Shown here in pieces: positions 1-64,000 of a DNA stretch of 64,000 nucleotides. The translations under genes were made by a program, and so were the position numbers. The notes below the pieces were generated by a model. The model made no database searches. It was given only the letters and a program-made list of their open reading frames with translations, and was not told the DNA's origin. Positions within the stretch are counted from its first letter, which is position 1; each line of letters opens with the position of its first letter. Origin of the DNA: Patescibacteria group bacterium (GTDB lineage Bacteria > Patescibacteriota > Microgenomatia > Levybacterales > GWA1-39-11); the NCBI GenBank assembly GCA_035549295.1, contig DASZRG010000043.1, forward strand, positions 1,910-65,909. The letters run 5' to 3'.

Positions 1-340
1 CTCGAGCACCATCGGCGAGTGCCTTGACTCTACCGTGGTAGCGATATGACCCTTTATCAAAGACTATTTCTTTCACTTTTTTGTCGATTGCAGCTTTTGC
101 GATCAACTTACCAACCTCAGCAGCTCTTTGGGTTTTGTTGAGCTTTTTATCCTCAATTGCTGCCTCACTTGCTGAAGCTAAAGTCGAACCTTTTTTATCG
201 TCAATTACCTGAGCATAAATATATTTATTTGATCTGAATACAGAAAGCCTAGGCAATACGCCATTTGCCAAAATTTTTCGGCGAATACGATTTTGACGTC
301 GTGATTTTCTAATTTTTTTAACTTTTTCTTCTTTTTGCAT
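1..340 (-). CDS. rplR: 50S ribosomal protein L18 (N-terminal part; gene runs off the window start)
   Basis: The reverse-strand translation starts with ATG at 338-340 and reads [48 protein letters not shown], which is typical of L18. It lies immediately upstream of L6, in the canonical spc order. Confidence 0.8.
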
Positions 341-341
341 A

Positions 342-890
342 TTATTTACCTGCAACTGCTTTTGCAGCTTTTCCAACTTTTCTTCTCAATTTTTCACCCA
401 TGTATTTTATTCCTTTTCCTTTGTAAGGATCTGGTGGGCGAACTTTTCTTATATCCGATGCGACGTCTCCAACAAGCTGCTTGTTGGCACCCGCAACAGT
501 AATAACATTTTCTGCGACTGTTATTGTAACACCTGTGACAGGAGACACCTTAACAGGAAGCGAATAACCCACATTTAAAACTAGATCTGTACCATCGACT
601 CTTGCGCGATAACCGACTCCTGTTAACTCAAGCTTTTTCTCAAAACCTTGATTAACTCCTGTCATCATGTTGGCAACAAGTGCGCGAACAAGACCTGCAT
701 ACTTTTCAACTTCTTGTGTCGCAAGAGTCTTTTTAATCCTAACACTATTATCTTCAACAACAAGCTCAATACCATCAGGCATCTTTTCTTCAAGACTACC
801 CTTTGGCCCCGTCACAACTATTTTTCCGTTTTGAACGGTTACTGTTGATCCGGTTTGAATTTGTACTAATTTTTTTGCTATGTTTGACAT
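342..890 (-). CDS. rplF: 50S ribosomal protein L6
   Basis: The 182 aa ORF has the L6 duplicated-domain sequence ([14 protein letters not shown] ... [10 protein letters not shown]). Its position between L18 and S8 matches the spc operon. Confidence 0.95.
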
Positions 891-966
891 ACTTTATATA
901 TTAAATATTAGATATTGCATATTATATTTTTTGAAATTTTATAATCTACAGTATATTATCTATTTC

Positions 967-1392
967 TTAAAAAATTTGAGCTATGAGCTCTCCCCCAACA
1001 CCAGTCTTTGTCGCTTCACGACTTGTCATAATTCCCTTGCTCGTTGATACAATTCCCATACCATGTCTTGAGACAGCAGTTTTTAGCTTCGTACGACCAA
1101 CGTAGTGATGCACTGATGGTTTTGAAACAATTTTTACGTCGACTATTGCAGGCATCCTATTTGTGTATTTAAGATCAATTTCCAAAAATTTCTTCTCAGT
1201 TGTAACTTTTGATCCAGCTCTCTTAGCCTTATCAAATTTTTCAGTTTTTGTTTTTATTTTTCCAACAAAACCTTCTTTTTCAAGAATTGCAGCAATAGAT
1301 GCAACCACGTTTGAATGTGGATAAACCAATTGCTTTTTTCGGGCTTGATACCCGTTTTTAACTTGTATTAAGAAATCTCCGATTGTATACAT
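967..1392 (-). CDS. rpsH: 30S ribosomal protein S8
   Basis: The 141 aa ORF starts MYTIGDFLIQVKNGY and ends ...GGELIAQIF, matching S8. Operon position agrees. Confidence 0.95.
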   Translation of the reverse strand: MYTIGDFLIQVKNGYQARKKQLVYPHSNVVASIAAILEKEGFVGKIKTKTEKFDKAKRAGSKVTTEKKFLEIDLKYTNRMPAIVDVKIVSKPSVHHYVGRTKLKTAVSRHGMGIVSTSKGIMTSREATKTGVGGELIAQIF

Positions 1393-1463
1393 ATTTTTTG
1401 CTTTTGGCGTTTGGCTCTTGGCGATTAGTTTCTAATTGCCAACTCCCAACCCCTAACTCCCAA
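1393..1463. repeat. Intergenic hairpin repeat, type A (a TTGGCK-rich arm facing a CTAACCCCTAA-rich arm), at the S8/S14 junction
   Basis: The junction reads TTGGCGTTTGGCTCTTGGCGATTAG-TTTCTAA-TTGCCAACTCCCAACCCCTAACTCCCAA. The two arms can pair if G-U wobbles are allowed. Confidence 0.75.
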
Positions 1464-1649
1464 TTACCAGCTGGCTTTTTTAACCCCTGGCAATTCTCCG
1501 CGTAATGCTCGCTCACGAAAACATATTCGGCAAAGACCAAATAGTCTCATGTAACCACGTGATCTACCACATAATTTACATATATTTTTTTGCCTAGTAC
1601 TAAATTTAGGCTTTCTAGAATTTTTTACTATGTTTGATAATTTGGCCAT
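1464..1649 (-). CDS. rpsN: 30S ribosomal protein S14, zinc-binding type Z
   Basis: The 61 aa ORF carries the CKLCGR ... CRIC zinc-ribbon motifs of S14 type Z. Its start is adjacent to or overlaps the L5 stop. Confidence 0.9.
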
Positions 1650-2200
1650 TAGTTCTTTGCCTCCTTTTTAAAAGGCATGCCCATTGCGCCAAGCAAAGCG
1701 CGCCCTTTTACATCATCTCCTGCAGATGTAACTATTGTTACCTGAAGACTGCGAACCTTATCAACTTTACCCGGGTCTATCTCTGCAAATACAGTTGTTT
1801 CAGTAAACCCAAGAGTTAAATTTCCTCGACCATCAAAAGCCGATGCATCAATCCCTGTAAAGTCACGAACCGCAGGAAAAATGATTTTAACAAGTTTTTC
1901 CATAAAATCATACATGCGCTTACCTCGAAGAGTAACATACATGCCTATTTCGTCTCCTTCTCGAAGCTTAAAAGTAGCAACAGATACCCTTGCTTTTGCA
2001 ATTTTTGGTGCTTGACCCGTAATAAGAGATAAATCTTCTTTCATTCTCTCAATATTCTTTTTATCAGATAGGAAATCTTTCATGGATGTATTAACCATAA
2101 TTTTCTTAATCCTTGGTATTGCCATAGGATTTTTAATAGATAATTCATCCATTAACTTCTTGACTGTTTCTGATTCAAATTGTTTTTTATAATCACTCAT
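1649..2200 (-). CDS. rplE: 50S ribosomal protein L5
   Basis: The 183 aa ORF shows L5 family sequence and lies between L24 and S14 in operon order. Confidence 0.95.
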
Positions 2201-2290
2201 AATTTTAGATATTAGTAATTAGATATTAGTTACTAGGTAATTTCCTAGTTACTAGTATCTAGTAACTATTTCCTAGCCCTGTCTCTGTTT
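2201..2290. repeat. Intergenic hairpin repeat, type B (TAGATATTAG units facing CTAGTAACTAG units), at the L5/L24 junction
   Basis: TTAGATATTAGTAATTAGATATTAGTTACTAGGTAATTTCCTAGTTACTAGTATCTAGTAACTATTTCCTAG. Confidence 0.75.
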
Positions 2291-2390
2291 GTGTTTTGGA
2301 TTTTCGCAAATTATATACAATCGTCCTCTTCTTTTAACGATTTTACATTTGTTACATCTTTTTTTTACTGACGCTTGCACCTTCATATTT

Positions 2391-2699
2391 TTAATCAATT
2401 GGCTTCAAACATTTTCTACAAATGCGAACCTTTGCTCCTTTTTCAATCTTCAAACCAATTCTTGTTGCTTTGTGACATTTTGGACAAACAATCGCAACTT
2501 TTGACGATACCATAGGCTTGGTTATCGTTATAATCTCTGACTTTTCGTTCTGAGAACGGGCTTTAACATGTCTTTTATATTCATTGATTCCCGGTACCAA
2601 AACTGTATTTTTGTCAGGATTGACAACTTCAACCTTTCCGGTTTTACCGTTGTCTCGTCCCATTAAAACTTTTATTGTATCTCCCTTTTTTATTTTCAT
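2391..2699 (-). CDS. rplX: 50S ribosomal protein L24, with the C-terminal hairpin converted to a C4 zinc ribbon
   Basis: An N-terminal KOW-like segment ([23 protein letters not shown]) is followed by CPKCHK ... CRKC in the C-terminal region. The gene lies between L14 and L5. Confidence 0.9.
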
Positions 2700-2766
2700 A
2701 TATTTTAGCTTTTAGCTCTTGGCGGTTAGTAAAAACTAATTGCTAACCCCTAAGCGCCAACCCCTT
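2700..2766. repeat. Type A hairpin repeat at the L24/L14 junction
   Basis: AGCTCTTGGCGGTTAGTAAAAACTAATTGCTAACCCCTAAGCGCCAACCCC. Confidence 0.75.
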
Positions 2767-3141
2767 TTACACTACGTGATTTGCAAGTGATGCAATTTTC
2801 GCGTAACCCAAATCTTTTATCTCTCGAGCGATAGGTCCAAAAATTCTAGTCCCCATCGGATTTTTTGATTTTTCATTTTCTACTATAACTCCAGCATTTT
2901 CAGAAAATCTGATATATGTTCCATCGTCACGTCTGTACTCTTTTCTTGTTCTAACGAGAACAACTTTTACTTTGTCTCCTTTTTTAAATTGAGTGTTTGG
3001 AAGTGCTTTCTTAACAACACATCCGAGATATGATCCAAGTTCTCCTTTTCTTCTCTTTGAACCACCATAGATATGTATAACTTGAAGGATTTTAGCCCCC
3101 GTGTTATCCGCAACTGTTAACATTGTTCTGTGCTGTACCAT
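2767..3141 (-). CDS. rplN: 50S ribosomal protein L14
   Basis: The N-terminus MVQHRTMLTVADNTGAK aligns with the L14 N-terminus MIQEQTMLNVADNSGAR. Confidence 0.95.
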   Translation of the reverse strand: MVQHRTMLTVADNTGAKILQVIHIYGGSKRRKGELGSYLGCVVKKALPNTQFKKGDKVKVVLVRTRKEYRRDDGTYIRFSENAGVIVENEKSKNPMGTRIFGPIAREIKDLGYAKIASLANHVV

Positions 3142-3215
3142 ATGTTTGCTTTTGGCGCTTGGCTTTTGGTGTTTGGTTTGCGTTTTAAAATTAACTAAAC
3201 GCTAACCCCTAAACC
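3142..3215. repeat. Type A hairpin repeat at the L14/S17 junction
   Basis: GCTTTTGGCGCTTGGCTTTTGGTGTTTGGTTTGCG ... ACTAAACGCTAACCCCTAAACCCTAAACGC. Confidence 0.75.
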
Positions 3216-3470
3216 CTAAACGCTTTTTGCTCCTTCCTTAATAATTCCTATAACCTTAAAATTTTTATCGCGACTCATTGGTCTTGTTTGTTCAATTTTT
3301 ACGTTTTGACCAACCATAAGCGCCATTCCAGCAGTATCTGCTTTTAAGTTAGTTGTTCGTCTCAACATTTTTTTGTAAATAGGATGCTTTACAAATCTTT
3401 CGATCTCAACGACAACCGTATTTTGCATTTTTGTCGATTTTACTCTTCCGATAAATGTTTTTTTAGCCAT
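3216..3470 (-). CDS. rpsQ: 30S ribosomal protein S17
   Basis: The 84 aa ORF has an OB-fold S17 sequence (GRVKSTKMQNTVVVEIER) and sits in the S17 operon position. Confidence 0.9.
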   Translation of the reverse strand: MAKKTFIGRVKSTKMQNTVVVEIERFVKHPIYKKMLRRTTNLKADTAGMALMVGQNVKIEQTRPMSRDKNFKVIGIIKEGAKSV

Positions 3471-3528
3471 ATTTATTAGAAATTAGATACTAGAAATTAG
3501 ATACTAGGAATTTCCTAGTTTCTAGTCT
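3471..3528. repeat. Type B hairpin repeat at the S17/L29 junction
   Basis: TTAGAAATTAGATACTAGAAATTAGATACTAGGAATTTCCTAGTTTCTAGTCTCTAGTGACTAG. Confidence 0.75.
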
Positions 3529-3789
3529 CTAGTGACTAGTCTCTCCTTTCGCGCGTGATTTATTTTTTACTTTTTCTTCTTCAAAAACTTGCCCCATTTC
3601 TTTCAAAGACATGAAAGTCAAAACTCTTGCTATGTCTTTATTCTTGGCGCGTCGCGCATTCATGTTTTTTGCTTTTCCAAGTTTTTCCTCAATCGATAGC
3701 TTTGAAAGCTCTTCTCTCATGTCAAGAAGCGTGCGCTTCAACTCGTCTAACGTTTTCATTTTTAAATCTGCAATATCTGTTTTTTTCAT
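3529..3789 (-). CDS. rpmC: 50S ribosomal protein L29, with a lysine-rich C-terminal extension
   Basis: At 86 aa it is longer than the usual ~65 aa. It sits in the L29 position between L16 and S17 and has an L29-like helical N-terminus. Confidence 0.8.
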   Translation of the reverse strand: MKKTDIADLKMKTLDELKRTLLDMREELSKLSIEEKLGKAKNMNARRAKNKDIARVLTFMSLKEMGQVFEEEKVKNKSRAKGETSH

Positions 3790-3792
3790 AAT

Positions 3793-4209
3793 TTATAAAT
3801 GACCCCTTTTAATAAAGCTGCTTTTGACAGGAAGCTTGTAAGCTGCAAGTCTCAATGCTTCTTTTGCTATTTCCTCTGTAATTCCACCCATTTCAAAAAG
3901 AACACGTCCACTCTTAACTGGCGCAACATATTCATGTATGTCGCCTTTTCCGCCACCCATTCTAGTCTCCGGGGGTTTTCTAGTGATAGGTCTGTCTGGA
4001 AAAATTCTTATCCAGATTCTTCCCCCACGCTTCGTAAAATGAGTGATAGACTTTCGAGCAGCCTCTATTTGTCGGCTGGAAATATTTCCTGACGCGTCGG
4101 CTCGAAGCCCAAACTCACCAAACGAAACCTTGTTGCCGGCAAATGCTATTTGGCCAGCGACCTTTGGTTTAAATTGTTTTCTATATTTTGATCTTCTTGG
4201 CGTTAACAT
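3793..4209 (-). CDS. rplP: 50S ribosomal protein L16
   Basis: The 138 aa ORF shows the L16 signature [12 protein letters not shown] ... GGGKG. Confidence 0.95.
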
Positions 4210-4276
4210 AAATTTAGCTTTTAGCGTTTAGCGTTTAGGTGTTAGTTACTAATTGCTAACCCCTAACTGCCAACTG
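4210..4276. repeat. Type A hairpin repeat at the L16/S3 junction
   Basis: TTAGCGTTTAGCGTTTAGGTGTTAGTTACTAATTGCTAACCCCTAACTGCCAACTGC. Confidence 0.75.
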
Positions 4277-4915
4277 CTACTTATTTATCCAGACTTTTAC
4301 TCCTATATATCCACTTTTTGTTAGGGCTGGATTTGATGCATAATCAATATCCTCACGAATTGTTGAAAGCGACACTTTGCCTGCCTGCAGTCTCTCGCGT
4401 CTTCCAATCTCAGCTCCTCCAATTCTTCCCGACAAAACAACTCTCACTCCCTTTGCACCTGCGCTCATAACCTTGTCAATTGTCTGCTTCATGACGCGTC
4501 TTGCAGGCATACGTCGAATAAGTTGATCCGAAATATTTGTAGCAACCAGATATGCCGAAAGATTTGGATCTTTAATAGGCTCTACTTTTAATTCAATCTT
4601 CTTTGAATTTCTCTCTTGCTTTGTTACTCCAAGCATTTTTACAATCTCACGCTTGAGATCTTCAAGACCTGAACCGCCACGACCTATTACAATTCCAGGA
4701 CGGGTAACATAAATTGTAAGCTTTATGCTTGATAGAGATCGCTCAATAATAACGTCTCCTACACCAGCCGGCTTTAGCTTTGCAAATAAAGCTTCACGAA
4801 TTTTGATATCCGAAAGAACGGTCTTTGAATATTGTTTTTTTGAATAATATCCTACGCTCTTAAAACCCTGGTGTATACCAAGACGAAGTGCTACTGGATT
4901 TACTTTTTGTCCCAT
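4277..4915 (-). CDS. rpsC: 30S ribosomal protein S3
   Basis: The 212 aa ORF starts MGQKVNPVALRLGI and carries the KH domain typical of S3. Confidence 0.95.
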   Translation of the reverse strand: MGQKVNPVALRLGIHQGFKSVGYYSKKQYSKTVLSDIKIREALFAKLKPAGVGDVIIERSLSSIKLTIYVTRPGIVIGRGGSGLEDLKREIVKMLGVTKQERNSKKIELKVEPIKDPNLSAYLVATNISDQLIRRMPARRVMKQTIDKVMSAGAKGVRVVLSGRIGGAEIGRRERLQAGKVSLSTIREDIDYASNPALTKSGYIGVKVWINK

Positions 4916-4989
4916 GATTTTTGGCTTATGGCAATTGGCTTTTGGCGGTTAGTATAAAAAACTAACTGCTAACCCCTAAACGCTAAGTG
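4916..4989. repeat. Type A hairpin repeat at the S3/L22 junction
   Basis: TTTTGGCTTATGGCAATTGGCTTTTGGCGGTTAGTATAAAAAACTAACTGCTAACCCCTAAACGCTAAG. Confidence 0.75.
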
Positions 4990-5442
4990 CTATTCGCTTT
5001 TCTCCTTTCTTACTCTTTTTGCTGCGGCTTTAATACCTGCAGTCAAACCTTTTGGCTTTGCTTCTTCGGCTGTTTCAACGGGCGCAACCGCGCGCATTGT
5101 GTCGCGAGTCTTACCATCTGCCAATATAACTCGTATGTGACTTGTTCTTCTTTTGTAGGGTCTGGTTCTTCCGCGACCAGCAAAATGAAAACGCTTCATT
5201 CCCACTCCACCGTCAACGATTATGTCTTTTATGGTCAGTTCATCTTTTTTAGCCTGAAAATTGTTGGTTGCATTAGCAACGGCTGAATCAAGTGCTTTTT
5301 TAATAGGGCCTGCAGCTCGCTTATTCATAACAGAAAGAGATGATAAAGCAACCATGAGCTTCTTCTCCTTTACGCCATCAGCAACCAAACGAACTTTTCG
5401 TGGCGATATTTTTATATTTTTTGCAATTGCTATATATTCCAT
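4990..5442 (-). CDS. rplV: 50S ribosomal protein L22, with a C-terminal Ala/Lys-rich extension
   Basis: The 150 aa ORF has an L22 core (ISPRKVRLVADGV) followed by an extra roughly 35 aa tail. Confidence 0.9.
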   Translation of the reverse strand: MEYIAIAKNIKISPRKVRLVADGVKEKKLMVALSSLSVMNKRAAGPIKKALDSAVANATNNFQAKKDELTIKDIIVDGGVGMKRFHFAGRGRTRPYKRRTSHIRVILADGKTRDTMRAVAPVETAEEAKPKGLTAGIKAAAKRVRKEKSE

Positions 5443-5518
5443 AATTCTAGATATTAGTGACTAGATATTAGATATTAGGAATTTGTTCTACTAGTTCCTA
5501 GTATCTAGTTTCTAATTA
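5443..5518. repeat. Type B hairpin repeat at the L22/S19 junction
   Basis: TCTAGATATTAGTGACTAGATATTAGATATTAGGAATTTGTTCTACTAGTTCCTAGTATCTAGTTTCTAATTACT. Confidence 0.75.
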
Positions 5519-5803
5519 CTATGTTTTACTGACCTCCCTCGCAACAACTCTCCCGTGACCTCTAAATAGTCTTGTCGGCGCGAATTCACCAAGTCTATGA
5601 CCAACCATATTTTCAACTACTTTTACAGTAATGTGATTTTTTCCATTGTGTACCAAGAAAGTAAGACCAACAAATTCTGGCGGAATTTGGCTTGCACGTG
5701 CCCAAGTCTTGATAGGTGCAACTTGCCCACTCGCGCGCTGTGCCTGAACTTTCTTCATAAGCTTCTCATCAATGTATGGTCCTTTTCTAAGTGATCTACT
5801 CAT
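5519..5803 (-). CDS. rpsS: 30S ribosomal protein S19
   Basis: The 94 aa ORF starts [12 protein letters not shown] and contains [11 protein letters not shown], matching S19. Confidence 0.95.
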
Positions 5804-5887
5804 ATTTTAAAATTAAATTGTTTAATTGCTAAAAATTGTTAAATTGTTTTAAACAATATAGCTATTCAACAATTTAGCAAATATATT

Positions 5888-6628
5888 TTACTTTCTTCTC
5901 TTAACTATATTCTTGTTTGAATATTTCTTTGGTCTTCTTGTCTTACCAACTGCCTTGCGTCCTCGGTAGGTCTTTGGTGAAGTCATACCGATTCCAGAAC
6001 GTCCTTCTCCTCCACCGTGAGGGTGAGAAGATGGATTCATCGCAACTCCGCGAACTGCTGGCCTTATACCTCGGTGTCTTGATGCTCCTGCCTTACCAAG
6101 TACTCGATCTTTCCAATCTACATTTCCGAGTTGTCCGATTGTAGCAAAATTTTTAACTAAAATCTTCCTTATTTCGCCTGAAGGCATTCTAACATATGCA
6201 TATTCACCCTCGCGAGATACTATAAAAGCTTGATTTCCTGCTGAGCGAGCAAGCTGTCCACCCCGTCCCGGGTTCAATTCGATATTGTGAATTGGCTGTC
6301 CGACCGGAATATTTGCAATCGGCATAGCGTTTCCAGGACGAATATCAACATCTACACCTGATGCAACCTTATCCCCAACCTTAAGTCCTACTGGAGCTAA
6401 TATATATCTTTTGTCTCCGTTCTTATAGTTTACCAGAGCCAGGTCAGCTGAGCGATTTGGATCATACTCTATAGCTGCAACAACACCCTCGATTCCAACA
6501 TTATTGCGCTTAAAATCAACGCTTCTGTAAAATCTTTTGTGTCGTCCACCCTGATGGCGAACAGCAACACGACCTTGCGAATCGCGCCCTGACTGTTTTT
6601 TAAGAATTGTTAGTAATTTCTTTGACAT
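5888..6628 (-). CDS. rplB: 50S ribosomal protein L2, with a shortened N-terminus
   Basis: The 246 aa ORF contains the conserved L2 motifs EYDPNRSA, GQLARSAG and HPHGGGEG. Confidence 0.95.
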   Translation of the reverse strand: MSKKLLTILKKQSGRDSQGRVAVRHQGGRHKRFYRSVDFKRNNVGIEGVVAAIEYDPNRSADLALVNYKNGDKRYILAPVGLKVGDKVASGVDVDIRPGNAMPIANIPVGQPIHNIELNPGRGGQLARSAGNQAFIVSREGEYAYVRMPSGEIRKILVKNFATIGQLGNVDWKDRVLGKAGASRHRGIRPAVRGVAMNPSSHPHGGGEGRSGIGMTSPKTYRGRKAVGKTRRPKKYSNKNIVKRRK

Positions 6629-6631
6629 GGT

Positions 6632-6976
6632 TTATTTCTTCGTTTCTTTCTCTTTTTTCTTATCTTCTTTCTTTTCTTCCCCGGTACTCTCTTCAAAAAT
6701 TGCTATTTTTTGTCCATTTGCCAGCTTTACGCGTGCTTTTTTATAATCAGCAGGAAGAATTCTGCGACCTGTTCTTGTATTTCTTGTTTTTGTTCCTTTA
6801 ATATTTGCTGTGTAAACATTTCTAACATCAACGCTAAAAAGCATCTCAACGGCATTTTTGATATCAGTTTTAGTAGCTGCTTTATCCACTAAAAATGTAT
6901 ATTTACCCGCTTTTGCCTCAGTAAATGACTTTTCAGAAATAATTGGTTTTACTAAAAAGCTTGCAAAATTTTTCAT
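6632..6976 (-). CDS. rplW: 50S ribosomal protein L23
   Basis: The 114 aa ORF has L23-like sequence and sits between L4 and L2. It has a Glu/Lys-rich tail. Confidence 0.9.
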   Translation of the reverse strand: MKNFASFLVKPIISEKSFTEAKAGKYTFLVDKAATKTDIKNAVEMLFSVDVRNVYTANIKGTKTRNTRTGRRILPADYKKARVKLANGQKIAIFEESTGEEKKEDKKKEKETKK

Positions 6977-6977
6977 A

Positions 6978-7745
6978 TTATTTTCCTAAAAATACCTTCT
7001 CAAGCGTTGGGATTGAATCCTTGGTAATAACCAAGTAGCTACTATTCAAAACTTCATAAGTGTTGATGCTGTGAGTTGGTAATACGCTCGCGCCATCAAT
7101 ATTTCTAACTGATCTAACAACACTCTTTGCGTCTGCAACAAAAAGGAATTTGTTTGTTTTATTCTTCTTTGTTACAACTTCAAGTGTTTTAAGCAATTTA
7201 TTCATTTCGGATGTTTTTCCTGATGCGCCGGTTACATCAATTGCAATAATTCGACCAGCAGCTAACTTTTGTGAAAGAGCTGAAAAAATTGCTTTTTTCT
7301 TCATTTGTTTTGATAATTTAAGCTCAAAATTGCGAGGTTTTGGACCATGTGCAATTCCTCCTCCAACAAAAATAGGTGCTTTTATCGCTCCGTGACGTGC
7401 ACGACCTGTACCTTTTTGTCTATAAATTTTTCTAGTTGAACCGATAACTTCTCCGCGAGTCTTGGTAGACGCTGTACCTTGTCTTTGGTTAACCAAATAA
7501 ACACGAATCGCCTGAGTCATAAGATCTTCATTGATCTTTGCTCCAAATATCTCTGCTGGAAGACTAATTGTTCCGCTTTTTGCACCATCTATACTAAAAA
7601 CAGGGAGTGAGAGACTTGTGCTCTTTGCAGTAACTGTCTTTTCGGCTTTAGGTGCAGCAGCACGTGAAACAGCAACAACTTTTGCCTTTTGTGTTGTTGA
7701 ACTTTTGATATTTGATTTTTGATTTTTGATCTTACTTTCCGGCAT
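6978..7745 (-). CDS. rplD: 50S ribosomal protein L4. Start placed at the internal ATG 7743-7745; the tracked ORF extends to 7835 but would overlap rplC
   Basis: The L4 core is present (QRQGTASTKTRGEV ... GPKPRNF). An AAGGAGGAGG ribosome-binding site lies just upstream of the ATG at 7745, and the L3 stop is at 7732. Confidence 0.88.
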   Translation of the reverse strand: MPESKIKNQKSNIKSSTTQKAKVVAVSRAAAPKAEKTVTAKSTSLSLPVFSIDGAKSGTISLPAEIFGAKINEDLMTQAIRVYLVNQRQGTASTKTRGEVIGSTRKIYRQKGTGRARHGAIKAPIFVGGGIAHGPKPRNFELKLSKQMKKKAIFSALSQKLAAGRIIAIDVTGASGKTSEMNKLLKTLEVVTKKNKTNKFLFVADAKSVVRSVRNIDGASVLPTHSINTYEVLNSSYLVITKDSIPTLEKVFLGK

Positions 7746-8676
7746 TTTCCTCCTCCTTTGACTCGACGGAACCTTCAGTGGAGTCGGTCTTTGTCTCGCC
7801 AGAGCTTTCAGCGTCGGCGGACTTTTCAGCTTCATTTACCACTTCAGTTGCAGTTGCTGGTGTCGCATCAGTTGGCGCCTCGACAACATCTGCTGCAGGT
7901 GCTGTCTCAACGACTTCTGCCGTTTCTTCAGTCTTTACTTCTTCTTTTCCAAGATCTGCGACTTCTGCAATCTGGGATAAATCCTCCTGAACTGTCTCTA
8001 TCTTTTCTTCTTCTTTTTTCTCAGCCCAAAGAGGAGTGAAGTTTTTGTTCTTTCGACCAACCTTATTTAAAACAACTATGCTTCCACGAGTTCCTGGGAT
8101 CAAACCTTTAACCAAAATTAAATCATCTTTGATCTCAAGAACCTCAAGGTTTTTGACAGTTACTTGCTCATTACCCATGCGACCGGCCATTTTTTTACCT
8201 TTGTAAACACGGCCTGGAGTTGTACCTGATCCGCTTGATCCGCGAGCACGCTCACGATCTGACTGTCCATGAGTTCTTGGTCCACCAGCAAATCTGTATC
8301 TCTTAACAACACCTGCAAACCCTTTTCCTTTTGAAGTTCCAGTTACGTCTACGTAGTCGCCAGCCTCAAAAACCTCATCAATTACAACTGGCGATCCGGC
8401 TGTCGCGCCTGCGACATCATCTACCCTTATTTCGCGAAAAAAGCGGGGTGTTGTTGATAATCCCGCTTTTTTTATGTGGCCGCTCGTTGGTTTGTCAGGG
8501 CGCATATTTTCTCCGAATGAGAGTTGAATGGATGAATAACCCTCTTTTTCAGGAGTTTTGACCTGAGAAACGACGTTTCCACCCACGGCGATAATCGAAA
8601 GCGGAACGCGGGTTCCATCTTCCAAAAAGCCTTGCGTTTGAGCAATTTTTTGACCAATAAGACCTGTAATGTTCAT
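7732..8676 (-). CDS. rplC: 50S ribosomal protein L3, with a roughly 110 aa acidic Glu/Thr/Ala-rich C-terminal tail. An alternative start lies at 8721
   Basis: The N-terminus MNITGLIGQKIAQTQGF matches L3. The tail runs in frame to the stop at 7732. Confidence 0.9.
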   Translation of the reverse strand: MNITGLIGQKIAQTQGFLEDGTRVPLSIIAVGGNVVSQVKTPEKEGYSSIQLSFGENMRPDKPTSGHIKKAGLSTTPRFFREIRVDDVAGATAGSPVVIDEVFEAGDYVDVTGTSKGKGFAGVVKRYRFAGGPRTHGQSDRERARGSSGSGTTPGRVYKGKKMAGRMGNEQVTVKNLEVLEIKDDLILVKGLIPGTRGSIVVLNKVGRKNKNFTPLWAEKKEEEKIETVQEDLSQIAEVADLGKEEVKTEETAEVVETAPAADVVEAPTDATPATATEVVNEAEKSADAESSGETKTDSTEGSVESKEEENAGK

Positions 8677-8791
8677 GTTTTTTAAGGCAACAAAAAAGCG
8701 ACATCGAGTCGCTCCATTCACGTCCCAGGGATTGAACTCGTAGCATCATGTAACTAAAGAACCTATCAATAGTTTGGACATGTAAGATAGA

Positions 8792-8820
8792 ATTATATAC
8801 TGTTTCGGCCTTAATTGCAA
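8792..8820 (-). promoter_or_regulatory. Putative sigma70-type promoter for the rplC operon (TTGCAA, 17 nt spacer, TATAAT read on the minus strand)
   Basis: On the plus strand, the reverse complement of TATAAT lies at 8792-8797 and the reverse complement of TTGCAA at 8815-8820. It lies upstream of rplC in the gap opened by the CDF/NUDIX insertion. Confidence 0.4.
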
Positions 8821-8867
8821 CACGCACGAAATACGCTCCAAAAAATCATATCTGATATACTAAAATC

Positions 8868-9797
8868 GTGGAAAAACGAGAGGTAAAAAATACACCTCCA
8901 TCATCAAAAAAAGTAATTTTGGCATCTTTTTTGGTCGATCTTTCTGATGTTCTGCTGAGCCTTTTCGCTGCGACCACCTCCGGAAGCATCATCATGTTTA
9001 TCGAGCTAATTGAGGCTATTGCTGACCTTTCAGCATCCGGACTACTTGTAATTGGTGCCAACCGAGCAAAACTACCCGCAAATAAAGCCTTCCCATTTGG
9101 TCACGGCCGTGAAGTCTACTTCTGGAGCTTCATTTCGGCGATTTTGATAATAGGGATCGCATCAACATTTTCGATATATTTTGGCTGGCAAAGACTCACA
9201 AACCCGCATGAAATTAAAAATATTCAGTTAACTTTTCTTATACTTCTTATAACAACCTGCACCAATGGGTATGCGTTCTACATAAGCCTAAAGCGTCTTC
9301 GTGGCAAAATACACTCAAGAAGCATTTTAAATTCATTCCTGAGATCGTCACTGGTCGAAATTAAAACCACTTTTGTACTCGATCTAATGGGAACTGTTGC
9401 ATCAATTCTGGGATTTTTCGCATTACTAATATATGTTGCAACAGGCGACTTACGATTTGATGGAATTGGAGGAATTACGGTTGGATTCACACTTGCTACG
9501 CTCGGAATACTTCTGATTCTTGGAATACGAGACCTCTTAGTTGGTAAAAGCGCATCAAATGAGACTTTGGAACTTCTCAAGAAAATTGCCCTCACAATAC
9601 CTGAAGTAAATGATGTTTTGGAAGTAAAAACAATGCACATTGGGTCAGAAAGGCTTCTTGTAAACATGAATGTTACGATGAAAAATAACCTCACGACACA
9701 AGAAGTCGCAAAAACTATAGATGAAATCGAAAGAAGAATAAGAATAGAGATGCCAGCCGTAAAACATATTCAGGTCGAACTTGACCTTCCAGAATAG
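8868..9797 (+). CDS. Cation diffusion facilitator (CDF) family metal efflux transporter; GTG start
   Basis: The 309 aa ORF has six predicted TM helices (HGREVYFWSFISAILIIGIA) plus a C-terminal cytoplasmic CDF domain. It is encoded opposite to the flanking ribosomal genes. Confidence 0.8.
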   Translation: MEKREVKNTPPSSKKVILASFLVDLSDVLLSLFAATTSGSIIMFIELIEAIADLSASGLLVIGANRAKLPANKAFPFGHGREVYFWSFISAILIIGIASTFSIYFGWQRLTNPHEIKNIQLTFLILLITTCTNGYAFYISLKRLRGKIHSRSILNSFLRSSLVEIKTTFVLDLMGTVASILGFFALLIYVATGDLRFDGIGGITVGFTLATLGILLILGIRDLLVGKSASNETLELLKKIALTIPEVNDVLEVKTMHIGSERLLVNMNVTMKNNLTTQEVAKTIDEIERRIRIEMPAVKHIQVELDLPE

Positions 9798-9808
9798 TAA
9801 TTTATAAT
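9781..9808 (+). promoter_or_regulatory. Putative promoter TTGACC (9781-9786), 16 nt spacer, TATAAT (9803-9808), placed 8 nt before the NUDIX ATG, consistent with a leaderless mRNA
   Basis: The hexamers are read directly. There is no Shine-Dalgarno sequence between the -10 element and the ATG at 9817. Confidence 0.45.
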
Positions 9809-9816
9809 CACAATAT

Positions 9817-10239
9817 ATGAATCAGCGAGTCGTCATGGGCGGATTTATTGTCCGAGATAAAAAATTTTTGATTGTAAAACGATCCAAAAATGATAGTTTT
9901 CTTCCAGGATTTTGGGAAATACCAGGCGGCAAACTCGAGCATGGAGAATCTCCAGAATCTGGTTTGTATCGGGAGCTCCTGGAAGAAACAGGATTGAAAG
10001 TAAAGCCTATTAGCGCACTTTCTTCGTGGACTTATGGAAATGTAGACAAAACACAGTTCATTCAAATAGACTATTTATGCGAAATAGAGCAAGATGCACA
10101 AGTTATTTTAAGCGAAGAACACGAAGAATATAGATGGGTTGATTTTGAAGAGGCTAAAAAAATGGATATAACAAGTCCTATGAAAACTGAAATTTTGAAA
10201 TTTGAACAAAATCCGCTAGTGAGAACTTACTTCTCCTAG
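9817..10239 (+). CDS. NUDIX hydrolase (MutT-like)
   Basis: The Nudix box GGKLEHGESPESGLYRELLEETGL (G-x5-E-x7-REUxEExGU) is present in a 140 aa ORF. Confidence 0.85.
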   Translation: MNQRVVMGGFIVRDKKFLIVKRSKNDSFLPGFWEIPGGKLEHGESPESGLYRELLEETGLKVKPISALSSWTYGNVDKTQFIQIDYLCEIEQDAQVILSEEHEEYRWVDFEEAKKMDITSPMKTEILKFEQNPLVRTYFS

Positions 10240-10242
10240 AAG

Positions 10243-10554
10243 CTACATTTTAATTTCAACATCAACTCCGGCTGGAAGATCAAGGTGAATAAGAGACTCA
10301 ATTGTCTTTTCAGTTGGCGAAATAATATCTATGAGTCTTTTGTGAGTCTTGAGTTGGAAGTGTTCACGAGCATCTTTGTCGATAAAAGGTGACTTATCAA
10401 CTGTAAAAACGCTTCTTTTTGATGGTAGCGGTATAGGACCTGCAATTTTTGCTCCAGTTCTGATAGCCGTATCAAGGATTTGTTGACACGTTGAATCTAT
10501 GATCCTTGAATCATATGATTTTAGTCTAACTCTGATTCTTCCTTTTTGTGCCAT
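10243..10554 (-). CDS. rpsJ: 30S ribosomal protein S10
   Basis: The 103 aa ORF starts [15 protein letters not shown] and carries the S10 fold sequence. Its stop codon lies 3 nt from the convergent NUDIX stop. Confidence 0.95.
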
Positions 10555-10570
10555 GACTTCCTTTTTAAAA

Positions 10571-10605
10571 TAAAAAAACCTACCGCTTTCAGCGCAGTAG
10601 GTTTA
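10571..10605 (-). terminator. Intrinsic terminator after tuf
   Basis: On the minus strand, a CCTACTGCGC / GCGGTAGG stem-loop is followed by a 7-U run. It sits between the tuf stop (10678) and the rpsJ start. Confidence 0.55.
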
Positions 10606-10677
10606 CACATGCTTTTCTAACCAAAATTGTAAAATGTGCTACCAGAGATCCCGGATCAAGTCCGTGATGACCAAATG

Positions 10678-11859
10678 TTATTTGGTCACTTTAGTAATAA
10701 CTCCGGCTCCTACTGTTCGGCCACCTTCACGAATAGCAAATCTCATTCCTTCTTCAAGTGCGATAGGTACAATAAGCTTTGCACTCATCTTGGTGTTGTC
10801 TCCTGGCATAACCATCTCAACACCCTCACCAAGGAATATTTCACCAGTTACATCAGTCGTTCTGATATAAAACTGTGGTCGGTATCCTTTGAAGAATGGA
10901 GTGTGACGTCCACCTTCTTCTTTGGTAAGAACATAAACTTCAGCTTCAAATTCTGTGTGAGGAGTAATAGATCCTGGTTTTGCTATAACCATTCCACGCT
11001 CAACATCAGCTTTTTCGATACCTCGAAGAAGAAGTCCAGCATTATCTCCTGCTTGAGCATCTTCCAATGTCTTTCGGAAAGCCTCAATTCCTGTGATAAC
11101 TGTTGATTTAGTAGGTTTGATACCAACTATTTCGATTGTGTCGTTAACTTTTGTAATACCGCGTTCTACGCGTCCAGTAACAACTGTTCCGCGACCCTTG
11201 ATTGAGAAAACGTCCTCAACAGGCATAAGGAATGGCTTGTCTGTATCACGAACTGGAGTTGGAATGTACTCATCAACCTTGTCCATGAGCTCCATGATTT
11301 GAGCTTCAGCCTCAGCATCACCTTGAGTTGCTTTAAGAGCTGAACCCTTGATGATTGGTACCTCTGCACCAGGATATTGATATTTTGAAAGAAGTTCACG
11401 AACTTCCATTTCAACGAGATCAATAAGTTCAGGATCTGAAACCATATCAATTTTGTTAAGGAAAACAATAATTGAAGGCACTCCAACCTGGCGAGCAAGA
11501 ACGATGTGTTCACGAGTTTGAGGCATTGGTCCGTCAGCTGCTGAAACAACGAGGATTGCTCCATCCATCTGAGCAGCACCTGTGATCATGTTCTTAACAT
11601 AATCAGCGTGTCCAGGAGCGTCAATGTGAGCGTAGTGTCTTTTGTCTGTTTCGTATTCTTGGTGGGAAATGTTAATCGTAACTCCACGAGCTTTTTCCTC
11701 AGGTGCGTTATCGATATCTTCATATTTTCTTGCTTCTGCGTAACCTTTTTTAGCAAGAACCATTGTGATAGCGGATGTCAAAGTTGTCTTACCATGGTCG
11801 ACGTGACCAATGGTTCCAATGTTGACGTGCGGTTTGTTGCGGTTAAATACTCCAGCCAT
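10678..11859 (-). CDS. tuf: Elongation factor Tu
   Basis: The 393 aa ORF contains [10 protein letters not shown], the DAPGHADY switch region and the NKID motif, and matches EF-Tu along its full length. Confidence 0.97.
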
Positions 11860-12156
11860 TTTTGTAAAAAATAAACCCTTCGTTTAACTCAGGGTGAAAT
11901 ACATGATACAAAACTTTTTAAAAATCGTCAAGAGGTAAATTGCATGCAAATACTCTACAAATATAAATCGTGCGAATATCTACAAATAATAACGGTTTGG
12001 TAATAAGTCTGCGCTACACGAATAAACCCGAATGTAAACGAATGAAATCCGAATAATTTAGTCATCAAGACTAAAGGAGTTAATGATTAGTCTGATGTCT
12101 TAATGATTGATCACTAATTCTTTTAATCCTAATCACTAAAAGGGATTGCTTAATAC

Positions 12157-14625
12157 TTACTTACTGATGGCGCCGAGTTCGACAATTGTTAATCCGTCTC
12201 GTTTTATTTTTTGCAAAACGGGATAATTTTTAACTTCTTTATTTGATGATGAAACTTTTAATATCATTCTAAAAGTATTCTGTGGTGCTGGATCAACCAA
12301 AATTGGAAGCTTATTGCTCATCTCATCTTGCGAAACAAGCGATATTGACAGGAATTTTTCTTTTGGCAAATTGCTGATTACACCTTGCGTGTCAGATATG
12401 AGTGCGTTTGTTTCAGAATTATTTAGGCCAAGAGGTTTTGAAAATTTATCTATGATTTCATCCCTCCAATTGCCAGCATCAATAGTAAACTCTCCTTCAC
12501 TATTCAAATGGATTTTCTTCGGATCAAATTCATAATATATATTTGAATAATTAATATCATTACTAAACTTCAGATTACTATTGCTGCTAACAGTAAAATT
12601 CCATAGTGGATTATTTGAGCTGTAAGACGGCGATGTATATGTAGTTTGGAAATCAGTCGTTAGACTTAGTTGCATTGGTTTTTGAGAGTAGACAAAAATG
12701 TGAGGAGATACTCCTGTAATATAACAATTTCCTACTGAGCCTTGAGATAAGAACAGATTCTGAATAGTATCAACCGTTGATGACGGAAATAGATCGGGTT
12801 TCTTTACCCAATCCGAATACTGATAGTGCTCCATCGCGTCATTTAGAATTGATTTTGTATCGCTAAGTACTTGTGACACGTATTTTGTTTCGAACGAAGC
12901 ACCCCCATCAAGACCTCCATATTGTTTCATGCAACTACTCGTCATAGGTGCTGGCATCGCATAAGTTGAACAGTTTTTATTCATCGTATCAAATAGCTGG
13001 TCAAGATCTGTACCATAGGTTAAGCTGGGATTCGCGCGAGCAACATTAATTGCATATTGCTGTGCAACAACTTTAAAAAATGCATCTCGAACCGCATCGA
13101 TGTTTATATCACTTGGATTATCAGAATAAACATAATAAGAATGTGTAGTTCCTGACGGTGCAACTACTAGTTGTCCATATCCTTCTACATCAAACTCAAT
13201 AAGATTATTTATGTCTCCACCATTCTCATCTATACATGCGTCAGCAGGCGGAGTACTAGAATACTGAGGGGCTGGTGAATTTGTTTGTTGGGCAATGCTT
13301 GGTTGAGACGTTGGGGTTACTTGGGTAATAGAGGGACTAAATGATCGCATCTGAATCGTTTGCTGACCGAGAACTTGCTCACCACTTGCAGTATTTGATG
13401 CTAAATCATTTTCATTTGAAACCATACTTAGATCTGATCTCAAGGCAGGAACTACCTGGGCAAATTTAACATTATAGCCTGAATCCAACTCGACACTACC
13501 TCTTACGAGGTAATATGGAACGTATGTATCCTGTGCCACATCAGTAGGTTTATCAAGATAGATAAGACCCACATCATAAATCACGGCATTGTTATATGTA
13601 GCTTTTGCTTGATCATCTGGATAAACTTTGCTCAGGTCAGTTGCTCCCGATCCGTCAGGGACCGTAAAGCTATAAAGTGCTTTATGGCTCTTTAACGAAG
13701 CTAGAGCTTCATCGGTTGAAATAATCTCATCGGCAGACGCACTACTTTTTATTTGCTCAGAGTTTAATATCCAACGAATATTTGAATCGATTGACAACAG
13801 TGACCCATCTGAAGTTACTGCAATTGTTATAGTGTTAAATGAATTTGGTCGAGCAAGCCCATCAAGACCGGAACTTTCAGATATTATATTTTTGTCTTGC
13901 GGTGAATCAGCATTTTCAACAACGCCCGGCAGAATTTGCGAGATAGGTTTGTTAACAGGCAGATTCAATGCCCCTCCCAAGTTTACAACAGGCAAGCCAA
14001 GGCTTGTTCTATGACACTCTACAAAAGTAACAGATGAGGGATAGCCTGTTTTTTTATAGGTATGCTGACAAGAAAGGAATGAATCTGCTAACCCTATACT
14101 CTTTATTACACTCTGTGCCATGTCAATCGGAGTCGAAGAGGAAATATTATCTGAGTTAATTGTGCTTATTTTAAAGTCTCCATACGAACGATAGTTAAAT
14201 TCTCCCGACGATTTGTTAAATTGCATTATTCCACGCTTCTCGGGATCTACTAAATTGTCAAACACCACGTTTGGGTCACCCGCTGTTTCTTTAAGCTGGT
14301 CAAGACCGAATTTATTTCCAAAGGCAAACGCTTCGGCGGTCGTAAAATTGGATTTGAGAATATATTTTGAAACAGATACAGGAGCAACTGAACTACTAGG
14401 CTGTTTTTCAGTGTAATAATTAAAATACACTTTTTGGCTCGGTGTTTCTGCCGTTTTTGAGGTTTTATTTCCCTTAGCTGGTTCGTTTTGTGCGACTTTT
14501 GGTTTGTTTAGTAGTAAAAATATTGCTAGCACCAAAGTAATGAATATAGCAATTCCGCAAGCTATAAAAATCCAGTTCTTTTTGAAGTTAAAATTTTGAA
14601 ATAAATTCCTGATCTTTTGGATCAT
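12157..14625 (-). CDS. Large hypothetical extracytoplasmic protein (822 aa) with an N-terminal membrane anchor
   Basis: An N-terminal TM helix (NWIFIACGIAIFITLVLAIFLLL) is followed by Ser/Thr/Asn-rich, low-complexity domains. I do not recognise any family. Confidence 0.6.
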   Translation of the reverse strand: MIQKIRNLFQNFNFKKNWIFIACGIAIFITLVLAIFLLLNKPKVAQNEPAKGNKTSKTAETPSQKVYFNYYTEKQPSSSVAPVSVSKYILKSNFTTAEAFAFGNKFGLDQLKETAGDPNVVFDNLVDPEKRGIMQFNKSSGEFNYRSYGDFKISTINSDNISSSTPIDMAQSVIKSIGLADSFLSCQHTYKKTGYPSSVTFVECHRTSLGLPVVNLGGALNLPVNKPISQILPGVVENADSPQDKNIISESSGLDGLARPNSFNTITIAVTSDGSLLSIDSNIRWILNSEQIKSSASADEIISTDEALASLKSHKALYSFTVPDGSGATDLSKVYPDDQAKATYNNAVIYDVGLIYLDKPTDVAQDTYVPYYLVRGSVELDSGYNVKFAQVVPALRSDLSMVSNENDLASNTASGEQVLGQQTIQMRSFSPSITQVTPTSQPSIAQQTNSPAPQYSSTPPADACIDENGGDINNLIEFDVEGYGQLVVAPSGTTHSYYVYSDNPSDINIDAVRDAFFKVVAQQYAINVARANPSLTYGTDLDQLFDTMNKNCSTYAMPAPMTSSCMKQYGGLDGGASFETKYVSQVLSDTKSILNDAMEHYQYSDWVKKPDLFPSSTVDTIQNLFLSQGSVGNCYITGVSPHIFVYSQKPMQLSLTTDFQTTYTSPSYSSNNPLWNFTVSSNSNLKFSNDINYSNIYYEFDPKKIHLNSEGEFTIDAGNWRDEIIDKFSKPLGLNNSETNALISDTQGVISNLPKEKFLSISLVSQDEMSNKLPILVDPAPQNTFRMILKVSSSNKEVKNYPVLQKIKRDGLTIVELGAISK

Positions 14626-14667
14626 ATTTCAGGTTACACATAAGCTGAACTTTATTCAAGCAAGAGG

Positions 14668-15333
14668 CTACTTTTGTTTAACTAAGAAGTATTCTTCGCG
14701 AGGCAAACCTTCTCTGAGCTTTAAAATTCTTTCGTAATCATGTTTTTGAGACTTGTGGGCTGCCATCGCTGCAAGCTTTGTGTCCCAAACACTTGAAACA
14801 TCGACAACCTCATCTATATCTTCCATCTTGTATCCATCTGGCCTGTAGACAAAATATGGCTGACCTTTTTGTCGATCCGTCATTTGTCTAGTATTTGCCG
14901 TATACATGATCTTTTTAATAAAAGGTGACCTTTCAAAGACGAATGACGAAACCATGGACATAACTATGTGATCTATATGACCTGATCCGCCATTGGGATT
15001 GGAAGTGAGTATCAATTCGGGTTTTATTTTCTCAAGATGCTTCTCAATTGAATCGGCTATTTTATGATAGATCGAATTGGAAAGCGTGCCGTCAACAAAA
15101 CCTAGGAAAAAAACTTTTTTGATTCCCAAAATTTTTGCGGATTTTCTAAGTTCGTCGGCACGAACTTCGGATAATGGTTTACCATTTCTTAAACTATCCT
15201 TCCCTATTTCTCCCTTAGTAGCACAAAGCAAATATAGATCGTATTTTTGGGCAAGAAGCGCTATCGTCCCGGCCGGCCCGAAAGCCTCGTCATCCGGGTG
15301 GGCGAAAATACATACTGCGGTGCGGTTTTTCAC
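14668..15333 (-). CDS. PIG-L / LmbE family N-acetylglucosaminyl deacetylase
   Basis: The N-terminal AVCIFAHPDDEAFGPAGT motif (HPDDE) is characteristic of PIG-L. It lies upstream of, and co-directional with, the 822 aa gene. Confidence 0.75.
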   Translation of the reverse strand: MKNRTAVCIFAHPDDEAFGPAGTIALLAQKYDLYLLCATKGEIGKDSLRNGKPLSEVRADELRKSAKILGIKKVFFLGFVDGTLSNSIYHKIADSIEKHLEKIKPELILTSNPNGGSGHIDHIVMSMVSSFVFERSPFIKKIMYTANTRQMTDRQKGQPYFVYRPDGYKMEDIDEVVDVSSVWDTKLAAMAAHKSQKHDYERILKLREGLPREEYFLVKQK

Positions 15334-15374
15334 AACTGTATTTTATCACTAATGTATCCGAATGGTTAGTCCGA

Positions 15375-15809
15375 ATGAACCGAATGCACTATACTTTAAT
15401 TATGCCCAATATCGTTTATCCGGAACTTTCATATAAGTTAATGGGTATTCTATTTCAAATACATACAGAATTAGGTAATAGATATCAAGAAAAATATTAT
15501 CAACGAGCAATTGAATTATCTCTTAAGAAAAATGGAATTATATATAAAAAGGAACTACCAGTAGATTTAATCTTTGAGGGAGAGAAAATTGGTAAATATT
15601 ATCTCGATTTTTTGGTTGAGAATAAAATTATTTTAGAAGTAAAAGCAGTCGAGAGAATCTTACCTAAAGATTTTACTCAATTACTTGCATATTTAAAGGC
15701 AAACAACCTAGAGCTAGGAATTCTAGTAAACTTCAGGACTAATAAATTATTTTCTCGAAGAATTTTAAACTCGGATTTTCAAAGAGACAATTCGGGTCAT
15801 TTGGAGTAA
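15375..15809 (+). CDS. GxxExxY family protein
   Basis: The sequence YLDFLVENKIILEVKAVERILPKDFTQLLAYLKANNLELGILVNF matches the GxxExxY (TIGR04256-like) family. The start may instead be the second ATG at 15384. Confidence 0.65.
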   Translation: MNRMHYTLIMPNIVYPELSYKLMGILFQIHTELGNRYQEKYYQRAIELSLKKNGIIYKKELPVDLIFEGEKIGKYYLDFLVENKIILEVKAVERILPKDFTQLLAYLKANNLELGILVNFRTNKLFSRRILNSDFQRDNSGHLE

Positions 15810-15834
15810 AAATTCGGATTTATTCGTGATACCG

Positions 15835-16374
15835 CTACGCGGTGCCTAGTTGTTCCAGTTTTTCTACCATATGGTCATCACTAATATTTGATACATCAAC
15901 ATTTTGCTGATGCATAAGGATGAGGCCTTGGATGATTTTTCTAGCTTTCGCAGCATCTGCTTTTCTTAGATATGGCACAGAGACTGTATTATCGGCAAAT
16001 GACTGGTCAACAATCTTGAGCGTTGAAAAAAACGGACCCTCATCAAGAAAAACATCAAGAATATTTTTTACATATATGCAGTGGACATTAAAAGATGAAA
16101 AGAACTCTTTTGTAATGACATTTACCTTGAGAGGGTCTATCGTTATCTTATCGGGAAAAAGTGCAAAAGGAAAAACAGATTTTGTTTTGAAAAGAACATG
16201 ATTGGATTTGGAAATGATGAGATTAAATTTTCTCGTATTCTCTGCGACTTTTTTGACATATTCTTTGGCCGCATCTTTGAGTCCCTCTTTGTTGGCTTCA
16301 TCTATAAATTTCTGGCGAGCGGGATCGCTTCTGATCTGACCGTTTTTTGGGTATGATGAAAGTTGATTATCCAT
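15835..16374 (-). CDS. Hypothetical protein (179 aa)
   Basis: A clean ORF with no recognisable motifs. It is convergent with the GxxExxY gene. Confidence 0.5.
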   Translation of the reverse strand: MDNQLSSYPKNGQIRSDPARQKFIDEANKEGLKDAAKEYVKKVAENTRKFNLIISKSNHVLFKTKSVFPFALFPDKITIDPLKVNVITKEFFSSFNVHCIYVKNILDVFLDEGPFFSTLKIVDQSFADNTVSVPYLRKADAAKARKIIQGLILMHQQNVDVSNISDDHMVEKLEQLGTA

Positions 16375-16610
16375 AGCTATCTAAGTTACACAAGAGGGTT
16401 TAAGTTCACACAAAGATTGGCGAAGAAAAGGGTAAGAACTTATCGAGAATATCTAGATCAATACTACAAATAAGCAAATGAATTAAGAAACTCTAAAATG
16501 AATTAATATATAAATATTATTTCGAATTTATATATTTAACAATTTATAATTCATTTGAACTTTATCATTTGCATATTTGCTTATTAAAGCATGGCTCACC
16601 CTCATCCTAA

Positions 16611-16653
16611 CCTTCTCCCCTCAAGGGAGAAGGAAATCAAGGTTTTTTGATTT
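16611..16653 (+). promoter_or_regulatory. Two consecutive hairpins in the msrB upstream region (CCTTCTCCC-CTCAA-GGGAGAAGG, then AAATCAA-GGTTTT-TTGATTT)
   Basis: Perfect inverted repeats are read directly. They overlap the -35 region of the extended -10 promoter at 16663-16671. Confidence 0.35.
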
Positions 16654-16662
16654 GCGATCTCC

Positions 16663-16671
16663 TGATATAAT
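16663..16671 (+). promoter_or_regulatory. Extended -10 element TGATATAAT, 6 nt upstream of the msrB ATG (leaderless configuration)
   Basis: TGnTATAAT lies at 16663-16671 and the ATG at 16678, with no intervening ribosome-binding site. Confidence 0.45.
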
Positions 16672-16677
16672 GTCTAT

Positions 16678-17070
16678 ATGAAATATAATGACCTTACGGA
16701 TGAAGAGAAACACGTTATTGAGGATCGGGGCACTGAGCGCGCGTTTACGGGTGAATATGACGACTTCTATGTTCCGGGGACTTTTATATGTCGTAAATGC
16801 AATCTCCCTCTATTCTCATCAAAAGCAAAATTTGATGCTGGATGTGGATGGCCGGCGTTTGATGATAATTTTCCAAATGCAATTCGTCGCATGGCTGACC
16901 CTGATGGTGAGCGCACTGAAATAGAATGCGCGAATTGCGGAGCACATCTTGGACATGTTTTTGAAGGTGAGCAGATGACTGAGAAAGATACTAGGCACTG
17001 TGTAAATTCACTTTCTATTCGCTTTGTTAAAGAAGGCGATAAAATACCTCCCACAATAACTGAAGAATAG
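16678..17070 (+). CDS. msrB: Peptide-methionine (R)-S-oxide reductase MsrB, cytoplasmic form
   Basis: The ORF carries two CxxC pairs (CRKC, CANC), the motif GCGWPAF and the catalytic RHCVNS. Confidence 0.9.
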   Translation: MKYNDLTDEEKHVIEDRGTERAFTGEYDDFYVPGTFICRKCNLPLFSSKAKFDAGCGWPAFDDNFPNAIRRMADPDGERTEIECANCGAHLGHVFEGEQMTEKDTRHCVNSLSIRFVKEGDKIPPTITEE

Positions 17071-17098
17071 TTGATATAATTTTTCTCCCAGGTCTTTT

Positions 17099-17662
17099 TT
17101 GTTTATGAAGAAGAAAATGTCGTATGGCAAGTTGTTTTCTATATTTCTCGCTGCCGGCTGGGCCTTTGGAGGCGGCTTGGGAGTAATTTTTGAGATGGAA
17201 AAACAACTCGTACACAAGCACCATTTCCTAAGTAAAAAAGAATTTATGTCTCTTTTTGCAATAGGACGCGTCGTTCCAAGTGGAACAGTCACGGCCATTG
17301 CGATCGCCGTCGGCTACAAATACAAAGGGCTTCTCGGAACTTTAGTTGCGCTTCTCGGGGTCATGATTCCAGGTTTTACAATAACTTTGATACTCGCCGC
17401 GCTCTATACTGTTTTTAAACAAAATAATTATTTTGAAATAATAAATGCCAGCATTATGCCAGCGGCAGTAGGCCTCATATTCCTCGCAGCAGTAAATATG
17501 GGAAAAGACGTTTTTCATTCACCGCTTCTTATTGCGTTCGCTCTAGCAGCATTTCTCGCGACCATGCTTGGCATGAGCGTTACACTTGTCATTGGACTCG
17601 GAGCACTACTTGGAATTGTTCTTTTCTCACAAATAAAGGAGGGTCATGATCTCCCTTATTAA
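17099..17662 (+). CDS. chrA: Chromate transporter ChrA family, N-terminal-half homolog (short-chain CHR)
   Basis: A 187 aa polytopic membrane protein with ChrA-like sequence. It is paired with a second half-size paralog immediately downstream. Confidence 0.75.
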   Translation: MFMKKKMSYGKLFSIFLAAGWAFGGGLGVIFEMEKQLVHKHHFLSKKEFMSLFAIGRVVPSGTVTAIAIAVGYKYKGLLGTLVALLGVMIPGFTITLILAALYTVFKQNNYFEIINASIMPAAVGLIFLAAVNMGKDVFHSPLLIAFALAAFLATMLGMSVTLVIGLGALLGIVLFSQIKEGHDLPY

Positions 17663-18179
17663 TCTCCTTTGGATATTTGTAGTCGATACAGTCATAACTT
17701 TTGGAAATGGCCCAGTCATACTACCGCTTCTCAATCAATCCCTAGTTCAACAGCTTCATGTTATCTCAAGCGATCAACTTCTTTATGCATATGCAATAGG
17801 AAGAGTAACACCCGGGCAGGTAAATCTTTATATTGCAGCTGTTGGATATTTTCTTTTTGGACCAGTGGGTGCAGTTTTATCCTCTATCTCAATAATTCTT
17901 CCTGGATTTTTGATGATTCCAATGGTCGCATGGTATGAAAAATTTCACAAAGTATCGATCATCAACAATCTAATAAAAGGAATAACAGTTGTATCAATCG
18001 GACTGATATTTACAGCAACAGTTGCCATCGGTCAGGATGTTTTGAAAGGAGTTAACACCTGGATCGTTTTCCTATCAGTTATTGTTTTTAACAGAGTATT
18101 TAAAATAAACGGCTTCCTGAGCTTCATCGCCGGAAGCGTACTGGGAATAGCAATCTATTTCTTCCCCCTCCACCACTAA
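17646..18179 (+). CDS. chrA: Chromate transporter ChrA family, C-terminal-half homolog (short-chain CHR)
   Basis: A 177 aa polytopic membrane protein. It overlaps the upstream partner by 17 nt, as is typical of short-chain CHR pairs. Confidence 0.75.
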   Translation: MISLINLLWIFVVDTVITFGNGPVILPLLNQSLVQQLHVISSDQLLYAYAIGRVTPGQVNLYIAAVGYFLFGPVGAVLSSISIILPGFLMIPMVAWYEKFHKVSIINNLIKGITVVSIGLIFTATVAIGQDVLKGVNTWIVFLSVIVFNRVFKINGFLSFIAGSVLGIAIYFFPLHH

Positions 18180-18236
18180 ATTACCCAAGCTTGACAACTA
18201 CCACTAAGAATTGCAATCCGATATAATTCATTTCAA

Positions 18237-18794
18237 ATGGATTCATCACCTGACTTAAAAGAAGGAAGAGGCTTAACCAGTTCTATTGATTTCTCCAGGG
18301 CACCGACTGAAATTCACGGCTATAGCTTCGGCGAACCTATTGATAGAAGTAATTATACAAGCTTTCTTATTGACGATTTCAAAAGATCAAGAGGAAAAGC
18401 TGCAGCACAAGTATATTCGTGGGAATGGATGAAAAACCACACTGGTGTAGATATTCCACGTTTATTAACACAATTTGTGCAAAGTGGTGGATTAAGCGTA
18501 TTGACCCCCGAAGAATCTTCAAGAGTTTTACAAGAATTTAGTAGAGAAGGTAGACACAAAAGAACAATAAATCAAATATCATATGAGGAAGATAAATCTT
18601 TTTCATCTCATCTATCCAAACAAATAATGGATGTTGTAAAAATACATAATAATCAAGGGAAAGCAATTATATTAAACGGACAAGATCATCAGGTCGGAGT
18701 AATTGATGAGAGCGTAATAGGAATGAGCAGAGATGACTTTCTGAAATGGCAGGCCACGGATGCTCAAAAAGATGAGAGCCTCTTAAGAGGATGA
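18237..18794 (+). CDS. Hypothetical protein (185 aa)
   Basis: Clean ORF with no recognised motifs. Confidence 0.5.
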   Translation: MDSSPDLKEGRGLTSSIDFSRAPTEIHGYSFGEPIDRSNYTSFLIDDFKRSRGKAAAQVYSWEWMKNHTGVDIPRLLTQFVQSGGLSVLTPEESSRVLQEFSREGRHKRTINQISYEEDKSFSSHLSKQIMDVVKIHNNQGKAIILNGQDHQVGVIDESVIGMSRDDFLKWQATDAQKDESLLRG

Positions 18795-18805
18795 CCCCAT
18801 AATCT

Positions 18806-18850
18806 TAATTGATGTAGACTTAATTTTTGTCGGGGACAAATTTGAGGGCT
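18806..18850. repeat. Direct repeat copy 1: duplicated msrB 3' end (last 9 codons, ALKFVPDKN-stop, plus about 15 nt of 3' UTR)
   Basis: The 31 nt core at 18820-18850 matches 19849-19879 with one mismatch, and similarity extends back to 18806 and 19834. Confidence 0.8.
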
Positions 18851-18856
18851 GATTTT

Positions 18857-19753
18857 TTATTGTTCATTTGCAACTCTTTCAAGATCTTGACCATTAATCT
18901 TGCCCATTTTAATACTATCTGTTACAAGTCTATTTGAAGGATTTGCTGTTTCTAGGATCACTTCTTCAGTTACGCGCACACCGAATTGACCTAATTTATC
19001 GGTTAGGTTTCTGTGAGTATCTCCTATTGTAATTAGAACCTTTAGCTGTCCCAAACTTAATTTTTGAAGTAAATCTGGATCTTTTTCGACTAAGGACGCT
19101 ATTTGTTGACCAAATTGACCTACCATAAACCATTCCCTTAAAGACTCAAATGCAACTGTATTTATAATTTTAGCCTTTTCCACTTCTGAGCCTTGTCCAG
19201 TAATTCCATAAATAACATCTCCTTGCTCTATCATCCCGCTTCTTAACTCATCTCCCTCTTCATTATCTACATCAAAAAAGCTTACTCTTGTCTGTGTGCC
19301 AGAAATTGCATCTGCAATTCTGCGATTAAAGGGGTACTGAACAAAATCTTGAACATCCCTATTATCCTGTGCCGATTCACCCGTATCTGCAAGAAAATCT
19401 AAACCTTCTTGTAAATTTTTAGTCCAGCCAAGTCCTTCAAGTAAATAGATATCTGCATCGCTAACTTGCTGCTCATAGCTTTGGTCGCCTAATTCCTCAG
19501 GCGTAGCATGTCTTCCGTATCTAATATGAGTATGGATACCTTGACCAAATTCACTTAAGAACTGGTAACCCTGGCCTAATTCTTCATCTTCTTGCAATCT
19601 ACTAGGAGGCACCAAAGGCGAAATTCTCTCTTTCTTTTGTGGTTCTTGAATAACATAATCTCCGTTTTCCTTAAAAAAGGAATTATTATGCCATGCCACT
19701 TGCGCATCAAGTCTACTATGTATACCTTGCTCAGCTGTATCGTCAATACTCAT
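18857..19753 (-). CDS. Hypothetical acidic protein (298 aa), flanked by the msrB 3'-end direct repeats
   Basis: Clean ORF. A TGTTATATT -10-like element lies 5 nt upstream of its ATG. Confidence 0.5.
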   Translation of the reverse strand: MSIDDTAEQGIHSRLDAQVAWHNNSFFKENGDYVIQEPQKKERISPLVPPSRLQEDEELGQGYQFLSEFGQGIHTHIRYGRHATPEELGDQSYEQQVSDADIYLLEGLGWTKNLQEGLDFLADTGESAQDNRDVQDFVQYPFNRRIADAISGTQTRVSFFDVDNEEGDELRSGMIEQGDVIYGITGQGSEVEKAKIINTVAFESLREWFMVGQFGQQIASLVEKDPDLLQKLSLGQLKVLITIGDTHRNLTDKLGQFGVRVTEEVILETANPSNRLVTDSIKMGKINGQDLERVANEQ

Positions 19754-19833
19754 GTTCTCAATATAACATAGGTTTTATATAAAGATTTAAAAATTCTAGA
19801 ATTTAGCTTAAAATTGTAACACTAAAGGAATTT

Positions 19834-19879
19834 GAATTGATTTATATATTAATTTTTGTCGGGGACGAATTTGAGGGCG
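19834..19879. repeat. Direct repeat copy 2: the functional 3' end of msrB2
   Basis: See copy 1. This copy encodes the actual C-terminus of the 19849..20397 gene. Confidence 0.8.
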
Positions 19880-20397
19880 ATGGAATTCATGCAATAGCGC
19901 TTGCCTGTGGGCTGTGGGCCATCGTCAAAGACGTGGCCCAAGTGGCCGCCGCATTTATCAAGAACTTCTATTCTTGGCTCGCCAGGAATACTATCATCTT
20001 CGCGAAGGACTAATGCATCAAGCTTAATAGGTGCCCAAAATGATGGCCAGCCAGTACCGGAGTCATATTTTTGCTCAGAGCGGAAAACAGGCTCGTTACA
20101 ACCAACGCTGTAATATGTTCCTTTTCGAGTCTCGTGATCTAGCGCTCCAGTAAAGGGCACTTCTGTCCCGGCCTGCCTGAGTATATTGAACTGCTCAGGA
20201 GTCAAGATTTTTTTCCACTCGGCGTCAGACTTGAACTCTGATTTGTCGAAGGATCCGGAGATGATCTTGGCGGTGCTCGCTGAGTTAGAGGTATTAGGAA
20301 TGTTAGTATTGTTAGAAACGAACCTTAGATAAACTAAAACACCGATAAGTACGAAAGCGACTGCGATAAAGGGTAGCTTGTTTTTCATGATGAGCAT
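19849..20397 (-). CDS. msrB: Exported or membrane-anchored MsrB (peptide-methionine (R)-S-oxide reductase)
   Basis: An N-terminal TM or signal segment ([17 protein letters not shown]) is followed by an MsrB domain ([24 protein letters not shown]). Confidence 0.85.
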
Positions 20398-20615
20398 TTA
20401 CCTCCTGGTGCGCAAACGCCCCGGGGCATACTTGATGGCGATGCATGCGAACAATTTTCAACATTATCACACAAAAGCTTGGGTTTGCTGTGAATGAGGG
20501 CTTGTCTGTTGTTTATCTTCTGACTTAGAAAGAATAAAACCAAAGCAGAAAATATGATTAGAAGAAATAAAAATAAGTTGTTGTTTGATTTATTTTTTTC
20601 CTGCTTTTTCGTCAT
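20385..20615 (-). CDS. Possible small membrane protein (76 aa) with a Cys-rich C-terminal tail
   Basis: The ORF lies between the CcdA-Trx gene and msrB2, with one TM segment and a CDNVENC ... CAPGGKC tail. It overlaps the msrB2 start by 13 nt and has no homology support. Confidence 0.25.
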
Positions 20616-20649
20616 GTATAGAGTATACCAATAAACAAATGTTAAAGGG

Positions 20650-20700
20650 TTAACGAATAAATTGTCTGATTCTGGACTTCCTCATTGCTTCGCAATGAGT
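20650..20700 (-). terminator. Long imperfect hairpin downstream of the CcdA-Trx gene (core CTCATTGC-TTC-GCAATGAG, with flanking ATTCTGGAC / GCCAGAAT)
   Basis: The inverted repeat is read directly. It has only a weak U tract, so it is a candidate terminator or stability element. Confidence 0.35.
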
Positions 20701-20800
20701 CGCCAGAATGACAATTCGACTAGAGCACATCGATACCCCAATCTCGACCCGACTCTCAAGAATTCGGCAAAACGGAGTGAATATTACGAATACAGAAGAA

Positions 20801-22582
20801 TCAGCCAAATGTAAAAGCAAACACTTGAATTCCTGGGGAGAATTCGAGATGCAGTAAGTGTTGGCCAGGTTTACCATGAAGATTGATCAAATCGTAAAGG
20901 CGATCTTGATCTATTGTCACAGTACCGTTTTTAACATCCGCGCCTGAACTCGAATCATCGACTACCTTACCATCCATCAGCACCTTAACGGATCCATTTC
21001 CGCTCGCCGGCTTGTGCATGACAAGATATACATGTTCTGCGGAAAACTTGTATTCCAAAACTGCATTATTACCGGTAGTTGAGTCTTCATCAGCAACTTG
21101 CCAGTTTCCACCAAAATTAAATGAATTAACCGGAATATCAGGTGCAAGATTTAAGTTTTTTTGATTGCCATTATTTATTGATCCATTTGGATAATAGTAT
21201 TCCATTCTTGAGGTACCAACATAAGTCTCAGGTGAAATCTCCTCAGTCGGGGTCTGGTCGGGCATATTAGATAGAGAGCCAGATATTTTTGCTCCCGATT
21301 CTTTTAGAAGCTCACGTATCGCTTCTTCTGACTGGTCATATTCTCCTTCACCAAAATGAGTTCTTCTGACTACTCCATTTTTGTCTATTAGATATTCCGC
21401 TGGCCAATATTGATTTGAGAAAGCATTCCAAGTCGCATAATCGTTGTCCTGAGCAACTGGATAGTGAATATTGTATTGCTTTATTGCATTTGCGACGTTT
21501 GTCGTATCATGCTCAAATGCAAATTCTGGGGTATGAACACCTATTACAACAAATCCATCATCTTTATATTTGTCATACCACGAAGTGACAAATGGCAGTG
21601 TGCGAATACAATTTATACAGGTGTATGTCCAGAAATCTATAAGAACAACTTTTCCTCGAAGATCTTTGAGTGACAGTACCTGCCTGCCGGCAGGCAGGTT
21701 CAGCCAATGATTTATACCAGTTATTTCTGGTGCCGGATAATTTTCATTGAGCAGACCATTAGTGCTTGGAGAAGTTGGCATCGGACTAAAAGGTTGTCCC
21801 ACAATATTTTTGTTTTGACTATTCCCTTTTATACTGTTCAGCTGAGATGTAACCGCAGAGTTGCTTTCGATACTAGTTATGAAGTTTGAATATGAAGGAA
21901 TAGCATTTAGAAGGTTTGCTTCAAGAACTTTGTCATAATTTGAAAATATGAGGAGTGCTGTCGCAATAATTATTACTCCAAAAATTTTCTGGAGATTTCC
22001 TGTATATTTATTAAGTGATCTACTCTTTTGCACAAATCTTTGTCCGGCGTATGAGAAAAGAAACAGTGGAATTCCAACACCTACAAGATAAACAAAAGTT
22101 ACAAGAATAATACTTGCCCCAACTGTGCGAGTCGCAGAAAGCGTTGCAATAGTTGCAAGAATTGGACCTGCACATGGAGCCCAAACAACACCTAGCGCAA
22201 GACCCGAAATAAAACCAGGTAAAAAGCCTCCCGCGAAGCGGGATCCGGCTCCGCCGGATAATTTTCCTGCAAACCCAGACACAAATCCCTCGACAATTCT
22301 AGTCAAGCTTGGAATAACCATTGTTGCACCCAAAAATAGAAGTATTAGAACAGCAACAATTCTTAAAATATTTGGATCAAAACCAAATAATTTAACAAGA
22401 TACGAAATTGATAAAGTTATAAAACCGAAAGAAAGAAGTATTCCAAGTGTTAAACCGAACGGTCTTCTGTGATCACCTCCGGCTGCCGCAGATGAGAGAA
22501 CAATAGGAAGGAGAGGCCATATACATGGGGCAGCAATCGTTACCAGACCAGATAGAAATGCAAAAAACAAAAGAATAACCAT
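20801..22582 (-). CDS. Fusion of a CcdA/DsbD-type thiol-disulfide transporter with a TlpA/ResA-like thioredoxin domain
   Basis: The N-terminal polytopic region has a conserved Cys (AAPCIWPLLP, WAPCAGP), as in CcdA. A thioredoxin fold (LIDFWTYTCINCIRTLP) follows, then an Asn/Ser-rich C-terminal domain. Confidence 0.8.
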   Translation of the reverse strand: MVILLFFAFLSGLVTIAAPCIWPLLPIVLSSAAAGGDHRRPFGLTLGILLSFGFITLSISYLVKLFGFDPNILRIVAVLILLFLGATMVIPSLTRIVEGFVSGFAGKLSGGAGSRFAGGFLPGFISGLALGVVWAPCAGPILATIATLSATRTVGASIILVTFVYLVGVGIPLFLFSYAGQRFVQKSRSLNKYTGNLQKIFGVIIIATALLIFSNYDKVLEANLLNAIPSYSNFITSIESNSAVTSQLNSIKGNSQNKNIVGQPFSPMPTSPSTNGLLNENYPAPEITGINHWLNLPAGRQVLSLKDLRGKVVLIDFWTYTCINCIRTLPFVTSWYDKYKDDGFVVIGVHTPEFAFEHDTTNVANAIKQYNIHYPVAQDNDYATWNAFSNQYWPAEYLIDKNGVVRRTHFGEGEYDQSEEAIRELLKESGAKISGSLSNMPDQTPTEEISPETYVGTSRMEYYYPNGSINNGNQKNLNLAPDIPVNSFNFGGNWQVADEDSTTGNNAVLEYKFSAEHVYLVMHKPASGNGSVKVLMDGKVVDDSSSGADVKNGTVTIDQDRLYDLINLHGKPGQHLLHLEFSPGIQVFAFTFG

Positions 22583-22647
22583 AACTACGTAATACCCTCT
22601 GATAATCCCGCGTCATAACGATCGGCGGTCGGGATCATCGCAAAATA

Positions 22648-23148
22648 TTATTTTGCAACGTGCCATATACCACCAATTCCGTCACCATATGCATCGCCAG
22701 AATCTTTGTCTTTTTCGTAGTAATACAATGGCTTTCCATCCCATGCATATTGGGTAGATCCATCGTCACGCTTGATAGTTGATAGATGTACTGGCATAGG
22801 AGATGGAGCGGCTCCAGTCATAAGATATGGCGGCCAAATTGTCGCGCATTGACCGGTACAATTACTCTTTGTGGCAGTATCTTTATCATATGTATAAAGA
22901 GTCATGTTTTTTGAGTCTGCTGCGATCTCGCCGAGCTTAGCATCCTTCTTCATCATTACAGCACTTTCCTGTGGAACTGCAGTGGGAGTCGGCTGCGCTG
23001 TCATTTTTGCATCTTCAACCATTTTCTGAGCTTCCATCTTGTAGGCTTCCATCTTGTCGGTTGCTCTCTGCCTTTCAACCAAAAAACCGACAAGACCACC
23101 TATCAAAAATGCAACAACGACCAATATCCAAGTTGTTGTTTTATTCAT
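22648..23148 (-). CDS. Secreted or membrane-anchored protein with a COG4315-like repeat (LYTYDKD ... C..C..WPP; secreted repeat of unknown function)
   Basis: An N-terminal TM helix is present. The paired motifs LYTYDKDTATKSNCTGQCATIWPP and LYYYEKDKD match that repeat family. Confidence 0.55.
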   Translation of the reverse strand: MNKTTTWILVVVAFLIGGLVGFLVERQRATDKMEAYKMEAQKMVEDAKMTAQPTPTAVPQESAVMMKKDAKLGEIAADSKNMTLYTYDKDTATKSNCTGQCATIWPPYLMTGAAPSPMPVHLSTIKRDDGSTQYAWDGKPLYYYEKDKDSGDAYGDGIGGIWHVAK

Positions 23149-23297
23149 ACTAATTCACCTCCCATCTGAGAGAATTATTTTTTAAAAATATCACGGGCAG
23201 GAAGAATGACCTTAGTAAAGCAAAATAGGCACGATATGTCAACTTGCAAATCAGTGTTTAAAACGTTATAAACAAGAATAATACAAATCAGATATAC

Positions 23298-23681
23298 ATG
23301 ATAAAAGGCATTGATTCAATACTTATAGGAAGCAGTAACGCAGCAAAACTTGCTGAATTTTATCGCGAAGTAGTTGGGCTCAAACAAACAATGGAATTTG
23401 AAATGGGCGAAAATGGTGAAAGCGGATTTTCATTTCAAGTAGGCGACCAATCTCTTGCGATCCTTGATCATTCTGAAGTTGTCGGTAAAAACAAAGCTCC
23501 TGGAAGACTTATCATCAACTTTGAAGTAAGCGATATTGAAAAAGAAGTTGCACGACTTGAAAGGCAGGATGTAAAGAAACAACAGGATATATATCATGTA
23601 GAAGGATATGGACTTATTGCGACATTTATAGATCCCGATGGCAACTATTTTCAAGTTGTTCAAATAAAAGCCGCGAATTAG
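23298..23681 (+). CDS. VOC / glyoxalase-family protein
   Basis: A 127 aa beta-alpha-beta-beta-beta module with glyoxalase-like sequence (IDSILIGSSNAAKLAEFYREVVGL). Confidence 0.65.
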   Translation: MIKGIDSILIGSSNAAKLAEFYREVVGLKQTMEFEMGENGESGFSFQVGDQSLAILDHSEVVGKNKAPGRLIINFEVSDIEKEVARLERQDVKKQQDIYHVEGYGLIATFIDPDGNYFQVVQIKAAN

Positions 23682-23745
23682 TTGAAAATTAATTCAAAAT
23701 CTTCAATACTGTGCTTGCAAAATATGATTTAGATGTTATTATATT

Positions 23746-24381
23746 TTGTGTCCTATGGAAGAAGATCAACCTAGTGAAATTTTTCAGGCCCCCCCAGAAT
23801 ACCAAAGCAGACTCTCGCGTCAAAATTCCGGCGGATCTGGCAAACGCTATCTTATAATCATAATCTTTATTGTTGTCCTTGTTGTAATAATTTTAGGAGT
23901 ATTTAAATTCTTACGAGGAGGAAAAAATACAGACGCAGATATTATGCCAACGCCAACCTCTGAAATTGCTCCTTCAGATACTCCTTCACCAACTCCTATT
24001 AACGGCAGTCCAACACCAACTGGTGCAGTTTCGACCACCCCAAGCCCTTCCACTACTCCGGGCGCATCATCAAGTATCGACAAAGCTACAGGTCTTGATA
24101 GAAGCAAACTAGCAATACATGTCCTAAATGGAAGCGGCGTGTCTGGTGCGTCAAAAAAAGCTAGCGATTTCCTGGAAGGACTTGGCTATAACGTTGTCGA
24201 ATCAGGAAATGCGGAGAATTTTGACTACGACAACTCGGAAATACAAATAAAGGCAAGCGATAGTAAATATCTTGCTCTTTTGAAAAAAGATGCTTCCTCA
24301 AAATATACGATTGGAAGCACTTCAGCAACCCTGAAAGAATCCGGACGAGACGACGCCGTATTCATCGTTGGAAAAGAGTAA
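23746..24381 (+). CDS. Membrane-anchored LytR_C (LytR/CpsA/Psr C-terminal) domain protein
   Basis: A TM helix is followed by a Pro/Thr/Ser-rich linker and a LytR_C-like domain (LAIHVLNGSGVSGASKKASDFLEGLGYNVVESGNAENFDY). Confidence 0.65.
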   Translation: MCPMEEDQPSEIFQAPPEYQSRLSRQNSGGSGKRYLIIIIFIVVLVVIILGVFKFLRGGKNTDADIMPTPTSEIAPSDTPSPTPINGSPTPTGAVSTTPSPSTTPGASSSIDKATGLDRSKLAIHVLNGSGVSGASKKASDFLEGLGYNVVESGNAENFDYDNSEIQIKASDSKYLALLKKDASSKYTIGSTSATLKESGRDDAVFIVGKE

Positions 24382-24387
24382 TTGCAA

Positions 24388-24498
24388 GGGTATCACGGGT
24401 ACCATGGGTATCACGAGTATCACAAGCTATTCATTTTTCAGCAATAACTGTCCACTATAGCACGTGATACTCTTGATACTTGTGATACACTTGATACC
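24388..24498. repeat. Inverted pair of four-unit 9-mer arrays (GTATCACGG-like units) separated by a 33 nt spacer
   Basis: Left arm GGGTATCACGGGTACCATGGGTATCACGAGTATCACAAGC. Right arm GCACGTGATACTCTTGATACTTGTGATACACTTGATACC, which is the reverse complement at about 75% identity. It starts 7 nt after the LytR_C gene stop. Confidence 0.85.
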
Positions 24499-24510
24499 TC
24501 TCATATAACC

Positions 24511-25116
24511 ATGTACACTCTTGCCCTTGATCACTTCGAAAAGAATGACCCCATATTATTTGAGGTTTCAAAAAACACAGAACCTTTTGAACTTGAAATA
24601 CATCCATACCCTTTTATCAGACTTCTCAGATCTATAGTTGGACAACAGCTTTCTGTAAAAGCGGCGAGTACTATTTTTGGCCGATTTGAAAATCTTTTTG
24701 AAAACAAAAATATTACACCCACCGGTTTATTAAAAATCACAGATGACAATTTAAGATCGGCGGGAATTTCTTATCAAAAAATTTCTTACCTTAAAGACTT
24801 TGCAAATAAAATAGTTGACGGCGAAGTGGTCCTTGAAAAATTTGCATTACTTGAAAATGAGGAAGTTATCGTAGAACTCACCAAAATAAAAGGCGTAGGC
24901 CGATGGACGGCGGAAATGTATTTGATGTCAACACTTGCGAGACCCGATATTTTTTCATATGGGGATTTGGGACTGCAAAATGCGATAAAAAAACATTATG
25001 GCATGAAGAATAAACCAACGATAAAACAAATGGAAAAACTTTCAAAAAAATGGTCGCCATTTAGAACTTACGCAGCAAGAATTTTGTGGAAAAGTCTTGA
25101 AAATAATCCAATATAA
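24511..25116 (+). CDS. alkA: HhH-GPD family DNA glycosylase (AlkA-like DNA-3-methyladenine glycosylase II)
   Basis: The helix-hairpin-helix GPD motif IKGVGRWTAEMYLM ... SYGDLGL is present. Confidence 0.75.
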   Translation: MYTLALDHFEKNDPILFEVSKNTEPFELEIHPYPFIRLLRSIVGQQLSVKAASTIFGRFENLFENKNITPTGLLKITDDNLRSAGISYQKISYLKDFANKIVDGEVVLEKFALLENEEVIVELTKIKGVGRWTAEMYLMSTLARPDIFSYGDLGLQNAIKKHYGMKNKPTIKQMEKLSKKWSPFRTYAARILWKSLENNPI

Positions 25117-25120
25117 TGTC

Positions 25121-25678
25121 TTAACTGATTTTTGCAACAATACCCTTAAATTGCATATAAATAACCTGAGCGAGAACTGAAAAGATTAAAACCATTGCCA
25201 TAAGCTCCCAAGAACGAAGCTCGAAAAATCCGTAATAAGCAACCTTTTTTGTATTTGTTACAATTTCCCAGGAATTGATTCTTAATATTCGCCCAAGCAC
25301 CATACCAAATCCGACTAAAAAATTTACAAAATATATAACCTTCATACTATTTTTTTTCTTAAATTTTTCCGCAATCATTCTTTCAAAAGGGTTTAGAGCT
25401 AAAACGAATGTAATAATTCCAAGCACGACGAGCACAAGATACATAAATAAATCCAACAATATATATACCCCACTTATTTTTTGCATATCTTCGAAAAAGT
25501 GATAAATATCGGTCAGCAAATATACTGTATTGGGCAAAAAACCCAACCAAACAACTCCTAAAATAACTCGTGTGATAAGTGACTGAGACTTATACATCAC
25601 TACGGCGATTACGACGGGGAGAAGTGCTAGGAGGATGTTAAAAGACATCCACTGCAAATTAAAAGCTAAAACATCCAT
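25121..25678 (-). CDS. Hypothetical polytopic membrane protein (185 aa)
   Basis: About six hydrophobic helices; no recognised motif. Confidence 0.5.
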   Translation of the reverse strand: MDVLAFNLQWMSFNILLALLPVVIAVVMYKSQSLITRVILGVVWLGFLPNTVYLLTDIYHFFEDMQKISGVYILLDLFMYLVLVVLGIITFVLALNPFERMIAEKFKKKNSMKVIYFVNFLVGFGMVLGRILRINSWEIVTNTKKVAYYGFFELRSWELMAMVLIFSVLAQVIYMQFKGIVAKIS

Positions 25679-25757
25679 TCAGAGTATCCTGCGAGATCTG
25701 CCAGTTTCGAGGTACATTATATTAGCAGGATTATGTGGATCAGTCAAATTAGCCAAT

Positions 25758-26408
25758 TCAGATCTGGCCGTTTTTTAGTCTTTTTGAAAAATCTTCAAGA
25801 AGCTGCTCGAACGAATTAACAGGAATAACGTTTGCCGGAAGTTCAAGTCCCGCCCAATGCCTAAACACAGCGTTGTTAGTGAAATTTTTCATAACATATG
25901 CCAATACATTAGACGGCAAATTCATACTTACTGCCAAATCATCATCCACCTCAACTACTGAGTAGCCTTCGTCAACTTTAGTTTTAACAGTATTTACCTT
26001 ATATGGCAATGAATGCTTACGACCATCATGGGGATTTAAGTTAAAGTCGTCAATCACACTTCTGTAGCCCCACTTATAAAACCATTGTCTTGTTGTCTCA
26101 TGGTGCCGTGGTTCCCTTCCAGATAGAATATCAACACTTACCGCGCGACCTTCCTGGGCTACAATATTTCTAAAACTCCTAACCATCTCTGCTCCTCCGG
26201 GTTTTGGCATTCTATGTTCATATTTTGAATCGCCATCACCCTGAACTGTCGTTGCACTTAGAGTGTCATGTGCGGTTAATATTGGAACTATTAAATTTGA
26301 TCTTCGGATGAGTTTCCAGGCAGTTGGACCTGGCAACGGAGCATTAACGTGCACTCCATCGGCGTCGTTTTGAAATGAAATAGGACTTGGTAATTCACCG
26401 CTTGGCAT
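25758..26408 (-). CDS. Hypothetical protein (216 aa)
   Basis: Clean ORF; no recognised motif. Confidence 0.45.
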   Translation of the reverse strand: MPSGELPSPISFQNDADGVHVNAPLPGPTAWKLIRRSNLIVPILTAHDTLSATTVQGDGDSKYEHRMPKPGGAEMVRSFRNIVAQEGRAVSVDILSGREPRHHETTRQWFYKWGYRSVIDDFNLNPHDGRKHSLPYKVNTVKTKVDEGYSVVEVDDDLAVSMNLPSNVLAYVMKNFTNNAVFRHWAGLELPANVIPVNSFEQLLEDFSKRLKNGQI

Positions 26409-26445
26409 TTCCGGATGGTAACAGAGTCGACTTTAAAAGTCAAAG

Positions 26446-27399
26446 CTAGCTTACAATTTCCACCTCAACTTCCGGCGTAAAGTTGAATGTCTCGACGAAT
26501 TTTTCCTGAATTGCCTTAATTATTGAAAGTACGTCTGTTGCTTTTGCGCCGCCTAGATTGACAATAAAATTTCCATGCTTTGACGAGACCATCGCATTAC
26601 CTACTCTATATTCTGAAAAATTGAGTCTTTTTATCAAATAACCCATAGCAACTTTTCCATACCAATCGCGCTTTATTTTATCTTCTAGATCAGGAAACAC
26701 TTCAATTATTGACTGAGTGTGTTCGGGGTCTGAGATATTTTTGAAAACACTTCCGCAATTTGGATATTCCAGGGGATGGCGAACTCTTCTATACTCCATG
26801 TTGTTAACATAAGTCTGTCTTGCTTTGAGAACCGTTGCATCATCTACTTTTGTAAGTCTGAATTGCGCCGAAATAACTCCAAGTTTTTTCATTTTTACTA
26901 ATGAATTGCGATAAGAAAATTTAAGTTCAAATCTTTTTAAAACTTTGAATTTTGGTTTACCATTTATCACCTCAAATATCTCTACCTCTTTTACGCTATC
27001 CTTTATTTCTCCTCCAAATGCGCCGACATTGCCGCGAATTGCAGCACCTACATCCCCAGGAAGGCCACCTGCCCATTCAAGACCAACGAGGTTATTATTT
27101 AGTGCAAACTTTACAAGATCATCAAGCACAACACCCGCATCTGCCTCTATGATATGTGGTTTTAAGAGTCTTATTTTGCCGGGAACAAAACGAATAACAG
27201 CTCCATCAAAATATTCATCTGTGAAAATGAGATTTGAACCAGTCCCAAGAAAAAATGTTTTGGTAATCTTTTCTCGTTTTAACAACTCAAATACCTTTTT
27301 GATATCATCCTTATTTTCGACATCATATAGATATTTAACTAGTCCACCAATTCGATAGTAAAGGATATCCGATATTTTAAAGTCTGAATAAAGTTTCAT
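26446..27399 (-). CDS. murB: UDP-N-acetylenolpyruvoylglucosamine reductase
   Basis: An FAD-binding domain is followed by the MurB C-terminal domain (GLEWAGGLPGDVGAAIRGNVGAFGGEI). Confidence 0.85.
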   Translation of the reverse strand: MKLYSDFKISDILYYRIGGLVKYLYDVENKDDIKKVFELLKREKITKTFFLGTGSNLIFTDEYFDGAVIRFVPGKIRLLKPHIIEADAGVVLDDLVKFALNNNLVGLEWAGGLPGDVGAAIRGNVGAFGGEIKDSVKEVEIFEVINGKPKFKVLKRFELKFSYRNSLVKMKKLGVISAQFRLTKVDDATVLKARQTYVNNMEYRRVRHPLEYPNCGSVFKNISDPEHTQSIIEVFPDLEDKIKRDWYGKVAMGYLIKRLNFSEYRVGNAMVSSKHGNFIVNLGGAKATDVLSIIKAIQEKFVETFNFTPEVEVEIVS

Positions 27400-27489
27400 A
27401 TCTAGGAAATTCTAGTGCTATTCCTAATCAAGCACCAAATTCAAAATAACAAGATCCAAATAATTTTTCAAATATAAATTTTCAAACTA

Positions 27490-27849
27490 TTAAGATTTAT
27501 TTGCTATTGCTGCAAAGATTTTAACAAATTCACTCGCCTCCTGCATTAGAGGTTCCAATTCACGTCTGAAGTCTAAATTTGCGTCTATGAGCAGGTCAAA
27601 CCAATAAACAGTTTCCTTCGACTCTTTTCTACAGATTCTTATCCTAAAAAAGAAATCCTTTTTTGTTTCTGTTTCATTTGCTTCTCGATAATTTGCACCG
27701 ATTGAGGTCGCTGATCTTACAAGTTGATCTATTAGTTTAAAATTAACGGTATTCTTGGGTAAAGAGCTTAAAACTTTAATCGTTTTCTTGCTGAACTCTA
27801 AAGTTCTATCTTCTAAGTCATACTTTTTAATGTTTGATGCTTGAGACAT
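27490..27849 (-). CDS. Four-helix-bundle protein (23S rRNA intervening-sequence protein / bAvd-like family)
   Basis: The sequence LIDQLVRSATSIGANYREANETETKKDFFFRIRICRKESKETVYWFDL matches the TIGR02436-type four-helix-bundle family. Confidence 0.75.
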   Translation of the reverse strand: MSQASNIKKYDLEDRTLEFSKKTIKVLSSLPKNTVNFKLIDQLVRSATSIGANYREANETETKKDFFFRIRICRKESKETVYWFDLLIDANLDFRRELEPLMQEASEFVKIFAAIANKS

Positions 27850-27881
27850 TATTTGGAACTTGGAATTTGGAATTTGATGCT

Positions 27882-29675
27882 TTAGTCTCTTGTTGCGTCG
27901 GCAACATGTTCTTCTTCCAGGCGGAAGATACCTTCATCAAGTCTTTTTTGATCAAGGAAATGGGAGATAAATCCAATTGAGCGGGATGCGACAAAAATTG
28001 CGTTAAAGAATTCAATATCTACAAGCTGCTTTAATTCATCAACTGAATAGCCTTCCTTTTCTGATAATAAATCAAGAAGTACCGCAGCTATTGATCCATC
28101 TATATTGAGAATGAGATTTCCCTTTTTCGCAACTGTTACTTTTTCTATTTCTTTTGCAAATTTTGTGTACTTGGCATCAAGTCCTTCTGTGAAAGACAGA
28201 ACTTCAGCAACACGCGGATCTGGAATATCAACTCTATATTTTCTGTGACCTATTCCTGAAATATATTTTTTATTTGCCGCAAATTCTTCAACAAACTTTG
28301 ATGCATCAACATCTCGTTCAACACCCATCACAAAATTTGCTGCTGCTTCATTTATGGCCCCTCCAAATCGTGGACCTATTGTTAAAATTCCTGTAGCTAG
28401 TGACGACACAAGATCGCGTCCTGCGCGTGCTGTAATAATGGTATTAACTGCACCTGATACATATGGACCATGGTCAACAAGAAGTTTGAGAACAAAATTC
28501 ATAAAATCTTCGAGTTCTTGTGACTTGATTTTTTTTCCAAGAAACATTGAGGCAACAACGTACCCAAACGAGTGATTTTTTGAAAAACTCAAAAGTTCTT
28601 CACCCACTATTTTGACACTTCCACCATCATCCCTTGAAATACTTGTTGATATAAGTCCATGTTTTCGACTGTCCATATCATCTATTATAGCCTGTTTCTC
28701 ATCATTTTCTTCCGATAACTCCTGAGGTATCTCGCTCATCATTTGCACAAATTCAGAAAAGCTTTCTGCGACATGAACTCCGGCGTCCCTCAGAGCATCT
28801 CGTTTGGCGCGAGCTGTCTCGCGCGCGTTTGCCGCCATTGCTTTCGCATGACCAAATTGCGGAGCTGTTGGGAAAATTTCAGCAACGGTTCCCGCAATAT
28901 AACAATAAACAGGTTTTGTAAGTTTTCCGCTTTGTATAAGTTCACAAACTCCATATTCATCCGTTCCACCTAGCTCTCCAAAATAAACTATATACTCAGT
29001 TGCCGCATCATTTTCAGCCGCAAGGAATGCTTCTTTTGGTGGAGTTGCAGGAAATCTTTCACCTCCGAAATGGAGCGCAAATGAAATATTTTTCTTGTGT
29101 TGTGCAAGAATGTTTATAAGCTCATTCGTTGTCCCACCTGATGCTGAAAAAACCGCAATGTTACCTCGCTTAAATAAGCGTGCATCAACCAGTTGTCTAT
29201 GCGTAACTCCTCCGATAGCACCAAGTTTTACAATATTCGGAATAATAAGTCCCACCGATGCTGGACCGATGATAAATATATTTTTCGCATCGGCAAGAGT
29301 CTTAAGATCTATCGCATGTTTTTCTGGAACACCTTCTGCAAAAACAGTACCGCCAATAATCGACGGTAATTTTTCAATCGCGTCAGCCGATGAAACAAAA
29401 GCGCGTCTACCCGATGAAACATTTATAAAATATGTGATAGCCTCACGAAGATCACTTGGGATTTTTGCAACTTCAGAATAGACGGGAATTAAAATTTCTT
29501 TTTTTCCAAAAAAGTATCTCTCAAATCGACGGCCCGCAGCAACAATTCCAATAATCGATGGTTTAGTATTTCCCGATGTAAATTCAAAATCTAGAATTGA
29601 TTGAATTATCGACGGATAAGATCCGATGAATAATATTTTTTTGTCTGAACTGATTATTTTGTCTATGCTGATCAT
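27882..29675 (-). CDS. aclA: ATP-citrate lyase subunit A-like protein (succinyl-CoA-synthetase-alpha-like CoA-binding domain plus citrate-synthase-like citryl-CoA lyase domain)
   Basis: Alignable blocks to ATP-citrate lyase include KEILIPVY, IIGPASVGLI, the phospho-His loop QFGHAKAMAA, HGPYVSGAVNTIITARAGRDLVSSLATGILTIGPRFGGA, GIGHRKYRVDIPDPR, KKGNLILNIDG and FISHFLDQKRL. Confidence 0.85.
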   Translation of the reverse strand: MISIDKIISSDKKILFIGSYPSIIQSILDFEFTSGNTKPSIIGIVAAGRRFERYFFGKKEILIPVYSEVAKIPSDLREAITYFINVSSGRRAFVSSADAIEKLPSIIGGTVFAEGVPEKHAIDLKTLADAKNIFIIGPASVGLIIPNIVKLGAIGGVTHRQLVDARLFKRGNIAVFSASGGTTNELINILAQHKKNISFALHFGGERFPATPPKEAFLAAENDAATEYIVYFGELGGTDEYGVCELIQSGKLTKPVYCYIAGTVAEIFPTAPQFGHAKAMAANARETARAKRDALRDAGVHVAESFSEFVQMMSEIPQELSEENDEKQAIIDDMDSRKHGLISTSISRDDGGSVKIVGEELLSFSKNHSFGYVVASMFLGKKIKSQELEDFMNFVLKLLVDHGPYVSGAVNTIITARAGRDLVSSLATGILTIGPRFGGAINEAAANFVMGVERDVDASKFVEEFAANKKYISGIGHRKYRVDIPDPRVAEVLSFTEGLDAKYTKFAKEIEKVTVAKKGNLILNIDGSIAAVLLDLLSEKEGYSVDELKQLVDIEFFNAIFVASRSIGFISHFLDQKRLDEGIFRLEEEHVADATRD

Positions 29676-29747
29676 TTTTTTTCCTTGTCATTCTTAAGGA
29701 GCAACGCGACTGAAGAATCTTTGTTAAAGATCCTTCGAGCTTCGCTC

Positions 29748-30935
29748 TCAGGATGACAAACTTATAATTGCTTCACCTACAATATCTGACACCACAAATT
29801 CCGGGCCATGAACTGCACCTAGTAGCTTATTTTCATCTAAGAATTTTCTCATAATCTCAAGGCCTTCTTTCTGATGTGGACCACCGCGTCTTACAAAAAC
29901 TTTAACTCCTTGCTCTTGAAGATCTGGTACGACATCCGATATAGCACGAATAACTCCCAAAAAAGTCGTTCTAATATCTGTAAAGTTTGCAACTCCTCCA
30001 CCGATAATTAACACCTTTTTCTTCGCCTGAGATTTTAAAAGTAGAGAAAGTAAATTTTTTGCATAGAGAAATGTCTCCTCTTCAGTCGGATTTCCAGAAT
30101 ACTCTCCATAGTTTGCAAGTTCTCCACCATATCCAAGACTCTGGACTTCATCTGCCAGCATTACACTCACTCCTCCACCTGAGAGCAACATAAAAATAGA
30201 ACCATTAGGATTGAGAACAGTTAGCGTAAGCGACGATGAACTTTTCTCGGCAACTTTTGCAATATTTTTCTCTTCCTCAGTTTTATCAAGCTTTGCGGAT
30301 CGGATATCGTGACTACTCCAGTTATCGACAAAAAATTCAGCAGCCGAATCTACTTCACTTGCTATATCAAGCATGAACGGTGTCTTAAAAGAAATAACAA
30401 GAGGATTTATCTCAAGGAATGAAAAATAATTTATTTCAAAAACTTCAATTATTTTGGTAAGAAAGTCAGGACTTAATTCTATTTTTGACGCGACTTCTTC
30501 TATATCTTTTGGATCTGTAATCAGATGTTTTTTTACTTCATGCTCATACGCTTCAACATCAACTCCACCCTTACTTGAGTAATAAAGGACAGTCCCCTCC
30601 CCCGCTCTCTCAAGTGCAAGATAGTGTTCTTCTGAATCTTCATGAGCTATCATTTCCTCAATCAAAAAATGAGAATATCCTTTTTTACTCAGTTCTGAAA
30701 CTGCATCTATTATGTCGTTTGCTTTTTCAAGATCAAGTTTTATAAGTCCTTGTTTAAATCTCTTTTTAATTCCTTGATCAACTTTAACAACGTATTTTTT
30801 ATCGGTCTTTACTGAATCTTCGATCTTTGAAATTGGATCATGATCTATCGTGAAAGGGAAACCAGAATATGGTGTTTTGAGATGATTGTTGACGATAGTT
30901 TTTGCGCGAAATTCGGATAACTTTACTCGTGGCAT
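29748..30935 (-). CDS. aclB: ATP-citrate lyase subunit B-like protein (ATP-grasp, succinyl-CoA-synthetase-beta-like)
   Basis: Blocks matching the ACLY N-terminal half include YLEINPLV, LTVLNPNGSIFMLLSGGGVSVM, ELANYGEYSGNPTEEETFLYAKNLLSLL, KVLIIGGGVANFTDI and VFVRRGGPHQKEGLEIM. Confidence 0.85.
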   Translation of the reverse strand: MPRVKLSEFRAKTIVNNHLKTPYSGFPFTIDHDPISKIEDSVKTDKKYVVKVDQGIKKRFKQGLIKLDLEKANDIIDAVSELSKKGYSHFLIEEMIAHEDSEEHYLALERAGEGTVLYYSSKGGVDVEAYEHEVKKHLITDPKDIEEVASKIELSPDFLTKIIEVFEINYFSFLEINPLVISFKTPFMLDIASEVDSAAEFFVDNWSSHDIRSAKLDKTEEEKNIAKVAEKSSSSLTLTVLNPNGSIFMLLSGGGVSVMLADEVQSLGYGGELANYGEYSGNPTEEETFLYAKNLLSLLLKSQAKKKVLIIGGGVANFTDIRTTFLGVIRAISDVVPDLQEQGVKVFVRRGGPHQKEGLEIMRKFLDENKLLGAVHGPEFVVSDIVGEAIISLSS

Positions 30936-30992
30936 ACTAGTATCAAGTATAAGGTATTAGGTATAAAGTATAAAGAGGCAGCGGCAATAAGA

Positions 30993-31766
30993 TTAAACTT
31001 CAATTCTCATCATATCTTCGCCAACAATGACTTCGCAATTGGCAATATTTTTGATGGTTGCGATCATCTCCTCTTCGCGACCCACGCATTGAGGACCAAT
31101 ATGAGTTAAAACTACTTTCTTAAATCCGCCAATTTTTGCCAAGTTACCAATATCCTCGGGACATAAATGATTACCTATCAATGACTTTTTATCCGGGAAG
31201 GAACATTCAAGTATTGCTATATCGGCATTGCGACCTAGCTCACATATTGTTTCGTCATAACCCATATCTCCTGAATAGACAATGGATTTATCTGAAAAAT
31301 CCAATCGATATGCAAGACTATCTGCGGTGTGTTTTATGCGTGAAGTTGTTACTTTAAAATCAGATGAAGCAATAACAGTACCATCATTAATACTTTGAAT
31401 ACTAAATACATCTTCTAATTTGAAATCTTCTTTATACAATTTCCAAACATTCAACATAATGTCTTGCACACTTGGTGGAACGTTAACTAAAACTTTTTCA
31501 AGTTTTCTATTACGAGTCTCCACGCATCGTCCCTGCATAAATTGGATAAGATCCACATTGTGGTCTATGTGATGATGAGTAATAAAGATATGAGTTGGTT
31601 TAACAAATATATCCATCCCACTCGAGAGCATTTTATGTAACACGCCACCGCCCATATCAAATAATAAATACGAGTCTCCAATTTCAATTCCCCAACCGGA
31701 ATACGATCTAAGCGGTTTATTAGGGGACGGCGCACAGAATCCGGTGCCGTAGAGAGTTAATTGCAT
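30993..31766 (-). CDS. MBL-fold metallo-hydrolase
   Basis: An HxHxDH motif (ITHHHIDHNVD) with downstream His/Asp ligands in a 257 aa ORF. Confidence 0.75.
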   Translation of the reverse strand: MQLTLYGTGFCAPSPNKPLRSYSGWGIEIGDSYLLFDMGGGVLHKMLSSGMDIFVKPTHIFITHHHIDHNVDLIQFMQGRCVETRNRKLEKVLVNVPPSVQDIMLNVWKLYKEDFKLEDVFSIQSINDGTVIASSDFKVTTSRIKHTADSLAYRLDFSDKSIVYSGDMGYDETICELGRNADIAILECSFPDKKSLIGNHLCPEDIGNLAKIGGFKKVVLTHIGPQCVGREEEMIATIKNIANCEVIVGEDMMRIEV

Positions 31767-31912
31767 GAGGATATTATATCAGTAAGGAGAGTTGGGGGAG
31801 TAAGGTAAGTTAGGGGTTAGTAATGACGTTGGGATACGGAAGAGATTCTGAAACAAGTTCAGAATGACGACGTTGGATGGTCAATTGTCAGTTGTTAATT
31901 GTCAATTGTAAA

Positions 31913-34060
31913 TTACTGGGCTGTAATGCGGCCTGTGAATGTGGATTTTGCGAGCATTGCTTGGACAATGTTCTGTGGAACTTCTTCATAGTGTGATGGC
32001 TCCATGTAGTAAGTTGCGCGACCCTGTGACATAGACCTGAGAGTTGTTGCATAACCTGAAAGCTCTGATAGTGGAACCATTGCAAGAATAATTCTTGCAT
32101 TTCCACGCTCTTCAGATCCTGAAATCTGTGCACGCTTTGAAGAAAGATCTCCAATAACATCTCCCATAAACTCCTCAGGTGTTGTGACTTCAACTTTCAT
32201 GATTGGCTCAAGAAGTTTCATGTCACCTTTTTTAGCTGCTGCTTGAAGTGCCATAGATGCAGCAATCTTAAATGCGATATCTGACGAATCGACATCATGA
32301 TATGAACCATCGTAAACAGTAACTTTCAAATCAACAATTGGATACCCTAATAGAATTCCTTTCTCGAGAGTTTCAGCAACTCCCTTACTGACTGATGTTA
32401 CAAATTCCGCTGGAATCGCACCACCCTTAATTGCATTTACAAACTCATATCCTTCACCGCGTGGATTTGGCTGAATTCTCAACCAACAATGTCCATATTG
32501 TCCTCGTCCTCCTGTTTGCTTAATATACTTACCCTCCCCTGTTGCTTCAATTCCAAATGTCTCTTTGTATGCAACTTGAGGAGCACCAACATTTGCAAGC
32601 ACATTAAATTCTCGCTTCATACGGTCTACCATGATCTCAAGTTGAAGCTCTCCGACTCCAGAAATAATAGTCTGGTTGGTCTCGTGGTTGGTCTTAACTG
32701 TAAATGTTGGATCTTCTTCCATGAGACGCTTTAGAGCAAGCCCCATTTTTTCTTGGTCTGATTTGGTCTTTGGCTCAATGGCAAGTGAAATAACAGGTTC
32801 TGGGAAGGTAATCTTTTCAAGAACAATTGGTTTTGTTTCATCACAAATTGTATCTCCGGTTATTGTGTCTTTAAGCCCTACTACAGCAACTATTTCTCCA
32901 GCATAAGCTTCCGCTATCTCTTCTCTCTGATTGGAGTGCATCAGAAGAAGTCGACCTACACGCTCTTTTACATCGCGAGTTGAATTGTAAGCGTAAGAAC
33001 CGGATACCAACTTACCAGAATATATACGAACGAAAGTAATTTTTCCGACGTGCGGATCAATTTGGACCTTAAATGCAAATCCTGTAAATGCCTCTTCAGG
33101 AACTAATTTTCTTGTTTCATCAGTATTTGTCTTTGGATTGATACCCTTAACTTCACCAAGATCAGCAGGAGATGGAAGGTAGTCAACAACTGCATCAAGA
33201 AGTGGCTGAACTCCTTTGTTGCGAAGCGATGTACCTGCATAGATTGGAACTAATTTATATCCGACAACTGCTTTGCGAAGTCCTTGTTTCAACTCTTCAT
33301 TTGAGATCTCTTCACTGTTGAGGTATTTTTCAAGAAGTGTGTCGTCATTTTCTGCAATCTTTTCGATCATCTTGTGACGATATTCCTCAACTTGTGCCTT
33401 CATATCAGCAGGAATTTCATCTGAAATATCGTACTTTGCTCCAAGCTCTTCCCCGCCCCAAGTAAGTGCTTTCATATTGAGAAGATCAACAACTCCTTTA
33501 AAATCGTTCTCAGCACCAATCGGAAGAACCATAATGCATGGGTTTGCACCGAGTCTATCCTCAATTGATTTAACGGTCTTTAGAAAGTCAGCACCGAGCT
33601 TGTCCATTTTGTTAACAAAACAAATTCTTGGAACATGATATTTATCAGCCTGACGCCATACAGTCTCTGACTGTGACTGTACACCTTCTTCTGCATCAAG
33701 AACAGTTACGGCTCCATCTAAAACACGAAGTGAACGCTCAACCTCTGCTGTAAAGTCGACGTGCCCGGGAGTATCAATAAGATTTATTCTGTATGGGATA
33801 TCTTGCCCTTCTGAACGTCCAAGTGGTGTATGTGTCCAAAAAGTGGTAGTTGCCGCAGAAACGATAGTAATACCTCGCTCTCGCTCTTGGTCCATCCAGT
33901 CCATTACTGTATTTCCATCGTCGATATCTCCAATTTTGTATGACTTTCCAGTATAGTAAAGAATACGTTCTGAGGTGGTTGTTTTACCTGCATCAATATG
34001 CGCAATAATTCCAATGTTGCGAATTTTATCGAGTGGTACTTGTCGTGATGTGTCTGCCAT
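31913..34060 (-). CDS. fusA: Elongation factor G
   Basis: The 715 aa ORF has the N-terminus [22 protein letters not shown] and matches EF-G along its full length. Confidence 0.97.
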
Positions 34061-34204
34061 AAATAAAAATAAACTCGAGCTACTTGCCTCGAGGTTTATA
34101 TTCTATCAAAAATTTCCTCCCCCTGCAATAATGCGCAGTGGCTGAGTTGGATCATCACTGATTGTAAACTGATTCACGCTGATTTAATTTCACAAAATGA
34201 TTTT

Positions 34205-34213
34205 TGCTATAAT
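34205..34213 (+). promoter_or_regulatory. Extended -10 element TGCTATAAT, 6 nt upstream of the pepP ATG (leaderless configuration)
   Basis: TGnTATAAT lies at 34205-34213 and the ATG at 34220. Confidence 0.45.
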
Positions 34214-34219
34214 CGTCCA

Positions 34220-35302
34220 ATGAGTGGAAACAGAATTAAAATTCTTCAGGAGAATTTGGTGGATTATAAGATTGATGCGCTCCTTGTTTCATCGGCTATT
34301 AATATTCAATATCTAACAGGTTACTCGAACTTCTCAAAAGATGAGAGGGAGGCGTATCTTTTTGTTACGGGAACATCCGCAACTCTTTTTACTGACTCAA
34401 GATACATTGAGGCGGTCGAAAAAATCATTCCTAAAAATGTTAATGCCACAACCAAAAGACCAATTTCTGATGAAATAAACAAAATCGTAAAAGAAGAAAA
34501 CGTTGAAAAAATTGGTTTTGAAAATAACTTTACATATGATGAGCATTCGCGATTTAAAAAGAAAATATCTGCAAAACTTGTTTTGGTCGACAGCCTAATT
34601 GAAGAACTTCGAAGCGTAAAGGATGATTCAGAAATTGAATCAATTAAAAAAGCTGCAGCACTAACCGACAAAACGTTTACATTTATTAAAAATCAAATAA
34701 AGATCGGTTCTACAGAAAAACAAATTGCGTGGGAAATGGAGAAATATATTCGAGAAAATGGTGGCATCTTGGCTTTCGATACTATAGTAGCTTTCGGTGC
34801 AAATTCTTCGGTGCCGCATCACTTAACATCAGATAAAAGACTTAAGACTGAAGATGAATTTGTTTTACTTGATTTCGGATCGAGAGTCGACGGATACTGC
34901 TCTGACATGACGCGGACTATTCTCACAGAAAGCGCATCGGATCGCGCAAGAAAAATTTATGAAGCAGTTTTAGAAGCTCAAGAGTCATCCGCTCAATTGA
35001 TTAATCAATTAATCAAAGCGTCAAAACCTGTTGATGGAGCAGTTATTGCTCGACGCGCAAATGAAGTATTAAAACAACATGGGTTTGCCGACGTTCCACA
35101 TGGGCTCGGCCATGGGATAGGACTTGAAGTACATGAGCTACCTCATCTTCATCCAAAATTGACAGACGAAATACTTGTTGAGGAGAATTATTTCTCAATA
35201 GAACCAGGAATATATATACCAGGATTTGGTGGAGTTAGAATTGAGGATGATTATTTGATGACAAAGAATGGGCTTGAGCAAGTAACAAAATCACCGAAGT
35301 AA
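34220..35302 (+). CDS. pepP: Xaa-Pro aminopeptidase / M24 family metallopeptidase
   Basis: The pita-bread fold carries metal ligands in the motifs HGLGHGIGLEVHE and DGYCSDMTRT. Confidence 0.85.
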   Translation: MSGNRIKILQENLVDYKIDALLVSSAINIQYLTGYSNFSKDEREAYLFVTGTSATLFTDSRYIEAVEKIIPKNVNATTKRPISDEINKIVKEENVEKIGFENNFTYDEHSRFKKKISAKLVLVDSLIEELRSVKDDSEIESIKKAAALTDKTFTFIKNQIKIGSTEKQIAWEMEKYIRENGGILAFDTIVAFGANSSVPHHLTSDKRLKTEDEFVLLDFGSRVDGYCSDMTRTILTESASDRARKIYEAVLEAQESSAQLINQLIKASKPVDGAVIARRANEVLKQHGFADVPHGLGHGIGLEVHELPHLHPKLTDEILVEENYFSIEPGIYIPGFGGVRIEDDYLMTKNGLEQVTKSPK

Positions 35303-35429
35303 TCGAGATACTAGATATTAGAAACAAGTAACTACTTAAGGATTAAGTTAAAAAAAGTTTAAAGTTATTATTCAAATATATTGATCCAAATCACATACAA
35401 CTCGCATAATTCATGATTAAATTCGCATT

Positions 35430-36596
35430 ATGAGAAAGTTTTTTGCAATATTTATCGCACTATTTTTACTTCTTTCTATCTTTCCTGTACCGACATTTGC
35501 TGCTGAACCTCAAAAAATTGTTGTTCTTGCAAGAGGGAAAACGGTTGACAGTGATTACTTTGGCGCAGGAAACGAAGTTAGAATTTCAGGAACTGTAAAT
35601 GGAGATGCATATGTTGCAGGAGGAACTGTAGTAGTCGATGGTACGATTAACGGAGATTTACTTGTAGCCGGTGGCAATATAACTGTCACAGGAACAGTAA
35701 GAAATAATATTAGAAGCGCTGGTGGAAATATAAGCATATCAGGCGCAACCGTCGGAGGAAATATCACAGCTTTAGGAGGTCAAATTAACATCGATAGTGC
35801 AAACCGACTTCAAGGCAGCATTGTTGCAGGAGGAGGAAATATCCAGATTTTTGCCACCGTCCCACGAGGAGTTACACTTGGAGGAGGAAATGTCGTGTTA
35901 GGAAGCGTTGTTGGAAAAGATGTTTTTGCTGGTGTTGGTAATTTAACAATAACTCAGAATGCGCAAATTAACGGAAATTTAACTTATTTATCTGATCAGA
36001 ACGCTAATATCGCGGAGGGTGCATCAATTTCAGGTCATGTCAAACACGAAATACCTCAGAGAAATCAAGTAAGAGCGAGCCAAATAGGTCGAACTACCGC
36101 ACATGCCGCGGCAGGATTTCTGGGAATACTCAAGATATTTGATTTAGTAATAATTATAATTTGGGGATTATTCTTCATAACGTTCTTCCCTGTATATACA
36201 ACCAATGTTTCAAATTATATTAGAACCAATTTTTGGACCAGCTTAATTACTGGACTAGCAGTCCTAGTACTTACTCCTATTATCGGAATATTATTGTTTG
36301 TATCTATACTTGGGATTCCTTTTGCGCTACTGTTGTTTGTTCTATATATGATACTAATTTGGATTTCAAAAATATTTGTCATCAACACTTTTGGACAATT
36401 TATTCTAGCTCGAACAAATAATAAAACAGGCGCTATTACTACTTTTATAGTCGGAGTTGTCGCCTACTTAATACTAACTCTCATTCCAATAATTTCATTT
36501 CTAACTCATTTGATTATTACACTGGTAGGAGTTGGCGCAGTTGCTGCTCAAAAACAAAAATATTACTCCGATCTCCGAGCAAAGAAGTTGATATAA
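35430..36596 (+). CDS. Secreted bactofilin-like (polymer-forming, beta-helical repeat) protein with a C-terminal polytopic membrane domain
   Basis: A signal peptide (AIFIALFLLLSIFPVPTFAA) is followed by about eight degenerate G-x-V/I-x-G-D/N repeats (GTVNGDAYVAGGTVVVDGTINGDLLVAGGNITVTG...) and then four or five TM helices. Confidence 0.55.
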   Translation: MRKFFAIFIALFLLLSIFPVPTFAAEPQKIVVLARGKTVDSDYFGAGNEVRISGTVNGDAYVAGGTVVVDGTINGDLLVAGGNITVTGTVRNNIRSAGGNISISGATVGGNITALGGQINIDSANRLQGSIVAGGGNIQIFATVPRGVTLGGGNVVLGSVVGKDVFAGVGNLTITQNAQINGNLTYLSDQNANIAEGASISGHVKHEIPQRNQVRASQIGRTTAHAAAGFLGILKIFDLVIIIIWGLFFITFFPVYTTNVSNYIRTNFWTSLITGLAVLVLTPIIGILLFVSILGIPFALLLFVLYMILIWISKIFVINTFGQFILARTNNKTGAITTFIVGVVAYLILTLIPIISFLTHLIITLVGVGAVAAQKQKYYSDLRAKKLI

Positions 36597-36663
36597 GATA
36601 AAAAGTCACATTAAATCAAAGAAGGTTGATAATAGAAAATATTTGTTTTATTCTTGAGGATGA

Positions 36664-38154
36664 TTGGAATTTATCAAATTGGAACAATTACTAAGCTCTA
36701 AATTTTACAAAAAACATAGCTACGAAATCATGGTCGTAGCAATAATTCTGCTCGCCATTTTTCTTCGCTTCTACAACTATTCAGGCCGCTTACTACTTGC
36801 TGGAGATCAAGCACGCGACGCAATAATTGCCCAAGAAATAGTAAACGAACACAAGATTCCTGCTGTTGGTCCATTTTCATCAGTCGGTAACTTCACAACC
36901 GGAAACATTTGGTACATATGGCTTGGATTTTCAGCGGCTCTTATTCCTACTTTCGAAGGACCTTGGATAATTCTTACCCTGTCCTATATCACGATAGTAA
37001 TTTTGATGATAATTATTGCAAGAAACATAGGCGATAAGTCCTTTTCACTGATAGTCGGACTTTTGGCGGCAGTTTCACCAGCCGAAGTTGCCCAAAGTAC
37101 CAATCTTACTAACCCATCTCTTGTAGCAGTATTTTCGGTTTTAACGCTACTGTTTGCACTGCTTTATTTAAAAAAGGGTACAAATTTATTTTTGTTTTTG
37201 GTTGCCTTCTTTATAGGAGAAGCGATAAGTACGCATTTTCAAGCAGTCTATCTTCTTGTATTAATTCCAATAGTTCTTGTTGTTAAAAGACCAAAGTTAT
37301 CTGGATTTGTTTATTTAGCAATTGGACTTATTATTCCATTCATTGCCTATTTTTATTTTGACTTCAATCACAACTTCTACAATATTCGTGGAATCATTGA
37401 CTATGTAAGATTCGGCCAATATAGAATATACATTGCAAATCGATGGCTTACATACGCAGCCGTTTTTTGGCCCGACATGTGGGGAAAAATAATCGGTGGG
37501 AACAAACTATTCGGCTATTTGTTTATGGCCCTTGTAACGCTCTCCACAATCTATTCACTTCTTAAAAAACAAATTAACAAACAATTGCTATCCGTCGTTG
37601 CAACTTTTGCAATCGTTTTTGTTGCGCTTCGATTTTATCGCGGAGAAAGATTTGATGGATATTTTGTATTTTTACATCCATACGTATTGTTATTGTCTGC
37701 ATTCGTAATCTATTTTATTTACAAGTTAAACAAATATTTAGGACTGCTTATTTTATTTCTTGTATTAATCTTTAGCATAAATGCAAGTTTACCTGCTCTT
37801 TTCGATAAACAAACAGAAGTAAATAAAGGCGAGTATTGGAGCAACGTTTTTATAAAAGATTTTCCTGATAAAAAATTTGAGTTTTATCAATTCACAAATA
37901 GCAATGAATCGCTAAGTCTTCCAATAGTTATTAATCTTTATAAAAAAGGCAAAATTCAAGATGGTGGATATCGAATTGGTTTTGGAGGTCCAAAACCTGC
38001 GGACAGAAAAAATTATGTTTATCTAAAAGACAATAAGTTAGGATTTGACCTATGGAGTCTAAATAGTAGTAGTTCTGCGCAGCTCATAAAATCCGGCTGG
38101 CACAAAGCAAATCCTTCCTCAATATATAAGGTGTCGGCGGAGTGGTATAAATAA
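36664..38154 (+). CDS. Polytopic membrane glycosyltransferase-like protein (GT39 / ArnT / PMT-like fold)
   Basis: The 496 aa ORF has more than 10 TM helices. An extracytoplasmic-loop motif AGDQARDAIIAQEIV resembles the DE/DD loop of GT-C mannosyltransferases. Confidence 0.5.
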   Translation: MEFIKLEQLLSSKFYKKHSYEIMVVAIILLAIFLRFYNYSGRLLLAGDQARDAIIAQEIVNEHKIPAVGPFSSVGNFTTGNIWYIWLGFSAALIPTFEGPWIILTLSYITIVILMIIIARNIGDKSFSLIVGLLAAVSPAEVAQSTNLTNPSLVAVFSVLTLLFALLYLKKGTNLFLFLVAFFIGEAISTHFQAVYLLVLIPIVLVVKRPKLSGFVYLAIGLIIPFIAYFYFDFNHNFYNIRGIIDYVRFGQYRIYIANRWLTYAAVFWPDMWGKIIGGNKLFGYLFMALVTLSTIYSLLKKQINKQLLSVVATFAIVFVALRFYRGERFDGYFVFLHPYVLLLSAFVIYFIYKLNKYLGLLILFLVLIFSINASLPALFDKQTEVNKGEYWSNVFIKDFPDKKFEFYQFTNSNESLSLPIVINLYKKGKIQDGGYRIGFGGPKPADRKNYVYLKDNKLGFDLWSLNSSSSAQLIKSGWHKANPSSIYKVSAEWYK

Positions 38155-38266
38155 GAGTATCACGAGTAATTACAATCGTTTAAAGTTATTGGGTAACGAA
38201 ACCCGTATCGGTGAAGTTTTACGTTTAACATACCCCATTGACGAAACGGGCATCGTAACCGATTAA
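38155..38266 (+). repeat. Roughly 110 nt dispersed element, copy A. It starts with GAGTATCACGAG and directly abuts the stop codon of the GT39-like gene
   Basis: About 85% identical to the reverse complement of 53462-53573, including an identical 18-mer CAATCGTTTAAAGTTATT and an identical 22-mer ACGAAACGGGCATCGTAACCGA. Confidence 0.85.
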
Positions 38267-38276
38267 CTTAGATAGT

Positions 38277-38924
38277 CTACTGGGTGGTGATGTCTATTCC
38301 GAGGATTTTTGTTCCTACGACCACTTGATCAACTACATCAAGACCGTTTGTAACTTTTCCAAATATTGTATATGCGTGCGGCAGTGGGGTATCTTTTTTC
38401 AAAATAAAGAATTGACTTCCATTTGTGTTAGGACCTCGATTGGCCATAGCAAGAACCCCTCTTATATATCCCGCTTGGTATGAGGGTGTGTTAGGATTTA
38501 GCTCATCTTCAAATGTTGGTCCATAGATTGATGTACCGCCAGATCCATTACCGCTTGGATCACCACCCTGAATAACCCAATCCTCTACTCGATGGAAAGT
38601 AAGATTATTATAGTATCCTCGTTTTGCCAGAGTTGCAAAGTTAGTTACAGTCTTTGCAGCTTCTGATGCGTAAAGATCAACCGTGATGTCTCCTTTATCG
38701 GTTCTAATAGTTGCGGATTTTGCATTTGTTACTTCATCTGTTGAGTTTGTAACCTGCTGACTTTCTCCGCCAGGTGTTGGTGTATTTATGGATACTGTTG
38801 GAGATGCCGTAGGTGTCAAAAAATTTGGTGTCTGAGACTGTTGATTGGTACTTTGATTTGTCATAAAGTAAATTCCTAAAAACGCAACAAGAACTATTAA
38901 ACCGAAAACCACTGCCGTTTTCAT
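38277..38924 (-). CDS. ppiB: Cyclophilin-type peptidyl-prolyl cis-trans isomerase with an N-terminal membrane anchor
   Basis: Cyclophilin motifs include FHRVEDWVIQGGDPSGNGSGG and MANRGPNTNGSQFFI. A TM helix is present at the N-terminus. Confidence 0.85.
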   Translation of the reverse strand: MKTAVVFGLIVLVAFLGIYFMTNQSTNQQSQTPNFLTPTASPTVSINTPTPGGESQQVTNSTDEVTNAKSATIRTDKGDITVDLYASEAAKTVTNFATLAKRGYYNNLTFHRVEDWVIQGGDPSGNGSGGTSIYGPTFEDELNPNTPSYQAGYIRGVLAMANRGPNTNGSQFFILKKDTPLPHAYTIFGKVTNGLDVVDQVVVGTKILGIDITTQ

Positions 38925-39003
38925 GTGACATTTATTCTAATCATTTCTGATCATTTTTTCAAGCACAAATACGCCTGAGCTGGTTGGAAGATTGGAGAGA
39001 CTA

Positions 39004-39483
39004 TTACCAGCGGAAGTGAGAGAAGGCTTTGTTAGCCTCTGCCATGCGGTGTGCAACATCGCGCTTTTTAATAGCTTCACCTTCATTTTTTGTCGCTGCG
39101 ATAAGTTCTGCGGCAAGTTTTTCAGAAAAAGTCTTGAATTCTGCTGTTGGTCTTTTTTTGGCTGCTTCTAGAATCCAGCGAATAGCAAGAGCTGTTTTTC
39201 GTGCACCTCGGACTTCTGTTGGAACTTGATAAGCAGCACCACCGATGCGTCGTGCTTTAACTTCTACTTTTGGTCCAACCGCCTCGAGAGCACCCTCAAA
39301 TATCTCAACAGGATTACCTTCTTTTTTGAGAATTTCAAAAGCATCCATCATGACTTTCTGAGCAATGGTCTTTTTACCATCAACCATAAGTCTGTTGGTG
39401 AACATAGACACTAAAATATTTCCGTAGACCGGATCACCTTTTATTTCGTGTCTTTTTATTTTTTTACTTACTCCACGTGCCAT
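39004..39483 (-). CDS. rpsG: 30S ribosomal protein S7
   Basis: The 159 aa ORF matches S7 sequence. Confidence 0.95.
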   Translation of the reverse strand: MARGVSKKIKRHEIKGDPVYGNILVSMFTNRLMVDGKKTIAQKVMMDAFEILKKEGNPVEIFEGALEAVGPKVEVKARRIGGAAYQVPTEVRGARKTALAIRWILEAAKKRPTAEFKTFSEKLAAELIAATKNEGEAIKKRDVAHRMAEANKAFSHFRW

Positions 39484-39520
39484 AAATTTAGATATTAGAT
39501 ACTAGTAACTAGATATTAGG
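39484..39520. repeat. Type B repeat at the rpsG/rpsL junction
   Basis: AAATTTAGATATTAGATACTAGTAACTAGATATTAGG. Confidence 0.7.
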
Positions 39521-39943
39521 TTATGCGGCGGCGGCGGCTGGTCGCTTTGAACCATATCTACTTCTTGATGTTCTTCGTGTCTCAACCCCTGCAAGATCGA
39601 ATTTACCACGAACCAAGTGATATTTAACTCCTGGTAAATCTTTTACACGACCACCACGAACCAAAACGATACCGTGTTCTGCTAAATTGTGACCAATACC
39701 CTGTATGTATGCTGTTACCTCTTCTCGGTTGGACAACTTAACACGGGCAACTTTACGAAGTGCTGAATTAGGTTTTTTAGGAGTCATTGTACGGACGAGC
39801 GTTACAACTCCACGCTTTTGAGGCGAAGGAACCTCAGAATAAGTACGAAGTTTGGCATTAAAAATAGTACGCAAACCTGTTGCTTTTATTTTCTTTGATT
39901 TTTTCGAACGACCTTTTCTTATTAACTGATTAAGTGTAGGCAT
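39521..39943 (-). CDS. rpsL: 30S ribosomal protein S12
   Basis: Starts [12 protein letters not shown] and contains the PNSALRKV region. It has a short Ala-rich C-terminal tail. Confidence 0.95.
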
Positions 39944-40108
39944 TGTCGTATTGTACTATAAATCGTGCTCAAATACCAGTATTTAAACAAATTGACCAAG
40001 AACCAAATTCCAAATTCCAAACCAAATTTAAAAGTTAAATTTTAAATTGTTTAAACATTGATGATTTGTTAATAGGTGCTTGGTGAATTGATTATTAGGA
40101 AGTGAGAA

Positions 40109-43100
40109 TTAGGCAGCTGAGGCAGCCTCAACTACAGGCTCTGCTTCTTCTTTTTGTGCTCCGACGTTTGCTTCCATGAATTCACCACGAACTGGGATAA
40201 GACGACCAACGATGACATTTTCTTTAAGCCCAATAAGATGGTCTATTCTACCTTCAAGTGCTGCATCTGTTAGAACCTGAGTTGTCTCCTGGAAGGAGGA
40301 TGCTGACAACCATGAATCTGTAACGAGTGATGCTTTTGTTATACCAAGTACAATCTCTCGTGCAGATGCTGGCTCTCCACCTTCTGAGATAATATTTGCA
40401 TTTTCTTCCTCAAATCTGAGCTTTGAAACGAGGTCGCCAGGCATAAGAGCTGTGTCGCCTGGTGTCTCAATCATAACTTTATCAGACATTTTTCGAATGA
40501 TAGTCTCAAAATGCTTGTAGTGAATAGCAATACCCTGTGACTCGTAAACGTTCTGAATCTCATCAATAAGATATTGTTGTGACGCACGAAGACCTGAAAT
40601 CTTTAAGATATCGCGTGGATCAAGGTAACCCTCACAAAGCTGTGTTCCTGCAACAACATTTTCACCTTCCTCAACGAGAATTGTTGAAGTAAGAGGTACA
40701 AAATATTCACGCTCATCAACTGGCTTTGATTTGGTATTTCTAACTCTTATGATATACCCATCTTCAACCTTGGTAACTTCAACTTTTCCTGCGATTTCAG
40801 CAACAGGTGCAAGAACCTTTGGACGTCTTACCTCGAAAAGCTCCTCAACACGTGGTAGACCCTGGGTAACGTCAGACATAACGACTCCTCCAAAATGACG
40901 AACACGCATGGTAAGCTGGGTTCCAGGCTCTCCAATCGACTGAGCTGCTATAACTCCAACTGGTGTACCTTGATCTGCTCGCTTGTAAGCTGAGAGGTCC
41001 CATCCGTAACACGCTGCACAAAGACCGTATTTAAGTCTACAGAAAAGTGGTGAGCGAACAATAATCTCAGCAATTGAGTCATCTGCTAGAATTTGTGCAA
41101 GCATTTCGTAGTTAACCTCATCTCCTTTTTTAACGAGAGTCTTTTTGTCGCGCTTTGAAACAACGTCTTTTAGAACTACACGACCCAAAATCATGCTTGT
41201 CATGTATGTTTCGTTGTCGCGCTTTTCCATCTCGACTGGAATACCCTCGTCAACTCCACAATCCTCTTCGCGGATAATAACATCGTGGGCAACGTCAACA
41301 AGTCTTCTAGTCAAATATCCTGCGTCTGCTGTCTTAAGAGCTGAATCGGTCAATCCTTTTCTTGAACCACGAGCTGAGTTAACGTATTCGAAAATTGAAA
41401 GACCTTCTCTAAAGTTTGACTTAATTGGAAGTTCAACGATTCGTCCCATTGGATCGAAAATAAGACCACGCATTGCAGCAAGCTGCTTAATCTGATCTTT
41501 TCCAGCACGAGCTCCTCCTGACTCAGCAATAATGCGAACAATATCGTTTTTGTCAAACAGATCCCATGTAAGATTTGCCATCTTTTCAGTTGCTTCAAGC
41601 CATACGTCATTTGAAAGACGTCGCTGCTCAGAATGAGTTATAAGACCGTTTTGGTATTCCTGCTCAATCTCAGAGATCTTCGCTTCTGCTTCATCAATAA
41701 GCTTGTCTTTGTTATCAAGTCTCTTCAAATCAAAGGTTGAAACTGAAATACCAGATAAGGTTGCTGCATAAAATCCAATACCTTTTATATTGTCGATCAA
41801 GTGTGCAACCTCTTCCTCTGAACAAATTACCATTGCTCGTGTAATAAGTTCTTTAATAGTTGATGCTTTAACTTCGCGATTAACAAATTTGAGTGACTCA
41901 GGAAGTCTTTCGTTGAAGAGAATTCTTCCAATCGAAGTCTCAATGAGTGCTCCGCTCAGTCGAACCATAATAGGTTCACGAACCTGAATTTTCTTAAGTG
42001 AGAATGCGAGATGCGCCTCTTCTTCGCTTGAGAATGTAGGAATAGTTTCGCGTCTTGTTCTCTCATCGATTGATGTGAGGTAGAAAACACCAAGAGCCAT
42101 TTCTTTGTTTGGAAGAGTAATAGGTGCACCATCTGCTGGCTTGAGCAAGTTGTGCTGCGGCATCATAAGACTGATTGCCTCCTCTTGTGCTTTCTGTGAA
42201 AGAGGAATGTGAATTGCCATCTGATCTCCATCAAAGTCAGCATTGTATCCAGCGCAGACACAAGGATGGATCTTTATAGCCGATCCTTCAACGAGAACTG
42301 GGTAAAATGCCTGAATACCTAGCTTGTGAAGAGTTGGAGCACGATTCAGGAGAACTGGGTGGTTACGTGTAATTTCTTCCAAGATATCAAATATCTCAGG
42401 TGAGCGGCGCTCAATAAATCTCTTTGCAGCTTTGACATTGGGGGTCGTGAGACCTCGTGCTATAACTTCACGAATAACAAACGGTTTGAAAAGCTCAAGT
42501 GCCATTTCTTTTGGAAGACCACACTGGTTAAGAGTGAGCTCTGGACCAACGATGATAACTGATCTACCTGAATAATCGACTCTTTTTCCAAGAAGATTCT
42601 TTCTAAATCGACCTTGTTTACCTCGCAAAATATCTGAAAGTGATTTGAATTGCTTTTGAGTTTGTGAAGTTCTTATTGAGGTATCAATAAGGTAATCAAC
42701 TGATTCTTGAAGCATTCTTTTTTCGTTTCTCAAAATAATCTCAGGTGCACCAAGTGAAATAAGGTGCTTCAAGCGGTTATTTCGGTTAATAACACGGCGG
42801 TAAAGATCGTTTAAGTCAGATGTCGCAAATCGTCCACCGTTAAGCTGAACCATAGGACGAAGATCTGGTGGAAGAACTGGAAGGACTTCGAGAACTAATG
42901 ACTCTGGTGAGAATCCTGCCTTGTTAACTGACTCGATCAAGTGTTGACGCTTGAGAAGCTTGAGCTGTTTTTGACCTGATGACTTTTGCACTTCTTCACG
43001 AAGATCACCGATAAGTTTTGTGAAATCAACTGACTGAATAGCATGCAGTATTGCAGCAGCACCTGTCTCAACTTCGAAGAAGATTGGGACATCATATTCA

Positions 43101-43939
43101 ATAAGTCTTACGTACTCTTCCTCAGAGATAACATCCCAAAGCTTAAGACCTTTAATAATGTCGCCAACTCTTGAGAAAATTTCCTCAGTTCTTGAAATTT
43201 CTGTCTCAAGTCTTTTGTCGAGTGCAATCTTTTTCTGGCGATATACAACATCAGTCTCCTCAAGGATAAGTTCTTTCTGCTCATCTGGAAGTTTTCCCTT
43301 TACGCCTTTTACCTTTTCTTTTTCTTCCTCACCAAGTGCCTTTAGTTCCTCTTCAACTTGTGCTTTAAGATTCTTAACCCTTTCTTCTTTTATGTCATTT
43401 ATTGTCTTTTGAGCATCTTTTCTCTTATCCTCATCAATCTTTGTAACAAGATATGAAGCAAAGTAAACAACTGACTCTAGATCTTTTTGTGCTATATCAA
43501 GAAGCGTTGAGAGCTTTGAAGGGCTTCCCTTTGAAAACCAGATGTGAACTACTGGACATGCAAGTGATATGTGACCCATGCGCTCACGTCTTACTCTTGA
43601 ATAAGTGACCTCGACTCCACATCTATCACAAACTATACCCTTGTATCGAATTCTTTTGTATTTTCCACAGTAACATTCGAAATCGCGCGTAGGACCAAAA
43701 ATACGCTCATCAAAAAGTCCGTCTTTTTCAGGTCGGTATGTTCTATAGTTTATGGTCTCAGGCTTTGTGATCTCACCGTATGAGTAAGTTTTTATATCCT
43801 GTGACTCTGCAACCAATACCTTAAGACCTTTAAAGTCTGAAATATTAATTGCGTCAAATTTTTTATCTTTTCGTGTTTTTGGCTCCATAAATATTAATTG
43901 AGGTCGTTTATTATACGCCTGTTTCCTCCTTTGCTGCAA
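40109..43939 (-). CDS. rpoC: DNA-directed RNA polymerase subunit beta-prime. An alternative start lies at 43888
   Basis: The 1276 aa ORF contains the zinc-binding CYCGKYKRIRYKGIVCDRCGVEV and the catalytic NADFDGDQM. The annotated start overlaps the rpoB stop by 29 nt. Confidence 0.97.
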   Translation of the reverse strand: MQQRRKQAYNKRPQLIFMEPKTRKDKKFDAINISDFKGLKVLVAESQDIKTYSYGEITKPETINYRTYRPEKDGLFDERIFGPTRDFECYCGKYKRIRYKGIVCDRCGVEVTYSRVRRERMGHISLACPVVHIWFSKGSPSKLSTLLDIAQKDLESVVYFASYLVTKIDEDKRKDAQKTINDIKEERVKNLKAQVEEELKALGEEEKEKVKGVKGKLPDEQKELILEETDVVYRQKKIALDKRLETEISRTEEIFSRVGDIIKGLKLWDVISEEEYVRLIEYDVPIFFEVETGAAAILHAIQSVDFTKLIGDLREEVQKSSGQKQLKLLKRQHLIESVNKAGFSPESLVLEVLPVLPPDLRPMVQLNGGRFATSDLNDLYRRVINRNNRLKHLISLGAPEIILRNEKRMLQESVDYLIDTSIRTSQTQKQFKSLSDILRGKQGRFRKNLLGKRVDYSGRSVIIVGPELTLNQCGLPKEMALELFKPFVIREVIARGLTTPNVKAAKRFIERRSPEIFDILEEITRNHPVLLNRAPTLHKLGIQAFYPVLVEGSAIKIHPCVCAGYNADFDGDQMAIHIPLSQKAQEEAISLMMPQHNLLKPADGAPITLPNKEMALGVFYLTSIDERTRRETIPTFSSEEEAHLAFSLKKIQVREPIMVRLSGALIETSIGRILFNERLPESLKFVNREVKASTIKELITRAMVICSEEEVAHLIDNIKGIGFYAATLSGISVSTFDLKRLDNKDKLIDEAEAKISEIEQEYQNGLITHSEQRRLSNDVWLEATEKMANLTWDLFDKNDIVRIIAESGGARAGKDQIKQLAAMRGLIFDPMGRIVELPIKSNFREGLSIFEYVNSARGSRKGLTDSALKTADAGYLTRRLVDVAHDVIIREEDCGVDEGIPVEMEKRDNETYMTSMILGRVVLKDVVSKRDKKTLVKKGDEVNYEMLAQILADDSIAEIIVRSPLFCRLKYGLCAACYGWDLSAYKRADQGTPVGVIAAQSIGEPGTQLTMRVRHFGGVVMSDVTQGLPRVEELFEVRRPKVLAPVAEIAGKVEVTKVEDGYIIRVRNTKSKPVDEREYFVPLTSTILVEEGENVVAGTQLCEGYLDPRDILKISGLRASQQYLIDEIQNVYESQGIAIHYKHFETIIRKMSDKVMIETPGDTALMPGDLVSKLRFEEENANIISEGGEPASAREIVLGITKASLVTDSWLSASSFQETTQVLTDAALEGRIDHLIGLKENVIVGRLIPVRGEFMEANVGAQKEEAEPVVEAASAA

Positions 43940-46900
43940 TCAGATCTTCCTCAGTTGGCTCAGCTGTCTCATCAAGTGATGCTGCAACTTCCTCTTCTCC
44001 TCCAAATGCTTCCTCAACTTCTTTTTCCGTGGCGACATCAACACCCTCAAGGCTCTCTTTTAACTCTTCTGCTTCTTGCTTCAATTCTTCTTGCTTCTCA
44101 GATGTGTCTTCTGCATCGTCTGCAACTATTGCCTGCATAGGAACAATATTAAGCGATAACGACTGTAGCTCACGAATAAGAACTTTAAATGACTCAGGAA
44201 CGCGAGGCGTTGGAATATCAACACTCTTAATTATAGCCTCAAAAGCCTTTGCGCGACCTGAAACGTCATCTGACTTGATGGTCAACATCTCCTGAAGAGT
44301 GTATGCTGCACGATGCGACTCAAGTGCCCAAACCTCCATCTCTCCAAGACGCTGTCCTCCCATTTGCGCTTTTCCTCCAAGCGGCTGTTGAGTAACAAGT
44401 GAGTATGGTCCAGTTGATCTTGCGTGTGCTTTATCCTCAACCATGTGGATAAGCTTCATGATGTAACCAATACCAACAACGACATCATTCTCATATGGAT
44501 CACCAGTTCGAGCATCATATAGCTTCATTTTTCCATTGTCAGGCATTCCAGCATCTTTCATAAGACCCATGTATCGATCCTCGTCCATCTTTTCAAAAAC
44601 AGGAAGAGCAAGCTTGAGACCAAGTCTTTTTGCAGCGAGTCCAAGGTGAGCCTCAAGAAGCTGACCTAAATTCATACGTCCGAGTACTGAAATTGGGGAA
44701 ATAATGATATCGACTGGAGTACCATCTTCAAGATAAGGCATGTCTGAATCTGGAACTATCTTTGAAATAACTCCTTTATTTCCGTGACGTCCAGCGAGTT
44801 TATCTCCAACAACAACGTGACGAATCTGTGCAACTTCAACTTGCATCTTTTTGATCGTTCCAGGTTCAAGCTCATCACCACGTTCTCGGTCAAGAACCTG
44901 TACGCTTGTGACTATTCCGTGCTCACCATGAGGCATGCGAAGCGATGTGTCGCGAACTTCACGTGCTTTTTCACCAAAGATTGCACGAAGAAGTCTTTCT
45001 TCTGCGGTAAGCTCTGTCTCGCCCTTTGGAGCGATTTTACCGACTAAAATGTCGCCTGGTTTTACTTCAGAACCAACAACAACTACACCCTCGTCATCAA
45101 GATTTGCCAAGTCTTCCTCTGCGACATTTGGGATATCGCGTGTTGTCTCCTCAGGTCCAAGCTTAGTATCAACAACAGTTGCCTCATATTTTTCGATGTG
45201 AACTGAAGTCAGCGAATCGTCACGGACCAAACGGTCTGAAATAACGATAGCATCCTCATATCCAAGCCCATCAAATGATGCGTATGCGATGACCAAATTT
45301 TTACCAAGCGCGAGTTCTCCAAGCTCTGATGCAGGACCATCAATAAGGATATCGCCTTTTTTGATTTTTTGACCAGCAGTTACGACAGGTGCCTGATTGA
45401 AGAAAGTATTTTGAGCTGTTCTTTTGAATTTCTCAATCTTGAATGTTTGGGTCTCACCGCGACCATTCCCTTTTATAGTAACTTTGTTGGCATCGACAAA
45501 TATAACTTCCCCGTCATATGGAGCTGTTATAACGCGTGCCATAGCAGAACTTACAGAGCCTTCCATACCTGTTCCAATGATTGGACTTTCACTTTTAATA
45601 AGTGGAACAGCCTGACACTGCATGTGGGTACCCATAAGAGCACGGTTTGCTTCATCGTGATCGACAAAAGGAATAAGAGCCGCTGATGTTCCAACGACCT
45701 GGCGTGGAATAATATCTATGTATTCAACTTTTTCGCGTTCGACTTCAAGATATTCACCCTTGTAGCGAACTGGAAGAAGCTCGTCTGTGATATATCCATC
45801 TTTATCGATTCTGATATCTGCATGAGTGATGTAGTGCTCAAGTTCTGTGGCTGCATCCATATATACAACTTCATCAGTTACTCGAAGTTTGGACTTCTCG
45901 TGGACAACCTTTTTGTATGGAGCCTCCAAAAATCCATACTCATTGACTTTTGTGTAAAGAGCAAGATAGGTAACAAGTCCAATGTTTGGACCCTCAGGAG
46001 AGCGAACTGGACAAATTCTTGAATACTGAGATGAGTTAATATCACGAATCGAGAAGGAAGCACGCTCACGTGAAATACCACCGGTTCCCATAACAGTTAG
46101 ACGTCTGACGTTATCTATTTCTGAGAGTGGATTTGTCTGGTCAAGAATTGCTGAAAGCTGTGATGTTCTGAAGAATTCGTTAATTGCAGCTATTATTGGA
46201 TGAGCGTTTATAAAGTGTGATGGAGCATATTGTTCTTCAACTGATGCAAGACTCATTTTTTCTTTAATGATTCTTTCAAGTCTTAGTGCACCAACACGAA
46301 AAGCTGTTGTCTGAACGAGTTCTCCGATTGAGCGAATACGTCTGTTTGAAAGATGATCTATATCGTCGATATTTCCTTTACCGTTTTGGAGATTTATAAG
46401 GTATGACATGATACCAATTACGTCGTCGATTGTGAGTGTGAACCCGTCTGGAGCGTTGAATGTTGGGATTGCAGATAGCTTCTGGTTAACCTTATAACGA
46501 CCGACGCGAGATAGATCGTAGCGTCTTCTATCAAAGAATGAATCACGGAAATTTTGGCGGATAGTGTCGATAACCACAGGCTCTCCAGGATTCATTTTCT
46601 TGAAGATCTCAATAAGAGCATCAGTACCACCCTTTGTTTCATCTTTTTCGATAGTGTTCTTTATAAATATCTCGGCTGCTTCAACCCCTTTGAATTTCTC
46701 ATAAATCTCTTCATTTGTCTCTATTCCGAGCGCTTTAAGAAAAACAGATGCGAGGAATTTCTTGCGGCGATCAACTCTGACAACAACCATATCTGTTCTT
46801 GTAGTTGAAAATTCAAGCCATGAACCATGAACAGGCCTCATTTCAGCCGTGTAGAGAGTCTTACCAGTAATTGGATCTTCAACTGCTGTGAAGAAAACAC

Positions 46901-47315
46901 CAGGCGAGCGAACAATCTGTGAGACGATAACTCTTTCTATACCATTAACAATAAATGTACCGCGGTCGGTCATTTTTGGTACTTCACCCAGAAAAACATT
47001 TTGCTTTGTGCTTTTTCCAGTCTTTTTGTTAACAAGAGTTGCTTCAACTGTAAGAGGAGTAAAGTATGTAAGACCTTTGTTGAGTGCTATTTCTTCAGTA
47101 ATTTTAGGATCTCCGAGCTTGTAGTCGCCAAGTGCGAGTTCCCAATTTTTACCAGTGAAGTCTTCGATAGGAGATATTTCGTCAATTACTTCTTTGATAC
47201 CTTCTTCGATAAACCACTTATAGGACTCTTTCTGGATAGAAAGGAGATCTAACTCTGGTAGTGCTTTTTCAATTTTTCCCCAGTACTGCCTTGGGCTGCC
47301 AACTTTTTTTGTCAT
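43911..47315 (-). CDS. rpoB: DNA-directed RNA polymerase subunit beta, with a roughly 90 aa acidic C-terminal tail
   Basis: The 1134 aa ORF carries conserved beta-subunit blocks. The terminal 90 aa are Glu/Ala/Thr-rich and low in complexity. Confidence 0.97.
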   Translation of the reverse strand: MTKKVGSPRQYWGKIEKALPELDLLSIQKESYKWFIEEGIKEVIDEISPIEDFTGKNWELALGDYKLGDPKITEEIALNKGLTYFTPLTVEATLVNKKTGKSTKQNVFLGEVPKMTDRGTFIVNGIERVIVSQIVRSPGVFFTAVEDPITGKTLYTAEMRPVHGSWLEFSTTRTDMVVVRVDRRKKFLASVFLKALGIETNEEIYEKFKGVEAAEIFIKNTIEKDETKGGTDALIEIFKKMNPGEPVVIDTIRQNFRDSFFDRRRYDLSRVGRYKVNQKLSAIPTFNAPDGFTLTIDDVIGIMSYLINLQNGKGNIDDIDHLSNRRIRSIGELVQTTAFRVGALRLERIIKEKMSLASVEEQYAPSHFINAHPIIAAINEFFRTSQLSAILDQTNPLSEIDNVRRLTVMGTGGISRERASFSIRDINSSQYSRICPVRSPEGPNIGLVTYLALYTKVNEYGFLEAPYKKVVHEKSKLRVTDEVVYMDAATELEHYITHADIRIDKDGYITDELLPVRYKGEYLEVEREKVEYIDIIPRQVVGTSAALIPFVDHDEANRALMGTHMQCQAVPLIKSESPIIGTGMEGSVSSAMARVITAPYDGEVIFVDANKVTIKGNGRGETQTFKIEKFKRTAQNTFFNQAPVVTAGQKIKKGDILIDGPASELGELALGKNLVIAYASFDGLGYEDAIVISDRLVRDDSLTSVHIEKYEATVVDTKLGPEETTRDIPNVAEEDLANLDDEGVVVVGSEVKPGDILVGKIAPKGETELTAEERLLRAIFGEKAREVRDTSLRMPHGEHGIVTSVQVLDRERGDELEPGTIKKMQVEVAQIRHVVVGDKLAGRHGNKGVISKIVPDSDMPYLEDGTPVDIIISPISVLGRMNLGQLLEAHLGLAAKRLGLKLALPVFEKMDEDRYMGLMKDAGMPDNGKMKLYDARTGDPYENDVVVGIGYIMKLIHMVEDKAHARSTGPYSLVTQQPLGGKAQMGGQRLGEMEVWALESHRAAYTLQEMLTIKSDDVSGRAKAFEAIIKSVDIPTPRVPESFKVLIRELQSLSLNIVPMQAIVADDAEDTSEKQEELKQEAEELKESLEGVDVATEKEVEEAFGGEEEVAASLDETAEPTEEDLIAAKEETGV

Positions 47316-47624
47316 TAGAAATAACTTCTAGGAAGGGCTGCCTTTAGAACAAAAAAAACGGAAGGTACAGTGTACCCCCTCATTCAAAAGGCTCGATAAT
47401 TTATATACTATGGCTCGTGCTTTGTCAAGCACCAGTTTTGAGTAAAGTATCGTGTATGGTTGCGAGTTAACGGGTTTGCGGGTTAATGAGTTAATTTCCA
47501 GTTATTATTTACTATTTTTTGCTTAATACTCTTCCCGCAACTATTACTTTGGGACTAGATCAGACCTGTTACCGCTTGGCTTAAACTAACAGCTAAAAGC
47601 TAACTGCTAAACGCTTGCTTAGAC

Positions 47625-48578
47625 CTAGAGGTACTTTTGGATATTGGCGGCGTGGCCTTCTGAGGTCTTTGCCGGGTGAATGTGGCCTTCCTTATCAGAT
47701 ATATAGTACATATAGTCTGTTGTTGCCGGATTTAGAGCTGCTTGAATTGCCTGAACACCAGGGTTATCAATCGGTCCTGGGGGAAGTCCTACATGCTGAT
47801 AAGTATTGTAAAGCGAGTTAACTTTTAGATCATCAAATGTCAATTCCTGCTTCCACCACTTACCAGTATCGCTCTGATAACCAAGAGCATAAGCAACTGA
47901 TGGGTCAACCTGAAGCGCCATCCCATCATCAAGTCTATTGTGAATAACTGATGAAACGATTGGAAAATCAGCTGCAAACTTTGCTTCTTTTTGAATAATG
48001 GAGGCGATAATAACCGCATTCATAAAACCTGTGTTGCTTTCCGAAATACCTGATTCTTGCATTCTCTTATCAAAATTGTTCTTCATCATCACAATAACCT
48101 GATCAACGCTTGCGTCTCGAGGAATAAGATAAGTATCTGGAAAAAGATAGCCTTCCTGAGCATCAAGCTTGGGTCTCCATGAGTCATCATATGAAGGAAG
48201 GTTCTTTTTGAAAACGTCTGCAATTTCCTCAGCTCGAAGTCCTTCTGGAATTGTTACCCAGCGGTCAAGTGTCCCATGATTTAGAGTCTCAATGATCGCT
48301 GCAAGACTCATAGATGGCGAAAGCCTATAATCCCCCGCTTGAATCTGCTTGTCTTGGTCATTGAGCTTTACATATATAAAAAATGCAACGGCGTCTTTTA
48401 TGAGGCCGTCTTTTTTGAGGTTATTTCCAACTTCGCGAATTGCTTCACCGCGATTTATCACGAAAATTTTCTGACTCTTATCATGCGGATTTACCGGTGC
48501 GTTGCCAGATATCCAGTACATAATCCCGGCTAAAACAACAATACCTACAATAATTAGAGCTATTAAAGGCTTCTTCAT
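47625..48578 (-). CDS. mltG: Endolytic murein transglycosylase MltG (YceG family)
   Basis: A single N-terminal TM helix is followed by YceG-like domain sequence in a 317 aa ORF. Confidence 0.8.
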   Translation of the reverse strand: MKKPLIALIIVGIVVLAGIMYWISGNAPVNPHDKSQKIFVINRGEAIREVGNNLKKDGLIKDAVAFFIYVKLNDQDKQIQAGDYRLSPSMSLAAIIETLNHGTLDRWVTIPEGLRAEEIADVFKKNLPSYDDSWRPKLDAQEGYLFPDTYLIPRDASVDQVIVMMKNNFDKRMQESGISESNTGFMNAVIIASIIQKEAKFAADFPIVSSVIHNRLDDGMALQVDPSVAYALGYQSDTGKWWKQELTFDDLKVNSLYNTYQHVGLPPGPIDNPGVQAIQAALNPATTDYMYYISDKEGHIHPAKTSEGHAANIQKYL

Positions 48579-48696
48579 AACATGCTATTTTACCATATTG
48601 TTATCAGTCAGAAAATCGAACGGCTAAACAATATACATTTGACCTTTGACATGTGACTAAAAAGGTCAATTGTCAATTGTTAAATGTCACATGTTA

Positions 48697-49980
48697 TTAC
48701 TCGATTTCAAAAATCGGAAATAGTGAAAGTGAGTCGATTGACTCACTTATCAAATTCTCGTGACTAGTATAAAGAGTCATCAAATCATCACCGTGTTTTA
48801 CCTCATCGCCCAAGATGTGGTTAAGATATATACCTGATTTTTTATCAGCAGGCGCACCAAGAATCTTTGCAATAACTGTCAAGTTAATATTTTGAAGCTT
48901 TTTGATTTTACCTGACTTTGACGCTTTAACTATATGCGTATGTGCTGCTGGGTGCATTTTACTTGATGAAATATCCTCATCTCCGCCTTGAGCTTTTACG
49001 ATTTGTCTAAATTTTTCAAAAGCTTTTCCGGATGTTAATAAGTCTGTGGCCCAATTTTCAGTATTTTGATAATTCTTCTTTACCATATCTTTCAAATGAA
49101 CCGGTGAATCCTCAAGACATAGATCTAAAAGCTTTGCCGACGCATCTATTGCAAGTTTTTCAAGATGCATTGGCCTGTCTTCGATCTGCTCAAGAACTTT
49201 TACTGAGTCACGTGCTTCAAGAAGTGGACCCACACCAAAACCCGCTGGCGCATCCATTTTATGAATAAATGTCCTAACTTTCACCCCAAATCGCTTTCCA
49301 AGATATTTGAATTTGCGACCCAAAACCTCCGCATCTTCTTCTTTATGTAATTTAACGGTTGGTCCATATGGAAGATCTATTACAACGTGCGTTGAACCAA
49401 ATGCAATTTTTTTTGCCATAACAGAAACGACGATCTTATCATATGATTCAAAAAGAAGAGGCTCTTCTATCTTTATTATGTCATCATCAGCAGGAGCAAT
49501 TCTAAATCCCCCACCCCACACAATGCATCCCCCAGTCTCATCGACTATTTTATATATCTGATCTTTTGTAAATGTAACGTCTGAGATCGACTCCATGCAA
49601 TCTGCAGTTCCCGCAGGAGTTGTAATTGCACGGGATGAACTCTTTGGAATTTTAAACCCAGCCGCTGCAATTATCGGAACGAGTATCAAGGTTACACGAG
49701 TACCGGGTACTCCACCTATTGAATGCTTGTCGGCGACTATACCCTTGAACTCGAGTTTTTCGCCTGTCTCAACCATTGCCCGGGTCAAATAATAGAGTTC
49801 TTCATCAGAAAAACCTTCTGAATATCCAGATGCAACAAAATAAGTTGTCAAAACGTCTCCAAGTTTTTTCTTTGCAATTTCATCCATAATTGCAAAAATT
49901 TCTTTGTAGTTAAGAGTTTTACCAACTAATTTTTTTCTTATCCCTTCAAGCGCTAATTTCTTTTCGTCCTTGTCATCCAT
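48697..49980 (-). CDS. Pyrimidine-nucleoside / AMP phosphorylase family protein (glycosyl transferase family 3 fold), resembling archaeal-type AMP phosphorylase
   Basis: DKHSIGGVPGTRVT and SSSRAITTPAGTAD resemble the AMP-phosphorylase phosphate-binding loops rather than the GRGLGHTGGTLD loop of DeoA. At 427 aa it lacks the archaeal N-terminal domain. Confidence 0.75.
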   Translation of the reverse strand: MDDKDEKKLALEGIRKKLVGKTLNYKEIFAIMDEIAKKKLGDVLTTYFVASGYSEGFSDEELYYLTRAMVETGEKLEFKGIVADKHSIGGVPGTRVTLILVPIIAAAGFKIPKSSSRAITTPAGTADCMESISDVTFTKDQIYKIVDETGGCIVWGGGFRIAPADDDIIKIEEPLLFESYDKIVVSVMAKKIAFGSTHVVIDLPYGPTVKLHKEEDAEVLGRKFKYLGKRFGVKVRTFIHKMDAPAGFGVGPLLEARDSVKVLEQIEDRPMHLEKLAIDASAKLLDLCLEDSPVHLKDMVKKNYQNTENWATDLLTSGKAFEKFRQIVKAQGGDEDISSSKMHPAAHTHIVKASKSGKIKKLQNINLTVIAKILGAPADKKSGIYLNHILGDEVKHGDDLMTLYTSHENLISESIDSLSLFPIFEIE

Positions 49981-50377
49981 GTTTTATAAAATAACAAAAT
50001 TACAAATTCCAATTTCCAAATAAATTCTAAATTTTCAAATTACAAAATCTATAAACAATTGTGCTTTTAGCTTTCTGAATTTGCGAAAGTAACACTTTTT
50101 TGATTTTTTAAATTTGATATTTGTTTGGAATTTGGTGCTTGGTGATTGGTACTTAAACTTATATGTCCTTTCCCATTGCCATTTTGAATATTGCTGAAAT
50201 AAATGATTTGACAAAACGAAGTGTGTAATAAAAAACCATGTTAAATATCTTAACGATTGTGGGCTCAATTTTTTCGAAATAATATTTTATGCGGGAGAGA
50301 AATGCAGAACGATTGTAATCTTTAATATCTTGATCGGTCATCAGACTCGAATTTTGATCGTCTTGCATAGATTAAGT

Positions 50378-51115
50378 TTACGTTGATGCGTTAAGTGTTT
50401 CAAGTGAAGCGTGTATTATAAGTCTTTTCCAAATTGTTCCAGGTGGTGTACATGTAACCAAAGTTATATATGAATGATCAAAACTTTGAGATAGTATGTT
50501 GGTATCATCTGGTGAAGTAATTACTATTGAAAATATTTTGTATTTAAACTGTGTACCTTGAACAGTAATGTTTATTTCATCCCCAACTTTTATAGTGTGA
50601 AGTGTAGCGAAGATAGTTTTATAATTTTTTTGGTCAAACCAAGCAGGAATAGTCGAATGTCCAAATATCACGGCTGTTCCATTCTGACCCGGAATGGCAG
50701 TACCGAGGTACTGAACAAGATGATGATCGAGATCATAGTCACGTGTTGAAACTGTAGCGTTATCTATCCCTAGTTTTGGAATAGATAGGAGATATGAATC
50801 CACCTTTGAGTGTTTAACTGTATTTGATGGAAGACTCGGGTACCAATTTCTTGCATCATTATAATCAGACGTTAAAGACGATATTCCCTGACTAATAAGT
50901 CCTCCAAAGTCCATCCCTCCATTTAAAACCATGTACTTGGGTATCGGAACTTCAAGATTGGTTTGAATATAGTCACCCAGAAAAACCTGATAAGCGATAA
51001 CTGGAAATAAAAAGTAAAGAAATATTCCAAGTCCAATAGTTATTAATATTACTCCGGCGATTTTTTTGTAGATTTTTTTGTCTACTCGTTCATTTTTTTC
51101 GTAGTATTCGGGCAT
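50378..51115 (-). CDS. Sortase family transpeptidase
   Basis: An N-terminal TM helix is followed by a catalytic His (AVIFGHSTIP), the catalytic Cys in the TLVTC motif, and a downstream Arg. Confidence 0.8.
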   Translation of the reverse strand: MPEYYEKNERVDKKIYKKIAGVILITIGLGIFLYFLFPVIAYQVFLGDYIQTNLEVPIPKYMVLNGGMDFGGLISQGISSLTSDYNDARNWYPSLPSNTVKHSKVDSYLLSIPKLGIDNATVSTRDYDLDHHLVQYLGTAIPGQNGTAVIFGHSTIPAWFDQKNYKTIFATLHTIKVGDEINITVQGTQFKYKIFSIVITSPDDTNILSQSFDHSYITLVTCTPPGTIWKRLIIHASLETLNAST

Positions 51116-53388
51116 TAGTTTCTAATTTCAACACTTATATTCTTTGGGTTGGCAGAAAGCATCGCGGGAAGACCAGGAATTTTGTTTTTGAATGAGATGA
51201 CAACATCTGTCACACCCGTCATATCTCGCAATTTTTTATCTGCATCATTGACGCTTTTGCCACGAACATCGCTAATTAATTTTGCCGTATCGATTTGAGG
51301 CGAGAAAACAGCATTTATTTTGAGAGTTGCCGAAGCAGAATCTCCATTCGATCCTGGCTTAACGTCTGTAATATCTATTTTTGAATTCTGGGTTTGAAAT
51401 ACATAGGACCCAGGAACGTCATTTTTAGAAAGTTTTTGGACATAGTCATCAAGATCAGACTTGCTATATGTTCCAACGTTATAGTCAATTGTTGCTGTCA
51501 AACCAACGGTTCCGGCTTCATCTCCAGATTTTTTAGTATACGACTTGTCCTTTACTTCTGATGAAAGAGCTTGGGGAAACGTTACCTCACTTGAGTCAGA
51601 ACTTTGGGCTTTTGAAACCGCATCACCTTCGAGTTTTTGCGTCACAAGAGTTAATAAGTCTTTTAGATCTGTGTCCGAAACAACTGTTGTTGTTTTACTC
51701 GTTCCACCAGTTATTGCATCTGAATTTTTCGCTATAACATCAGATGATGAGACACCTTTTACTGTAAAATTCGAAGCAGATGGTAAATTGTACTCTTTAC
51801 CAAATTTGGAAGCTTGAACTTTTACCGATGCTGATGAAAGGGTCGTTGAAAACGATGAAGTTGAGGCTATATTAACGTCATCTTGCAACTGGAACTCCAA
51901 GCCATTGGGCCCGACAATAGTTGAACCATCAAGAAAAGTTTTACTGTCTTCTGTTTTGTTGTAAATAGTAACTGACCCAGTTGCCTTATCTCCTGTCTCT
52001 TTTTTACCTGTCGCATTTTTACTCTCATCTCCCTTCACTTCTTCTGTTGAAACAGACATTTTGATCTCGTTATCTCCCGTCGGATCTTTTGAAAATGAAA
52101 TCGGGACCGACTTATCAACTGCCTTTTTATCAGCAAATATTATAATTTGCGATTGGAGAAGAACGTTATAATAAAAATACAAAAATCCTGCGATTAAAAT
52201 TATTGCTCCGACAGCAAAAAATATCCCTTTTGATTTGATGAAGTTACCGCCCGAGACCGATGGAACCGTAGGAATACTTGGAATTTTAAGACCCTTTAGT
52301 TTAGACAGAACAGCCGAAACATCAATCGGTACGGGAAGAAGTGCCTTCTTCTCATCAGCAGCTTCCTCGTCTGGCTCATAATCCTCGTCTGTTTCTTTGA
52401 AGTATTTAACGTTTGGTTCTTCTTCAAAACCTGCAAAATCGCCCACTTTTGCAACGTCTGATTTTTCAGTGTTTTTAAGTGACTCTTCAAAAGCGTCTTC
52501 TTTTTCATCCATCTCAGGTGCCGCCTCAATCGCAATATCTTTTTCTTTCAGAAATCCAAACTCCTCAGAAGTTGCCGTATCAAGGATAACTTCCTCATCG
52601 TCGACTAAAGCTCCGCTGTTCGTTCTCACGTCAGACAAAACCTCAAGCTCCATTTGCGTTGCAACTCCATTTATAGTTGCCTCGTTCTCAACGCCTTTCT
52701 CGAGAACAACAACCTGAGGAACATGAAGAAATGGAATTGATTGTGGCCATTTATGAGAAATAAATTCCTGCTGCATTTGTGCAGCATTGTCATAATCAAG
52801 AAGAACGAGTTTTGCGGGAAGTACGTCAACACTATCCATCTTTTTGAATAGCTCTTCCGCCGTTTCAATTACACCCTCACTTACAGAACTTGATTGCGCT
52901 TCCAAAATTTTGCCTGCGCGAACCAGGTAGGCAAATACGTGATTTTTTGTAACTTCAATGAACATTGCAGATACTGGAGCTCCTTCTTTTTTCTCAATGA
53001 AATGAACAATCGCCTCAATAGATGTGAGATATCCTATCGGAGTTAGACCAAGAGACTTACAAACAGTTTTGAGACGATCAAGATAATCAGGTTTTATTTT
53101 ATTCTCAACAATCCAATCATATGGAAGAGAAAAAATTGTTTTATCAACTGTTGCGCCTTCCGGAAGACTTGATTCCAGGAAGCTAATTGAGCGATCGGCC
53201 GCTTTGAGAAGTTCTTCGGAGGATATTTCATCAATGTCTGTTTCGAGGTGATCTTCGTGGCTTGCAAGAATAAAAAGCTTATCACCATGCTCTTCAAAAA
53301 GAATTGCCCCAACCTTATTCGGCTTAATTAAAAGTGATAGAAAATAATTTTTTTCTACTTTTTTGTTCTTTAAAAAAGGCAGCTGCAT
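51115..53388 (-). CDS. Hypothetical bitopic membrane protein (757 aa), translationally coupled to the sortase gene
   Basis: A cytoplasmic N-terminal domain of about 370 aa is followed by a TM helix (GIFFAVGAIILIAGFLYFYY) and a roughly 360 aa Ser/Thr-rich extracytoplasmic domain. Its stop overlaps the sortase ATG by 1 nt (TAATG). Confidence 0.55.
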   Translation of the reverse strand: MQLPFLKNKKVEKNYFLSLLIKPNKVGAILFEEHGDKLFILASHEDHLETDIDEISSEELLKAADRSISFLESSLPEGATVDKTIFSLPYDWIVENKIKPDYLDRLKTVCKSLGLTPIGYLTSIEAIVHFIEKKEGAPVSAMFIEVTKNHVFAYLVRAGKILEAQSSSVSEGVIETAEELFKKMDSVDVLPAKLVLLDYDNAAQMQQEFISHKWPQSIPFLHVPQVVVLEKGVENEATINGVATQMELEVLSDVRTNSGALVDDEEVILDTATSEEFGFLKEKDIAIEAAPEMDEKEDAFEESLKNTEKSDVAKVGDFAGFEEEPNVKYFKETDEDYEPDEEAADEKKALLPVPIDVSAVLSKLKGLKIPSIPTVPSVSGGNFIKSKGIFFAVGAIILIAGFLYFYYNVLLQSQIIIFADKKAVDKSVPISFSKDPTGDNEIKMSVSTEEVKGDESKNATGKKETGDKATGSVTIYNKTEDSKTFLDGSTIVGPNGLEFQLQDDVNIASTSSFSTTLSSASVKVQASKFGKEYNLPSASNFTVKGVSSSDVIAKNSDAITGGTSKTTTVVSDTDLKDLLTLVTQKLEGDAVSKAQSSDSSEVTFPQALSSEVKDKSYTKKSGDEAGTVGLTATIDYNVGTYSKSDLDDYVQKLSKNDVPGSYVFQTQNSKIDITDVKPGSNGDSASATLKINAVFSPQIDTAKLISDVRGKSVNDADKKLRDMTGVTDVVISFKNKIPGLPAMLSANPKNISVEIRN

Positions 53389-53461
53389 ATTTGATTACTA
53401 TCAGACTACGAGTAACTAGATACTAGAGAATAGTAACTAGAAGTCTCCAGTTATTAGTTAG

Positions 53462-53573
53462 TCGGTTACGATGCCCGTTTCGTTTTTGGGTTACGTTAAA
53501 CGTAAAGACTTAACCGATACGGGTATCGTTACCAAATAACTTTAAACGATTGGAATCGCCCTTGATACCCTTA
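53462..53573 (-). repeat. Roughly 110 nt dispersed element, copy B. It is inverted relative to copy A and directly abuts the alaS stop codon
   Basis: The reverse complement aligns with 38155-38266 at about 85% identity. On the alaS strand it begins GGGTATCAAGGG immediately after the TAG stop. Confidence 0.85.
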
Positions 53574-55502
53574 CTAGGCAACCGTTGCGTAAATGCGACG
53601 GTTACTCTTCCCTAGGCTTTCCTCTTTTAATATTTTAAACTCTTTTAGTATGCCTGTAAAATCAACATGAGGCCCCCCGCAAAACTCGATCGAATAGACA
53701 GCGTCCTTTTGACCTCTCTTATGTGTTTTTGAATAAGGATTTGAACCTCCAATAAAATAAACTTTTACATCTTTTGCATATTTATCCTCGAATAGGCCAA
53801 TTGCACCGATTTTTTTTGCCTCTTCGATAGGCAAAATTTCAAAATGTACAGGTAAATTTTCGTTAATTTTTTCATTTACAATTGTCTCGATTTTTTTTAT
53901 CTCTTCATCAGTTAATTTACGATCAAAATTGAAATCAAATCTGACTCTCTCTGATGTGATATTTGAACCCGTCTGATGAACCTCGTCTCCCAGAATATCG
54001 CGTATTGCCTGATGCATGAGATGAGTCGCAGTATGTCCCATAATCGTCTTTTCACTGTGATCTGCAAGACCACCCTTGAACTTCCCGGCTGATGCAGTCC
54101 TTGAATTTTTAGAATGCTCTTCCATTTTTGTCGCAAACGCTTGTAGATCAAAAGTGTATCCAAGACTTTTTATTTGTGTCGGAGATAAACCATGAGTGGT
54201 ATATAAAATAAACGCATCATCAGCTGATATCTCAGTTACGCCCAGCAATTCATCGCCAATTTTTTTATACTTTTTAGCTATAAAACGTTTCGCTTCTCTT
54301 AAAGTGTTTCTGTATTTTTGATCTTCTTCAAGGATGGTATTTTTTATATGCTCATATCTCTCTAAAAGCTTTTCGTCTGTTACCTTATACTGATCGACAA
54401 TTCTATCTAATACCTCAACTATTGATTCACCCCCAAGAGCATAAAAATTATCAAATCCACGACGAAGAAACCGTCTCAAGACATATCCTTGTTCTTTATT
54501 TGAAGGGATAACACCATCTGCTGTAATAAATACTGAAGCAAGCATATGATCAAGGACGATTCTCATCTCTCGCGAATTTGCTTCATACTTTTTTGCAGTA
54601 ACATTTTCAATTGTTGAAATAATTGGAGAGAATAAAGACGTTCTGAAGACATCCTGCTGGTTTTCAATTGCCATCAAAAGGCGCTCAAGTCCTCCGCCAA
54701 AATCAACGTTTGGTTTGGAAAGTGGCGCAAGTCGGCCATCTTCTTGCTTTTTATAAGCCATAAAAACACTATTCCCAATTTCAATAAATCTTCCACAGTC
54801 GCAATTTGGATGACAGTTTTCATCTGCAAATTTACTTTGTTCATGAATTCTCAAATTTTCCCCGAAATCGTAAAATACTTCAGTGCTTGGTCCACCCGGT
54901 TCACCTGCTGGCATCTTGTCAGGAGTTCCAGATCTAGACCACCAATTTTTCTCAGCTCCGTAATATGAAATATGAGACCTGGAATCAATACCTGATGATT
55001 CAAACAAACCTTCCCAAATTGATTCTGCCTCATGATCCAGCTCTAAGTCTTCAAAGCCTTTAAATACTGTTACGTAAAGTTTTTTTGGATCAATGTTTAA
55101 CTCGCGGGTTAAGAATTCAAAAAACCATGGAATTTGGTCTGTTTTGAAATAATCACCGAGTGACCAGTTACCAAGCATTCTAAAAAATGTTGTGTGGCGA
55201 TTGTCTCCTACTTCATCTATATCTTGCGCACGAAAACAGTTCTGAACATTAACAAGCCTTGATCCTTGAGGGTGAGTTTCGCCCAGGAGATATGGAACGA
55301 GTGGCTGCATACCTGAGGAGGTAAACAATGTAGTTGGATCATTGAGTGGAACAAGAGACGAATTTTGAATCATAATATGTCCACGTTGTTCAAAAAACTG
55401 TATATATTTGTTGATTATTTCTTTGGCCGTCATAGCCTCATCATTATAACATGTGCCATCGGAGTAATGGGCATTTGGTAGAAAGTAGTAAGTATTAAGC
55501 AA
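53574..55502 (-). CDS. alaS: Alanine--tRNA ligase, short form lacking the C-terminal C-Ala domain
   Basis: The class II catalytic core (LFTSSGMQP, FRAQDIDEVGDNRHTTFFRMLGNWSLGDYFK) is present, as are the editing-domain HxxxH and CGGPH zinc motifs. At 642 aa it is shorter than the usual roughly 870 aa. Confidence 0.9.
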   Translation of the reverse strand: MLNTYYFLPNAHYSDGTCYNDEAMTAKEIINKYIQFFEQRGHIMIQNSSLVPLNDPTTLFTSSGMQPLVPYLLGETHPQGSRLVNVQNCFRAQDIDEVGDNRHTTFFRMLGNWSLGDYFKTDQIPWFFEFLTRELNIDPKKLYVTVFKGFEDLELDHEAESIWEGLFESSGIDSRSHISYYGAEKNWWSRSGTPDKMPAGEPGGPSTEVFYDFGENLRIHEQSKFADENCHPNCDCGRFIEIGNSVFMAYKKQEDGRLAPLSKPNVDFGGGLERLLMAIENQQDVFRTSLFSPIISTIENVTAKKYEANSREMRIVLDHMLASVFITADGVIPSNKEQGYVLRRFLRRGFDNFYALGGESIVEVLDRIVDQYKVTDEKLLERYEHIKNTILEEDQKYRNTLREAKRFIAKKYKKIGDELLGVTEISADDAFILYTTHGLSPTQIKSLGYTFDLQAFATKMEEHSKNSRTASAGKFKGGLADHSEKTIMGHTATHLMHQAIRDILGDEVHQTGSNITSERVRFDFNFDRKLTDEEIKKIETIVNEKINENLPVHFEILPIEEAKKIGAIGLFEDKYAKDVKVYFIGGSNPYSKTHKRGQKDAVYSIEFCGGPHVDFTGILKEFKILKEESLGKSNRRIYATVA

Positions 55503-55670
55503 TTGTTTTTTAGTGATTAAGACTAAAGTAGTTAGTGATTAAGAAAATTAACTAATCACTTTAATCTTTTAATCCTAATCACTAGCATCTAATCTGATTG
55601 ACAATTGAGCGTAATATTTATATAATTATAGGCTATATCTTCCTCTGCCCATGGGAAAAATAAAATCGCC

Positions 55671-57173
55671 ATGGCCAGAAAAAAACCTAACTTATTTAAT
55701 TCGGTTAAATCAAATCTTTTCAGAACAATCAGTTTGATATTTCAACGTGTACGTTCAGCTAAACTAAAGGATAGATATAAATCTTTAGTTAGCCAGGCAA
55801 ATAAAACAATTGAGAAAAAACCATTTACAGTATTTTTTACACTACTTGGCGTTATTCTTCTTTTAATTATCGTCGGAAGCATAATAAGAAAGCCAAAAGC
55901 TGCTGAGAAAATCACACCCCCTATAAAAACAGTTGAAGTCTATAGAATAGGTACTGCTCCAAGAATCCATGTTCAAGCACAGGTTGAAAAATCGCAAGTC
56001 GCAAAAATAGAAGCTCTATCAGGCGGAGTCGTATCTCAAATTAATGTAGTTGAGGGTCAAACTGTTGAACAAGGCACACCATTGGTCTCCTTAGCATCAA
56101 ATTATAGTGGTGGAAATATGGCAAGTCTTCAAAGACAATTGGCCCAAAACCAATATCAGAATGTTCAAGATACGTATGATGCTCAAAAAGATATCATACA
56201 AAAACAACGACAAGCAGCAGATGAAAACAGGACTAATGAAGACAAAATGCGAGATATTGCAAACGTTTCTGTAACTGATACGCAAGTTTTGGTAAATCTT
56301 GATAACGATATACTATCAACCCTAAATACCAATCTACAGAATTTAGAAAACACTAATACGGGTGGGGTTAATGACCAGATGATACTCTCAACAAAAGAAC
56401 AAATAAGTCAATTCCAAGCAGCTATTGCCCAAGCTGATGCAACACTTCATCAGACAGGATATCAAGCTGATCAAGCAAATCCGCCGTATCAACTTGCGAC
56501 AATTACACACGACGAGACAATCGAGCAACTCAATATTCAAGAAAAAACTCTCGACCTATCACTTGAGGCAAGTAAAATAAATCTTTCTATAGCCCAGGTT
56601 GCTGAGGCAGCTATGTATCCCGTTGCACCGTTTGCTGGAGTGGTTGAGCGAATTTATGTAACAGCTGGACAAAATGTAACTTCAGGCACACCTCTTGTAC
56701 TGATACACGGAGCTGGAGACTTTAAGATAGTTGCGAAATTGCCTGCAAAAACTGCAAAAACAGTTTCAAAACTTGAAACCAGTCAAATTCACATAACCGA
56801 CAAGAAAACGATTAGTGAAAATCCTTCATATATTTCAAATGAAGCAACCGATGGATCTTTGTATGCGGTAATTTTTACAATGGATGCTGCTTACCAAAAC
56901 GATCTATCAGATCAAGGGTTTGTAGATGTTGATATACCTGTTGGATATGCAAATACATCTGAAATTTCACCGTTTATACCTCTTGATTCGGTTTATCAAA
57001 CTCAGAATAATTCTTATGTTTTCGTGAATGATCACGGACATGCAAAAAGCAAAAATGTTACTCTTGGGACAGTTTTTGGACAGTACGTAGAAGTTGAACA
57101 CGGATTGTCGCGCGGCGATGAAATAGTTGTATCAAGAAACGTACTAAATGGTGACCCCCTCAAAACTGAATAA
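55671..57173 (+). CDS. RND efflux membrane-fusion (periplasmic adaptor) subunit
   Basis: An N-terminal TM helix is followed by a biotinyl/lipoyl-like hairpin (VSQINVVEGQTVEQGTPLVSL), a coiled-coil region and a beta-barrel domain. Confidence 0.75.
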   Translation: MARKKPNLFNSVKSNLFRTISLIFQRVRSAKLKDRYKSLVSQANKTIEKKPFTVFFTLLGVILLLIIVGSIIRKPKAAEKITPPIKTVEVYRIGTAPRIHVQAQVEKSQVAKIEALSGGVVSQINVVEGQTVEQGTPLVSLASNYSGGNMASLQRQLAQNQYQNVQDTYDAQKDIIQKQRQAADENRTNEDKMRDIANVSVTDTQVLVNLDNDILSTLNTNLQNLENTNTGGVNDQMILSTKEQISQFQAAIAQADATLHQTGYQADQANPPYQLATITHDETIEQLNIQEKTLDLSLEASKINLSIAQVAEAAMYPVAPFAGVVERIYVTAGQNVTSGTPLVLIHGAGDFKIVAKLPAKTAKTVSKLETSQIHITDKKTISENPSYISNEATDGSLYAVIFTMDAAYQNDLSDQGFVDVDIPVGYANTSEISPFIPLDSVYQTQNNSYVFVNDHGHAKSKNVTLGTVFGQYVEVEHGLSRGDEIVVSRNVLNGDPLKTE

Positions 57174-60100
57174 TGGCAATCAAATCTTATCTGTCAAATT
57201 TAAAATTTGACCCAAAACTTCGAGATTCTTTTAAAGCCAAATATCTAAACAATATACGGCTTGTTATTTTGTTTGTGTTGTTTCTATTTGTAGTTGGAAC
57301 ATCAAGTTTTTTGAGACTTCCAAAAAGACTCAATCCAGAAATTAAAATTCCTATTGTCTCAGTAACTACTGTTCTTCCTGGAGCTGGTCCAAATGATATT
57401 GAATCATTGGTAACGATACCGATAGAAGATGGTCTAAACGGACTGCCCAACAAAACTGATATTGACTCCACTTCGAGTGAATCGGTCTCAAATATTACTA
57501 TCCAATTTACATCTGGAACAGACTCAGAAAAAGCAAAGCAGGATGTTAAATCAGCTCTTGATAGTGTTACGACGCTGCCTACAGATGCGACAGCACCCAC
57601 TATCCAAACCTTTGATATTGAAAATCAACCCGTATGGATATTTGCAATAAAAACAAATGCTGATCCTGCAACCTTATCCCGTTTTGCAACTTCGCTTCAA
57701 GACAAACTTAAATCAAACTCAAATATAGATCACGTTGATATCTCAGGAATCGATAAACAAGAATTTCAAATATTGTTAAAACAAGATACCCTCTCCAACT
57801 ACAATGCCAATCCCATGCAAATTGCTTCTGCTGTTAAAGCGGCTTTGAAGTCATATCCTGCGGGGGATGTCGATACGGAAAATTCTTCTTTTCCAATCGG
57901 AATTGATGCACCAATAACATCTGCGGCTGATATAAGAAACTTAAATATCAATCTCTCGGGAGAAATTTTAAAACTTGGAGATATTGCGACAGTCTCAGAA
58001 AAAACTGCACCTAATGCTCAACAAGCGTACTATGCGGATTCCAATTTTTCAGCGCAAAAAGTTGTGACGTTTTCTGTTTTTAAAACCAAAAGCGCTGATA
58101 TAACAGACGCAGCTGCGGATGCAAAAAAAATAACAAACCAAACAATCTCTTCTTACCAAAATGTTTTTCAGGTGGTAAATGTTCAAGATACTGCAACCGA
58201 AGTTAACAAGCAATTTAACGACCTAATATCCAATTTTATCAGTACAATTATCTTGGTATTTATAACTTTTCTTGTTTTCTTGGGAGTTAGACAAGCCTTA
58301 ATTGTTTCGATAACCATTCCGCTAACATTTTTATCTGCATTTACAGTTATGTATTATGCGGGACTATCAATAAACTTTTTGTCGCTATTTTCACTACTTT
58401 TATCGCTTGGGCTACTCGTTGATGACTCAATCGTTATTATTACTGGAATAACCTCCTATTACAAAACCAAAAAGTTCACACCTCAGGAAGCGGGACTTCT
58501 TGTATGGCGAGACTTTATTGTTCCGATTTGGAGCACGACAATTACAACCGTATGGGCATTTATTCCACTACTTCTTGCAACAGGAATAATTGGTGAATTT
58601 ATCAAAACAATTCCTATTGTTGTAGCCGCTACTCTATACTCTTCAACAACAATTGCCGTTCTTATAACTCTTCCTCTTATGATGGTTACACTTCACTTGA
58701 AAATGCCTAAAAGAGTAAAACTTCTCCTTGTGGCACTTGGAGTTATTTTTCTAATAATGCTTATTTCTCCATTTACATCAGGAAATGCTTTTGGTGGGCT
58801 AATACTTATTCTGTATCTCGCATTTATTTTTGTGACATTTAAGATCAGATATCGAATAGCGGAGAAGATTGCTGAAAGAATTCAACCATCGAATAGAAAA
58901 AGAGTGTCTCAATTCTTTAACCAGTTCCTAAATCGCGGAATAATCGATCTTGAAATAATCGGAGAACGATATAAAGGAATCATCTCAAGAATACTGGAAA
59001 ATAAAAACTCGAGAAGAAAAGTTATTGCTGCCATCATAATCTTCACAGTCTTTGCATATCTTCTAGTTCCAACAGGTTTTGTTGTGAATGAGTTTTTTCC
59101 GAAAGAAAATGCAAACATATTATATGTAACAGAGGAACTTCCGGCTGGAACAAAAATAGAAACTACCAATAGAGAAGCACTGGACTTGGCTAACTTACTC
59201 AGAAAAACGAATGGCGTAAATCATGTTACATCCCAAGTTGGATCAGCAATTGACGAGACGGGAAATAGTTTCGTTTCGGGAAACAACATACTACAGGTAA
59301 CACTCGACCTACCGGATCCTGATAAACAAAAGATCACATCAATTGACATGGCAACCGCGTTACGCGAAAAATTTAAGTCTTACACCAAAGGCAAAATTGC
59401 GGTTGTTGAAGAAAGCGGTGGACCACCTGCTGGCGCTGATGTACAAATACAAATTCTAGGAGATGACTTGCAAAAACTTGATGGCTATGCTGACCAGATA
59501 TCTGCATTTCTTAACAAACAGTCAGGCGTTGTTAACGTAAATAAATCGATAAAACCTGGAGTTAGCAAGATAACTTTCGTTCCAGATTTTGCAAAAATAT
59601 CCCAAAACGGTCTGACAATTGATACCGTAGGTTTTACATTAAGAACATATATCAGTGGAAATAAAATTGACACCGTTAAATTTAACAATTCGACTGATTC
59701 AGAAGATATTGTCCTAAGACAAAATGGAGTAAATGCAAGTCCTGAAGAACTAGGCGCAATAAACATTACAAACCAGCAGGGAGCAGTTATCCCGCTTTCT
59801 GATCTGGGACAGTTCGCCCTAAAAACCAATCCTACCCAAATCACAAGACATAATAACAAGAGGACAATAACAATTTCAGCTGGTGTTTCGGCTGGATATT
59901 CTGTAACGACGATAAATAAAAAACTTGAAGATTTTGCGAATACGAAACTAGGTCTTCCGGATGACTACACATGGCAAACAGGCGGAGTAAATGATGAGAA
60001 TAATAAGTCGGTTCAGTCAATTCTACAAGCCATGCTTTTGGCAGGGATATTAATCTTCGGAACAATGGTCATACAGTTTACATCGTATAGACAAGCTCTC

Positions 60101-60499
60101 CTTGTAATGCTTATTATTCCAATTGCTGTTTCCGGTGTATTTGTAATTTTTGCACTTACTGGAACTCCGCTTTCATTCCCAGCTCTCATTGGAATTCTTT
60201 CACTTTTTGGAATTGTCGTAACTCATGCGATGGTCCTAGTCGATAGAATTAATCTAAATAGAAAATCAGGACTTCCTTTCTCAACTTCTATCGCCGATGC
60301 TGCAGCAGCCAGACTTGAACCAATATTCTTGGGATCATTTACTACTATCGTCGGACTCGTACCAATAACAATTTCAAACCCTCTCTGGCGCGGACTCGGT
60401 GGAGCAATTGTCGCGGGTCTCTCATTCTCAATATTTATAATGCTTTTCTTCGTACCGACAGTATACTATATGTGGTTCAAGCCGAGTTCGGAGAAGTAG
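57173..60499 (+). CDS. RND superfamily efflux transporter permease
   Basis: The 1108 aa ORF has a 12-TM architecture with two large extracytoplasmic loops. Its start overlaps the adaptor stop by 1 nt. Confidence 0.8.
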   Translation: MAIKSYLSNLKFDPKLRDSFKAKYLNNIRLVILFVLFLFVVGTSSFLRLPKRLNPEIKIPIVSVTTVLPGAGPNDIESLVTIPIEDGLNGLPNKTDIDSTSSESVSNITIQFTSGTDSEKAKQDVKSALDSVTTLPTDATAPTIQTFDIENQPVWIFAIKTNADPATLSRFATSLQDKLKSNSNIDHVDISGIDKQEFQILLKQDTLSNYNANPMQIASAVKAALKSYPAGDVDTENSSFPIGIDAPITSAADIRNLNINLSGEILKLGDIATVSEKTAPNAQQAYYADSNFSAQKVVTFSVFKTKSADITDAAADAKKITNQTISSYQNVFQVVNVQDTATEVNKQFNDLISNFISTIILVFITFLVFLGVRQALIVSITIPLTFLSAFTVMYYAGLSINFLSLFSLLLSLGLLVDDSIVIITGITSYYKTKKFTPQEAGLLVWRDFIVPIWSTTITTVWAFIPLLLATGIIGEFIKTIPIVVAATLYSSTTIAVLITLPLMMVTLHLKMPKRVKLLLVALGVIFLIMLISPFTSGNAFGGLILILYLAFIFVTFKIRYRIAEKIAERIQPSNRKRVSQFFNQFLNRGIIDLEIIGERYKGIISRILENKNSRRKVIAAIIIFTVFAYLLVPTGFVVNEFFPKENANILYVTEELPAGTKIETTNREALDLANLLRKTNGVNHVTSQVGSAIDETGNSFVSGNNILQVTLDLPDPDKQKITSIDMATALREKFKSYTKGKIAVVEESGGPPAGADVQIQILGDDLQKLDGYADQISAFLNKQSGVVNVNKSIKPGVSKITFVPDFAKISQNGLTIDTVGFTLRTYISGNKIDTVKFNNSTDSEDIVLRQNGVNASPEELGAINITNQQGAVIPLSDLGQFALKTNPTQITRHNNKRTITISAGVSAGYSVTTINKKLEDFANTKLGLPDDYTWQTGGVNDENNKSVQSILQAMLLAGILIFGTMVIQFTSYRQALLVMLIIPIAVSGVFVIFALTGTPLSFPALIGILSLFGIVVTHAMVLVDRINLNRKSGLPFSTSIADAAAARLEPIFLGSFTTIVGLVPITISNPLWRGLGGAIVAGLSFSIFIMLFFVPTVYYMWFKPSSEK

Positions 60500-60537
60500 A
60501 GTATCAAGGGTATCAGGAGTATCAAGAGTATCACGAG
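60499..60537 (+). repeat. Tandem array of four 9-mers (GTATCAAGG GTATCAGGA GTATCAAGA GTATCACGA) starting at the RND gene stop codon
   Basis: Read directly. It has the same unit as the 24388-24498 arrays and as the 5' end of the 110 nt element. Confidence 0.85.
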
Positions 60538-60556
60538 CTGATTTCCAATTTACATT

Positions 60557-60603
60557 TGACAATTGACCATTGACCCCGATTGAATCGGGGCTGACAATTG
60601 ACC
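60557..60603. repeat. GC hairpin CCCCGATTGAATCGGGG flanked by direct repeats TGACAATTGACC
   Basis: Read directly. The GTCAATTGAC palindrome motif recurs at 31879-31912, 48664-48690 and 55598-55608. This instance lies between the convergent RND gene and the 60725..61468 gene. Confidence 0.7.
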
Positions 60604-60724
60604 GATAAAACTCGTTAACTCGTAGCTTTGCTTAATACTTACTACAGAATACTTTATACAGGAGATAACCTGGGGACTACGCTATGAATTCTCGGAGTGG
60701 GCAATCTGTTGTTTACACGAAGCT

Positions 60725-61468
60725 TTAATAAGCATAAGAGGGATTCGTGTGTACTTTCTTAAGATTTATATTCATATCATATTCAATTGCATATTTGATG
60801 TTTTCAGCAGGTATATCGGGTATTGTAATTTCCTCCTCATCTACTTGTTTAAATGCCTTACTCCCAACATCAACAATACTATAAGGATCGATAATATAAA
60901 CAAATCGACTGATAGTATTATTGGGTATATTAATCTCCTCTGGATAACGTACTGCTATATCTAAAAATGGAGTATTATAAATTACGTCCGTATCCGCGTT
61001 GTCTGGATCCTGCATTGCCTTAAATCCTGTTGTAAACATTCCCCCGTCTCCCTCTGGACGTCTCAAATCACCGCGGAATAAAAAGTCCATATCAATAGAT
61101 TCTTTTATTATCTCTTCCAGTCCCCTACTTAATTCTTCTGGTTCAGCAATACTATCAACCCTAGAAGAGAAAACACCACCATCTCCACTACTTCTCATTT
61201 CGTCGATGATACCTTTTATTCTTCTATCTATAAGTCTTTGTTTTTTAATCTTTTCTTCTTCTTTTGCTTTTCTAAAATTATCCTGAAATCTTGCGGCTGG
61301 AAACTTACTGATAAATGCACCCATATCAACGACTATATAGTCATCTTCGCCTCTTCTTTCGAACCCATTAACTGTTCCTATCATTCCTTTCTTATTTGCA
61401 ACCCTATCTCCAGGAGAAAAAACTGGTGTTCCATCATTTATCTCTATAGATGAAGTATCTTCCGCCAT
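60725..61468 (-). CDS. Hypothetical acidic protein (247 aa)
   Basis: Clean ORF; no recognised motif. Confidence 0.45.
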   Translation of the reverse strand: MAEDTSSIEINDGTPVFSPGDRVANKKGMIGTVNGFERRGEDDYIVVDMGAFISKFPAARFQDNFRKAKEEEKIKKQRLIDRRIKGIIDEMRSSGDGGVFSSRVDSIAEPEELSRGLEEIIKESIDMDFLFRGDLRRPEGDGGMFTTGFKAMQDPDNADTDVIYNTPFLDIAVRYPEEINIPNNTISRFVYIIDPYSIVDVGSKAFKQVDEEEITIPDIPAENIKYAIEYDMNINLKKVHTNPSYAY

Positions 61469-61472
61469 ATGC

Positions 61473-62147
61473 TTACATTACAATAAATTCTCTTAGAGGG
61501 CAATCTGCGTGTTTACATGAAGCTTTACAATAAGTTCTACCATACCAAATAAGTCCCAAGCCAAATTCTCGCCAGTCTTTTTGTGGAACAATTTCCATAA
61601 GATCTTTTTCAATTTTTACAGGATCTGAATTTTTTGAAAGACCAAATAGATTTGATAAACGCTTAACGTGAGTATCAACTACTACACCTTCTGATTTACC
61701 AAAGGCTTCTTGCAAAATTACGTTTGCAGTTTTGCGACCGATAAAAGGAAGCTCTAATAATTCCTCCATCGTCTCAGGCATTTTTCCTTTGTATTTTTCC
61801 GCAACAATATCTGCTGCATTTTTGATAGCTTTTGATTTTCCTTTATGAAAATTTATACTCTTAATATCAGTGTCAAATTCTTCAAGCGATGCTGTTCGAT
61901 AGTCTTCAAGCTTTTTATATTTCTTAAACAACGACTCAGTAACTTTATTCACACCAACGTCTGTCTGTTGAGCCGAAAGTGCTACAGCAACATATAACTC
62001 CCACGGATTACTATGATTAAGTGGTGTTTTGGCGTGAGGAAAAAGTTTTTTTAATTGAGCACTTATCTTTTCAGCCTTTTGTTTCTTGTCCATATCGCAA
62101 TTGTCATTCTGAACTTGTTTCAGAATCTCGTCTAGGTCCTGAATCAA
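61473..62147 (-). CDS. nth: Endonuclease III (HhH-GPD DNA glycosylase/lyase with a 4Fe-4S cluster)
   Basis: The helix-hairpin-helix motif LPFIGRKTANVIL is followed by the C-terminal cluster ligands C-x6-C-x2-C-x5-C (CKASCKHADCPLREFIV). Confidence 0.9.
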   Translation of the reverse strand: MIQDLDEILKQVQNDNCDMDKKQKAEKISAQLKKLFPHAKTPLNHSNPWELYVAVALSAQQTDVGVNKVTESLFKKYKKLEDYRTASLEEFDTDIKSINFHKGKSKAIKNAADIVAEKYKGKMPETMEELLELPFIGRKTANVILQEAFGKSEGVVVDTHVKRLSNLFGLSKNSDPVKIEKDLMEIVPQKDWREFGLGLIWYGRTYCKASCKHADCPLREFIVM

Positions 62148-62165
62148 GTTCAGGACGGCGTGGTT

Positions 62166-63161
62166 TTACTCTCCAATAATCTCTCCAAACACTTTTGCAA
62201 GTCGCTTCGGGTCGTGTCGAATCATGCTTCTTTTAACTATATCTCCCTGCTGTGCCTCTATCTCTTTTCTAAACAAAATTGGAGCTCTTATAACTTTCAT
62301 GGCAGGCGGCAAATCTTTATATGAATCAAGATCATCAACTACAGGAATTGAGAATTCGTCTTTATACTTTTCAATAGTACTCGCGGGGAATTTAGTATCA
62401 TTGTTTATGAGAACAATATTTATTCTATCAATAGGCATGTATTGCTTCAGATCCTCGAGATATTGTGACGCAGTATAGTTGTACGCCTCTCCATATTTTG
62501 TCATGAGATTCATAACAAATACAATTTTGCCACCCGATGCATTGAGAGCATCAACCACTCCATTAATAACAAGATTTGCCACAGTATTGGTATAGAAATC
62601 ACCGGGACCAAGAATAATTGTGTCAGCTTCAAGAATTGCTTCACGTGCCTTCTCAGTCACAGTAGCGTCAGGTCTTGTAAAAAGCTTTGTGATTTTGAGC
62701 TTTCCATCATGTTCTGGCTCATCAATAAGATGCTCCCCTACTACTTCTGAGCCGTCTTCGTAATGCGCTACAAGTCTCACATCTTCATGAGATATCGGAA
62801 GAATACGACCCTTAACCTTTAAAATTTCTGACGTCTGCTCAATCGCTTTCTCTTGTGACCCAACAATATCCGTAACGGCTGCTAGAAAAAGATTACCAAA
62901 CGTCATTCCAGAAATTCCCTGACCTTTGTTATAACGATACATGAAAAGCTCACGAAGAAGAGATGGCTTTGAAGAAAGAGCTGCCAAAGCAAGCCTAACA
63001 CCCGACGTGGGAAGAAGACCAAATTCGTCGCGGAGAACCTTGTTGGAGCCTCCATCATCAACCATCGTTAAAAGGGCTGTTAGATCATAACCCTTATTAT
63101 GAAGCGACGAAAGGACAGTATAGGTACCCGTTCCACCACCTATAACTACGACTTTTTTCAT
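62166..63161 (-). CDS. YvcK / CofD-like (UPF0052, gluconeogenesis-factor family) protein. The tracked ORF extends to 63224
   Basis: The N-terminus MKKVVVIGGGTGTYTVLSSL is followed by the DDGGS motif typical of the YvcK/CofD family. The upstream in-frame ATG at 63224 would add 21 non-conserved residues. Confidence 0.8.
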   Translation of the reverse strand: MKKVVVIGGGTGTYTVLSSLHNKGYDLTALLTMVDDGGSNKVLRDEFGLLPTSGVRLALAALSSKPSLLRELFMYRYNKGQGISGMTFGNLFLAAVTDIVGSQEKAIEQTSEILKVKGRILPISHEDVRLVAHYEDGSEVVGEHLIDEPEHDGKLKITKLFTRPDATVTEKAREAILEADTIILGPGDFYTNTVANLVINGVVDALNASGGKIVFVMNLMTKYGEAYNYTASQYLEDLKQYMPIDRINIVLINNDTKFPASTIEKYKDEFSIPVVDDLDSYKDLPPAMKVIRAPILFRKEIEAQQGDIVKRSMIRHDPKRLAKVFGEIIGE

Positions 63162-63365
63162 GCGTGATCGTATTATAGCATCATGAATGCTCTCATGCGA
63201 GCCTATAGAATTGCAATTGAACACGCTTCCCCAATTTACCCGAATACAATCGAATAAACCCGAATGCCCGGTTTGAATAATATTCTTTAGATAAACACAA
63301 GCGTTCGTTAATCATAGTACTATTCGAGAGTCATTCGGGGCATTCGGGAAAATTAGGGCACAGAG

Positions 63366-63746
63366 TTACTTCTTCTTAATCCCTCTAAATAGGCGTTTTT
63401 TAGAGCTGGAACTTTTTGTGGCAGTCACTTCTTTAACTGGCTCATCAGGCTCTGCTTCGTCAATTTTCTCATCAATAACATCTTCCTCAACAATTTCAGA
63501 TTTTATATCCTCAGCTGCCTGAATTTCATCTTCTTCGTCAAGAATCGTGACAGGAGGCTTGACTTTTTGAGTATGTTTTTTCTCCTCAATAAAGTCCTCG
63601 ACCATTTCAAGGCCAAGACCGGTAATTTCTTTGAGAATCCTTCTACCCTTTTTTGTAACAAGCAAAGAGGCAAAAATGGCGCCTAATATAAAGCCCCACA
63701 GAAATGCGTTGGTTCCGTTTTTAGCATGCTTATTCGTCTCCATCAC
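63366..63746 (-). CDS. Small membrane protein (126 aa, YtxH/DUF948-like N-terminus) with an acidic tail
   Basis: A single TM helix (AFLWGFILGAIFASLLV) is followed by a Glu/Asp-rich region. Confidence 0.4.
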   Translation of the reverse strand: MMETNKHAKNGTNAFLWGFILGAIFASLLVTKKGRRILKEITGLGLEMVEDFIEEKKHTQKVKPPVTILDEEDEIQAAEDIKSEIVEEDVIDEKIDEAEPDEPVKEVTATKSSSSKKRLFRGIKKK

Positions 63747-63999
63747 TTTCCTTTACACGCTTTAAAATTTTTGAGATCGTGGAAAGGGATTTTGAAGAAA
63801 AAAGAAGGCCTGACAGAAACGACATAGGCTCAGATACTGATTCTGTGATATTCTCAGTGTTTTCAAGAATTTTTGTCGCGTGAAAAAGAGTTTGCTTCAA
63901 CTCCCGAAGTATGAAGAAGACTTGCACACCAAGTACAAGAAGAAGTAGAGTCAGTAAAACAATCACGACAAGCAAAACTGCCTGGACAGGGTCGATCAT
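63730..63999 (-). CDS. Small membrane protein (89 aa)
   Basis: A single TM helix (AVLLVVIVLLTLLLLVLGVQVFFIL). It overlaps the downstream gene by 17 nt. Confidence 0.35.
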   Translation of the reverse strand: MIDPVQAVLLVVIVLLTLLLLVLGVQVFFILRELKQTLFHATKILENTENITESVSEPMSFLSGLLFSSKSLSTISKILKRVKESDGDE

Positions 64000-64000
64000 G

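Follow-up and report, generated by a model that had tools for sequence, protein, structure and literature searches.

Promoter -10 elements that abut the start codon very probably give leaderless or near-leaderless mRNAs devoid of a Shine-Dalgarno (SD) sequence in this bacterium, and this arrangement seems to be the normal one for lone genes and for genes at the head of operons. The window, a single 64-kb stretch of DNA with a coding share of 91%, comprises 64 genes whose starts were called by a motif-blind longest-ORF rule. In 8 of these 64 genes, a spacer of exactly 6 nt separates the motif TGnTAnnnT from the start codon; one further gene has a spacer of 7 nt and another of 8 nt, and only three occurrences are spread over the remaining spacers in the 0-30 nt range. 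A control set of 286 spurious ORFs, obtained with the same start-calling rule, contained no case of the motif at spacer 6. Shuffling the upstream 60 nt 2000 times gave a mean of 0.43 and a maximum of 5 motifs at spacers of 5-8 nt, compared with 10 observed. A hand calculation based on the 33 intergenic TGnTAnnnT matches on about 11,240 strand positions leads to an expectation of 0.19 per spacer; under a Poisson model, eight or more genes at spacer 6 would then have a probability of about 3e-11. The spacer-6 pattern is far beyond chance.

Nine genes exhibit the 6-nt spacer, i.e., the eight with TGnTAnnnT and rpsL, with TACAAT. On the plus strand, the gene of the CDF cation-efflux protein (8868-9797) shows TGATATACT at 8853-8861 before GTG 8868 (start region 8853-8870); its Pfam match (Cation_efflux) runs from residue 18 onward, and the sole alternative start is a TTG at codon 18. 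The msrB-1 gene (16678-17070) shows TGATATAAT at 16663-16671 before ATG 16678 (16663-16680), with the SelR domain starting at residue 6, and pepP (34220-35302) shows TGCTATAAT at 34205-34213 before ATG 34220 (34205-34222). On the minus strand, the PIG-L deacetylase gene (14668-15333) shows TGATAAAAT before GTG (15331-15348), in a divergent intergenic spacer of just 41 nt; its Pfam domain begins at residue 8, and there is no alternative start codon. The gene of a 298-aa protein (18857-19753) shows TGTTATATT at 19768-19760 before ATG 19753 (19751-19768), and a 76-aa membrane-protein ORF (20385-20615), the 3' end of which overlaps the SD-led msrB-2, shows TGGTATACT before ATG (20613-20630). The gene of a 216-aa protein (25758-26408) exhibits TTGACT-17-(TGt)TACCAT before ATG (26406-26443). 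The metallo-beta-lactamase-fold gene (30993-31766), whose product begins with MQLTLYGTG, shows TGATATAAT before ATG (31764-31781). Finally, rpsL, encoding ribosomal protein S12 (39521-39943), has its TACAAT, lacking the TG, before ATG 39943 (39941-39955); as the S12 N-terminus MPTLNQ is universal, this start is certain.

The start codons of these nine genes are ATG in seven cases and GTG in two, both codons with a purine first, and never TTG. A TG one base upstream of the hexamer is present in eight of the nine, and also in yceG, alaS, cofD and the LytR_C gene. The -35 region is weak: the best match to TTGACA reaches at most 3/6 in eight of the nine genes, the exception being the 216-aa gene, with TTGACT. 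None of the nine exhibits GGAG, GAGG, AGGA or AAGG between -20 and -4. Their upstream neighbours are divergent for CDF, PIG-L, msrB-1 and pepP, and the other five follow a gene on the same strand with gaps of 37-185 nt. A preliminary description of this DNA had reported five motif and start pairs (CDF, NUDIX, msrB, pepP and the 298-aa gene), all of which were found at the positions it gave, except that the spacer of the 298-aa gene is 6 nt rather than 5 nt. Its statement that these five genes have no SD sequence holds as well, with 0 of 5 showing one of the four 4-mers between -20 and -4.

Several further genes exhibit somewhat longer spacers. The NUDIX gene (9817-10239) is preceded by TTGACC (9781-9786), a gap of 16 nt, TATAAT (9803-9808) and 8 nt before ATG 9817 (9781-9819, plus strand), which, with 11/12, scores highest among the two-hexamer matches in 8000-27500 and predicts a transcription start about 2 nt before the ATG. 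As the gap between the CDF stop codon and NUDIX, on the same strand, is 19 nt, co-transcription of the two is also possible, and NUDIX is the weakest of the five reported cases. On the minus strand, yceG/mltG (47625-48578) shows TGGTAAAAT 8 nt before its ATG (48576-48595). Two perfect TGnTATAAT sites revealed wrong longest-ORF starts, and the correction was then confirmed by Pfam domain boundaries: alaS is preceded by TGTTATAAT and 9 nt at ATG 55433 (55431-55451, minus strand) instead of TTG 55502, which places the tRNA-synt_2c domain from residue 5, and cofD/yvcK by TGCTATAAT and 10 nt at ATG 63161 (63159-63180, minus strand) instead of GTG 63224, which places the CofD domain from residue 4. 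The LytR_C gene belongs to a short-leader class, with TTGCAA-16-(TGt)TATTAT and 12 nt before ATG 23755 (23715-23757, plus strand), and murB may follow the abutting-promoter pattern, with TAGAAT and 9 nt. Perfect TGnTATAAT sites number six in the 64 kb, and in spite of the 91% coding share, each is followed at a distance of 6-24 nt by a probable gene start. The share of genes with the pattern is about 14% when counted strictly and rises to about 25-30% with spacers of 7-12 nt added. The sample comprises this single window and about 57 kb from four related loci.

SD sequences are used elsewhere in the window. A 4-mer SD between -18 and -4 is present in about 16% of the genes, and SD sites are mostly found at genes that overlap the upstream gene or directly adjoin it. 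Sites of the AGGAGG type precede S14 (AAGGAGG; AGGAGG at 1660-1665, region 1650-1665, minus strand), whose start overlaps the end of L5, as well as L4 (7749-7757), ChrA-C (17637-17642), MsrB-2 (20401-20406) and RpoC (43925-43930); other tightly packed genes exhibit no SD. The ribosomal-protein genes had been described as having strong AAGGAGG sites, in contrast to the leaderless candidates, yet among about 19 of them AGGAGG precedes only S14 and L4, S10 has AAGGAAG, L29 and L23 have weak SD 4-mers, and no SD was found in the remainder. The ribosomal-protein operon genes located behind spacers of 58-84 nt exhibit neither an SD nor an abutting promoter, and these spacers carry a hairpin followed by an A-rich, G-poor tail. 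The promoter of this operon (8674-8820, minus strand) comprises TTGCAA-17-TATAAT with a leader of about 110 nt to the L3 ATG at 8676, and this leader holds a terminator-like hairpin (8715-8695). The -10 hexamer of the abutting promoters is thus also used in an ordinary promoter, well away from the start codon. EF-G, with TGATAGAAT at 39 nt, is another leadered case. TGnTAnnnT at 5-8 nt is absent from genes inside the ribosomal-protein operon and from all genes that follow a same-strand gene at less than 30 nt. With operon structure as we infer it, the split between types of initiation is a split by operon position, the first and lone genes having the abutting promoter. The pattern had been limited to accessory genes in the preliminary description, a restriction that does not survive, with promoters also 6-10 nt from the starts of rpsL, alaS, mltG and cofD.

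The arrangement is conserved in relatives. The pepP orthologues of the nearest relatives share 42-48% identity, and one of them lies on a Candidatus Daviesbacteria contig. All four (loci L003, L004, L009 and L005) keep TGnTAnnnT 5-7 nt from the ATG (TGATAGAAT with 7 nt, TGTTAAAAT with 5 nt, TGTTATAAT with 6 nt and TGTTATTCT with 7 nt) and start at an aligned Met, while the upstream DNA is otherwise unalignable. In the four related loci, 14 of 58 genes exhibit the motif at 5-8 nt, with a peak at 6, compared with 1 of 503 genes in Clostridia loci analysed alike. The 4-mer SD is present in 41% of the genes of this Clostridia control versus 9-16% here. In metagenomic relatives, the rpsL promoter lies 8-15 nt from the ATG, not 6, so for this gene strict leaderlessness is not conserved, only a very short SD-less leader.

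The -10 hexamer spans positions -12 to -7, the seventh base after it being +1, and with a spacer of 6 nt, +1 is therefore the first base of the start codon, A or G. The elements would be housekeeping promoters of the sigma-70 type and of the extended -10 class (TGn followed by TAnnnT), mostly without a recognisable -35; matches of at most 3/6 to the -35 are as expected for such promoters. The TG upstream of the hexamer is a sigma-DNA contact, and we know of no role for it in translation. With a 6-nt spacer, RNA polymerase would start on the first base of the start codon (A or G), and with spacers of 7-12 nt, 1-5 nt ahead of the start codon. The resulting mRNAs would have no 5' leader, or nearly none, and no SD, and the ribosome with its initiator tRNA would bind the 5'-terminal AUG or GUG directly. 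This would be the norm for monocistronic and operon-first genes, housekeeping genes among them. Both the transcription start at the start codon and the translation of such mRNAs are predictions from DNA. It counts against this explanation that mRNAs of the leaderless class are as structured over their first 25-50 nt as those of other genes, or more so. The proposal of leaderless mRNAs itself, which had come with the limit to accessory genes and the SD contrast of ribosomal-protein genes, is retained: the spacing statistics, the geometry and the conservation in relatives give it good support, whereas those two additions are dropped.

The motifs could instead be real but secondary promoters, with the main mRNAs coming from upstream promoters or operon read-through and being translated from internal AUGs behind A/U-rich, weakly structured leaders, by S1-dependent or standby SD-less initiation. 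NUDIX and five of the nine spacer-6 genes lie behind a gene on the same strand, so long-leader read-through transcripts may coexist with leaderless ones, and SD-less initiation inside transcripts is evident from the absence of an SD in most ribosomal-protein operon genes. We nevertheless consider this account unlikely: the neighbours of CDF, PIG-L, msrB-1 and pepP are divergent, with only 41 nt upstream of PIG-L, and the sharp 6-nt peak, for which an internal promoter has no need, is left unexplained. It is very unlikely that some start codons are mis-assigned and that the true starts lie downstream, with short SD-less leaders instead of none. The longest-ORF rule was indeed wrong for alaS, cofD, L3 and LytR_C, and the alternative TTG of CDF coincides with the start of its Pfam match. 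However, the NUDIX, SelR, Creatinase_N and PIG-L domains start within 1-8 residues of the called start; the domain or N-terminus of msrB-1, pepP, PIG-L, NUDIX, the metallo-beta-lactamase-fold gene and rpsL begins within this distance with no other start codon in between, and the aligned Met of the pepP orthologues points the same way.

The low use of SD sequences and the A/T-rich upstream regions would also suit a non-SD ribosome-binding signal or A/U-rich enhancer of the Bacteroidetes type (GeneMarkS-2 group B). This reading appears extremely improbable, as the motif carries the features that sigma-70 recognises, namely the invariant T-A...T and the TG, and the same hexamer occurs with a TTGCAA -35 about 110 nt from L3. 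Moreover, group B motifs precede first and internal genes (PMC6028130), whereas the closely packed genes and the internal genes of the ribosomal-protein operon lack TGnTAnnnT at 5-8 nt here. A chance origin in intergenic sequence rich in AT, or an artefact of start calling behind an in-frame stop (the TGA in TGAT...), might be invoked on the grounds that an in-frame TGA opens half of the spacer-6 motifs and that the six TGnTATAAT sites are not above the shuffle expectation of 3.5. The probability of such an origin is negligible, and the control ORFs (0/286) and the shuffles (maximum 5 versus 10) rule it out; in addition, the pattern is repeated in independent related loci and is absent from the Clostridia loci.

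The abutting promoters resemble several known systems. Extended -10 promoters, such as E. coli galP1 and many Gram-positive promoters, are a class defined by architecture and not by leader length; the TG one base upstream of the hexamer and the weak or absent -35 are shared with them. Classical leaderless mRNAs, such as lambda cI from PRM and Tn1721 tetR, are isolated cases in SD-dominated genomes; the proposed mechanism, direct binding of an AUG at the 5' end by a ribosome carrying initiator tRNA, is like theirs. The non-SD initiation of Bacteroidetes and Cyanobacteria (group B) is similar in its low SD use and in the A-rich sequence before starts. In contrast to group B, in which the motif is also found at internal genes, the -10 motif is confined here to lone and first genes, and operon-internal genes have a different context, with a hairpin and a G-poor repeat. 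In bacterial leaderless genes, the Pribnow box lies 6-8 nt from the start, and leaderless transcription concerns 25-50% of operons (PMC6028130). The first T of the motif TANNNT lies about 12 bp upstream, low-GC genomes show a TG peak in addition, and leaderless genes account for about 19% in Actinobacteria and 39% in Deinococcus-Thermus (PMC3160421). The pattern is the same as that of the TA-led genes of GeneMarkS-2 group C (Actinobacteria and Deinococcus-Thermus: M. tuberculosis, D. deserti, Streptomyces), with the -10 box at 6-8 nt and at operon-first genes, no SD, ATG or GTG starts, SD retained elsewhere and a comparable share of genes. Unlike in group C, the genome is low-GC (38%), the hexamer is near the full TATAAT with TGn instead of the bare TAnnnT of high-GC phyla, and the lineage is a different, uncultured one. 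The TG and TAtAAT at about 12 bp are also found in leaderless genes of low-GC Firmicutes, e.g., Lactococcus lactis (Zheng et al. 2011). In these Firmicutes, however, leaderless genes average about 4% and SD is dominant (PMC3160421), whereas the abutting promoter appears to be usual at operon heads here.

A broader scheme, in which translation initiation is split three ways by gene position, is doubtful when its three parts are taken jointly. More than half of the transcription units, including those of rpsL and alaS, may be leaderless or have leaders of at most 5 nt, produced by -35-less extended -10 promoters; SD may serve mainly for coupling at overlapping genes; and the internal genes of long operons may lie behind dispersed hairpin repeats with an A-rich, G-poor tail. 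These repeats could act as SD-independent landing pads, or as sites of RNA processing that would generate 'secondary leaderless' cistrons with a new 5' end adjacent to the AUG. If true, this three-way regime would be one not described for CPR-like bacteria (candidate phyla radiation, Patescibacteria), to which this lineage is probably related. As the abutting-promoter pattern is the published leaderless signature of GeneMarkS-2 group C, its kind is already known, and it is found here in an uncultured low-GC lineage where it had not previously been described.

Extended -10 promoter motifs that abut start codons are genuine in the window, with strong statistical support and evolutionary conservation. 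Starts were called blind to the motif: the longest non-overlapping ORFs were taken, each beginning at its first ATG/GTG/TTG. Every TGnTAnnnT was then tabulated by its distance to the following start. Eight genes exhibit TGnTAnnnT at a spacer (nt between the end of the -10 hexamer and the start codon) of exactly 6, namely CDF (cation efflux), PIG-L (deacetylase), msrB-1, the 298-aa gene, a 76-aa ORF, a 216-aa gene, the gene with a metallo-beta-lactamase (MBL) fold and pepP. One gene has the motif at spacer 7 and one at spacer 8, and all remaining spacers from 0 to 30 account for only three occurrences. The ninth spacer-6 case is rpsL, which has TACAAT with no TG and whose start is unambiguous (MPTLNQ). 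The perfect TGnTATAAT sites of the window (6/6) are located 6-24 nt upstream of probable starts. With regard to the five genes of the preliminary description (CDF, NUDIX, msrB-1, the 298-aa gene and pepP), each motif/start pair is present where it had been placed and, as reported, no Shine-Dalgarno (SD) 4-mer occurs in -20..-4 of any; ahead of the 298-aa gene, the spacer (19754-19759) measures 6 nt rather than 5 nt. The leaderless mRNA use that it proposed is supported, and its restriction to accessory genes does not hold, as rpsL, alaS, yceG/mltG and cofD share the pattern and murB may do so.

The motif comprises the T-A...T invariants and an upstream TG, as in an extended -10 promoter, and eight of the nine spacer-6 genes have no -35 match better than 3/6. 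As the -10 hexamer occupies -12 to -7 of a promoter, the start codon begins at +1 when the spacer is 6 nt; the spacer-6 starts all exhibit a purine at this position (7 ATG and 2 GTG, n=9). Longer spacers precede PYNP (7), NUDIX and yceG (8), alaS, murB, the PPIase gene and the 185-aa gene (9), cofD (10) and LytR_C (12), and spacers of 7-12 nt predict leaders of 1-5 nt. Such promoters would begin transcription at the start codon or within a few nt of it, the resulting mRNAs would be leaderless or near-leaderless, and ribosomes would recognise their 5'-terminal AUG or GUG for translation. A two-hexamer -35/-10 scan was rejected as evidence, since it found 66 matches against 57.6 +/- 7.2 in shuffles (8000-27500), which is no enrichment; it is blind to extended -10 promoters and was used only for the NUDIX promoter, which held the top rank.

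Chance placement is of negligible probability: the intergenic motif density predicts about 0.19 genes per spacer (hand-calculated P ~3e-11), the motif at 6 nt is found in 0/286 spurious control ORFs called by the same rule, and when the 60 nt upstream were shuffled 2000 times, spacers 5-8 gave a mean of 0.43 and a maximum of 5, where 10 were observed. Mis-assigned start codons are an improbable explanation. The longest-ORF rule did place the starts of alaS and cofD too early, and two perfect TGnTATAAT sites fell inside those ORFs. An in-frame ATG lies 9-10 nt past each of these sites, and the shortened AlaRS (from 55433) and CofD (from 63161) begin at the Pfam domain start, so the motif had predicted the correct starts. 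Elsewhere, the Pfam domain begins at residue 4 (NUDIX), 6 (SelR), 5 (Creatinase_N) or 18 (Cation_efflux), and these boundaries near the N-terminus closely fix the start codons; for CDF, a TTG at codon 18 is a possible alternative start.

The motifs could also be secondary promoters on read-through transcripts, an explanation that we find unlikely. The divergent intergenic DNA of PIG-L measures only 41 nt, which leaves no room for a leader. The hairpin upstream of msrB-1 (~16600-16650) was considered as a terminator that would insulate the promoter, and the terminator scan did not call it. A role of the motif as a non-SD ribosome-binding element is very improbable, given its promoter-like composition and the absence of TGnTAnnnT at 5-8 nt ahead of every gene closely packed behind another and of every gene inside the ribosomal-protein operon. 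Weak 5' structure does not set the leaderless class apart: over the first 25-50 nt, its mRNAs fold slightly more, not less, than those of other genes (p ~0.05-0.07). Overall, we consider it likely that extended -10 promoters give rise to leaderless or near-leaderless mRNAs translated from a 5'-terminal AUG or GUG, with the transcription start and translation mode inferred from what is established about promoters and mRNAs of this type, and the DNA features observed.

Among species-representative genomes, the closest pepP relatives lie on three MAG contigs and one Candidatus Daviesbacteria (CPR) contig and are only 42-48% identical. TGnTAnnnT is located 5-7 nt ahead of the aligned pepP ATG in 4/4 of them, with the rest of the upstream DNA being unalignable, and the two MAG contigs L003 and L004 share three consecutive orthologous genes, each of which retains its own motif at 5-7 nt. 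In these four loci, the motif lies 5-8 nt from the start in 14 of 58 genes (6 nt in eight of them and 7 nt in four), whereas identical treatment of 34 Clostridia loci gave 1 of 503 genes; SD 4-mers are found in 0-16% of genes in the window and its relatives, compared with 41% in Clostridia. Actinomycetota loci were unsuitable as a positive control, as the longest-ORF rule misplaces starts in high-GC DNA. The metagenomic rpsL relatives (identity up to 85%, the best one from a 0.1-µm groundwater fraction) often lack an SD and have an extended -10 element that ends 8-15 nt short of the ATG. For rpsL, a very short SD-less leader thus appears to be the conserved trait, and strict leaderlessness does not. 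Metagenome loci centred on S12 are mostly rpoBC/ribosomal-protein operons with few operon heads, so that their count of 7 motifs at spacers 5-8 in 155 genes carries little weight.

Actinobacteria, Deinococcus-Thermus and archaea are well-documented users of leaderless initiation. In GeneMarkS-2 group C, a Pribnow box lies 6-8 nt from the start of operon-first genes (PMC6028130), and the leaderless signature is TANNNT ~12 bp upstream, counted from the first T, to which low-GC Lactococcus adds a TG peak (PMC3160421). As read from the DNA, the window pattern equals this published in-silico signature, and every DNA-testable membership feature of bacterial leaderless genes is found in the window. 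The share of window genes is ~14% under the strict definition and ~25-30% with spacers of 7-12 nt included, and leaderless or near-leaderless genes (spacers to 12 nt) probably represent more than half of the transcription units; the average is ~4% in Firmicutes, where the motif takes the same form (PMC3160421). The window differs from known leaderless genes in its lineage and in the combination of low GC, near-consensus TGnTATAAT and high frequency. A full-text literature search for leaderless with Patescibacteria, candidate phyla radiation, Microgenomates and Saccharibacteria found no paper treating the subject; a known phenomenon is extended to a lineage without earlier report, and the mechanism itself is not new.

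Canonical promoters are found farther from some starts: TTGCAA-17-TATAAT lies ~110 nt ahead of the true L3 start (ATG 8676), and TGATAGAAT lies 39 nt ahead of fusA. The L3 leader (~110 nt; 8676-8820, -) and the S10 leader (10555-10677, -) each exhibit a terminator-like hairpin (8715-8695 and 10604-10576, respectively) followed by a T-run just before the start codon. Both may be attenuators, and they recall the autoregulated leaders of ribosomal-protein genes. The CDF and NUDIX genes, of opposite orientation, separate S10 from L3.

The earlier attribution of strong AAGGAGG sites to ribosomal-protein genes is mostly wrong: AGGAGG is found only ahead of S14 and L4, S10 has AAGGAAG, and L6, S8, L5, L24, L14, S17, L16, S3, L22, S19 and S7 have no SD. 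The SD sites at S14, L4, RpoC, ChrA-C and MsrB-2 belong to genes overlapping or abutting the upstream gene; other tightly packed genes have none. The ribosomal-protein operon (891-5887, -) exhibits spacers of 58-84 nt rather than of a few nt (891-966, 1393-1463, 2201-2272, 2700-2766, 3142-3215, 3471-3528, 4210-4276, 4916-4989, 5443-5518 and 5804-5887, all -). Most fall in two dispersed repeat families, one of CTAGTAxCTAATATCTAAT units and the other pairing a GGGGTTAGC-type 5' arm with a GCCAAAAGCCAAA-type 3' arm. In the mRNA sense, most form imperfect hairpins (-14 to -21 kcal/mol; z -0.4 to -3.8, 6/9 at <= -2), followed by a 15-25-nt A-rich, G-poor tail (A 48%, G 8%) without SD up to the ATG. 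In three related metagenomic contigs (L105, L115 and L120), genes are likewise preceded by G-poor repeat leaders of low complexity. RNA processing, a standby site and mRNA stabilisation are candidate roles, and these intercistronic hairpin repeats are a more unusual feature of the window than the leaderless pattern.

Unstructured G-poor short-period repeats directly precede the starts of the 23S_IVP-family gene (CAAATTCCAAATTCCAAGTTCC; 27850-27881, -), the ACL-beta-like gene (TATACTTTATACCTAATACC...; 30936-30992, -) and rpsG (CTAATATCTAGTTACTAGTATCTAATATC; 39484-39520, -), and a long inverted repeat (GGGTATCAC.../GTGATAC...; 24382-24510, +) lies ahead of the HhH-GPD gene. Short-period repeats of the TTGACAAT and GTATCAAG types form runs in intergenic DNA past gene ends (31880-31912, 48650-48696 and 60500-60640). 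An element of ~110 nt occurs in two copies of 88% identity (38150-38280, +, and 53430-53578, -), immediately 3' of the PMT_2 gene and alaS in sense orientation, each with GTATCAxGxG repeats ahead of it. The fold is a long hairpin with interruptions (-33 and -45 kcal/mol, z -3 and -4); the element has no Rfam match and may be a dispersed repeat of the 3'-UTR or terminator type. Across the window, the Rfam gathering scan gave 0 matches, which leaves the upstream regions unexplained by a known leader RNA or riboswitch.

The window has a GC of 38% and a coding share of 91%, and comprises the S10/spc ribosomal-protein cluster, tuf, fusA, rpsL-rpsG, rpoBC and ~40 other genes; no tRNA genes were found in it. 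The rpmJ gene (L36; Pfam E-value 3.6e-21; 2273-2386, -) is located between rplX (L24) and rplE (L5), whereas its usual site follows infA, towards the end of the spc cluster. L3 (7732-8676, -) has an acidic, low-complexity C-terminal tail of ~90 aa, and L4 (~6978-7745, -) a Lys/Ser-rich N-terminal extension of ~60 aa ahead of its Pfam domain. An ATP-citrate-lyase-like gene pair (Citrate_synth_N + Citrate_bind; Ligase_CoA + Citrate_synt; 27882-30935, -) is followed downstream by the 23S_rRNA_IVP-family gene, and PYNP-family phosphorylase, sortase and PMT_2 glycosyltransferase genes are also present, which would be an unusual mix for a CPR-like organism. The closest relatives L003, L004 and L009 carry the title 'uncultured Gammaproteobacteria bacterium'. 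Two features of the window argue that this label does not fit the lineage: RpoB (1134 aa) and RpoC (1259 aa) are short, and RpoC scores higher with Clostridioides, Streptomyces, Mycobacterium and Bacillus chains than with E. coli. EF-Tu was not discriminating.

The frequency of the signature in the window, the three related MAG contigs and the Daviesbacteria contig is typical of leaderless-rich phyla. This bears on the gene-start annotation of such MAGs, as promoter position gave the right alaS and cofD starts where the longest-ORF rule failed, on promoter and expression design for unculturable organisms, and on translation initiation in genome-reduced, SD-poor bacteria.

Follow-up and report, generated by a model that had tools for sequence, protein, structure and literature searches.

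Hotspots of gene turnover that lack mobile elements and are diversified by recombination at their flanking core genes have been documented (Oliveira et al. 2017, PMC5635113). For natural transformation, homology-facilitated illegitimate recombination has been described as well (de Vries & Wackernagel 2002; Prudhomme et al. 2002; both cited in PMC6382021). In streptococci, fda, rpsI and rpmG carry at their 3' ends decayed integrative elements (CIMEs) of 1.2-13 kb that retain attL and attR (PMC7563491, PMC5704250). Here we describe a locus that shares features with each of these systems, located in a 64-kb window (the whole stretch of DNA that was analysed) of a Patescibacteria genome. Its central feature is a 30-bp direct repeat of the 3' end of an exported msrB gene. 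Our best reading is that this repeat is a recombination scar in a mobile-element-free hotspot. Events of this sort are ordinary, and we see no indication of a novel mobile element or mobility mechanism.

The window is core chromosome and carries the S10-cluster ribosomal protein genes, tuf and fusA, with ~20 kb of other genes separating fusA from tuf; judged by position and size, rpoB and rpoC are probably in it as well. The gene order lipo15-dsbD-orf76-msrBexp > slot < msrBcyt-hyp179-PIG-L...tuf-S10 is common to four related Patescibacteria genomes, whose DsbD and EF-Tu are 72-74% and 91-94% identical, respectively, to those of the window. In the window, the two convergent msrB genes and the slot between them are made up as follows.

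16678..17070, plus strand: cytoplasmic MsrB gene, the conserved right border of the slot.
17071..19848, no single strand: the variable slot, with chrA1, chrA2, the 185-aa gene, the orphan msrB tail and the 298-aa gene.
17099..18179, plus strand: split chromate-transporter pair (chrA1 17099..17662, chrA2 17646..18179), missing from the relatives' slots.
18237..18794, plus strand: 185-aa hypothetical gene, a lineage-specific slot occupant.
18857..19753, minus strand: gene for a 298-aa acidic protein, the sole gene between the repeat copies and full length compared with its homologues.
19754..19848, minus strand: the 95 nt preceding the 298-aa gene, which contain a sigma-70-like site (consensus match only).
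19849..20397, minus strand: gene for an exported or membrane-anchored MsrB of 182 aa, with a SelR domain and an N-terminal hydrophobic segment; the conserved left border of the slot.

The contents of the slot differ in every genome. The occupants are unrelated to one another, which gives five states in five genomes, one of them empty.

L095 (GCA_964651815.1): empty, with 11 bp between the two msrB stop codons.
L004: one 78-aa ORF.
L090: one 219-aa hypothetical gene.
L093 (GCA_964616095.1): one 354-aa methyltransferase gene.
The window, 17071-19848: the 298-aa gene and, on the opposite strand, the 185-aa gene and the split chrA pair.

The gene adjoining the exported msrB always runs in the same direction as the exported msrB, each syntenic relative has one exported msrB, and the gene tables of the relatives' slots hold no mobility genes. 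The gap between the convergent msrB genes is a small gene-turnover hotspot without mobile elements. The 298-aa gene, missing from all four syntenic relatives, is clearly an addition to it, and so are the 185-aa gene and the chrA genes. The proposal of an earlier sequence-only reading that the 298-aa gene had been inserted is thus borne out. That reading had also expected an empty allele in which msrB lies directly beside the 18237..18794 gene, and no such allele is present in the searched databases. Because that gene and both chrA genes are themselves lineage-specific slot occupants, the site is not simply msrB plus the 18237..18794 gene. More generally, the searched databases held no pre-insertion or donor allele: no msrB was found beside the 185-aa gene and no 298-aa gene beside msrB. 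Outside its own genome, no msrB exceeded 77% full-length identity. The 185-aa protein has one homologue only, 49% identical and in another genomic context. The msrB homologues P0071 and P0047 were considered as further syntenic relatives and were dropped, as their loci are not syntenic.

With two conserved flanking genes, five contents in five genomes and no mobility genes found, the site resembles the documented mobile-element-free hotspots. The two differ in the traces left behind. The model of Oliveira et al. is a clean double crossover in the flanks that leaves no scar, whereas here an orphan tail of a flanking gene remains inside the slot, which points to an imprecise or single-crossover event. 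Such hotspots also show an excess of recombination in their flanks. A sliding-identity comparison of dsbD-msrB with the relatives was flat at ~0.7-0.8, with no identity step and no visible recombination tract; on the other hand, codon usage is more atypical in the exported msrB than anywhere else in the window (GC3 0.50, z +4.2).

The orphan tail is one copy of the 30-mer TTAATTTTTGTCGGGGAC[A/G]AATTTGAGGGC, which is present twice in direct orientation, with 29/30 identical positions and a start-to-start spacing of 1029 bp. The copy at 18820-18849 reads TTAATTTTTGTCGGGGACAAATTTGAGGGC, and the copy at 19849-19878 differs from it by an A -> G change. This single mismatch is a synonymous one in a Phe codon (TTC/TTT) and splits the 30-mer into exact runs of 18 and 11 nt. 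With up to three mismatches allowed, the 30-mer matches only these two places in the 64-kb window and none of 100 dinucleotide-preserving shuffles of the window, which served to set the chance level (0 expected). The earlier description of an msrB-tail repeat with a single mismatch therefore stands, but its end coordinates were off by 1, the copies ending at 18849 and 19878. The similarity also extends more weakly beyond the 30-mer, as had been noticed: in a gapped alignment it widens to 18801-18853 versus 19829-19881 (54 columns, 85%). Within the 19-20 nt past the msrB stop, 14 of 20 columns match, with one gap (P ~0.004-0.008 when anchored, P 0.15 when unanchored). On the other side of the repeat, into the msrB body, similarity is no better than chance (P ~0.45). 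The parts of the repeat are listed below.

19849..19878, minus strand: repeat copy 2, where the exported MsrB gene truly ends, with its final 9 codons (ALKFVPDKN) and stop.
19829..19848, minus strand: the 20 nt directly behind the msrB stop, by which copy 2 extends into the 3' flank.
19822..19834, minus strand: the 13-mer CAAATTCCTTTAG, found at the same offset past the msrB stop in L093; the duplicated stretch does not include the last 7 nt of this 13-mer.
18820..18849, minus strand: repeat copy 1, an orphan msrB 3'-end fragment that is part of no gene.
18801..18819, minus strand: weaker extension of copy 1, which pairs with 19829-19848.

The C-terminus ALKFVPDK- is kept in the MsrB of the relatives. 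Copy 1 begins 7 nt past the stop of the 298-aa gene, in a different reading frame, and 25 nt separate it from the stop of the convergent 185-aa gene. Between the copies there is, as first supposed, only the 298-aa gene with its putative promoter: the ORFs of at least 60 aa that lie wholly between them are the 298-aa ORF and two short ones nested inside it, and the upstream region holds a promoter-like site with a -35 element GTTACA at 19820-19815, a 16-nt spacer and a -10 element TAGAAT at 19798-19793.

The repeat is real, as an independent assembly reproduces the same two copies: a Logan contig from run SRR12170510 (L002) covers both and is 100% identical over 3709 bp. An artefact of one assembler is an unlikely source of the repeat, with the proviso that the SRR12170510 reads are possibly shared with GCA_964570355.1, the Patescibacteria MAG whose contig CAZMXU010000064.1 is the source of the window. 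We give scarcely any weight to the idea that there is no insertion footprint here at all, the 30-mer being either an assembly chimera or a functional 3' element (terminator, stability or regulatory) placed after two genes. The source is a metagenome-assembled genome, in which a chimera could arise; however, the Logan contig that agrees across both copies was built at k=31, and the exact runs within the repeat are too short to confuse assemblers. Conservation of the synonymous sites of the msrB tail across lineages would suit a functional 3' element. Against this, two copies in 64 kb do not make a common 3' motif, which supports the earlier reading; on neither strand does the repeat region fold better than shuffled sequence (z -0.24 to +0.28); and the region contains no terminator-like site and no Rfam match. 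The repeat is probably an insertion scar of some kind.

We found no visible machinery that could have produced such a scar. Pfam scans of ~45 ORFs across the 64 kb revealed no integrase, transposase or other recombinase, and there is no inverted pair between 18850-18870 and 19828-19848 that could represent terminal inverted repeats, in agreement with what had been concluded from the letters alone. PHROGs, PADLOC and NCBIfam gave no match for the 298-aa, 185-aa or 179-aa proteins. An integron cassette would carry an attC site, lie near IntI/attI and usually have no promoter, whereas the 298-aa gene has no structured imperfect inverted repeat at its 3' end, no integrase among the scanned ORFs and a promoter-like site of its own.

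The duplicated tail does not recur either. No second msrB tail was detected in any of ~85 related msrB loci, which include the three occupied slots of close relatives; the scan comprised 80 msrB loci of species-representative genomes, each searched over +/-5 kb for its own tail at up to 7 mismatches in 30. Where homologues of the 298-aa and 185-aa genes occur in other places, neither duplications nor msrB relics flank them, and the 26-nt core of the repeat is absent from viral and metagenome contig collections in an exact-pattern scan. Among the loci compared, the duplication event is unique to this genome. The sequence-only reading had offered two origins for the repeat, a mobile cassette that inserts with a long target duplication and recombination at a short homology. 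The former finds no backing, with no flanking duplications at the 298-aa homologues and no other duplicated msrB tail; the latter fits best.

If the DNA at the msrB 3' end had been cut, by staggered nicks or through both strands, and then filled in on both sides of a captured 1-kb fragment, a target-site duplication of 30-53 bp could nevertheless have arisen, whether by a transposition-like process or by end-joining repair. In favour of this model, the copies are in direct orientation and adjoin the target without a gap, what they enclose is exactly one complete gene and the region upstream of it, and the anchored extension into the 3' flank (P ~0.005) fits a duplication that was originally longer and identical throughout. 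We consider it unlikely, however, for the scanned ORFs include no transposase, the ends of the segment carry no inverted repeats, and a second example was not found. Target duplications of transposons are far shorter, characteristically ~2-15 bp, and 30 nt, possibly 53 nt, lies far above these lengths. Two further observations speak against it. First, the copies have diverged unevenly, at 1/30 core positions versus 6/20 flank columns (Fisher P 0.012 under a single rate, weakening to P 0.12 when flank sites may change at twice the core rate), so that two orthologous tails fit better than a uniformly ageing duplication. Second, the sequence past copy 2 reads ...AATCAATTCAAATTCCTTTAG, and in L093 the msrB stop is followed, at the same offset, by AATCCAAATTCCTTTAG. 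A local alignment of the 60-nt msrB flanks of the window and L093 gave P ~0.03, and ~27 nt after copy 2 resemble the L093 flank with modest significance, 7 nt of them beyond the duplicated part. These 7 nt look like native msrB flank and not like an insert's terminus; under a plain target duplication, insert DNA would be expected at this place.

A short, integrase-less cargo (~1 kb here) between direct repeats that take in the 3' end of a housekeeping gene is also the hallmark of CIMEs. The locus could accordingly be a decayed site-specific integrative element whose integrase has been lost or is supplied in trans, with copy 2 as attL and copy 1 as attR. High identity is limited to the core, with only partial similarity outside it, and an imperfect palindrome within the 30-mer, AAATTTGTC-CCC-GACAAAAAT, could serve as a core-type site. 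Yet this palindrome simply coincides with the K-F-V/D-K-N codons and forms no stable structure. CIMEs have as neighbours or ancestors recognisable ICE/IME families, which are met at one and the same att site in many strains, whereas no related element was found at msrB: the ~45 scanned ORFs of the 64 kb include no recombinase, a second tail occurs in 0 of ~85 msrB loci even when the three occupied slots of close relatives are counted, the 30-mer is missing from viral and metagenome collections, and the 298-aa family has no link to phages or plasmids. We regard such an element as a rather improbable source of the repeat. A related idea, which we rate as very unlikely, is that the 30-bp tail is the attachment site of a minimal integrase-less mobile cassette of ~1 kb, consisting of a promoter and one gene. 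Such a cassette would excise and re-integrate at the msrB 3' end between Patescibacteria genomes by means of RecA or of a recombinase acting in trans (e.g. a host Xer-type enzyme). If this were true, the single-gene slot occupants of the relatives would be older cassettes whose distal site has decayed.

Tandem exported-type msrB genes are known in the Patescibacteria loci L013, L014 and L016, and a second, tandem msrB paralogue might in principle have stood here and had its body replaced or deleted, so that the orphan tail would be the last 30 nt to survive. This is highly improbable. The paralogues at L013, L014 and L016 are ~45% identical to each other, not 97%; the similarity to msrB stops at the 30-mer (P 0.45); the 298-aa gene, whose stop is just 7 nt away from the fragment, is intact; and the syntenic relatives carry a single exported msrB.

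The msrB tail is well conserved in DNA between lineages, with 40/42 nt identical to L095, and is for this reason usable as a short homology. It also follows that a 29/30-identical orphan tail could stem from a close relative and need not be an intragenomic copy. Together with the uneven divergence and the native-looking flank, and with the lack of mobility genes, this conservation favours recombination via the msrB tail, although the clues on mechanism are suggestive rather than decisive. We tentatively propose, giving it a little under an even chance, that the scar stems from a recombination event that added the 298-aa gene and used the conserved 3' end of the exported msrB as homology or junction. 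In this proposal, the 298-aa gene and its own upstream region would have entered the hotspot between the convergent msrB genes by one of two routes. There may have been a single Campbell-type crossover, the partner being a DNA molecule on which an msrB tail stood beside the 298-aa gene; 30 nt of homology is, however, at the lower limit for a RecA-dependent crossover. Alternatively, DNA of a close relative with another set of slot genes may have been anchored by homologous recombination in a flanking core gene, and the second end of the incoming DNA would then have been joined illegitimately. Either route would leave one intact msrB and an orphan tail of ~30-50 nt at the seam of two slot contents. 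The 298-aa gene would have come after the chrA/185-aa block, or the block after the 298-aa gene; the donor was presumably a close relative, and joining would have relied on host recombination functions and not on a dedicated recombinase.

The second route recalls homology-facilitated illegitimate recombination, in which foreign DNA is likewise gained beside a conserved gene without a mobility gene. In both, one junction is homologous and the other falls at an arbitrary point, which here would be located 7 nt behind a stop codon and 33 nt ahead of the msrB stop. The known process involves 3-10 bp of microhomology at the joint, whereas the putative illegitimate joint here offers at most the 3-nt ATC, and that offset by one base (ATCAGCCCTC versus ATCGCCCTC).

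The locus shows, at nucleotide resolution, the gain of a single gene in a very small, streamlined Patescibacteria genome without visible mobile elements. Each lineage has refilled the short slot between conserved convergent genes with different, unrelated genes, and this genome still bears the probable seam of one such event. It provides a concrete locus for the study of recombination-driven gene gain in uncultured bacteria.

The enclosed gene itself gives no sign of a foreign composition. Its codon usage is typical for the genome (GC3 0.25, z -1.0), which rules out that the 298-aa gene is compositionally foreign and would fit a donor whose composition resembles that of the genome, a close relative for example; the anomaly in codon usage sits in msrB. 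The 298-aa protein is cargo and not a recombinase. Searches of Pfam, NCBIfam and the PDB, including a sequence-profile search, gave no sequence-level match, and 50 tested members of its family showed no convincing Pfam domain, the lone match being a marginal one to DUF3479 in one member (E 0.0024). No match to the protein was found in phage and plasmid collections (tblastn); viral contigs yielded no homologue, and metagenomes yielded one short contig that was already known.

At the level of structure, fold matches of the 298-aa protein comprise the EreA-like 2rad and 2qgm, ChaN (2g5g), HopBA1 (5t09), EreC (6xcq), RRSP (5w6l) and a TraB protein (8bqs), and the best Foldseek match is the related 3b55. 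The protein thus has in common with the EreA/ChaN/TIKI-TraB superfamily an alpha/beta fold. It differs from these hydrolases in having no sequence match to them in Pfam, NCBIfam or the PDB, and in that only about half of the chain (141-175 residues) is taken in by the fold alignments. We therefore refer to the 298-aa protein as a putative hydrolase with a predicted EreA/ChaN/TIKI-like fold. Conserved positions in its family are H82, D101, E106, D161, R206-E207 and G244-x-x-H247.

A word-indexed search retrieved three homologues of the 298-aa protein, 41-49% identical and in other contexts, none of them beside msrB. An exhaustive profile search retrieved 288 relatives at E <= 1e-3. The protein belongs to a family of ~290 members that is unnamed and undescribed, and the locus thus also draws attention to this family and its apparent EreA/ChaN/TIKI-like fold.

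The exported and cytoplasmic msrB genes converge on each other, and the gap that separates them is a hotspot of gene turnover. Comparison of five related genomes revealed five different contents of this gap, the empty state included, and the exported msrB and its adjoining slot gene share the same orientation in every case. The gap lies at the following positions in the window and in four syntenic relatives (L-numbered loci):

Window 17071-19848: msrB-msrB gap
L095:5535-5545: msrB-msrB gap
L093:5574-6758: msrB-msrB gap
L090:2680-3421: msrB-msrB gap
L004:5571-5852: msrB-msrB gap

In the window, one occupant of the slot encodes a 298-aa protein:

Window 18857-19753, (-): 298-aa protein gene

This protein belongs to an unnamed family that no Pfam, NCBIfam, PHROG or PADLOC model covers; we found 288 relatives with E<=1e-3. 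The AF2 model is confident (pLDDT 96), and the predicted fold is EreA/ChaN/HopBA1/RRSP/TraB-like. The conserved residues are H82, E106, R206-E207 and G244xxH247.

One of the genes bordering the slot is unusual in codon usage:

Window 19849-20397, (-): exported msrB

Its codon usage is the most atypical among the 57 window genes (GC3 0.50, z +4.2), GC3 reaches 0.77 in the last 30 codons, and the relatives' orthologues have values of 0.29-0.41. An imported allele and a local bias are both possible sources of this anomaly.

A GC-rich perfect palindrome, or a one-base variant of it, was found at these sites:

Window 21678-21699; L004:4080-4098 and 5487-5505; L006:2263-2280: palindrome ACCTGCCTGCCGGCAGGCAGGT

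In the dsbD gene of the window, ACCTGCCTGCCGGCAGGCAGGT is in frame and encodes LPAGRQ; L006, a further locus, has the same 18-mer, as does the dsbD of L004. Moreover, the exported msrB of L004 carries a 21-nt in-frame insertion formed by a one-base variant of the palindrome, which may be a small palindromic element inserting into coding sequence.

A small ORF lies nearby:

Window 20385-20615, (-): small ORF of 76 aa, between dsbD and msrB

It overlaps the start of msrB and combines a basic N-terminus, one hydrophobic segment and a Cys-rich tail. L090, L093 and L095 each have a weakly conserved counterpart (44-51% over 32-43 aa) in the corresponding place. On the other side of the slot, the cytoplasmic msrB is preceded by a divergent promoter region with a single-copy, sub-threshold Rfam match to CRISPR-DR57 at 16600-16637(-) (24.4 bits, E 0.04; gathering score 39), which probably arose by chance.

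The dsbD-msrB cluster also adjoins tuf-S10 in L093 and L095. In the window, fusA and the tuf/S10 cluster are about 20 kb apart and the intervening genes (11860-31912) are non-ribosomal, among them an ATP-citrate-lyase-like pair (27882..29675 and 29748..30935) that seems unusual for Patescibacteria.

Additional repeats were observed in the window. A palindrome-containing motif of 27-30 nt, GAGATTCTGAAACAAGTTCAGAATGAC, is present in two copies in inverted orientation (31839-31868 and 62103-62132), one downstream of fusA, where an MBL-fold gene follows after 73 nt, the other at the start of a HhH-GPD glycosylase gene; it may represent a shared operator. A pair of 118-nt inverted repeats with 86% identity (53456-53573 and 38152-38268) is almost wholly intergenic, one adjoining alaS and one a cyclophilin gene. 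Finally, two AT-rich repeat families, with about 45-70 nt per repeat, occur between the genes of the ribosomal-protein operon:

Window 2198-2268, 3468-3538, 5440-5509: AT-rich repeats, ribosomal-protein operon
Window 2697-2761, 4207-4274, 4935-4983: AT-rich repeats, ribosomal-protein operon

Follow-up and report, generated by a model that had tools for sequence, protein, structure and literature searches.

A DipZ locus in Patescibacteria with a membrane-anchored MsrB and a four-cysteine mini-protein: a candidate cell-surface reductant pathway

Genes and features of the locus

Four consecutive open reading frames (ORFs) occupy the minus strand at 19849-20397, 20385-20615, 20801-22582 and 22648-23148 of the window, by which we mean the whole 64-kb stretch of DNA analysed, and encode, in order of rising coordinate, proteins of 182, 76, 593 and 166 aa; the ORF list gives exactly the coordinates that a preliminary description had assigned to four consecutive minus-strand genes. 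The transporter, the thioredoxin module and the anchored MsrB are genetically linked, being consecutive in the window on the same strand. The features are as follows.

16678..18179, plus strand: cytoplasmic two-Cys MsrB and two chromate-transporter ORFs, context outside the module (PRK05508, Chromate_transp)
19849..20397, minus strand: membrane-anchored MsrB (SelR/TIGR00357 match, anchor helix, solved relatives)
20385..20615, minus strand: DipZ-associated four-Cys mini-protein (own homologue family, position 3' of dipZ)
20660..20717, minus strand: long, imperfectly paired hairpin separating dipZ from the mini-protein gene (sequence and folding energy)
20801..22582, minus strand: candidate DipZ-family reductant exporter (domain and structure matches)
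22648..23148, minus strand: TM-anchored COG4315/Lipoprotein_15 protein (PF03640, homologue alignment)

Pfam and NCBIfam searches divided the 593-aa product into DsbD_TM (residues 3-214; PF02683, 40.8 bits versus a cutoff of 27.1), Redoxin/AhpC-TSA (283-414; Redoxin, 51 bits) and Thioredoxin_10 (450-593; 112.6 bits). Its CcdA-like six-TM domain (aa 1-214; nt 21941-22582) carries Cys20 in APCIWP and Cys137 in APCAGP, the TlpA/ResA-like thioredoxin (aa 283-434; nt 21281-21736) carries C322-I-N-C325, and the Thioredoxin_10 beta-sandwich (aa 450-593; nt 20804-21235) is devoid of cysteine. Residues 283-593 matched Mycobacterium tuberculosis DipZ (2hyx/5cyy; E 3e-70), with CINC in both, and further matches linked the membrane domain to CcdA (5vkv; E 4e-9) and the thioredoxin domain to pneumococcal Etrx1/2 (E ~1e-7). 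These matches indicate a complete DipZ, made up of a membrane domain, a CINC thioredoxin and a C-terminal sandwich; the CcdA-TlpA-like thioredoxin fusion described earlier was thus recovered in both its parts, but the third, C-terminal domain makes the protein more specifically a DipZ. From its six hydrophobic segments and the K/R-rich loops at 22-44, 91-119 and 181-194, we predict that both the N-terminus and the thioredoxin part lie outside (N-out, C-out).

The 182-aa protein belongs to the MsrB family (SelR/PF01641, E 1e-42, 145 bits versus a cutoff of 24.9 in the Pfam search; TIGR00357, 163.4 bits versus a cutoff of 113 in the NCBIfam search), and the start called by NCBI is Met4 (nt 20388), which gives 179 aa. 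The proposal that its N-terminal segment is a signal or anchor was upheld by two agreeing lines of evidence, a hydropathy peak of 2.44 over the anchor (aa 10-28; nt 20314-20370) and an AlphaFold2 model (mean pLDDT 84) with a helix at residues 5-25 at pLDDT ~93; relatives of the same subtype bear twin-arginine signals. Within the SelR domain (aa 65-179; nt 19861-20205), the catalytic Cys169 in RYCMNS (R-x-C-x-N motif) is invariant across 46 anchored homologues, the recycling-Cys position is held by Thr (GTGWPSFW), and two of the four Zn-site cysteines are kept, C100 and C149, each the second Cys of its CxxC (pattern S-C-T-gap-C-C). The two-Cys, Zn-containing E. coli type was rejected, as the Cys of GCGWP is replaced by Thr and both CxxC pairs are incomplete. 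The protein therefore falls in the one-Cys class, to which MsrB2/B3 and 2k8d also belong; these are its best-matching solved relatives as well, and all have GTGWPSF.

A second MsrB, at 16678-17070 on the plus strand, matched PRK05508 (190.6 bits versus a cutoff of 179), retains all six Cys positions of the two-Cys Zn type, and has neither an N-terminal extension nor a hydrophobic segment. Two Chromate_transp ORFs of half size come next, at 17099-17662 (5e-31) and 17646-18179 (6e-27), so that family searches and hydropathy agree with the earlier description of a cytoplasmic MsrB beside a split ChrA pair. The reported lack of MsrA in the 64-kb window was likewise borne out, by a tblastn search (best E = 2.4) and by a motif scan that found no GCFWG-type motif in any frame, and only the R-epimer would thus be repairable by the genes of the window. 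Neither thioredoxin nor thioredoxin reductase genes were found within these 64 kb.

The 76-aa ORF encodes a basic N-terminus, a single TM helix (aa 13-31; nt 20523-20579) and a tail (aa 45-76; nt 20388-20483) with cysteines at 49, 55, 68 and 74, and its stop overlaps the msrB ATG in a 4-nt ATGA-type junction when the NCBI-called msrB start is used; the TM peptide, its CDNVENC ... CAPGGKC tail and the overlap, all noted before, were each seen in the ORF and hydropathy data. No Pfam or NCBIfam family matched the mini-protein. An exhaustive HMMER search of 1.8 billion representatives retrieved 22 other cluster representatives (63-76 aa; E 3e-8 to 6e-4), so that the family comprises 23 including that of the window; C49, P64, C68, G71 and C74 are invariant, and C55 is kept in at least 90%. 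A structure prediction gave a confident TM helix and a tail at pLDDT ~55. Charges are similar on both sides of the helix, and the Cys tail could therefore face the cytoplasm. Membership of the FeoB-associated Cys-rich membrane proteins (PF12669) was considered and rejected, since only 1 of 22 members matched, below threshold (E 0.0038); the likeness is one of concept only, namely a very small, single-helix, Cys-tailed protein beside a large membrane protein.

It could be argued that the 76-aa ORF is spurious and that its Cys tail is a read-through of the msrB ribosome-binding region, with GGAGG read as the Gly-Gly of PGGKC. The msrB GGAGG does lie inside the last codons of the mini-protein, no Shine-Dalgarno sequence precedes its own ATG, a word-index search returned only its own sequence, and the gene is missing from three loci in which dipZ and msrB abut (L002, L087, L096). 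We nevertheless regard this as extremely improbable and in effect refuted by the homologue family and its dipZ contexts, as 22 further representatives share the architecture and the invariant Cys, Pro and Gly residues, and the PKGVCxPGGKC end is kept where no msrB follows (L166, L167, L170 and L171), so that the tail is not an artefact of the ribosome-binding site. The mini-protein thus appears to represent a real, conserved family, unannotated and previously undescribed, that travels with DipZ.

The spacer of 185 nt between dipZ and the mini-protein gene holds a hairpin (20660..20717; MFE -51.6 kcal/mol, z -2.65) with a perfect 8-bp core at 20681-20699, which occurs once in the window and had no match in Rfam. 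It is possibly a terminator, an attenuator or a processing site, and given so strong a hairpin, dipZ and the mini-protein/msrB pair may not share a transcript. Further down from the hairpin, a TGGTATACT box lies 7 nt before the mini-protein ATG.

The 166-aa protein matched PF03640 (E 8e-27, 92.9 bits versus a cutoff of 24.4) in two stretches. An uncleaved-looking hydrophobic helix at aa 6-24 forms the putative anchor, and no lipobox Cys is present, the first 96 residues containing no cysteine; the protein is accordingly described here as anchored, by prediction, and not as a lipoprotein. Its PF03640 domain (aa 84-166; nt 22651-22899) has both family features looked for, C-x3-C ... WPP and Y-x4-D, and 16 homologues all share C97-x3-C101, W105 and P106; no solved structural relative was matched. 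Between anchor and domain, a stalk (aa 25-83; nt 22900-23076) contains 7 Met in 59 residues (12%). Stalk Met content ranges from 6 to 19% in the Patescibacteria COG4315 subfamily versus 0% in two homologues from outside the Patescibacteria, and one homologue (P0013) adds His to a Met-rich stalk. Among the 66 genes of the window, the stalk holds the 40-residue segment densest in Met, by only 6 Met versus 5 for the runners-up.

Conservation of DipZ neighbourhoods

Among 80 DipZ loci from diverse genomes, including Acidobacteriota, Pseudomonas, Rhizobiales, Steroidobacteraceae, Patescibacteria and others, a co-directional MsrB lies within 700 nt of dipZ in 39. MsrB, counted in 29 loci by crude gene calling, is the commonest family next to DipZ, and exported MsrA comes second (18). 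Of the 39 adjacent MsrBs, 38 bear a hydrophobic or twin-arginine extension at the N-terminus, and every exported one examined has Thr at the recycling-Cys position; the cytoplasmic MsrBs of the same loci show neither the export extension nor the substitution. The pairing of DipZ with an exported MsrB thus recurs in many phyla, and the partnership first described, in which a CcdA-thioredoxin fusion accompanies an exported or anchored MsrB, is sustained by this synteny, the role of reductant being the part that we infer.

The linkage is not obligatory. An adjacent co-directional MsrB is absent from 41 of the 80 DipZ loci, and only 1 of 39 exported-MsrB loci outside the Patescibacteria (flanked by 2 kb or more) has DipZ/CcdA nearby. 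Within the Patescibacteria, 15 anchored-MsrB contexts had sufficient flanking sequence, and in 8 of these dipZ is immediately upstream; about half of the anchored MsrBs are away from it (L083, L086, L089, L093, L095, L173, L174).

The two accessory genes are associated with DipZ. The mini-protein is directly 3' of dipZ in five of seven informative contexts, with msrB next in only two of the seven; the two genes are separated by at most 17 nt or overlap in L001, L166, L167 and L170, the last three of which have no MsrB. The COG4315 gene precedes dipZ in L001-L003 and L164/L165, only in a narrow group of Patescibacteria; in other relatives the slot 5' of dipZ is taken by an anchored thioredoxin, and one COG4315 homologue has no dipZ nearby. 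The COG4315-dipZ pair is kept without an anchored MsrB in L164/L165 and in a close relative (L003), and in view of the latter DipZ must have other clients. The four-gene methionine-repair module of the preliminary description was therefore not sustained, since in relatives the mini-protein and the COG4315 protein are associated with DipZ and not with MsrB.

Met-rich stretches also occur in other DipZ-linked linkers, and of the 12 DipZ proteins whose own TM-to-thioredoxin linker contains four Met or more, every one is adjoined by an Msr gene. The COG4315 protein would appear to be a lineage-specific surface client or neighbour of DipZ; DipZ could keep its CxxxC reduced, and MsrB might plausibly act on its Met-rich stalk. 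We regard the mini-protein as a dedicated DipZ partner, most likely an extra thiol/disulfide relay or a client on the outer face.

A candidate surface reductant pathway and alternative readings

We propose that the locus probably encodes a cell-surface reductant pathway, the best-supported client of which is the membrane-anchored methionine-(R)-sulfoxide reductase, the accessory genes going with DipZ. The Cys20/Cys137 pair of the DipZ membrane domain would be reduced by cytoplasmic thioredoxin and would pass electrons to C322/C325 of the outward-facing thioredoxin domain. This domain would in turn reduce directly the sulfenic acid left on Cys169 of MsrB by each turnover, as is known from mammalian MsrB2, MsrB3 and other MsrBs of the one-Cys type, and the anchored MsrB would repair Met-R-sulfoxide in surface proteins. 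The transfer of electrons from DipZ to MsrB is thus one that we infer. The host, as a member of the Patescibacteria, is expected to be single-membraned, which would explain why each component has its own helix tether. An extension of this scheme to a self-contained catalytic oxidant sink at the cell surface, in which Met-rich stalks tethered next to DipZ absorb oxidants and are regenerated by MsrB, with the mini-protein as a detachable relay, is suggested by composition and gene position and seems to us quite unlikely; the stalks would be those of COG4315 here and of the anchored thioredoxin or DipZ's own linker in other lineages, and the mini-protein would shuttle from the thioredoxin domain of DipZ to the clients of the latter, in the manner of the C-x5-C alpha domain of DsbD.

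Two other readings were weighed against the proposed pathway. DipZ may be a general envelope thiol-disulfide reductase/isomerase hub, with COG4315, the mini-protein and others as main clients and MsrB as a client it can do without, or just a neighbour kept by synteny. The relatives that keep dipZ with COG4315 (L003, L164/L165) or with the mini-protein (L166, L167, L170) in the absence of MsrB speak for such a hub, as do the more than half of DipZ loci that lack an adjacent MsrB, an anchored fasciclin near dipZ in L096, and M. tuberculosis dipZ, which lies between fasciclin genes (MPT70, MPT83) and is not known to adjoin msr genes. However, across phyla no other family adjoins DipZ nearly as often as MsrB, and the MsrB that adjoins it is the exported one-Cys subtype, in need of an external thiol reductant; as an account that leaves MsrB optional, the hub is unlikely. 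The two readings are compatible, and a hub with MsrB as a main client is in essence the pathway proposed above.

The locus might instead handle copper, with the stalk and CxxxC of COG4315 and the mini-protein binding Cu(I) or another thiophilic metal, DipZ keeping their thiols reduced in the manner of ScsB/TlpA, and MsrB repairing collateral damage. Runs of MM and MMM are typical Cu(I) ligand motifs, and the Met content of the stalks throughout the subfamily, with His added in P0013, would suit such a role. The ScsB class of DsbD-like proteins is tied to copper tolerance (PMC3322552), and a CopL-family match was obtained, but it is weak (E 0.0066) and, at 17 bits, far under the cutoff of 40. 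Moreover, no gene for a copper ATPase, CopZ, CsoR or a multicopper oxidase appears in the gene lists of the window and of the annotated surroundings of the dipZ loci inspected, the spacing of the four cysteines (C-x5/6-C ... C-x5-C) does not correspond to any known metal-site signature, and methionine redox chemistry fits better with the Msr gene found beside every Met-linker DipZ. We therefore consider a copper or metal unit very unlikely.

Relation to known reductant systems

Experiments have established that the pneumococcal thioredoxins Etrx1 and Etrx2 reduce surface MsrAB2 by means of CcdA (PMC3914529). The Streptococcus pneumoniae CcdA1-Etrx1-MsrAB2 and CcdA2-Etrx2 systems (PMC3914529) share with our locus a single membrane (expected here), an operon-linked CcdA-type transporter, a TlpA-like thioredoxin and a tethered Msr, the last two at the surface in S. 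pneumoniae and predicted to be so here, and S. gordonii CcdA/SdbB/MsrAB is likewise akin (PMC7034828). In contrast to both, CcdA and thioredoxin form one polypeptide here, with an additional C-terminal sandwich; MsrB is of the one-Cys type with an incomplete Zn site and comes without an MsrA domain, or an MsrA gene in the window; the tethers are predicted TM helices in place of lipid anchors; a four-Cys mini-protein is interposed; and the locus is known from sequence alone. M. tuberculosis DipZ (Rv2874; 2HYX, 5CYY) has the same three-part architecture and aligns end to end over the soluble part; our literature search found no physiological client for it.

Extracytoplasmic, thiol-dependent Msr proteins fed through a DsbD/CcdA-family protein and a thioredoxin-fold module are also found in Neisseria, where PilB (a Trx-MsrA-MsrB fusion) is reduced by DsbD, and in Haemophilus influenzae and Fusobacterium nucleatum, which have periplasmic MsrAB with Trx/CcdA (PMC13488963). 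In those systems, however, the fusion is on the Msr side, both epimers are served and two membranes are present, whereas in the window it is the transporter that is fused, and MsrB occurs alone. In Bradyrhizobium japonicum, the EcfF/OsrA regulon includes the periplasmic MetSO reductase Blr7043, the anchored thioredoxin Bll1026 and the DsbD-beta core Bll1027, and its authors likewise reasoned, as stated speculation, that an exported Msr depends on an electron conduit in the membrane, under common regulation, and on a periplasmic thioredoxin (PMC3420878); unlike in the window, these are separate genes at different loci, without a DipZ fusion. Finally, the MrpX-YedY1 (MsrP) system of Azospira suillum, which scavenges hypochlorite (PMC4436054), places a Met-rich exported polypeptide beside an extracytoplasmic Msr, a likeness to the DipZ-Msr stalks and linkers that is compositional only. 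In A. suillum the peptide, MrpX, is small and soluble and the reductase is a molybdoenzyme acting on both epimers, whereas here the Met-rich stalk belongs to an anchored domain protein and the reductase is thiol-based and R-specific. Taken by its predicted components, the locus is a variant, not described before, of the known CcdA-thioredoxin-Msr surface systems, and it includes the DipZ-linked mini-protein.

The four-gene locus and its proteins

The preliminary description had proposed a surface methionine-sulfoxide repair module of four consecutive minus-strand genes, and the ORF list placed all four at exactly the positions described. A second MsrB and two half-size chromate-transporter (ChrA) ORFs were likewise found on the plus strand, and the reported absence of MsrA from the 64-kb window was upheld. 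MsrA and a cytoplasmic thioredoxin system could sit elsewhere in the genome, outside this window. The features discussed here are as follows.

16678-17070, plus strand, cytoplasmic MsrB
17099-17662, plus strand, half-size ChrA ORF
17646-18179, plus strand, half-size ChrA ORF
18857-19753, minus strand, orphan ORF (298 aa)
19849-20397, minus strand, anchored MsrB (182 aa)
20385-20615, minus strand, four-Cys mini-protein (76 aa)
20801-22582, minus strand, DipZ (593 aa)
22648-23148, minus strand, COG4315 protein (166 aa)

The 593-aa protein had been called a CcdA-TlpA fusion. Its CcdA and thioredoxin parts were confirmed, but its identity is narrower, as Pfam/NCBIfam searches of this minus-strand product gave DsbD_TM (residues 3-214), Redoxin/AhpC-TSA (283-414) and a C-terminal sandwich domain, Thioredoxin_10 (450-593). 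The soluble part (residues 283-593) aligned end to end with the crystallised Mycobacterium tuberculosis DipZ construct (2hyx/5cyy, E 3e-70), with an identical C-I-N-C active site. The membrane part matched CcdA (5vkv, E 4e-9), and the thioredoxin domain also matched the pneumococcal proteins Etrx1 and Etrx2 (E about 1e-7; PDB codes confirmed in PMC3914529). Judged from these alignments, the protein is a full DipZ, a more specific assignment than a CcdA-TlpA fusion. Hydropathy analysis gave six membrane segments, with the CcdA cysteines C20 and C137 both in P-C motifs, and K/R-rich loops were located at 22-44, 91-119 and 181-194; the membrane segments and the positions of these loops predict an outward location for the N-terminus as well as for the thioredoxin and sandwich domains.

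The 182-aa ORF is an MsrB (SelR E 1e-42; TIGR00357 163 bits, cutoff 113). Its suspected N-terminal anchor was borne out by a single strong hydrophobic segment at residues 10-28, for which AlphaFold2 predicted a confident helix; after it the model has a disordered linker and then a reliably modelled SelR domain (mean pLDDT 84). The catalytic cysteine is kept (RYC169MNS) and the recycling cysteine is replaced by threonine (GTGWPSFW); among solved structures its nearest relatives are 2k8d, MsrB2 and MsrB3, all of them one-Cys enzymes. As established for MsrB2 and MsrB3, the reaction of a one-Cys MsrB leaves its cysteine as a sulfenic acid, and an external thiol reductant is required to recycle it, which makes an adjoining dedicated thioredoxin domain mechanistically sensible.

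Within each Zn-binding CxxC of the anchored MsrB only the second cysteine remains, whereas all six cysteines are present in the cytoplasmic MsrB, which is encoded 3 kb away and has no extension. The two cysteines left at former Zn-ligand positions in the window's MsrB subfamily are missing together in two homologous loci (L087 and L090), which suggests that a disulfide takes the place of the metal in this subfamily. Among the exported MsrBs encoded at loci L001-L160, a twin-arginine motif was found in 54 proteins with all four Zn cysteines and in one with three, and in none of the 48 with a more degenerate Zn site. This restriction to intact or near-intact Zn sites suggests that the export route of MsrB follows its metal cofactor, and fits with the use of Tat for a folded metalloprotein MsrB and of Sec for a metal-free one.

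Next to the anchored msrB, a 30-nt direct repeat (29/30 identical) was observed at 18820-18849 and 19849-19878. The latter copy is the 3' end of this msrB (its last nine codons plus the stop), and the former lies just beyond the stop of the orphan 298-aa ORF. A 1029-nt unit that carries only the 298-aa ORF is thus flanked on both sides by the msrB end, an arrangement that looks like an insertion with duplication. This ORF had no Pfam, PHROG or PADLOC match, and PHROGs and PADLOC returned nothing for either of the two orphan ORFs of the region. In the relatives L001 and L002 the genes for the anchored and the cytoplasmic MsrB converge directly on each other; in the window the ChrA pair and the two orphan ORFs separate them. 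An Rfam search of 16000-24500 gave no credible match.

Pairing of DipZ with exported MsrB across genomes

More than 580 DipZ relatives were retrieved in a scan limited to one genome for each species, and the best 80 of them were studied with 6-kb flanks. A co-directional MsrB lay within 700 nt at 39 of these 80 loci, and at three further loci among them MsrB was nearby or truncated by a contig end. The paired loci include Acidobacteriota, Pseudomonas, Rhizobiales, Steroidobacteraceae, Bdellovibrio and Patescibacteria. When all neighbours of the 80 loci were clustered, MsrB was the commonest family; the next most frequent were an MsrA with a signal sequence and a two-component system. Of the 39 DipZ-adjacent MsrBs, 38 begin with a hydrophobic or twin-arginine extension, and every exported one carries threonine at the recycling position.

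The synteny of dipZ and msrB, which the preliminary description had proposed to check, is thus well seen from the DipZ side, but only in part from that of MsrB. More than 120 clusters of anchored MsrBs (170-195 aa, 66-89% identity) were found, and all clusters whose source name gives a taxon are from Patescibacteria. Among 15 contexts with enough flank, dipZ is directly upstream of the anchored msrB in eight (the window, L001, L002, L087, L088, L091, L096 and L100) and missing in L083, L086, L089, L093, L095, L173 and L174. For more distant exported MsrBs, behind which an MsrA usually comes next, DipZ or CcdA was nearby at only one of 39 loci. Therefore, the link is strong for DipZ and not obligatory for MsrB. 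DipZ clearly has further clients, since the dipZ loci L003, L164, L166, L167 and L170 are without an anchored MsrB.

In addition, a co-directional string of dipZ, an extension-less Zn-type MsrB, MsrA and anchored MsrB was observed in Patescibacteria contigs (L088 and L091, 124-3233; L101), so that MsrA can belong to the cluster in relatives, though not in the window. A conserved anchored protein of 173-174 aa that carries the motif ASFAIFTNGTFRIFT and belongs to no Pfam family was also seen adjacent to anchored msrB in three Patescibacteria contigs (L088:3272-3796, L089:5537-6061 and L096:932-1453).

Genes and sequence elements around dipZ

The small cysteine-tailed peptide had been taken as a component of the Msr module, an assignment that the comparison of contexts turned against. 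The 76-aa ORF matched no Pfam/NCBIfam family and a word-index protein search retrieved only itself; HMMER, run exhaustively against 1.8 billion representatives, found 22 further relatives of 63-76 aa (E 3e-8 to 6e-4). Family members share a short basic N-terminus, one helix, a linker and the pattern KPKYLCD-x3-A-x-C ... (I/V)PKGVC-x-PGGKC(T/S), in which C49, P64, C68, G71 and C74 never vary and at least 90% of members have C55. None of them matched a Pfam family, and PHROGs and PADLOC gave nothing for the mini-protein. The family is rare, as tblastn and a family HMM detected it only in the window and L001 among 160 DipZ/MsrB loci.

Independent genomic contexts of the mini-protein gene
Window: after dipZ, 185-nt spacer; msrB follows
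L001: 17 nt after dipZ; msrB follows
L166: 8 nt after dipZ; no msrB follows
L167: overlaps the dipZ stop; no msrB follows
L170: 1 nt after dipZ; no msrB follows
L169: away from dipZ; no msrB follows
L171: away from dipZ; no msrB follows

The position directly downstream of dipZ in five of seven contexts, together with the absence of the small gene from relatives whose dipZ and msrB are immediate neighbours (L002, L087 and L096), indicates that the ORF is a real protein and a companion of DipZ rather than an Msr component. The possibility of a doubtful gene was overturned by the 22 further family members and the conserved dipZ context. AlphaFold2 gave a confident helix and a poorly modelled tail (pLDDT ~55) with a small hairpin around VC-APGG-KC. 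Since the two sides of the helix carry comparable net positive charge, the positive-inside rule assigns no orientation. Our preferred reading is a thiol/disulfide relay or client whose tail would face outward, inferred from the signal-anchor-like N-terminus and from analogy with the alpha domain of DsbD, whose C-x5-C pair works downstream of DsbD's thioredoxin-like domain (PMC3322552).

The small gene has no Shine-Dalgarno sequence, and the GGAGG of msrB falls within its last codons. The 185-nt spacer (20616-20800) forms a long, strong hairpin (z -2.65), is missing in relatives, whose gap between dipZ and the small gene is at most 17 nt, and ends in a TGGTATACT box 7 nt ahead of the ATG. This spacer may be an internal promoter for a leaderless small-gene/msrB transcript, and its hairpin may split dipZ and small-gene/msrB into separate transcripts. 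Promoter and terminator scans gave scores no better than those of shuffled sequences.

The 166-aa ORF encodes a two-repeat Lipoprotein_15/COG4315 protein with a helix anchor; it lacks the lipobox cysteine and so is not a lipoprotein. Its C97-x3-C101 is invariant in 16 homologues. Its proposed membership of the module held in that it is anchored and precedes dipZ, but it is kept in few relatives (L001, L002 and L003), and a COG4315-domain HMM gave no matches in the other ~155 DipZ or MsrB loci. A more distant homologue precedes dipZ in a different neighbourhood without MsrB (L164/L165), and no dipZ was found near the homologue of L161. Searches of solved structures and PHROGs gave no match for this protein. 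In other Patescibacteria the slot before dipZ is filled by an anchored thioredoxin (L096, L100 and L170).

Further upstream, several Patescibacteria carry a 66-70 aa HTH_3 (XRE-type) regulator gene overlapping that of a 121-122 aa multi-helix membrane protein of no family (L096:1511-2072; L002/L172:2089-2654 in L172 coordinates; L164:1261-1826; L170:571-1138), which may form a dedicated regulator-sensor pair. The window lacks the pair and has a divergent glyoxalase gene in its place. In L096, a gene for an anchored fasciclin-domain protein (208-831; PF02469, E 2e-37) lies ~1.8 kb upstream of dipZ, recalling the mpt83-dipZ-mpt70 arrangement of M. tuberculosis.

Met makes up 12% of the window's COG4315 stalk between anchor and PF03640 domain and 6-19% of the stalks across the Patescibacteria subfamily, compared with ~1-5% of the domain itself; the stalks of two non-Patescibacteria homologues contain none. 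Within the window alone the signal is weak, with 6 Met per 40 residues versus 5 in the runners-up. At least 7 Met in some 40-aa stretch were found in 13 of 1,683 ORFs from 165 loci, and 11 of the 13 are DipZ-linked, either as an anchored protein just upstream of dipZ (COG4315 in L001-L003 and L164/L165, thioredoxin in L096 and L100) or as the membrane-to-thioredoxin linker inside DipZ (L030, L034, L036 and L043). Very rich stretches, with 8-11 Met in 40 residues and runs such as AMMMM, occur in these four proteobacterial DipZ linkers (residues ~240-290) and in the stalks of the anchored thioredoxins of L096 (2090-2617) and L100 (721-1314), all adjacent to an Msr gene. Whenever the linker of a DipZ holds at least 4 Met, as in 12 of the proteins, an Msr gene lies next door, although the association between linker Met and Msr adjacency is borderline by a statistic that ignores phylogeny (Mann-Whitney p 0.053). 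Such stalks and linkers beside Msr genes recall the MrpX-MsrP hypochlorite sink (PMC4436054), and Cu(I) binding is a possible alternative role. They are not generic to the anchored proteins of this organism, as others in the window lack them, nor universal upstream of dipZ, as the thioredoxin stalk of L170 is not Met-rich.

Comparison with known systems and biological meaning

The kind of system proposed here is known. Thiol-dependent Msr fed by CcdA/DsbD via a thioredoxin module has been demonstrated at the surface or in the periplasm of Streptococcus pneumoniae (PMC3914529), S. gordonii (PMC7034828), and Neisseria, H. influenzae and F. nucleatum (PMC13488963), and was proposed for B. japonicum (PMC3420878). 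Compared with these systems, what is new in the window is that the fusion lies on the transporter side, that the Msr component consists of MsrB alone, in a one-Cys, metal-poor form, that all parts are predicted to be helix-anchored, and that a DipZ-associated mini-protein is added. In the open-access PMC/bioRxiv literature, we found no DipZ-Msr link, an unrelated co-mention aside, and no description of Msr systems in Patescibacteria.

Extracytoplasmic thiol-based methionine repair has so far been worked out in a few pathogens, and our results suggest that a DipZ-type fusion with an exported one-Cys MsrB is widespread across many phyla, a pairing apparently unstudied in that literature. It would hand DipZ, which has a solved structure and no established client, a concrete candidate substrate. 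In addition, the unannotated four-Cys mini-protein family following dipZ offers a small, tractable target for studying how reductant exporters pass electrons onward. To our knowledge, Patescibacteria have minimal genomes and no respiratory chain or cytochrome c; the locus suggests that, despite such minimal genomes, they still invest in methionine repair at the cell surface.
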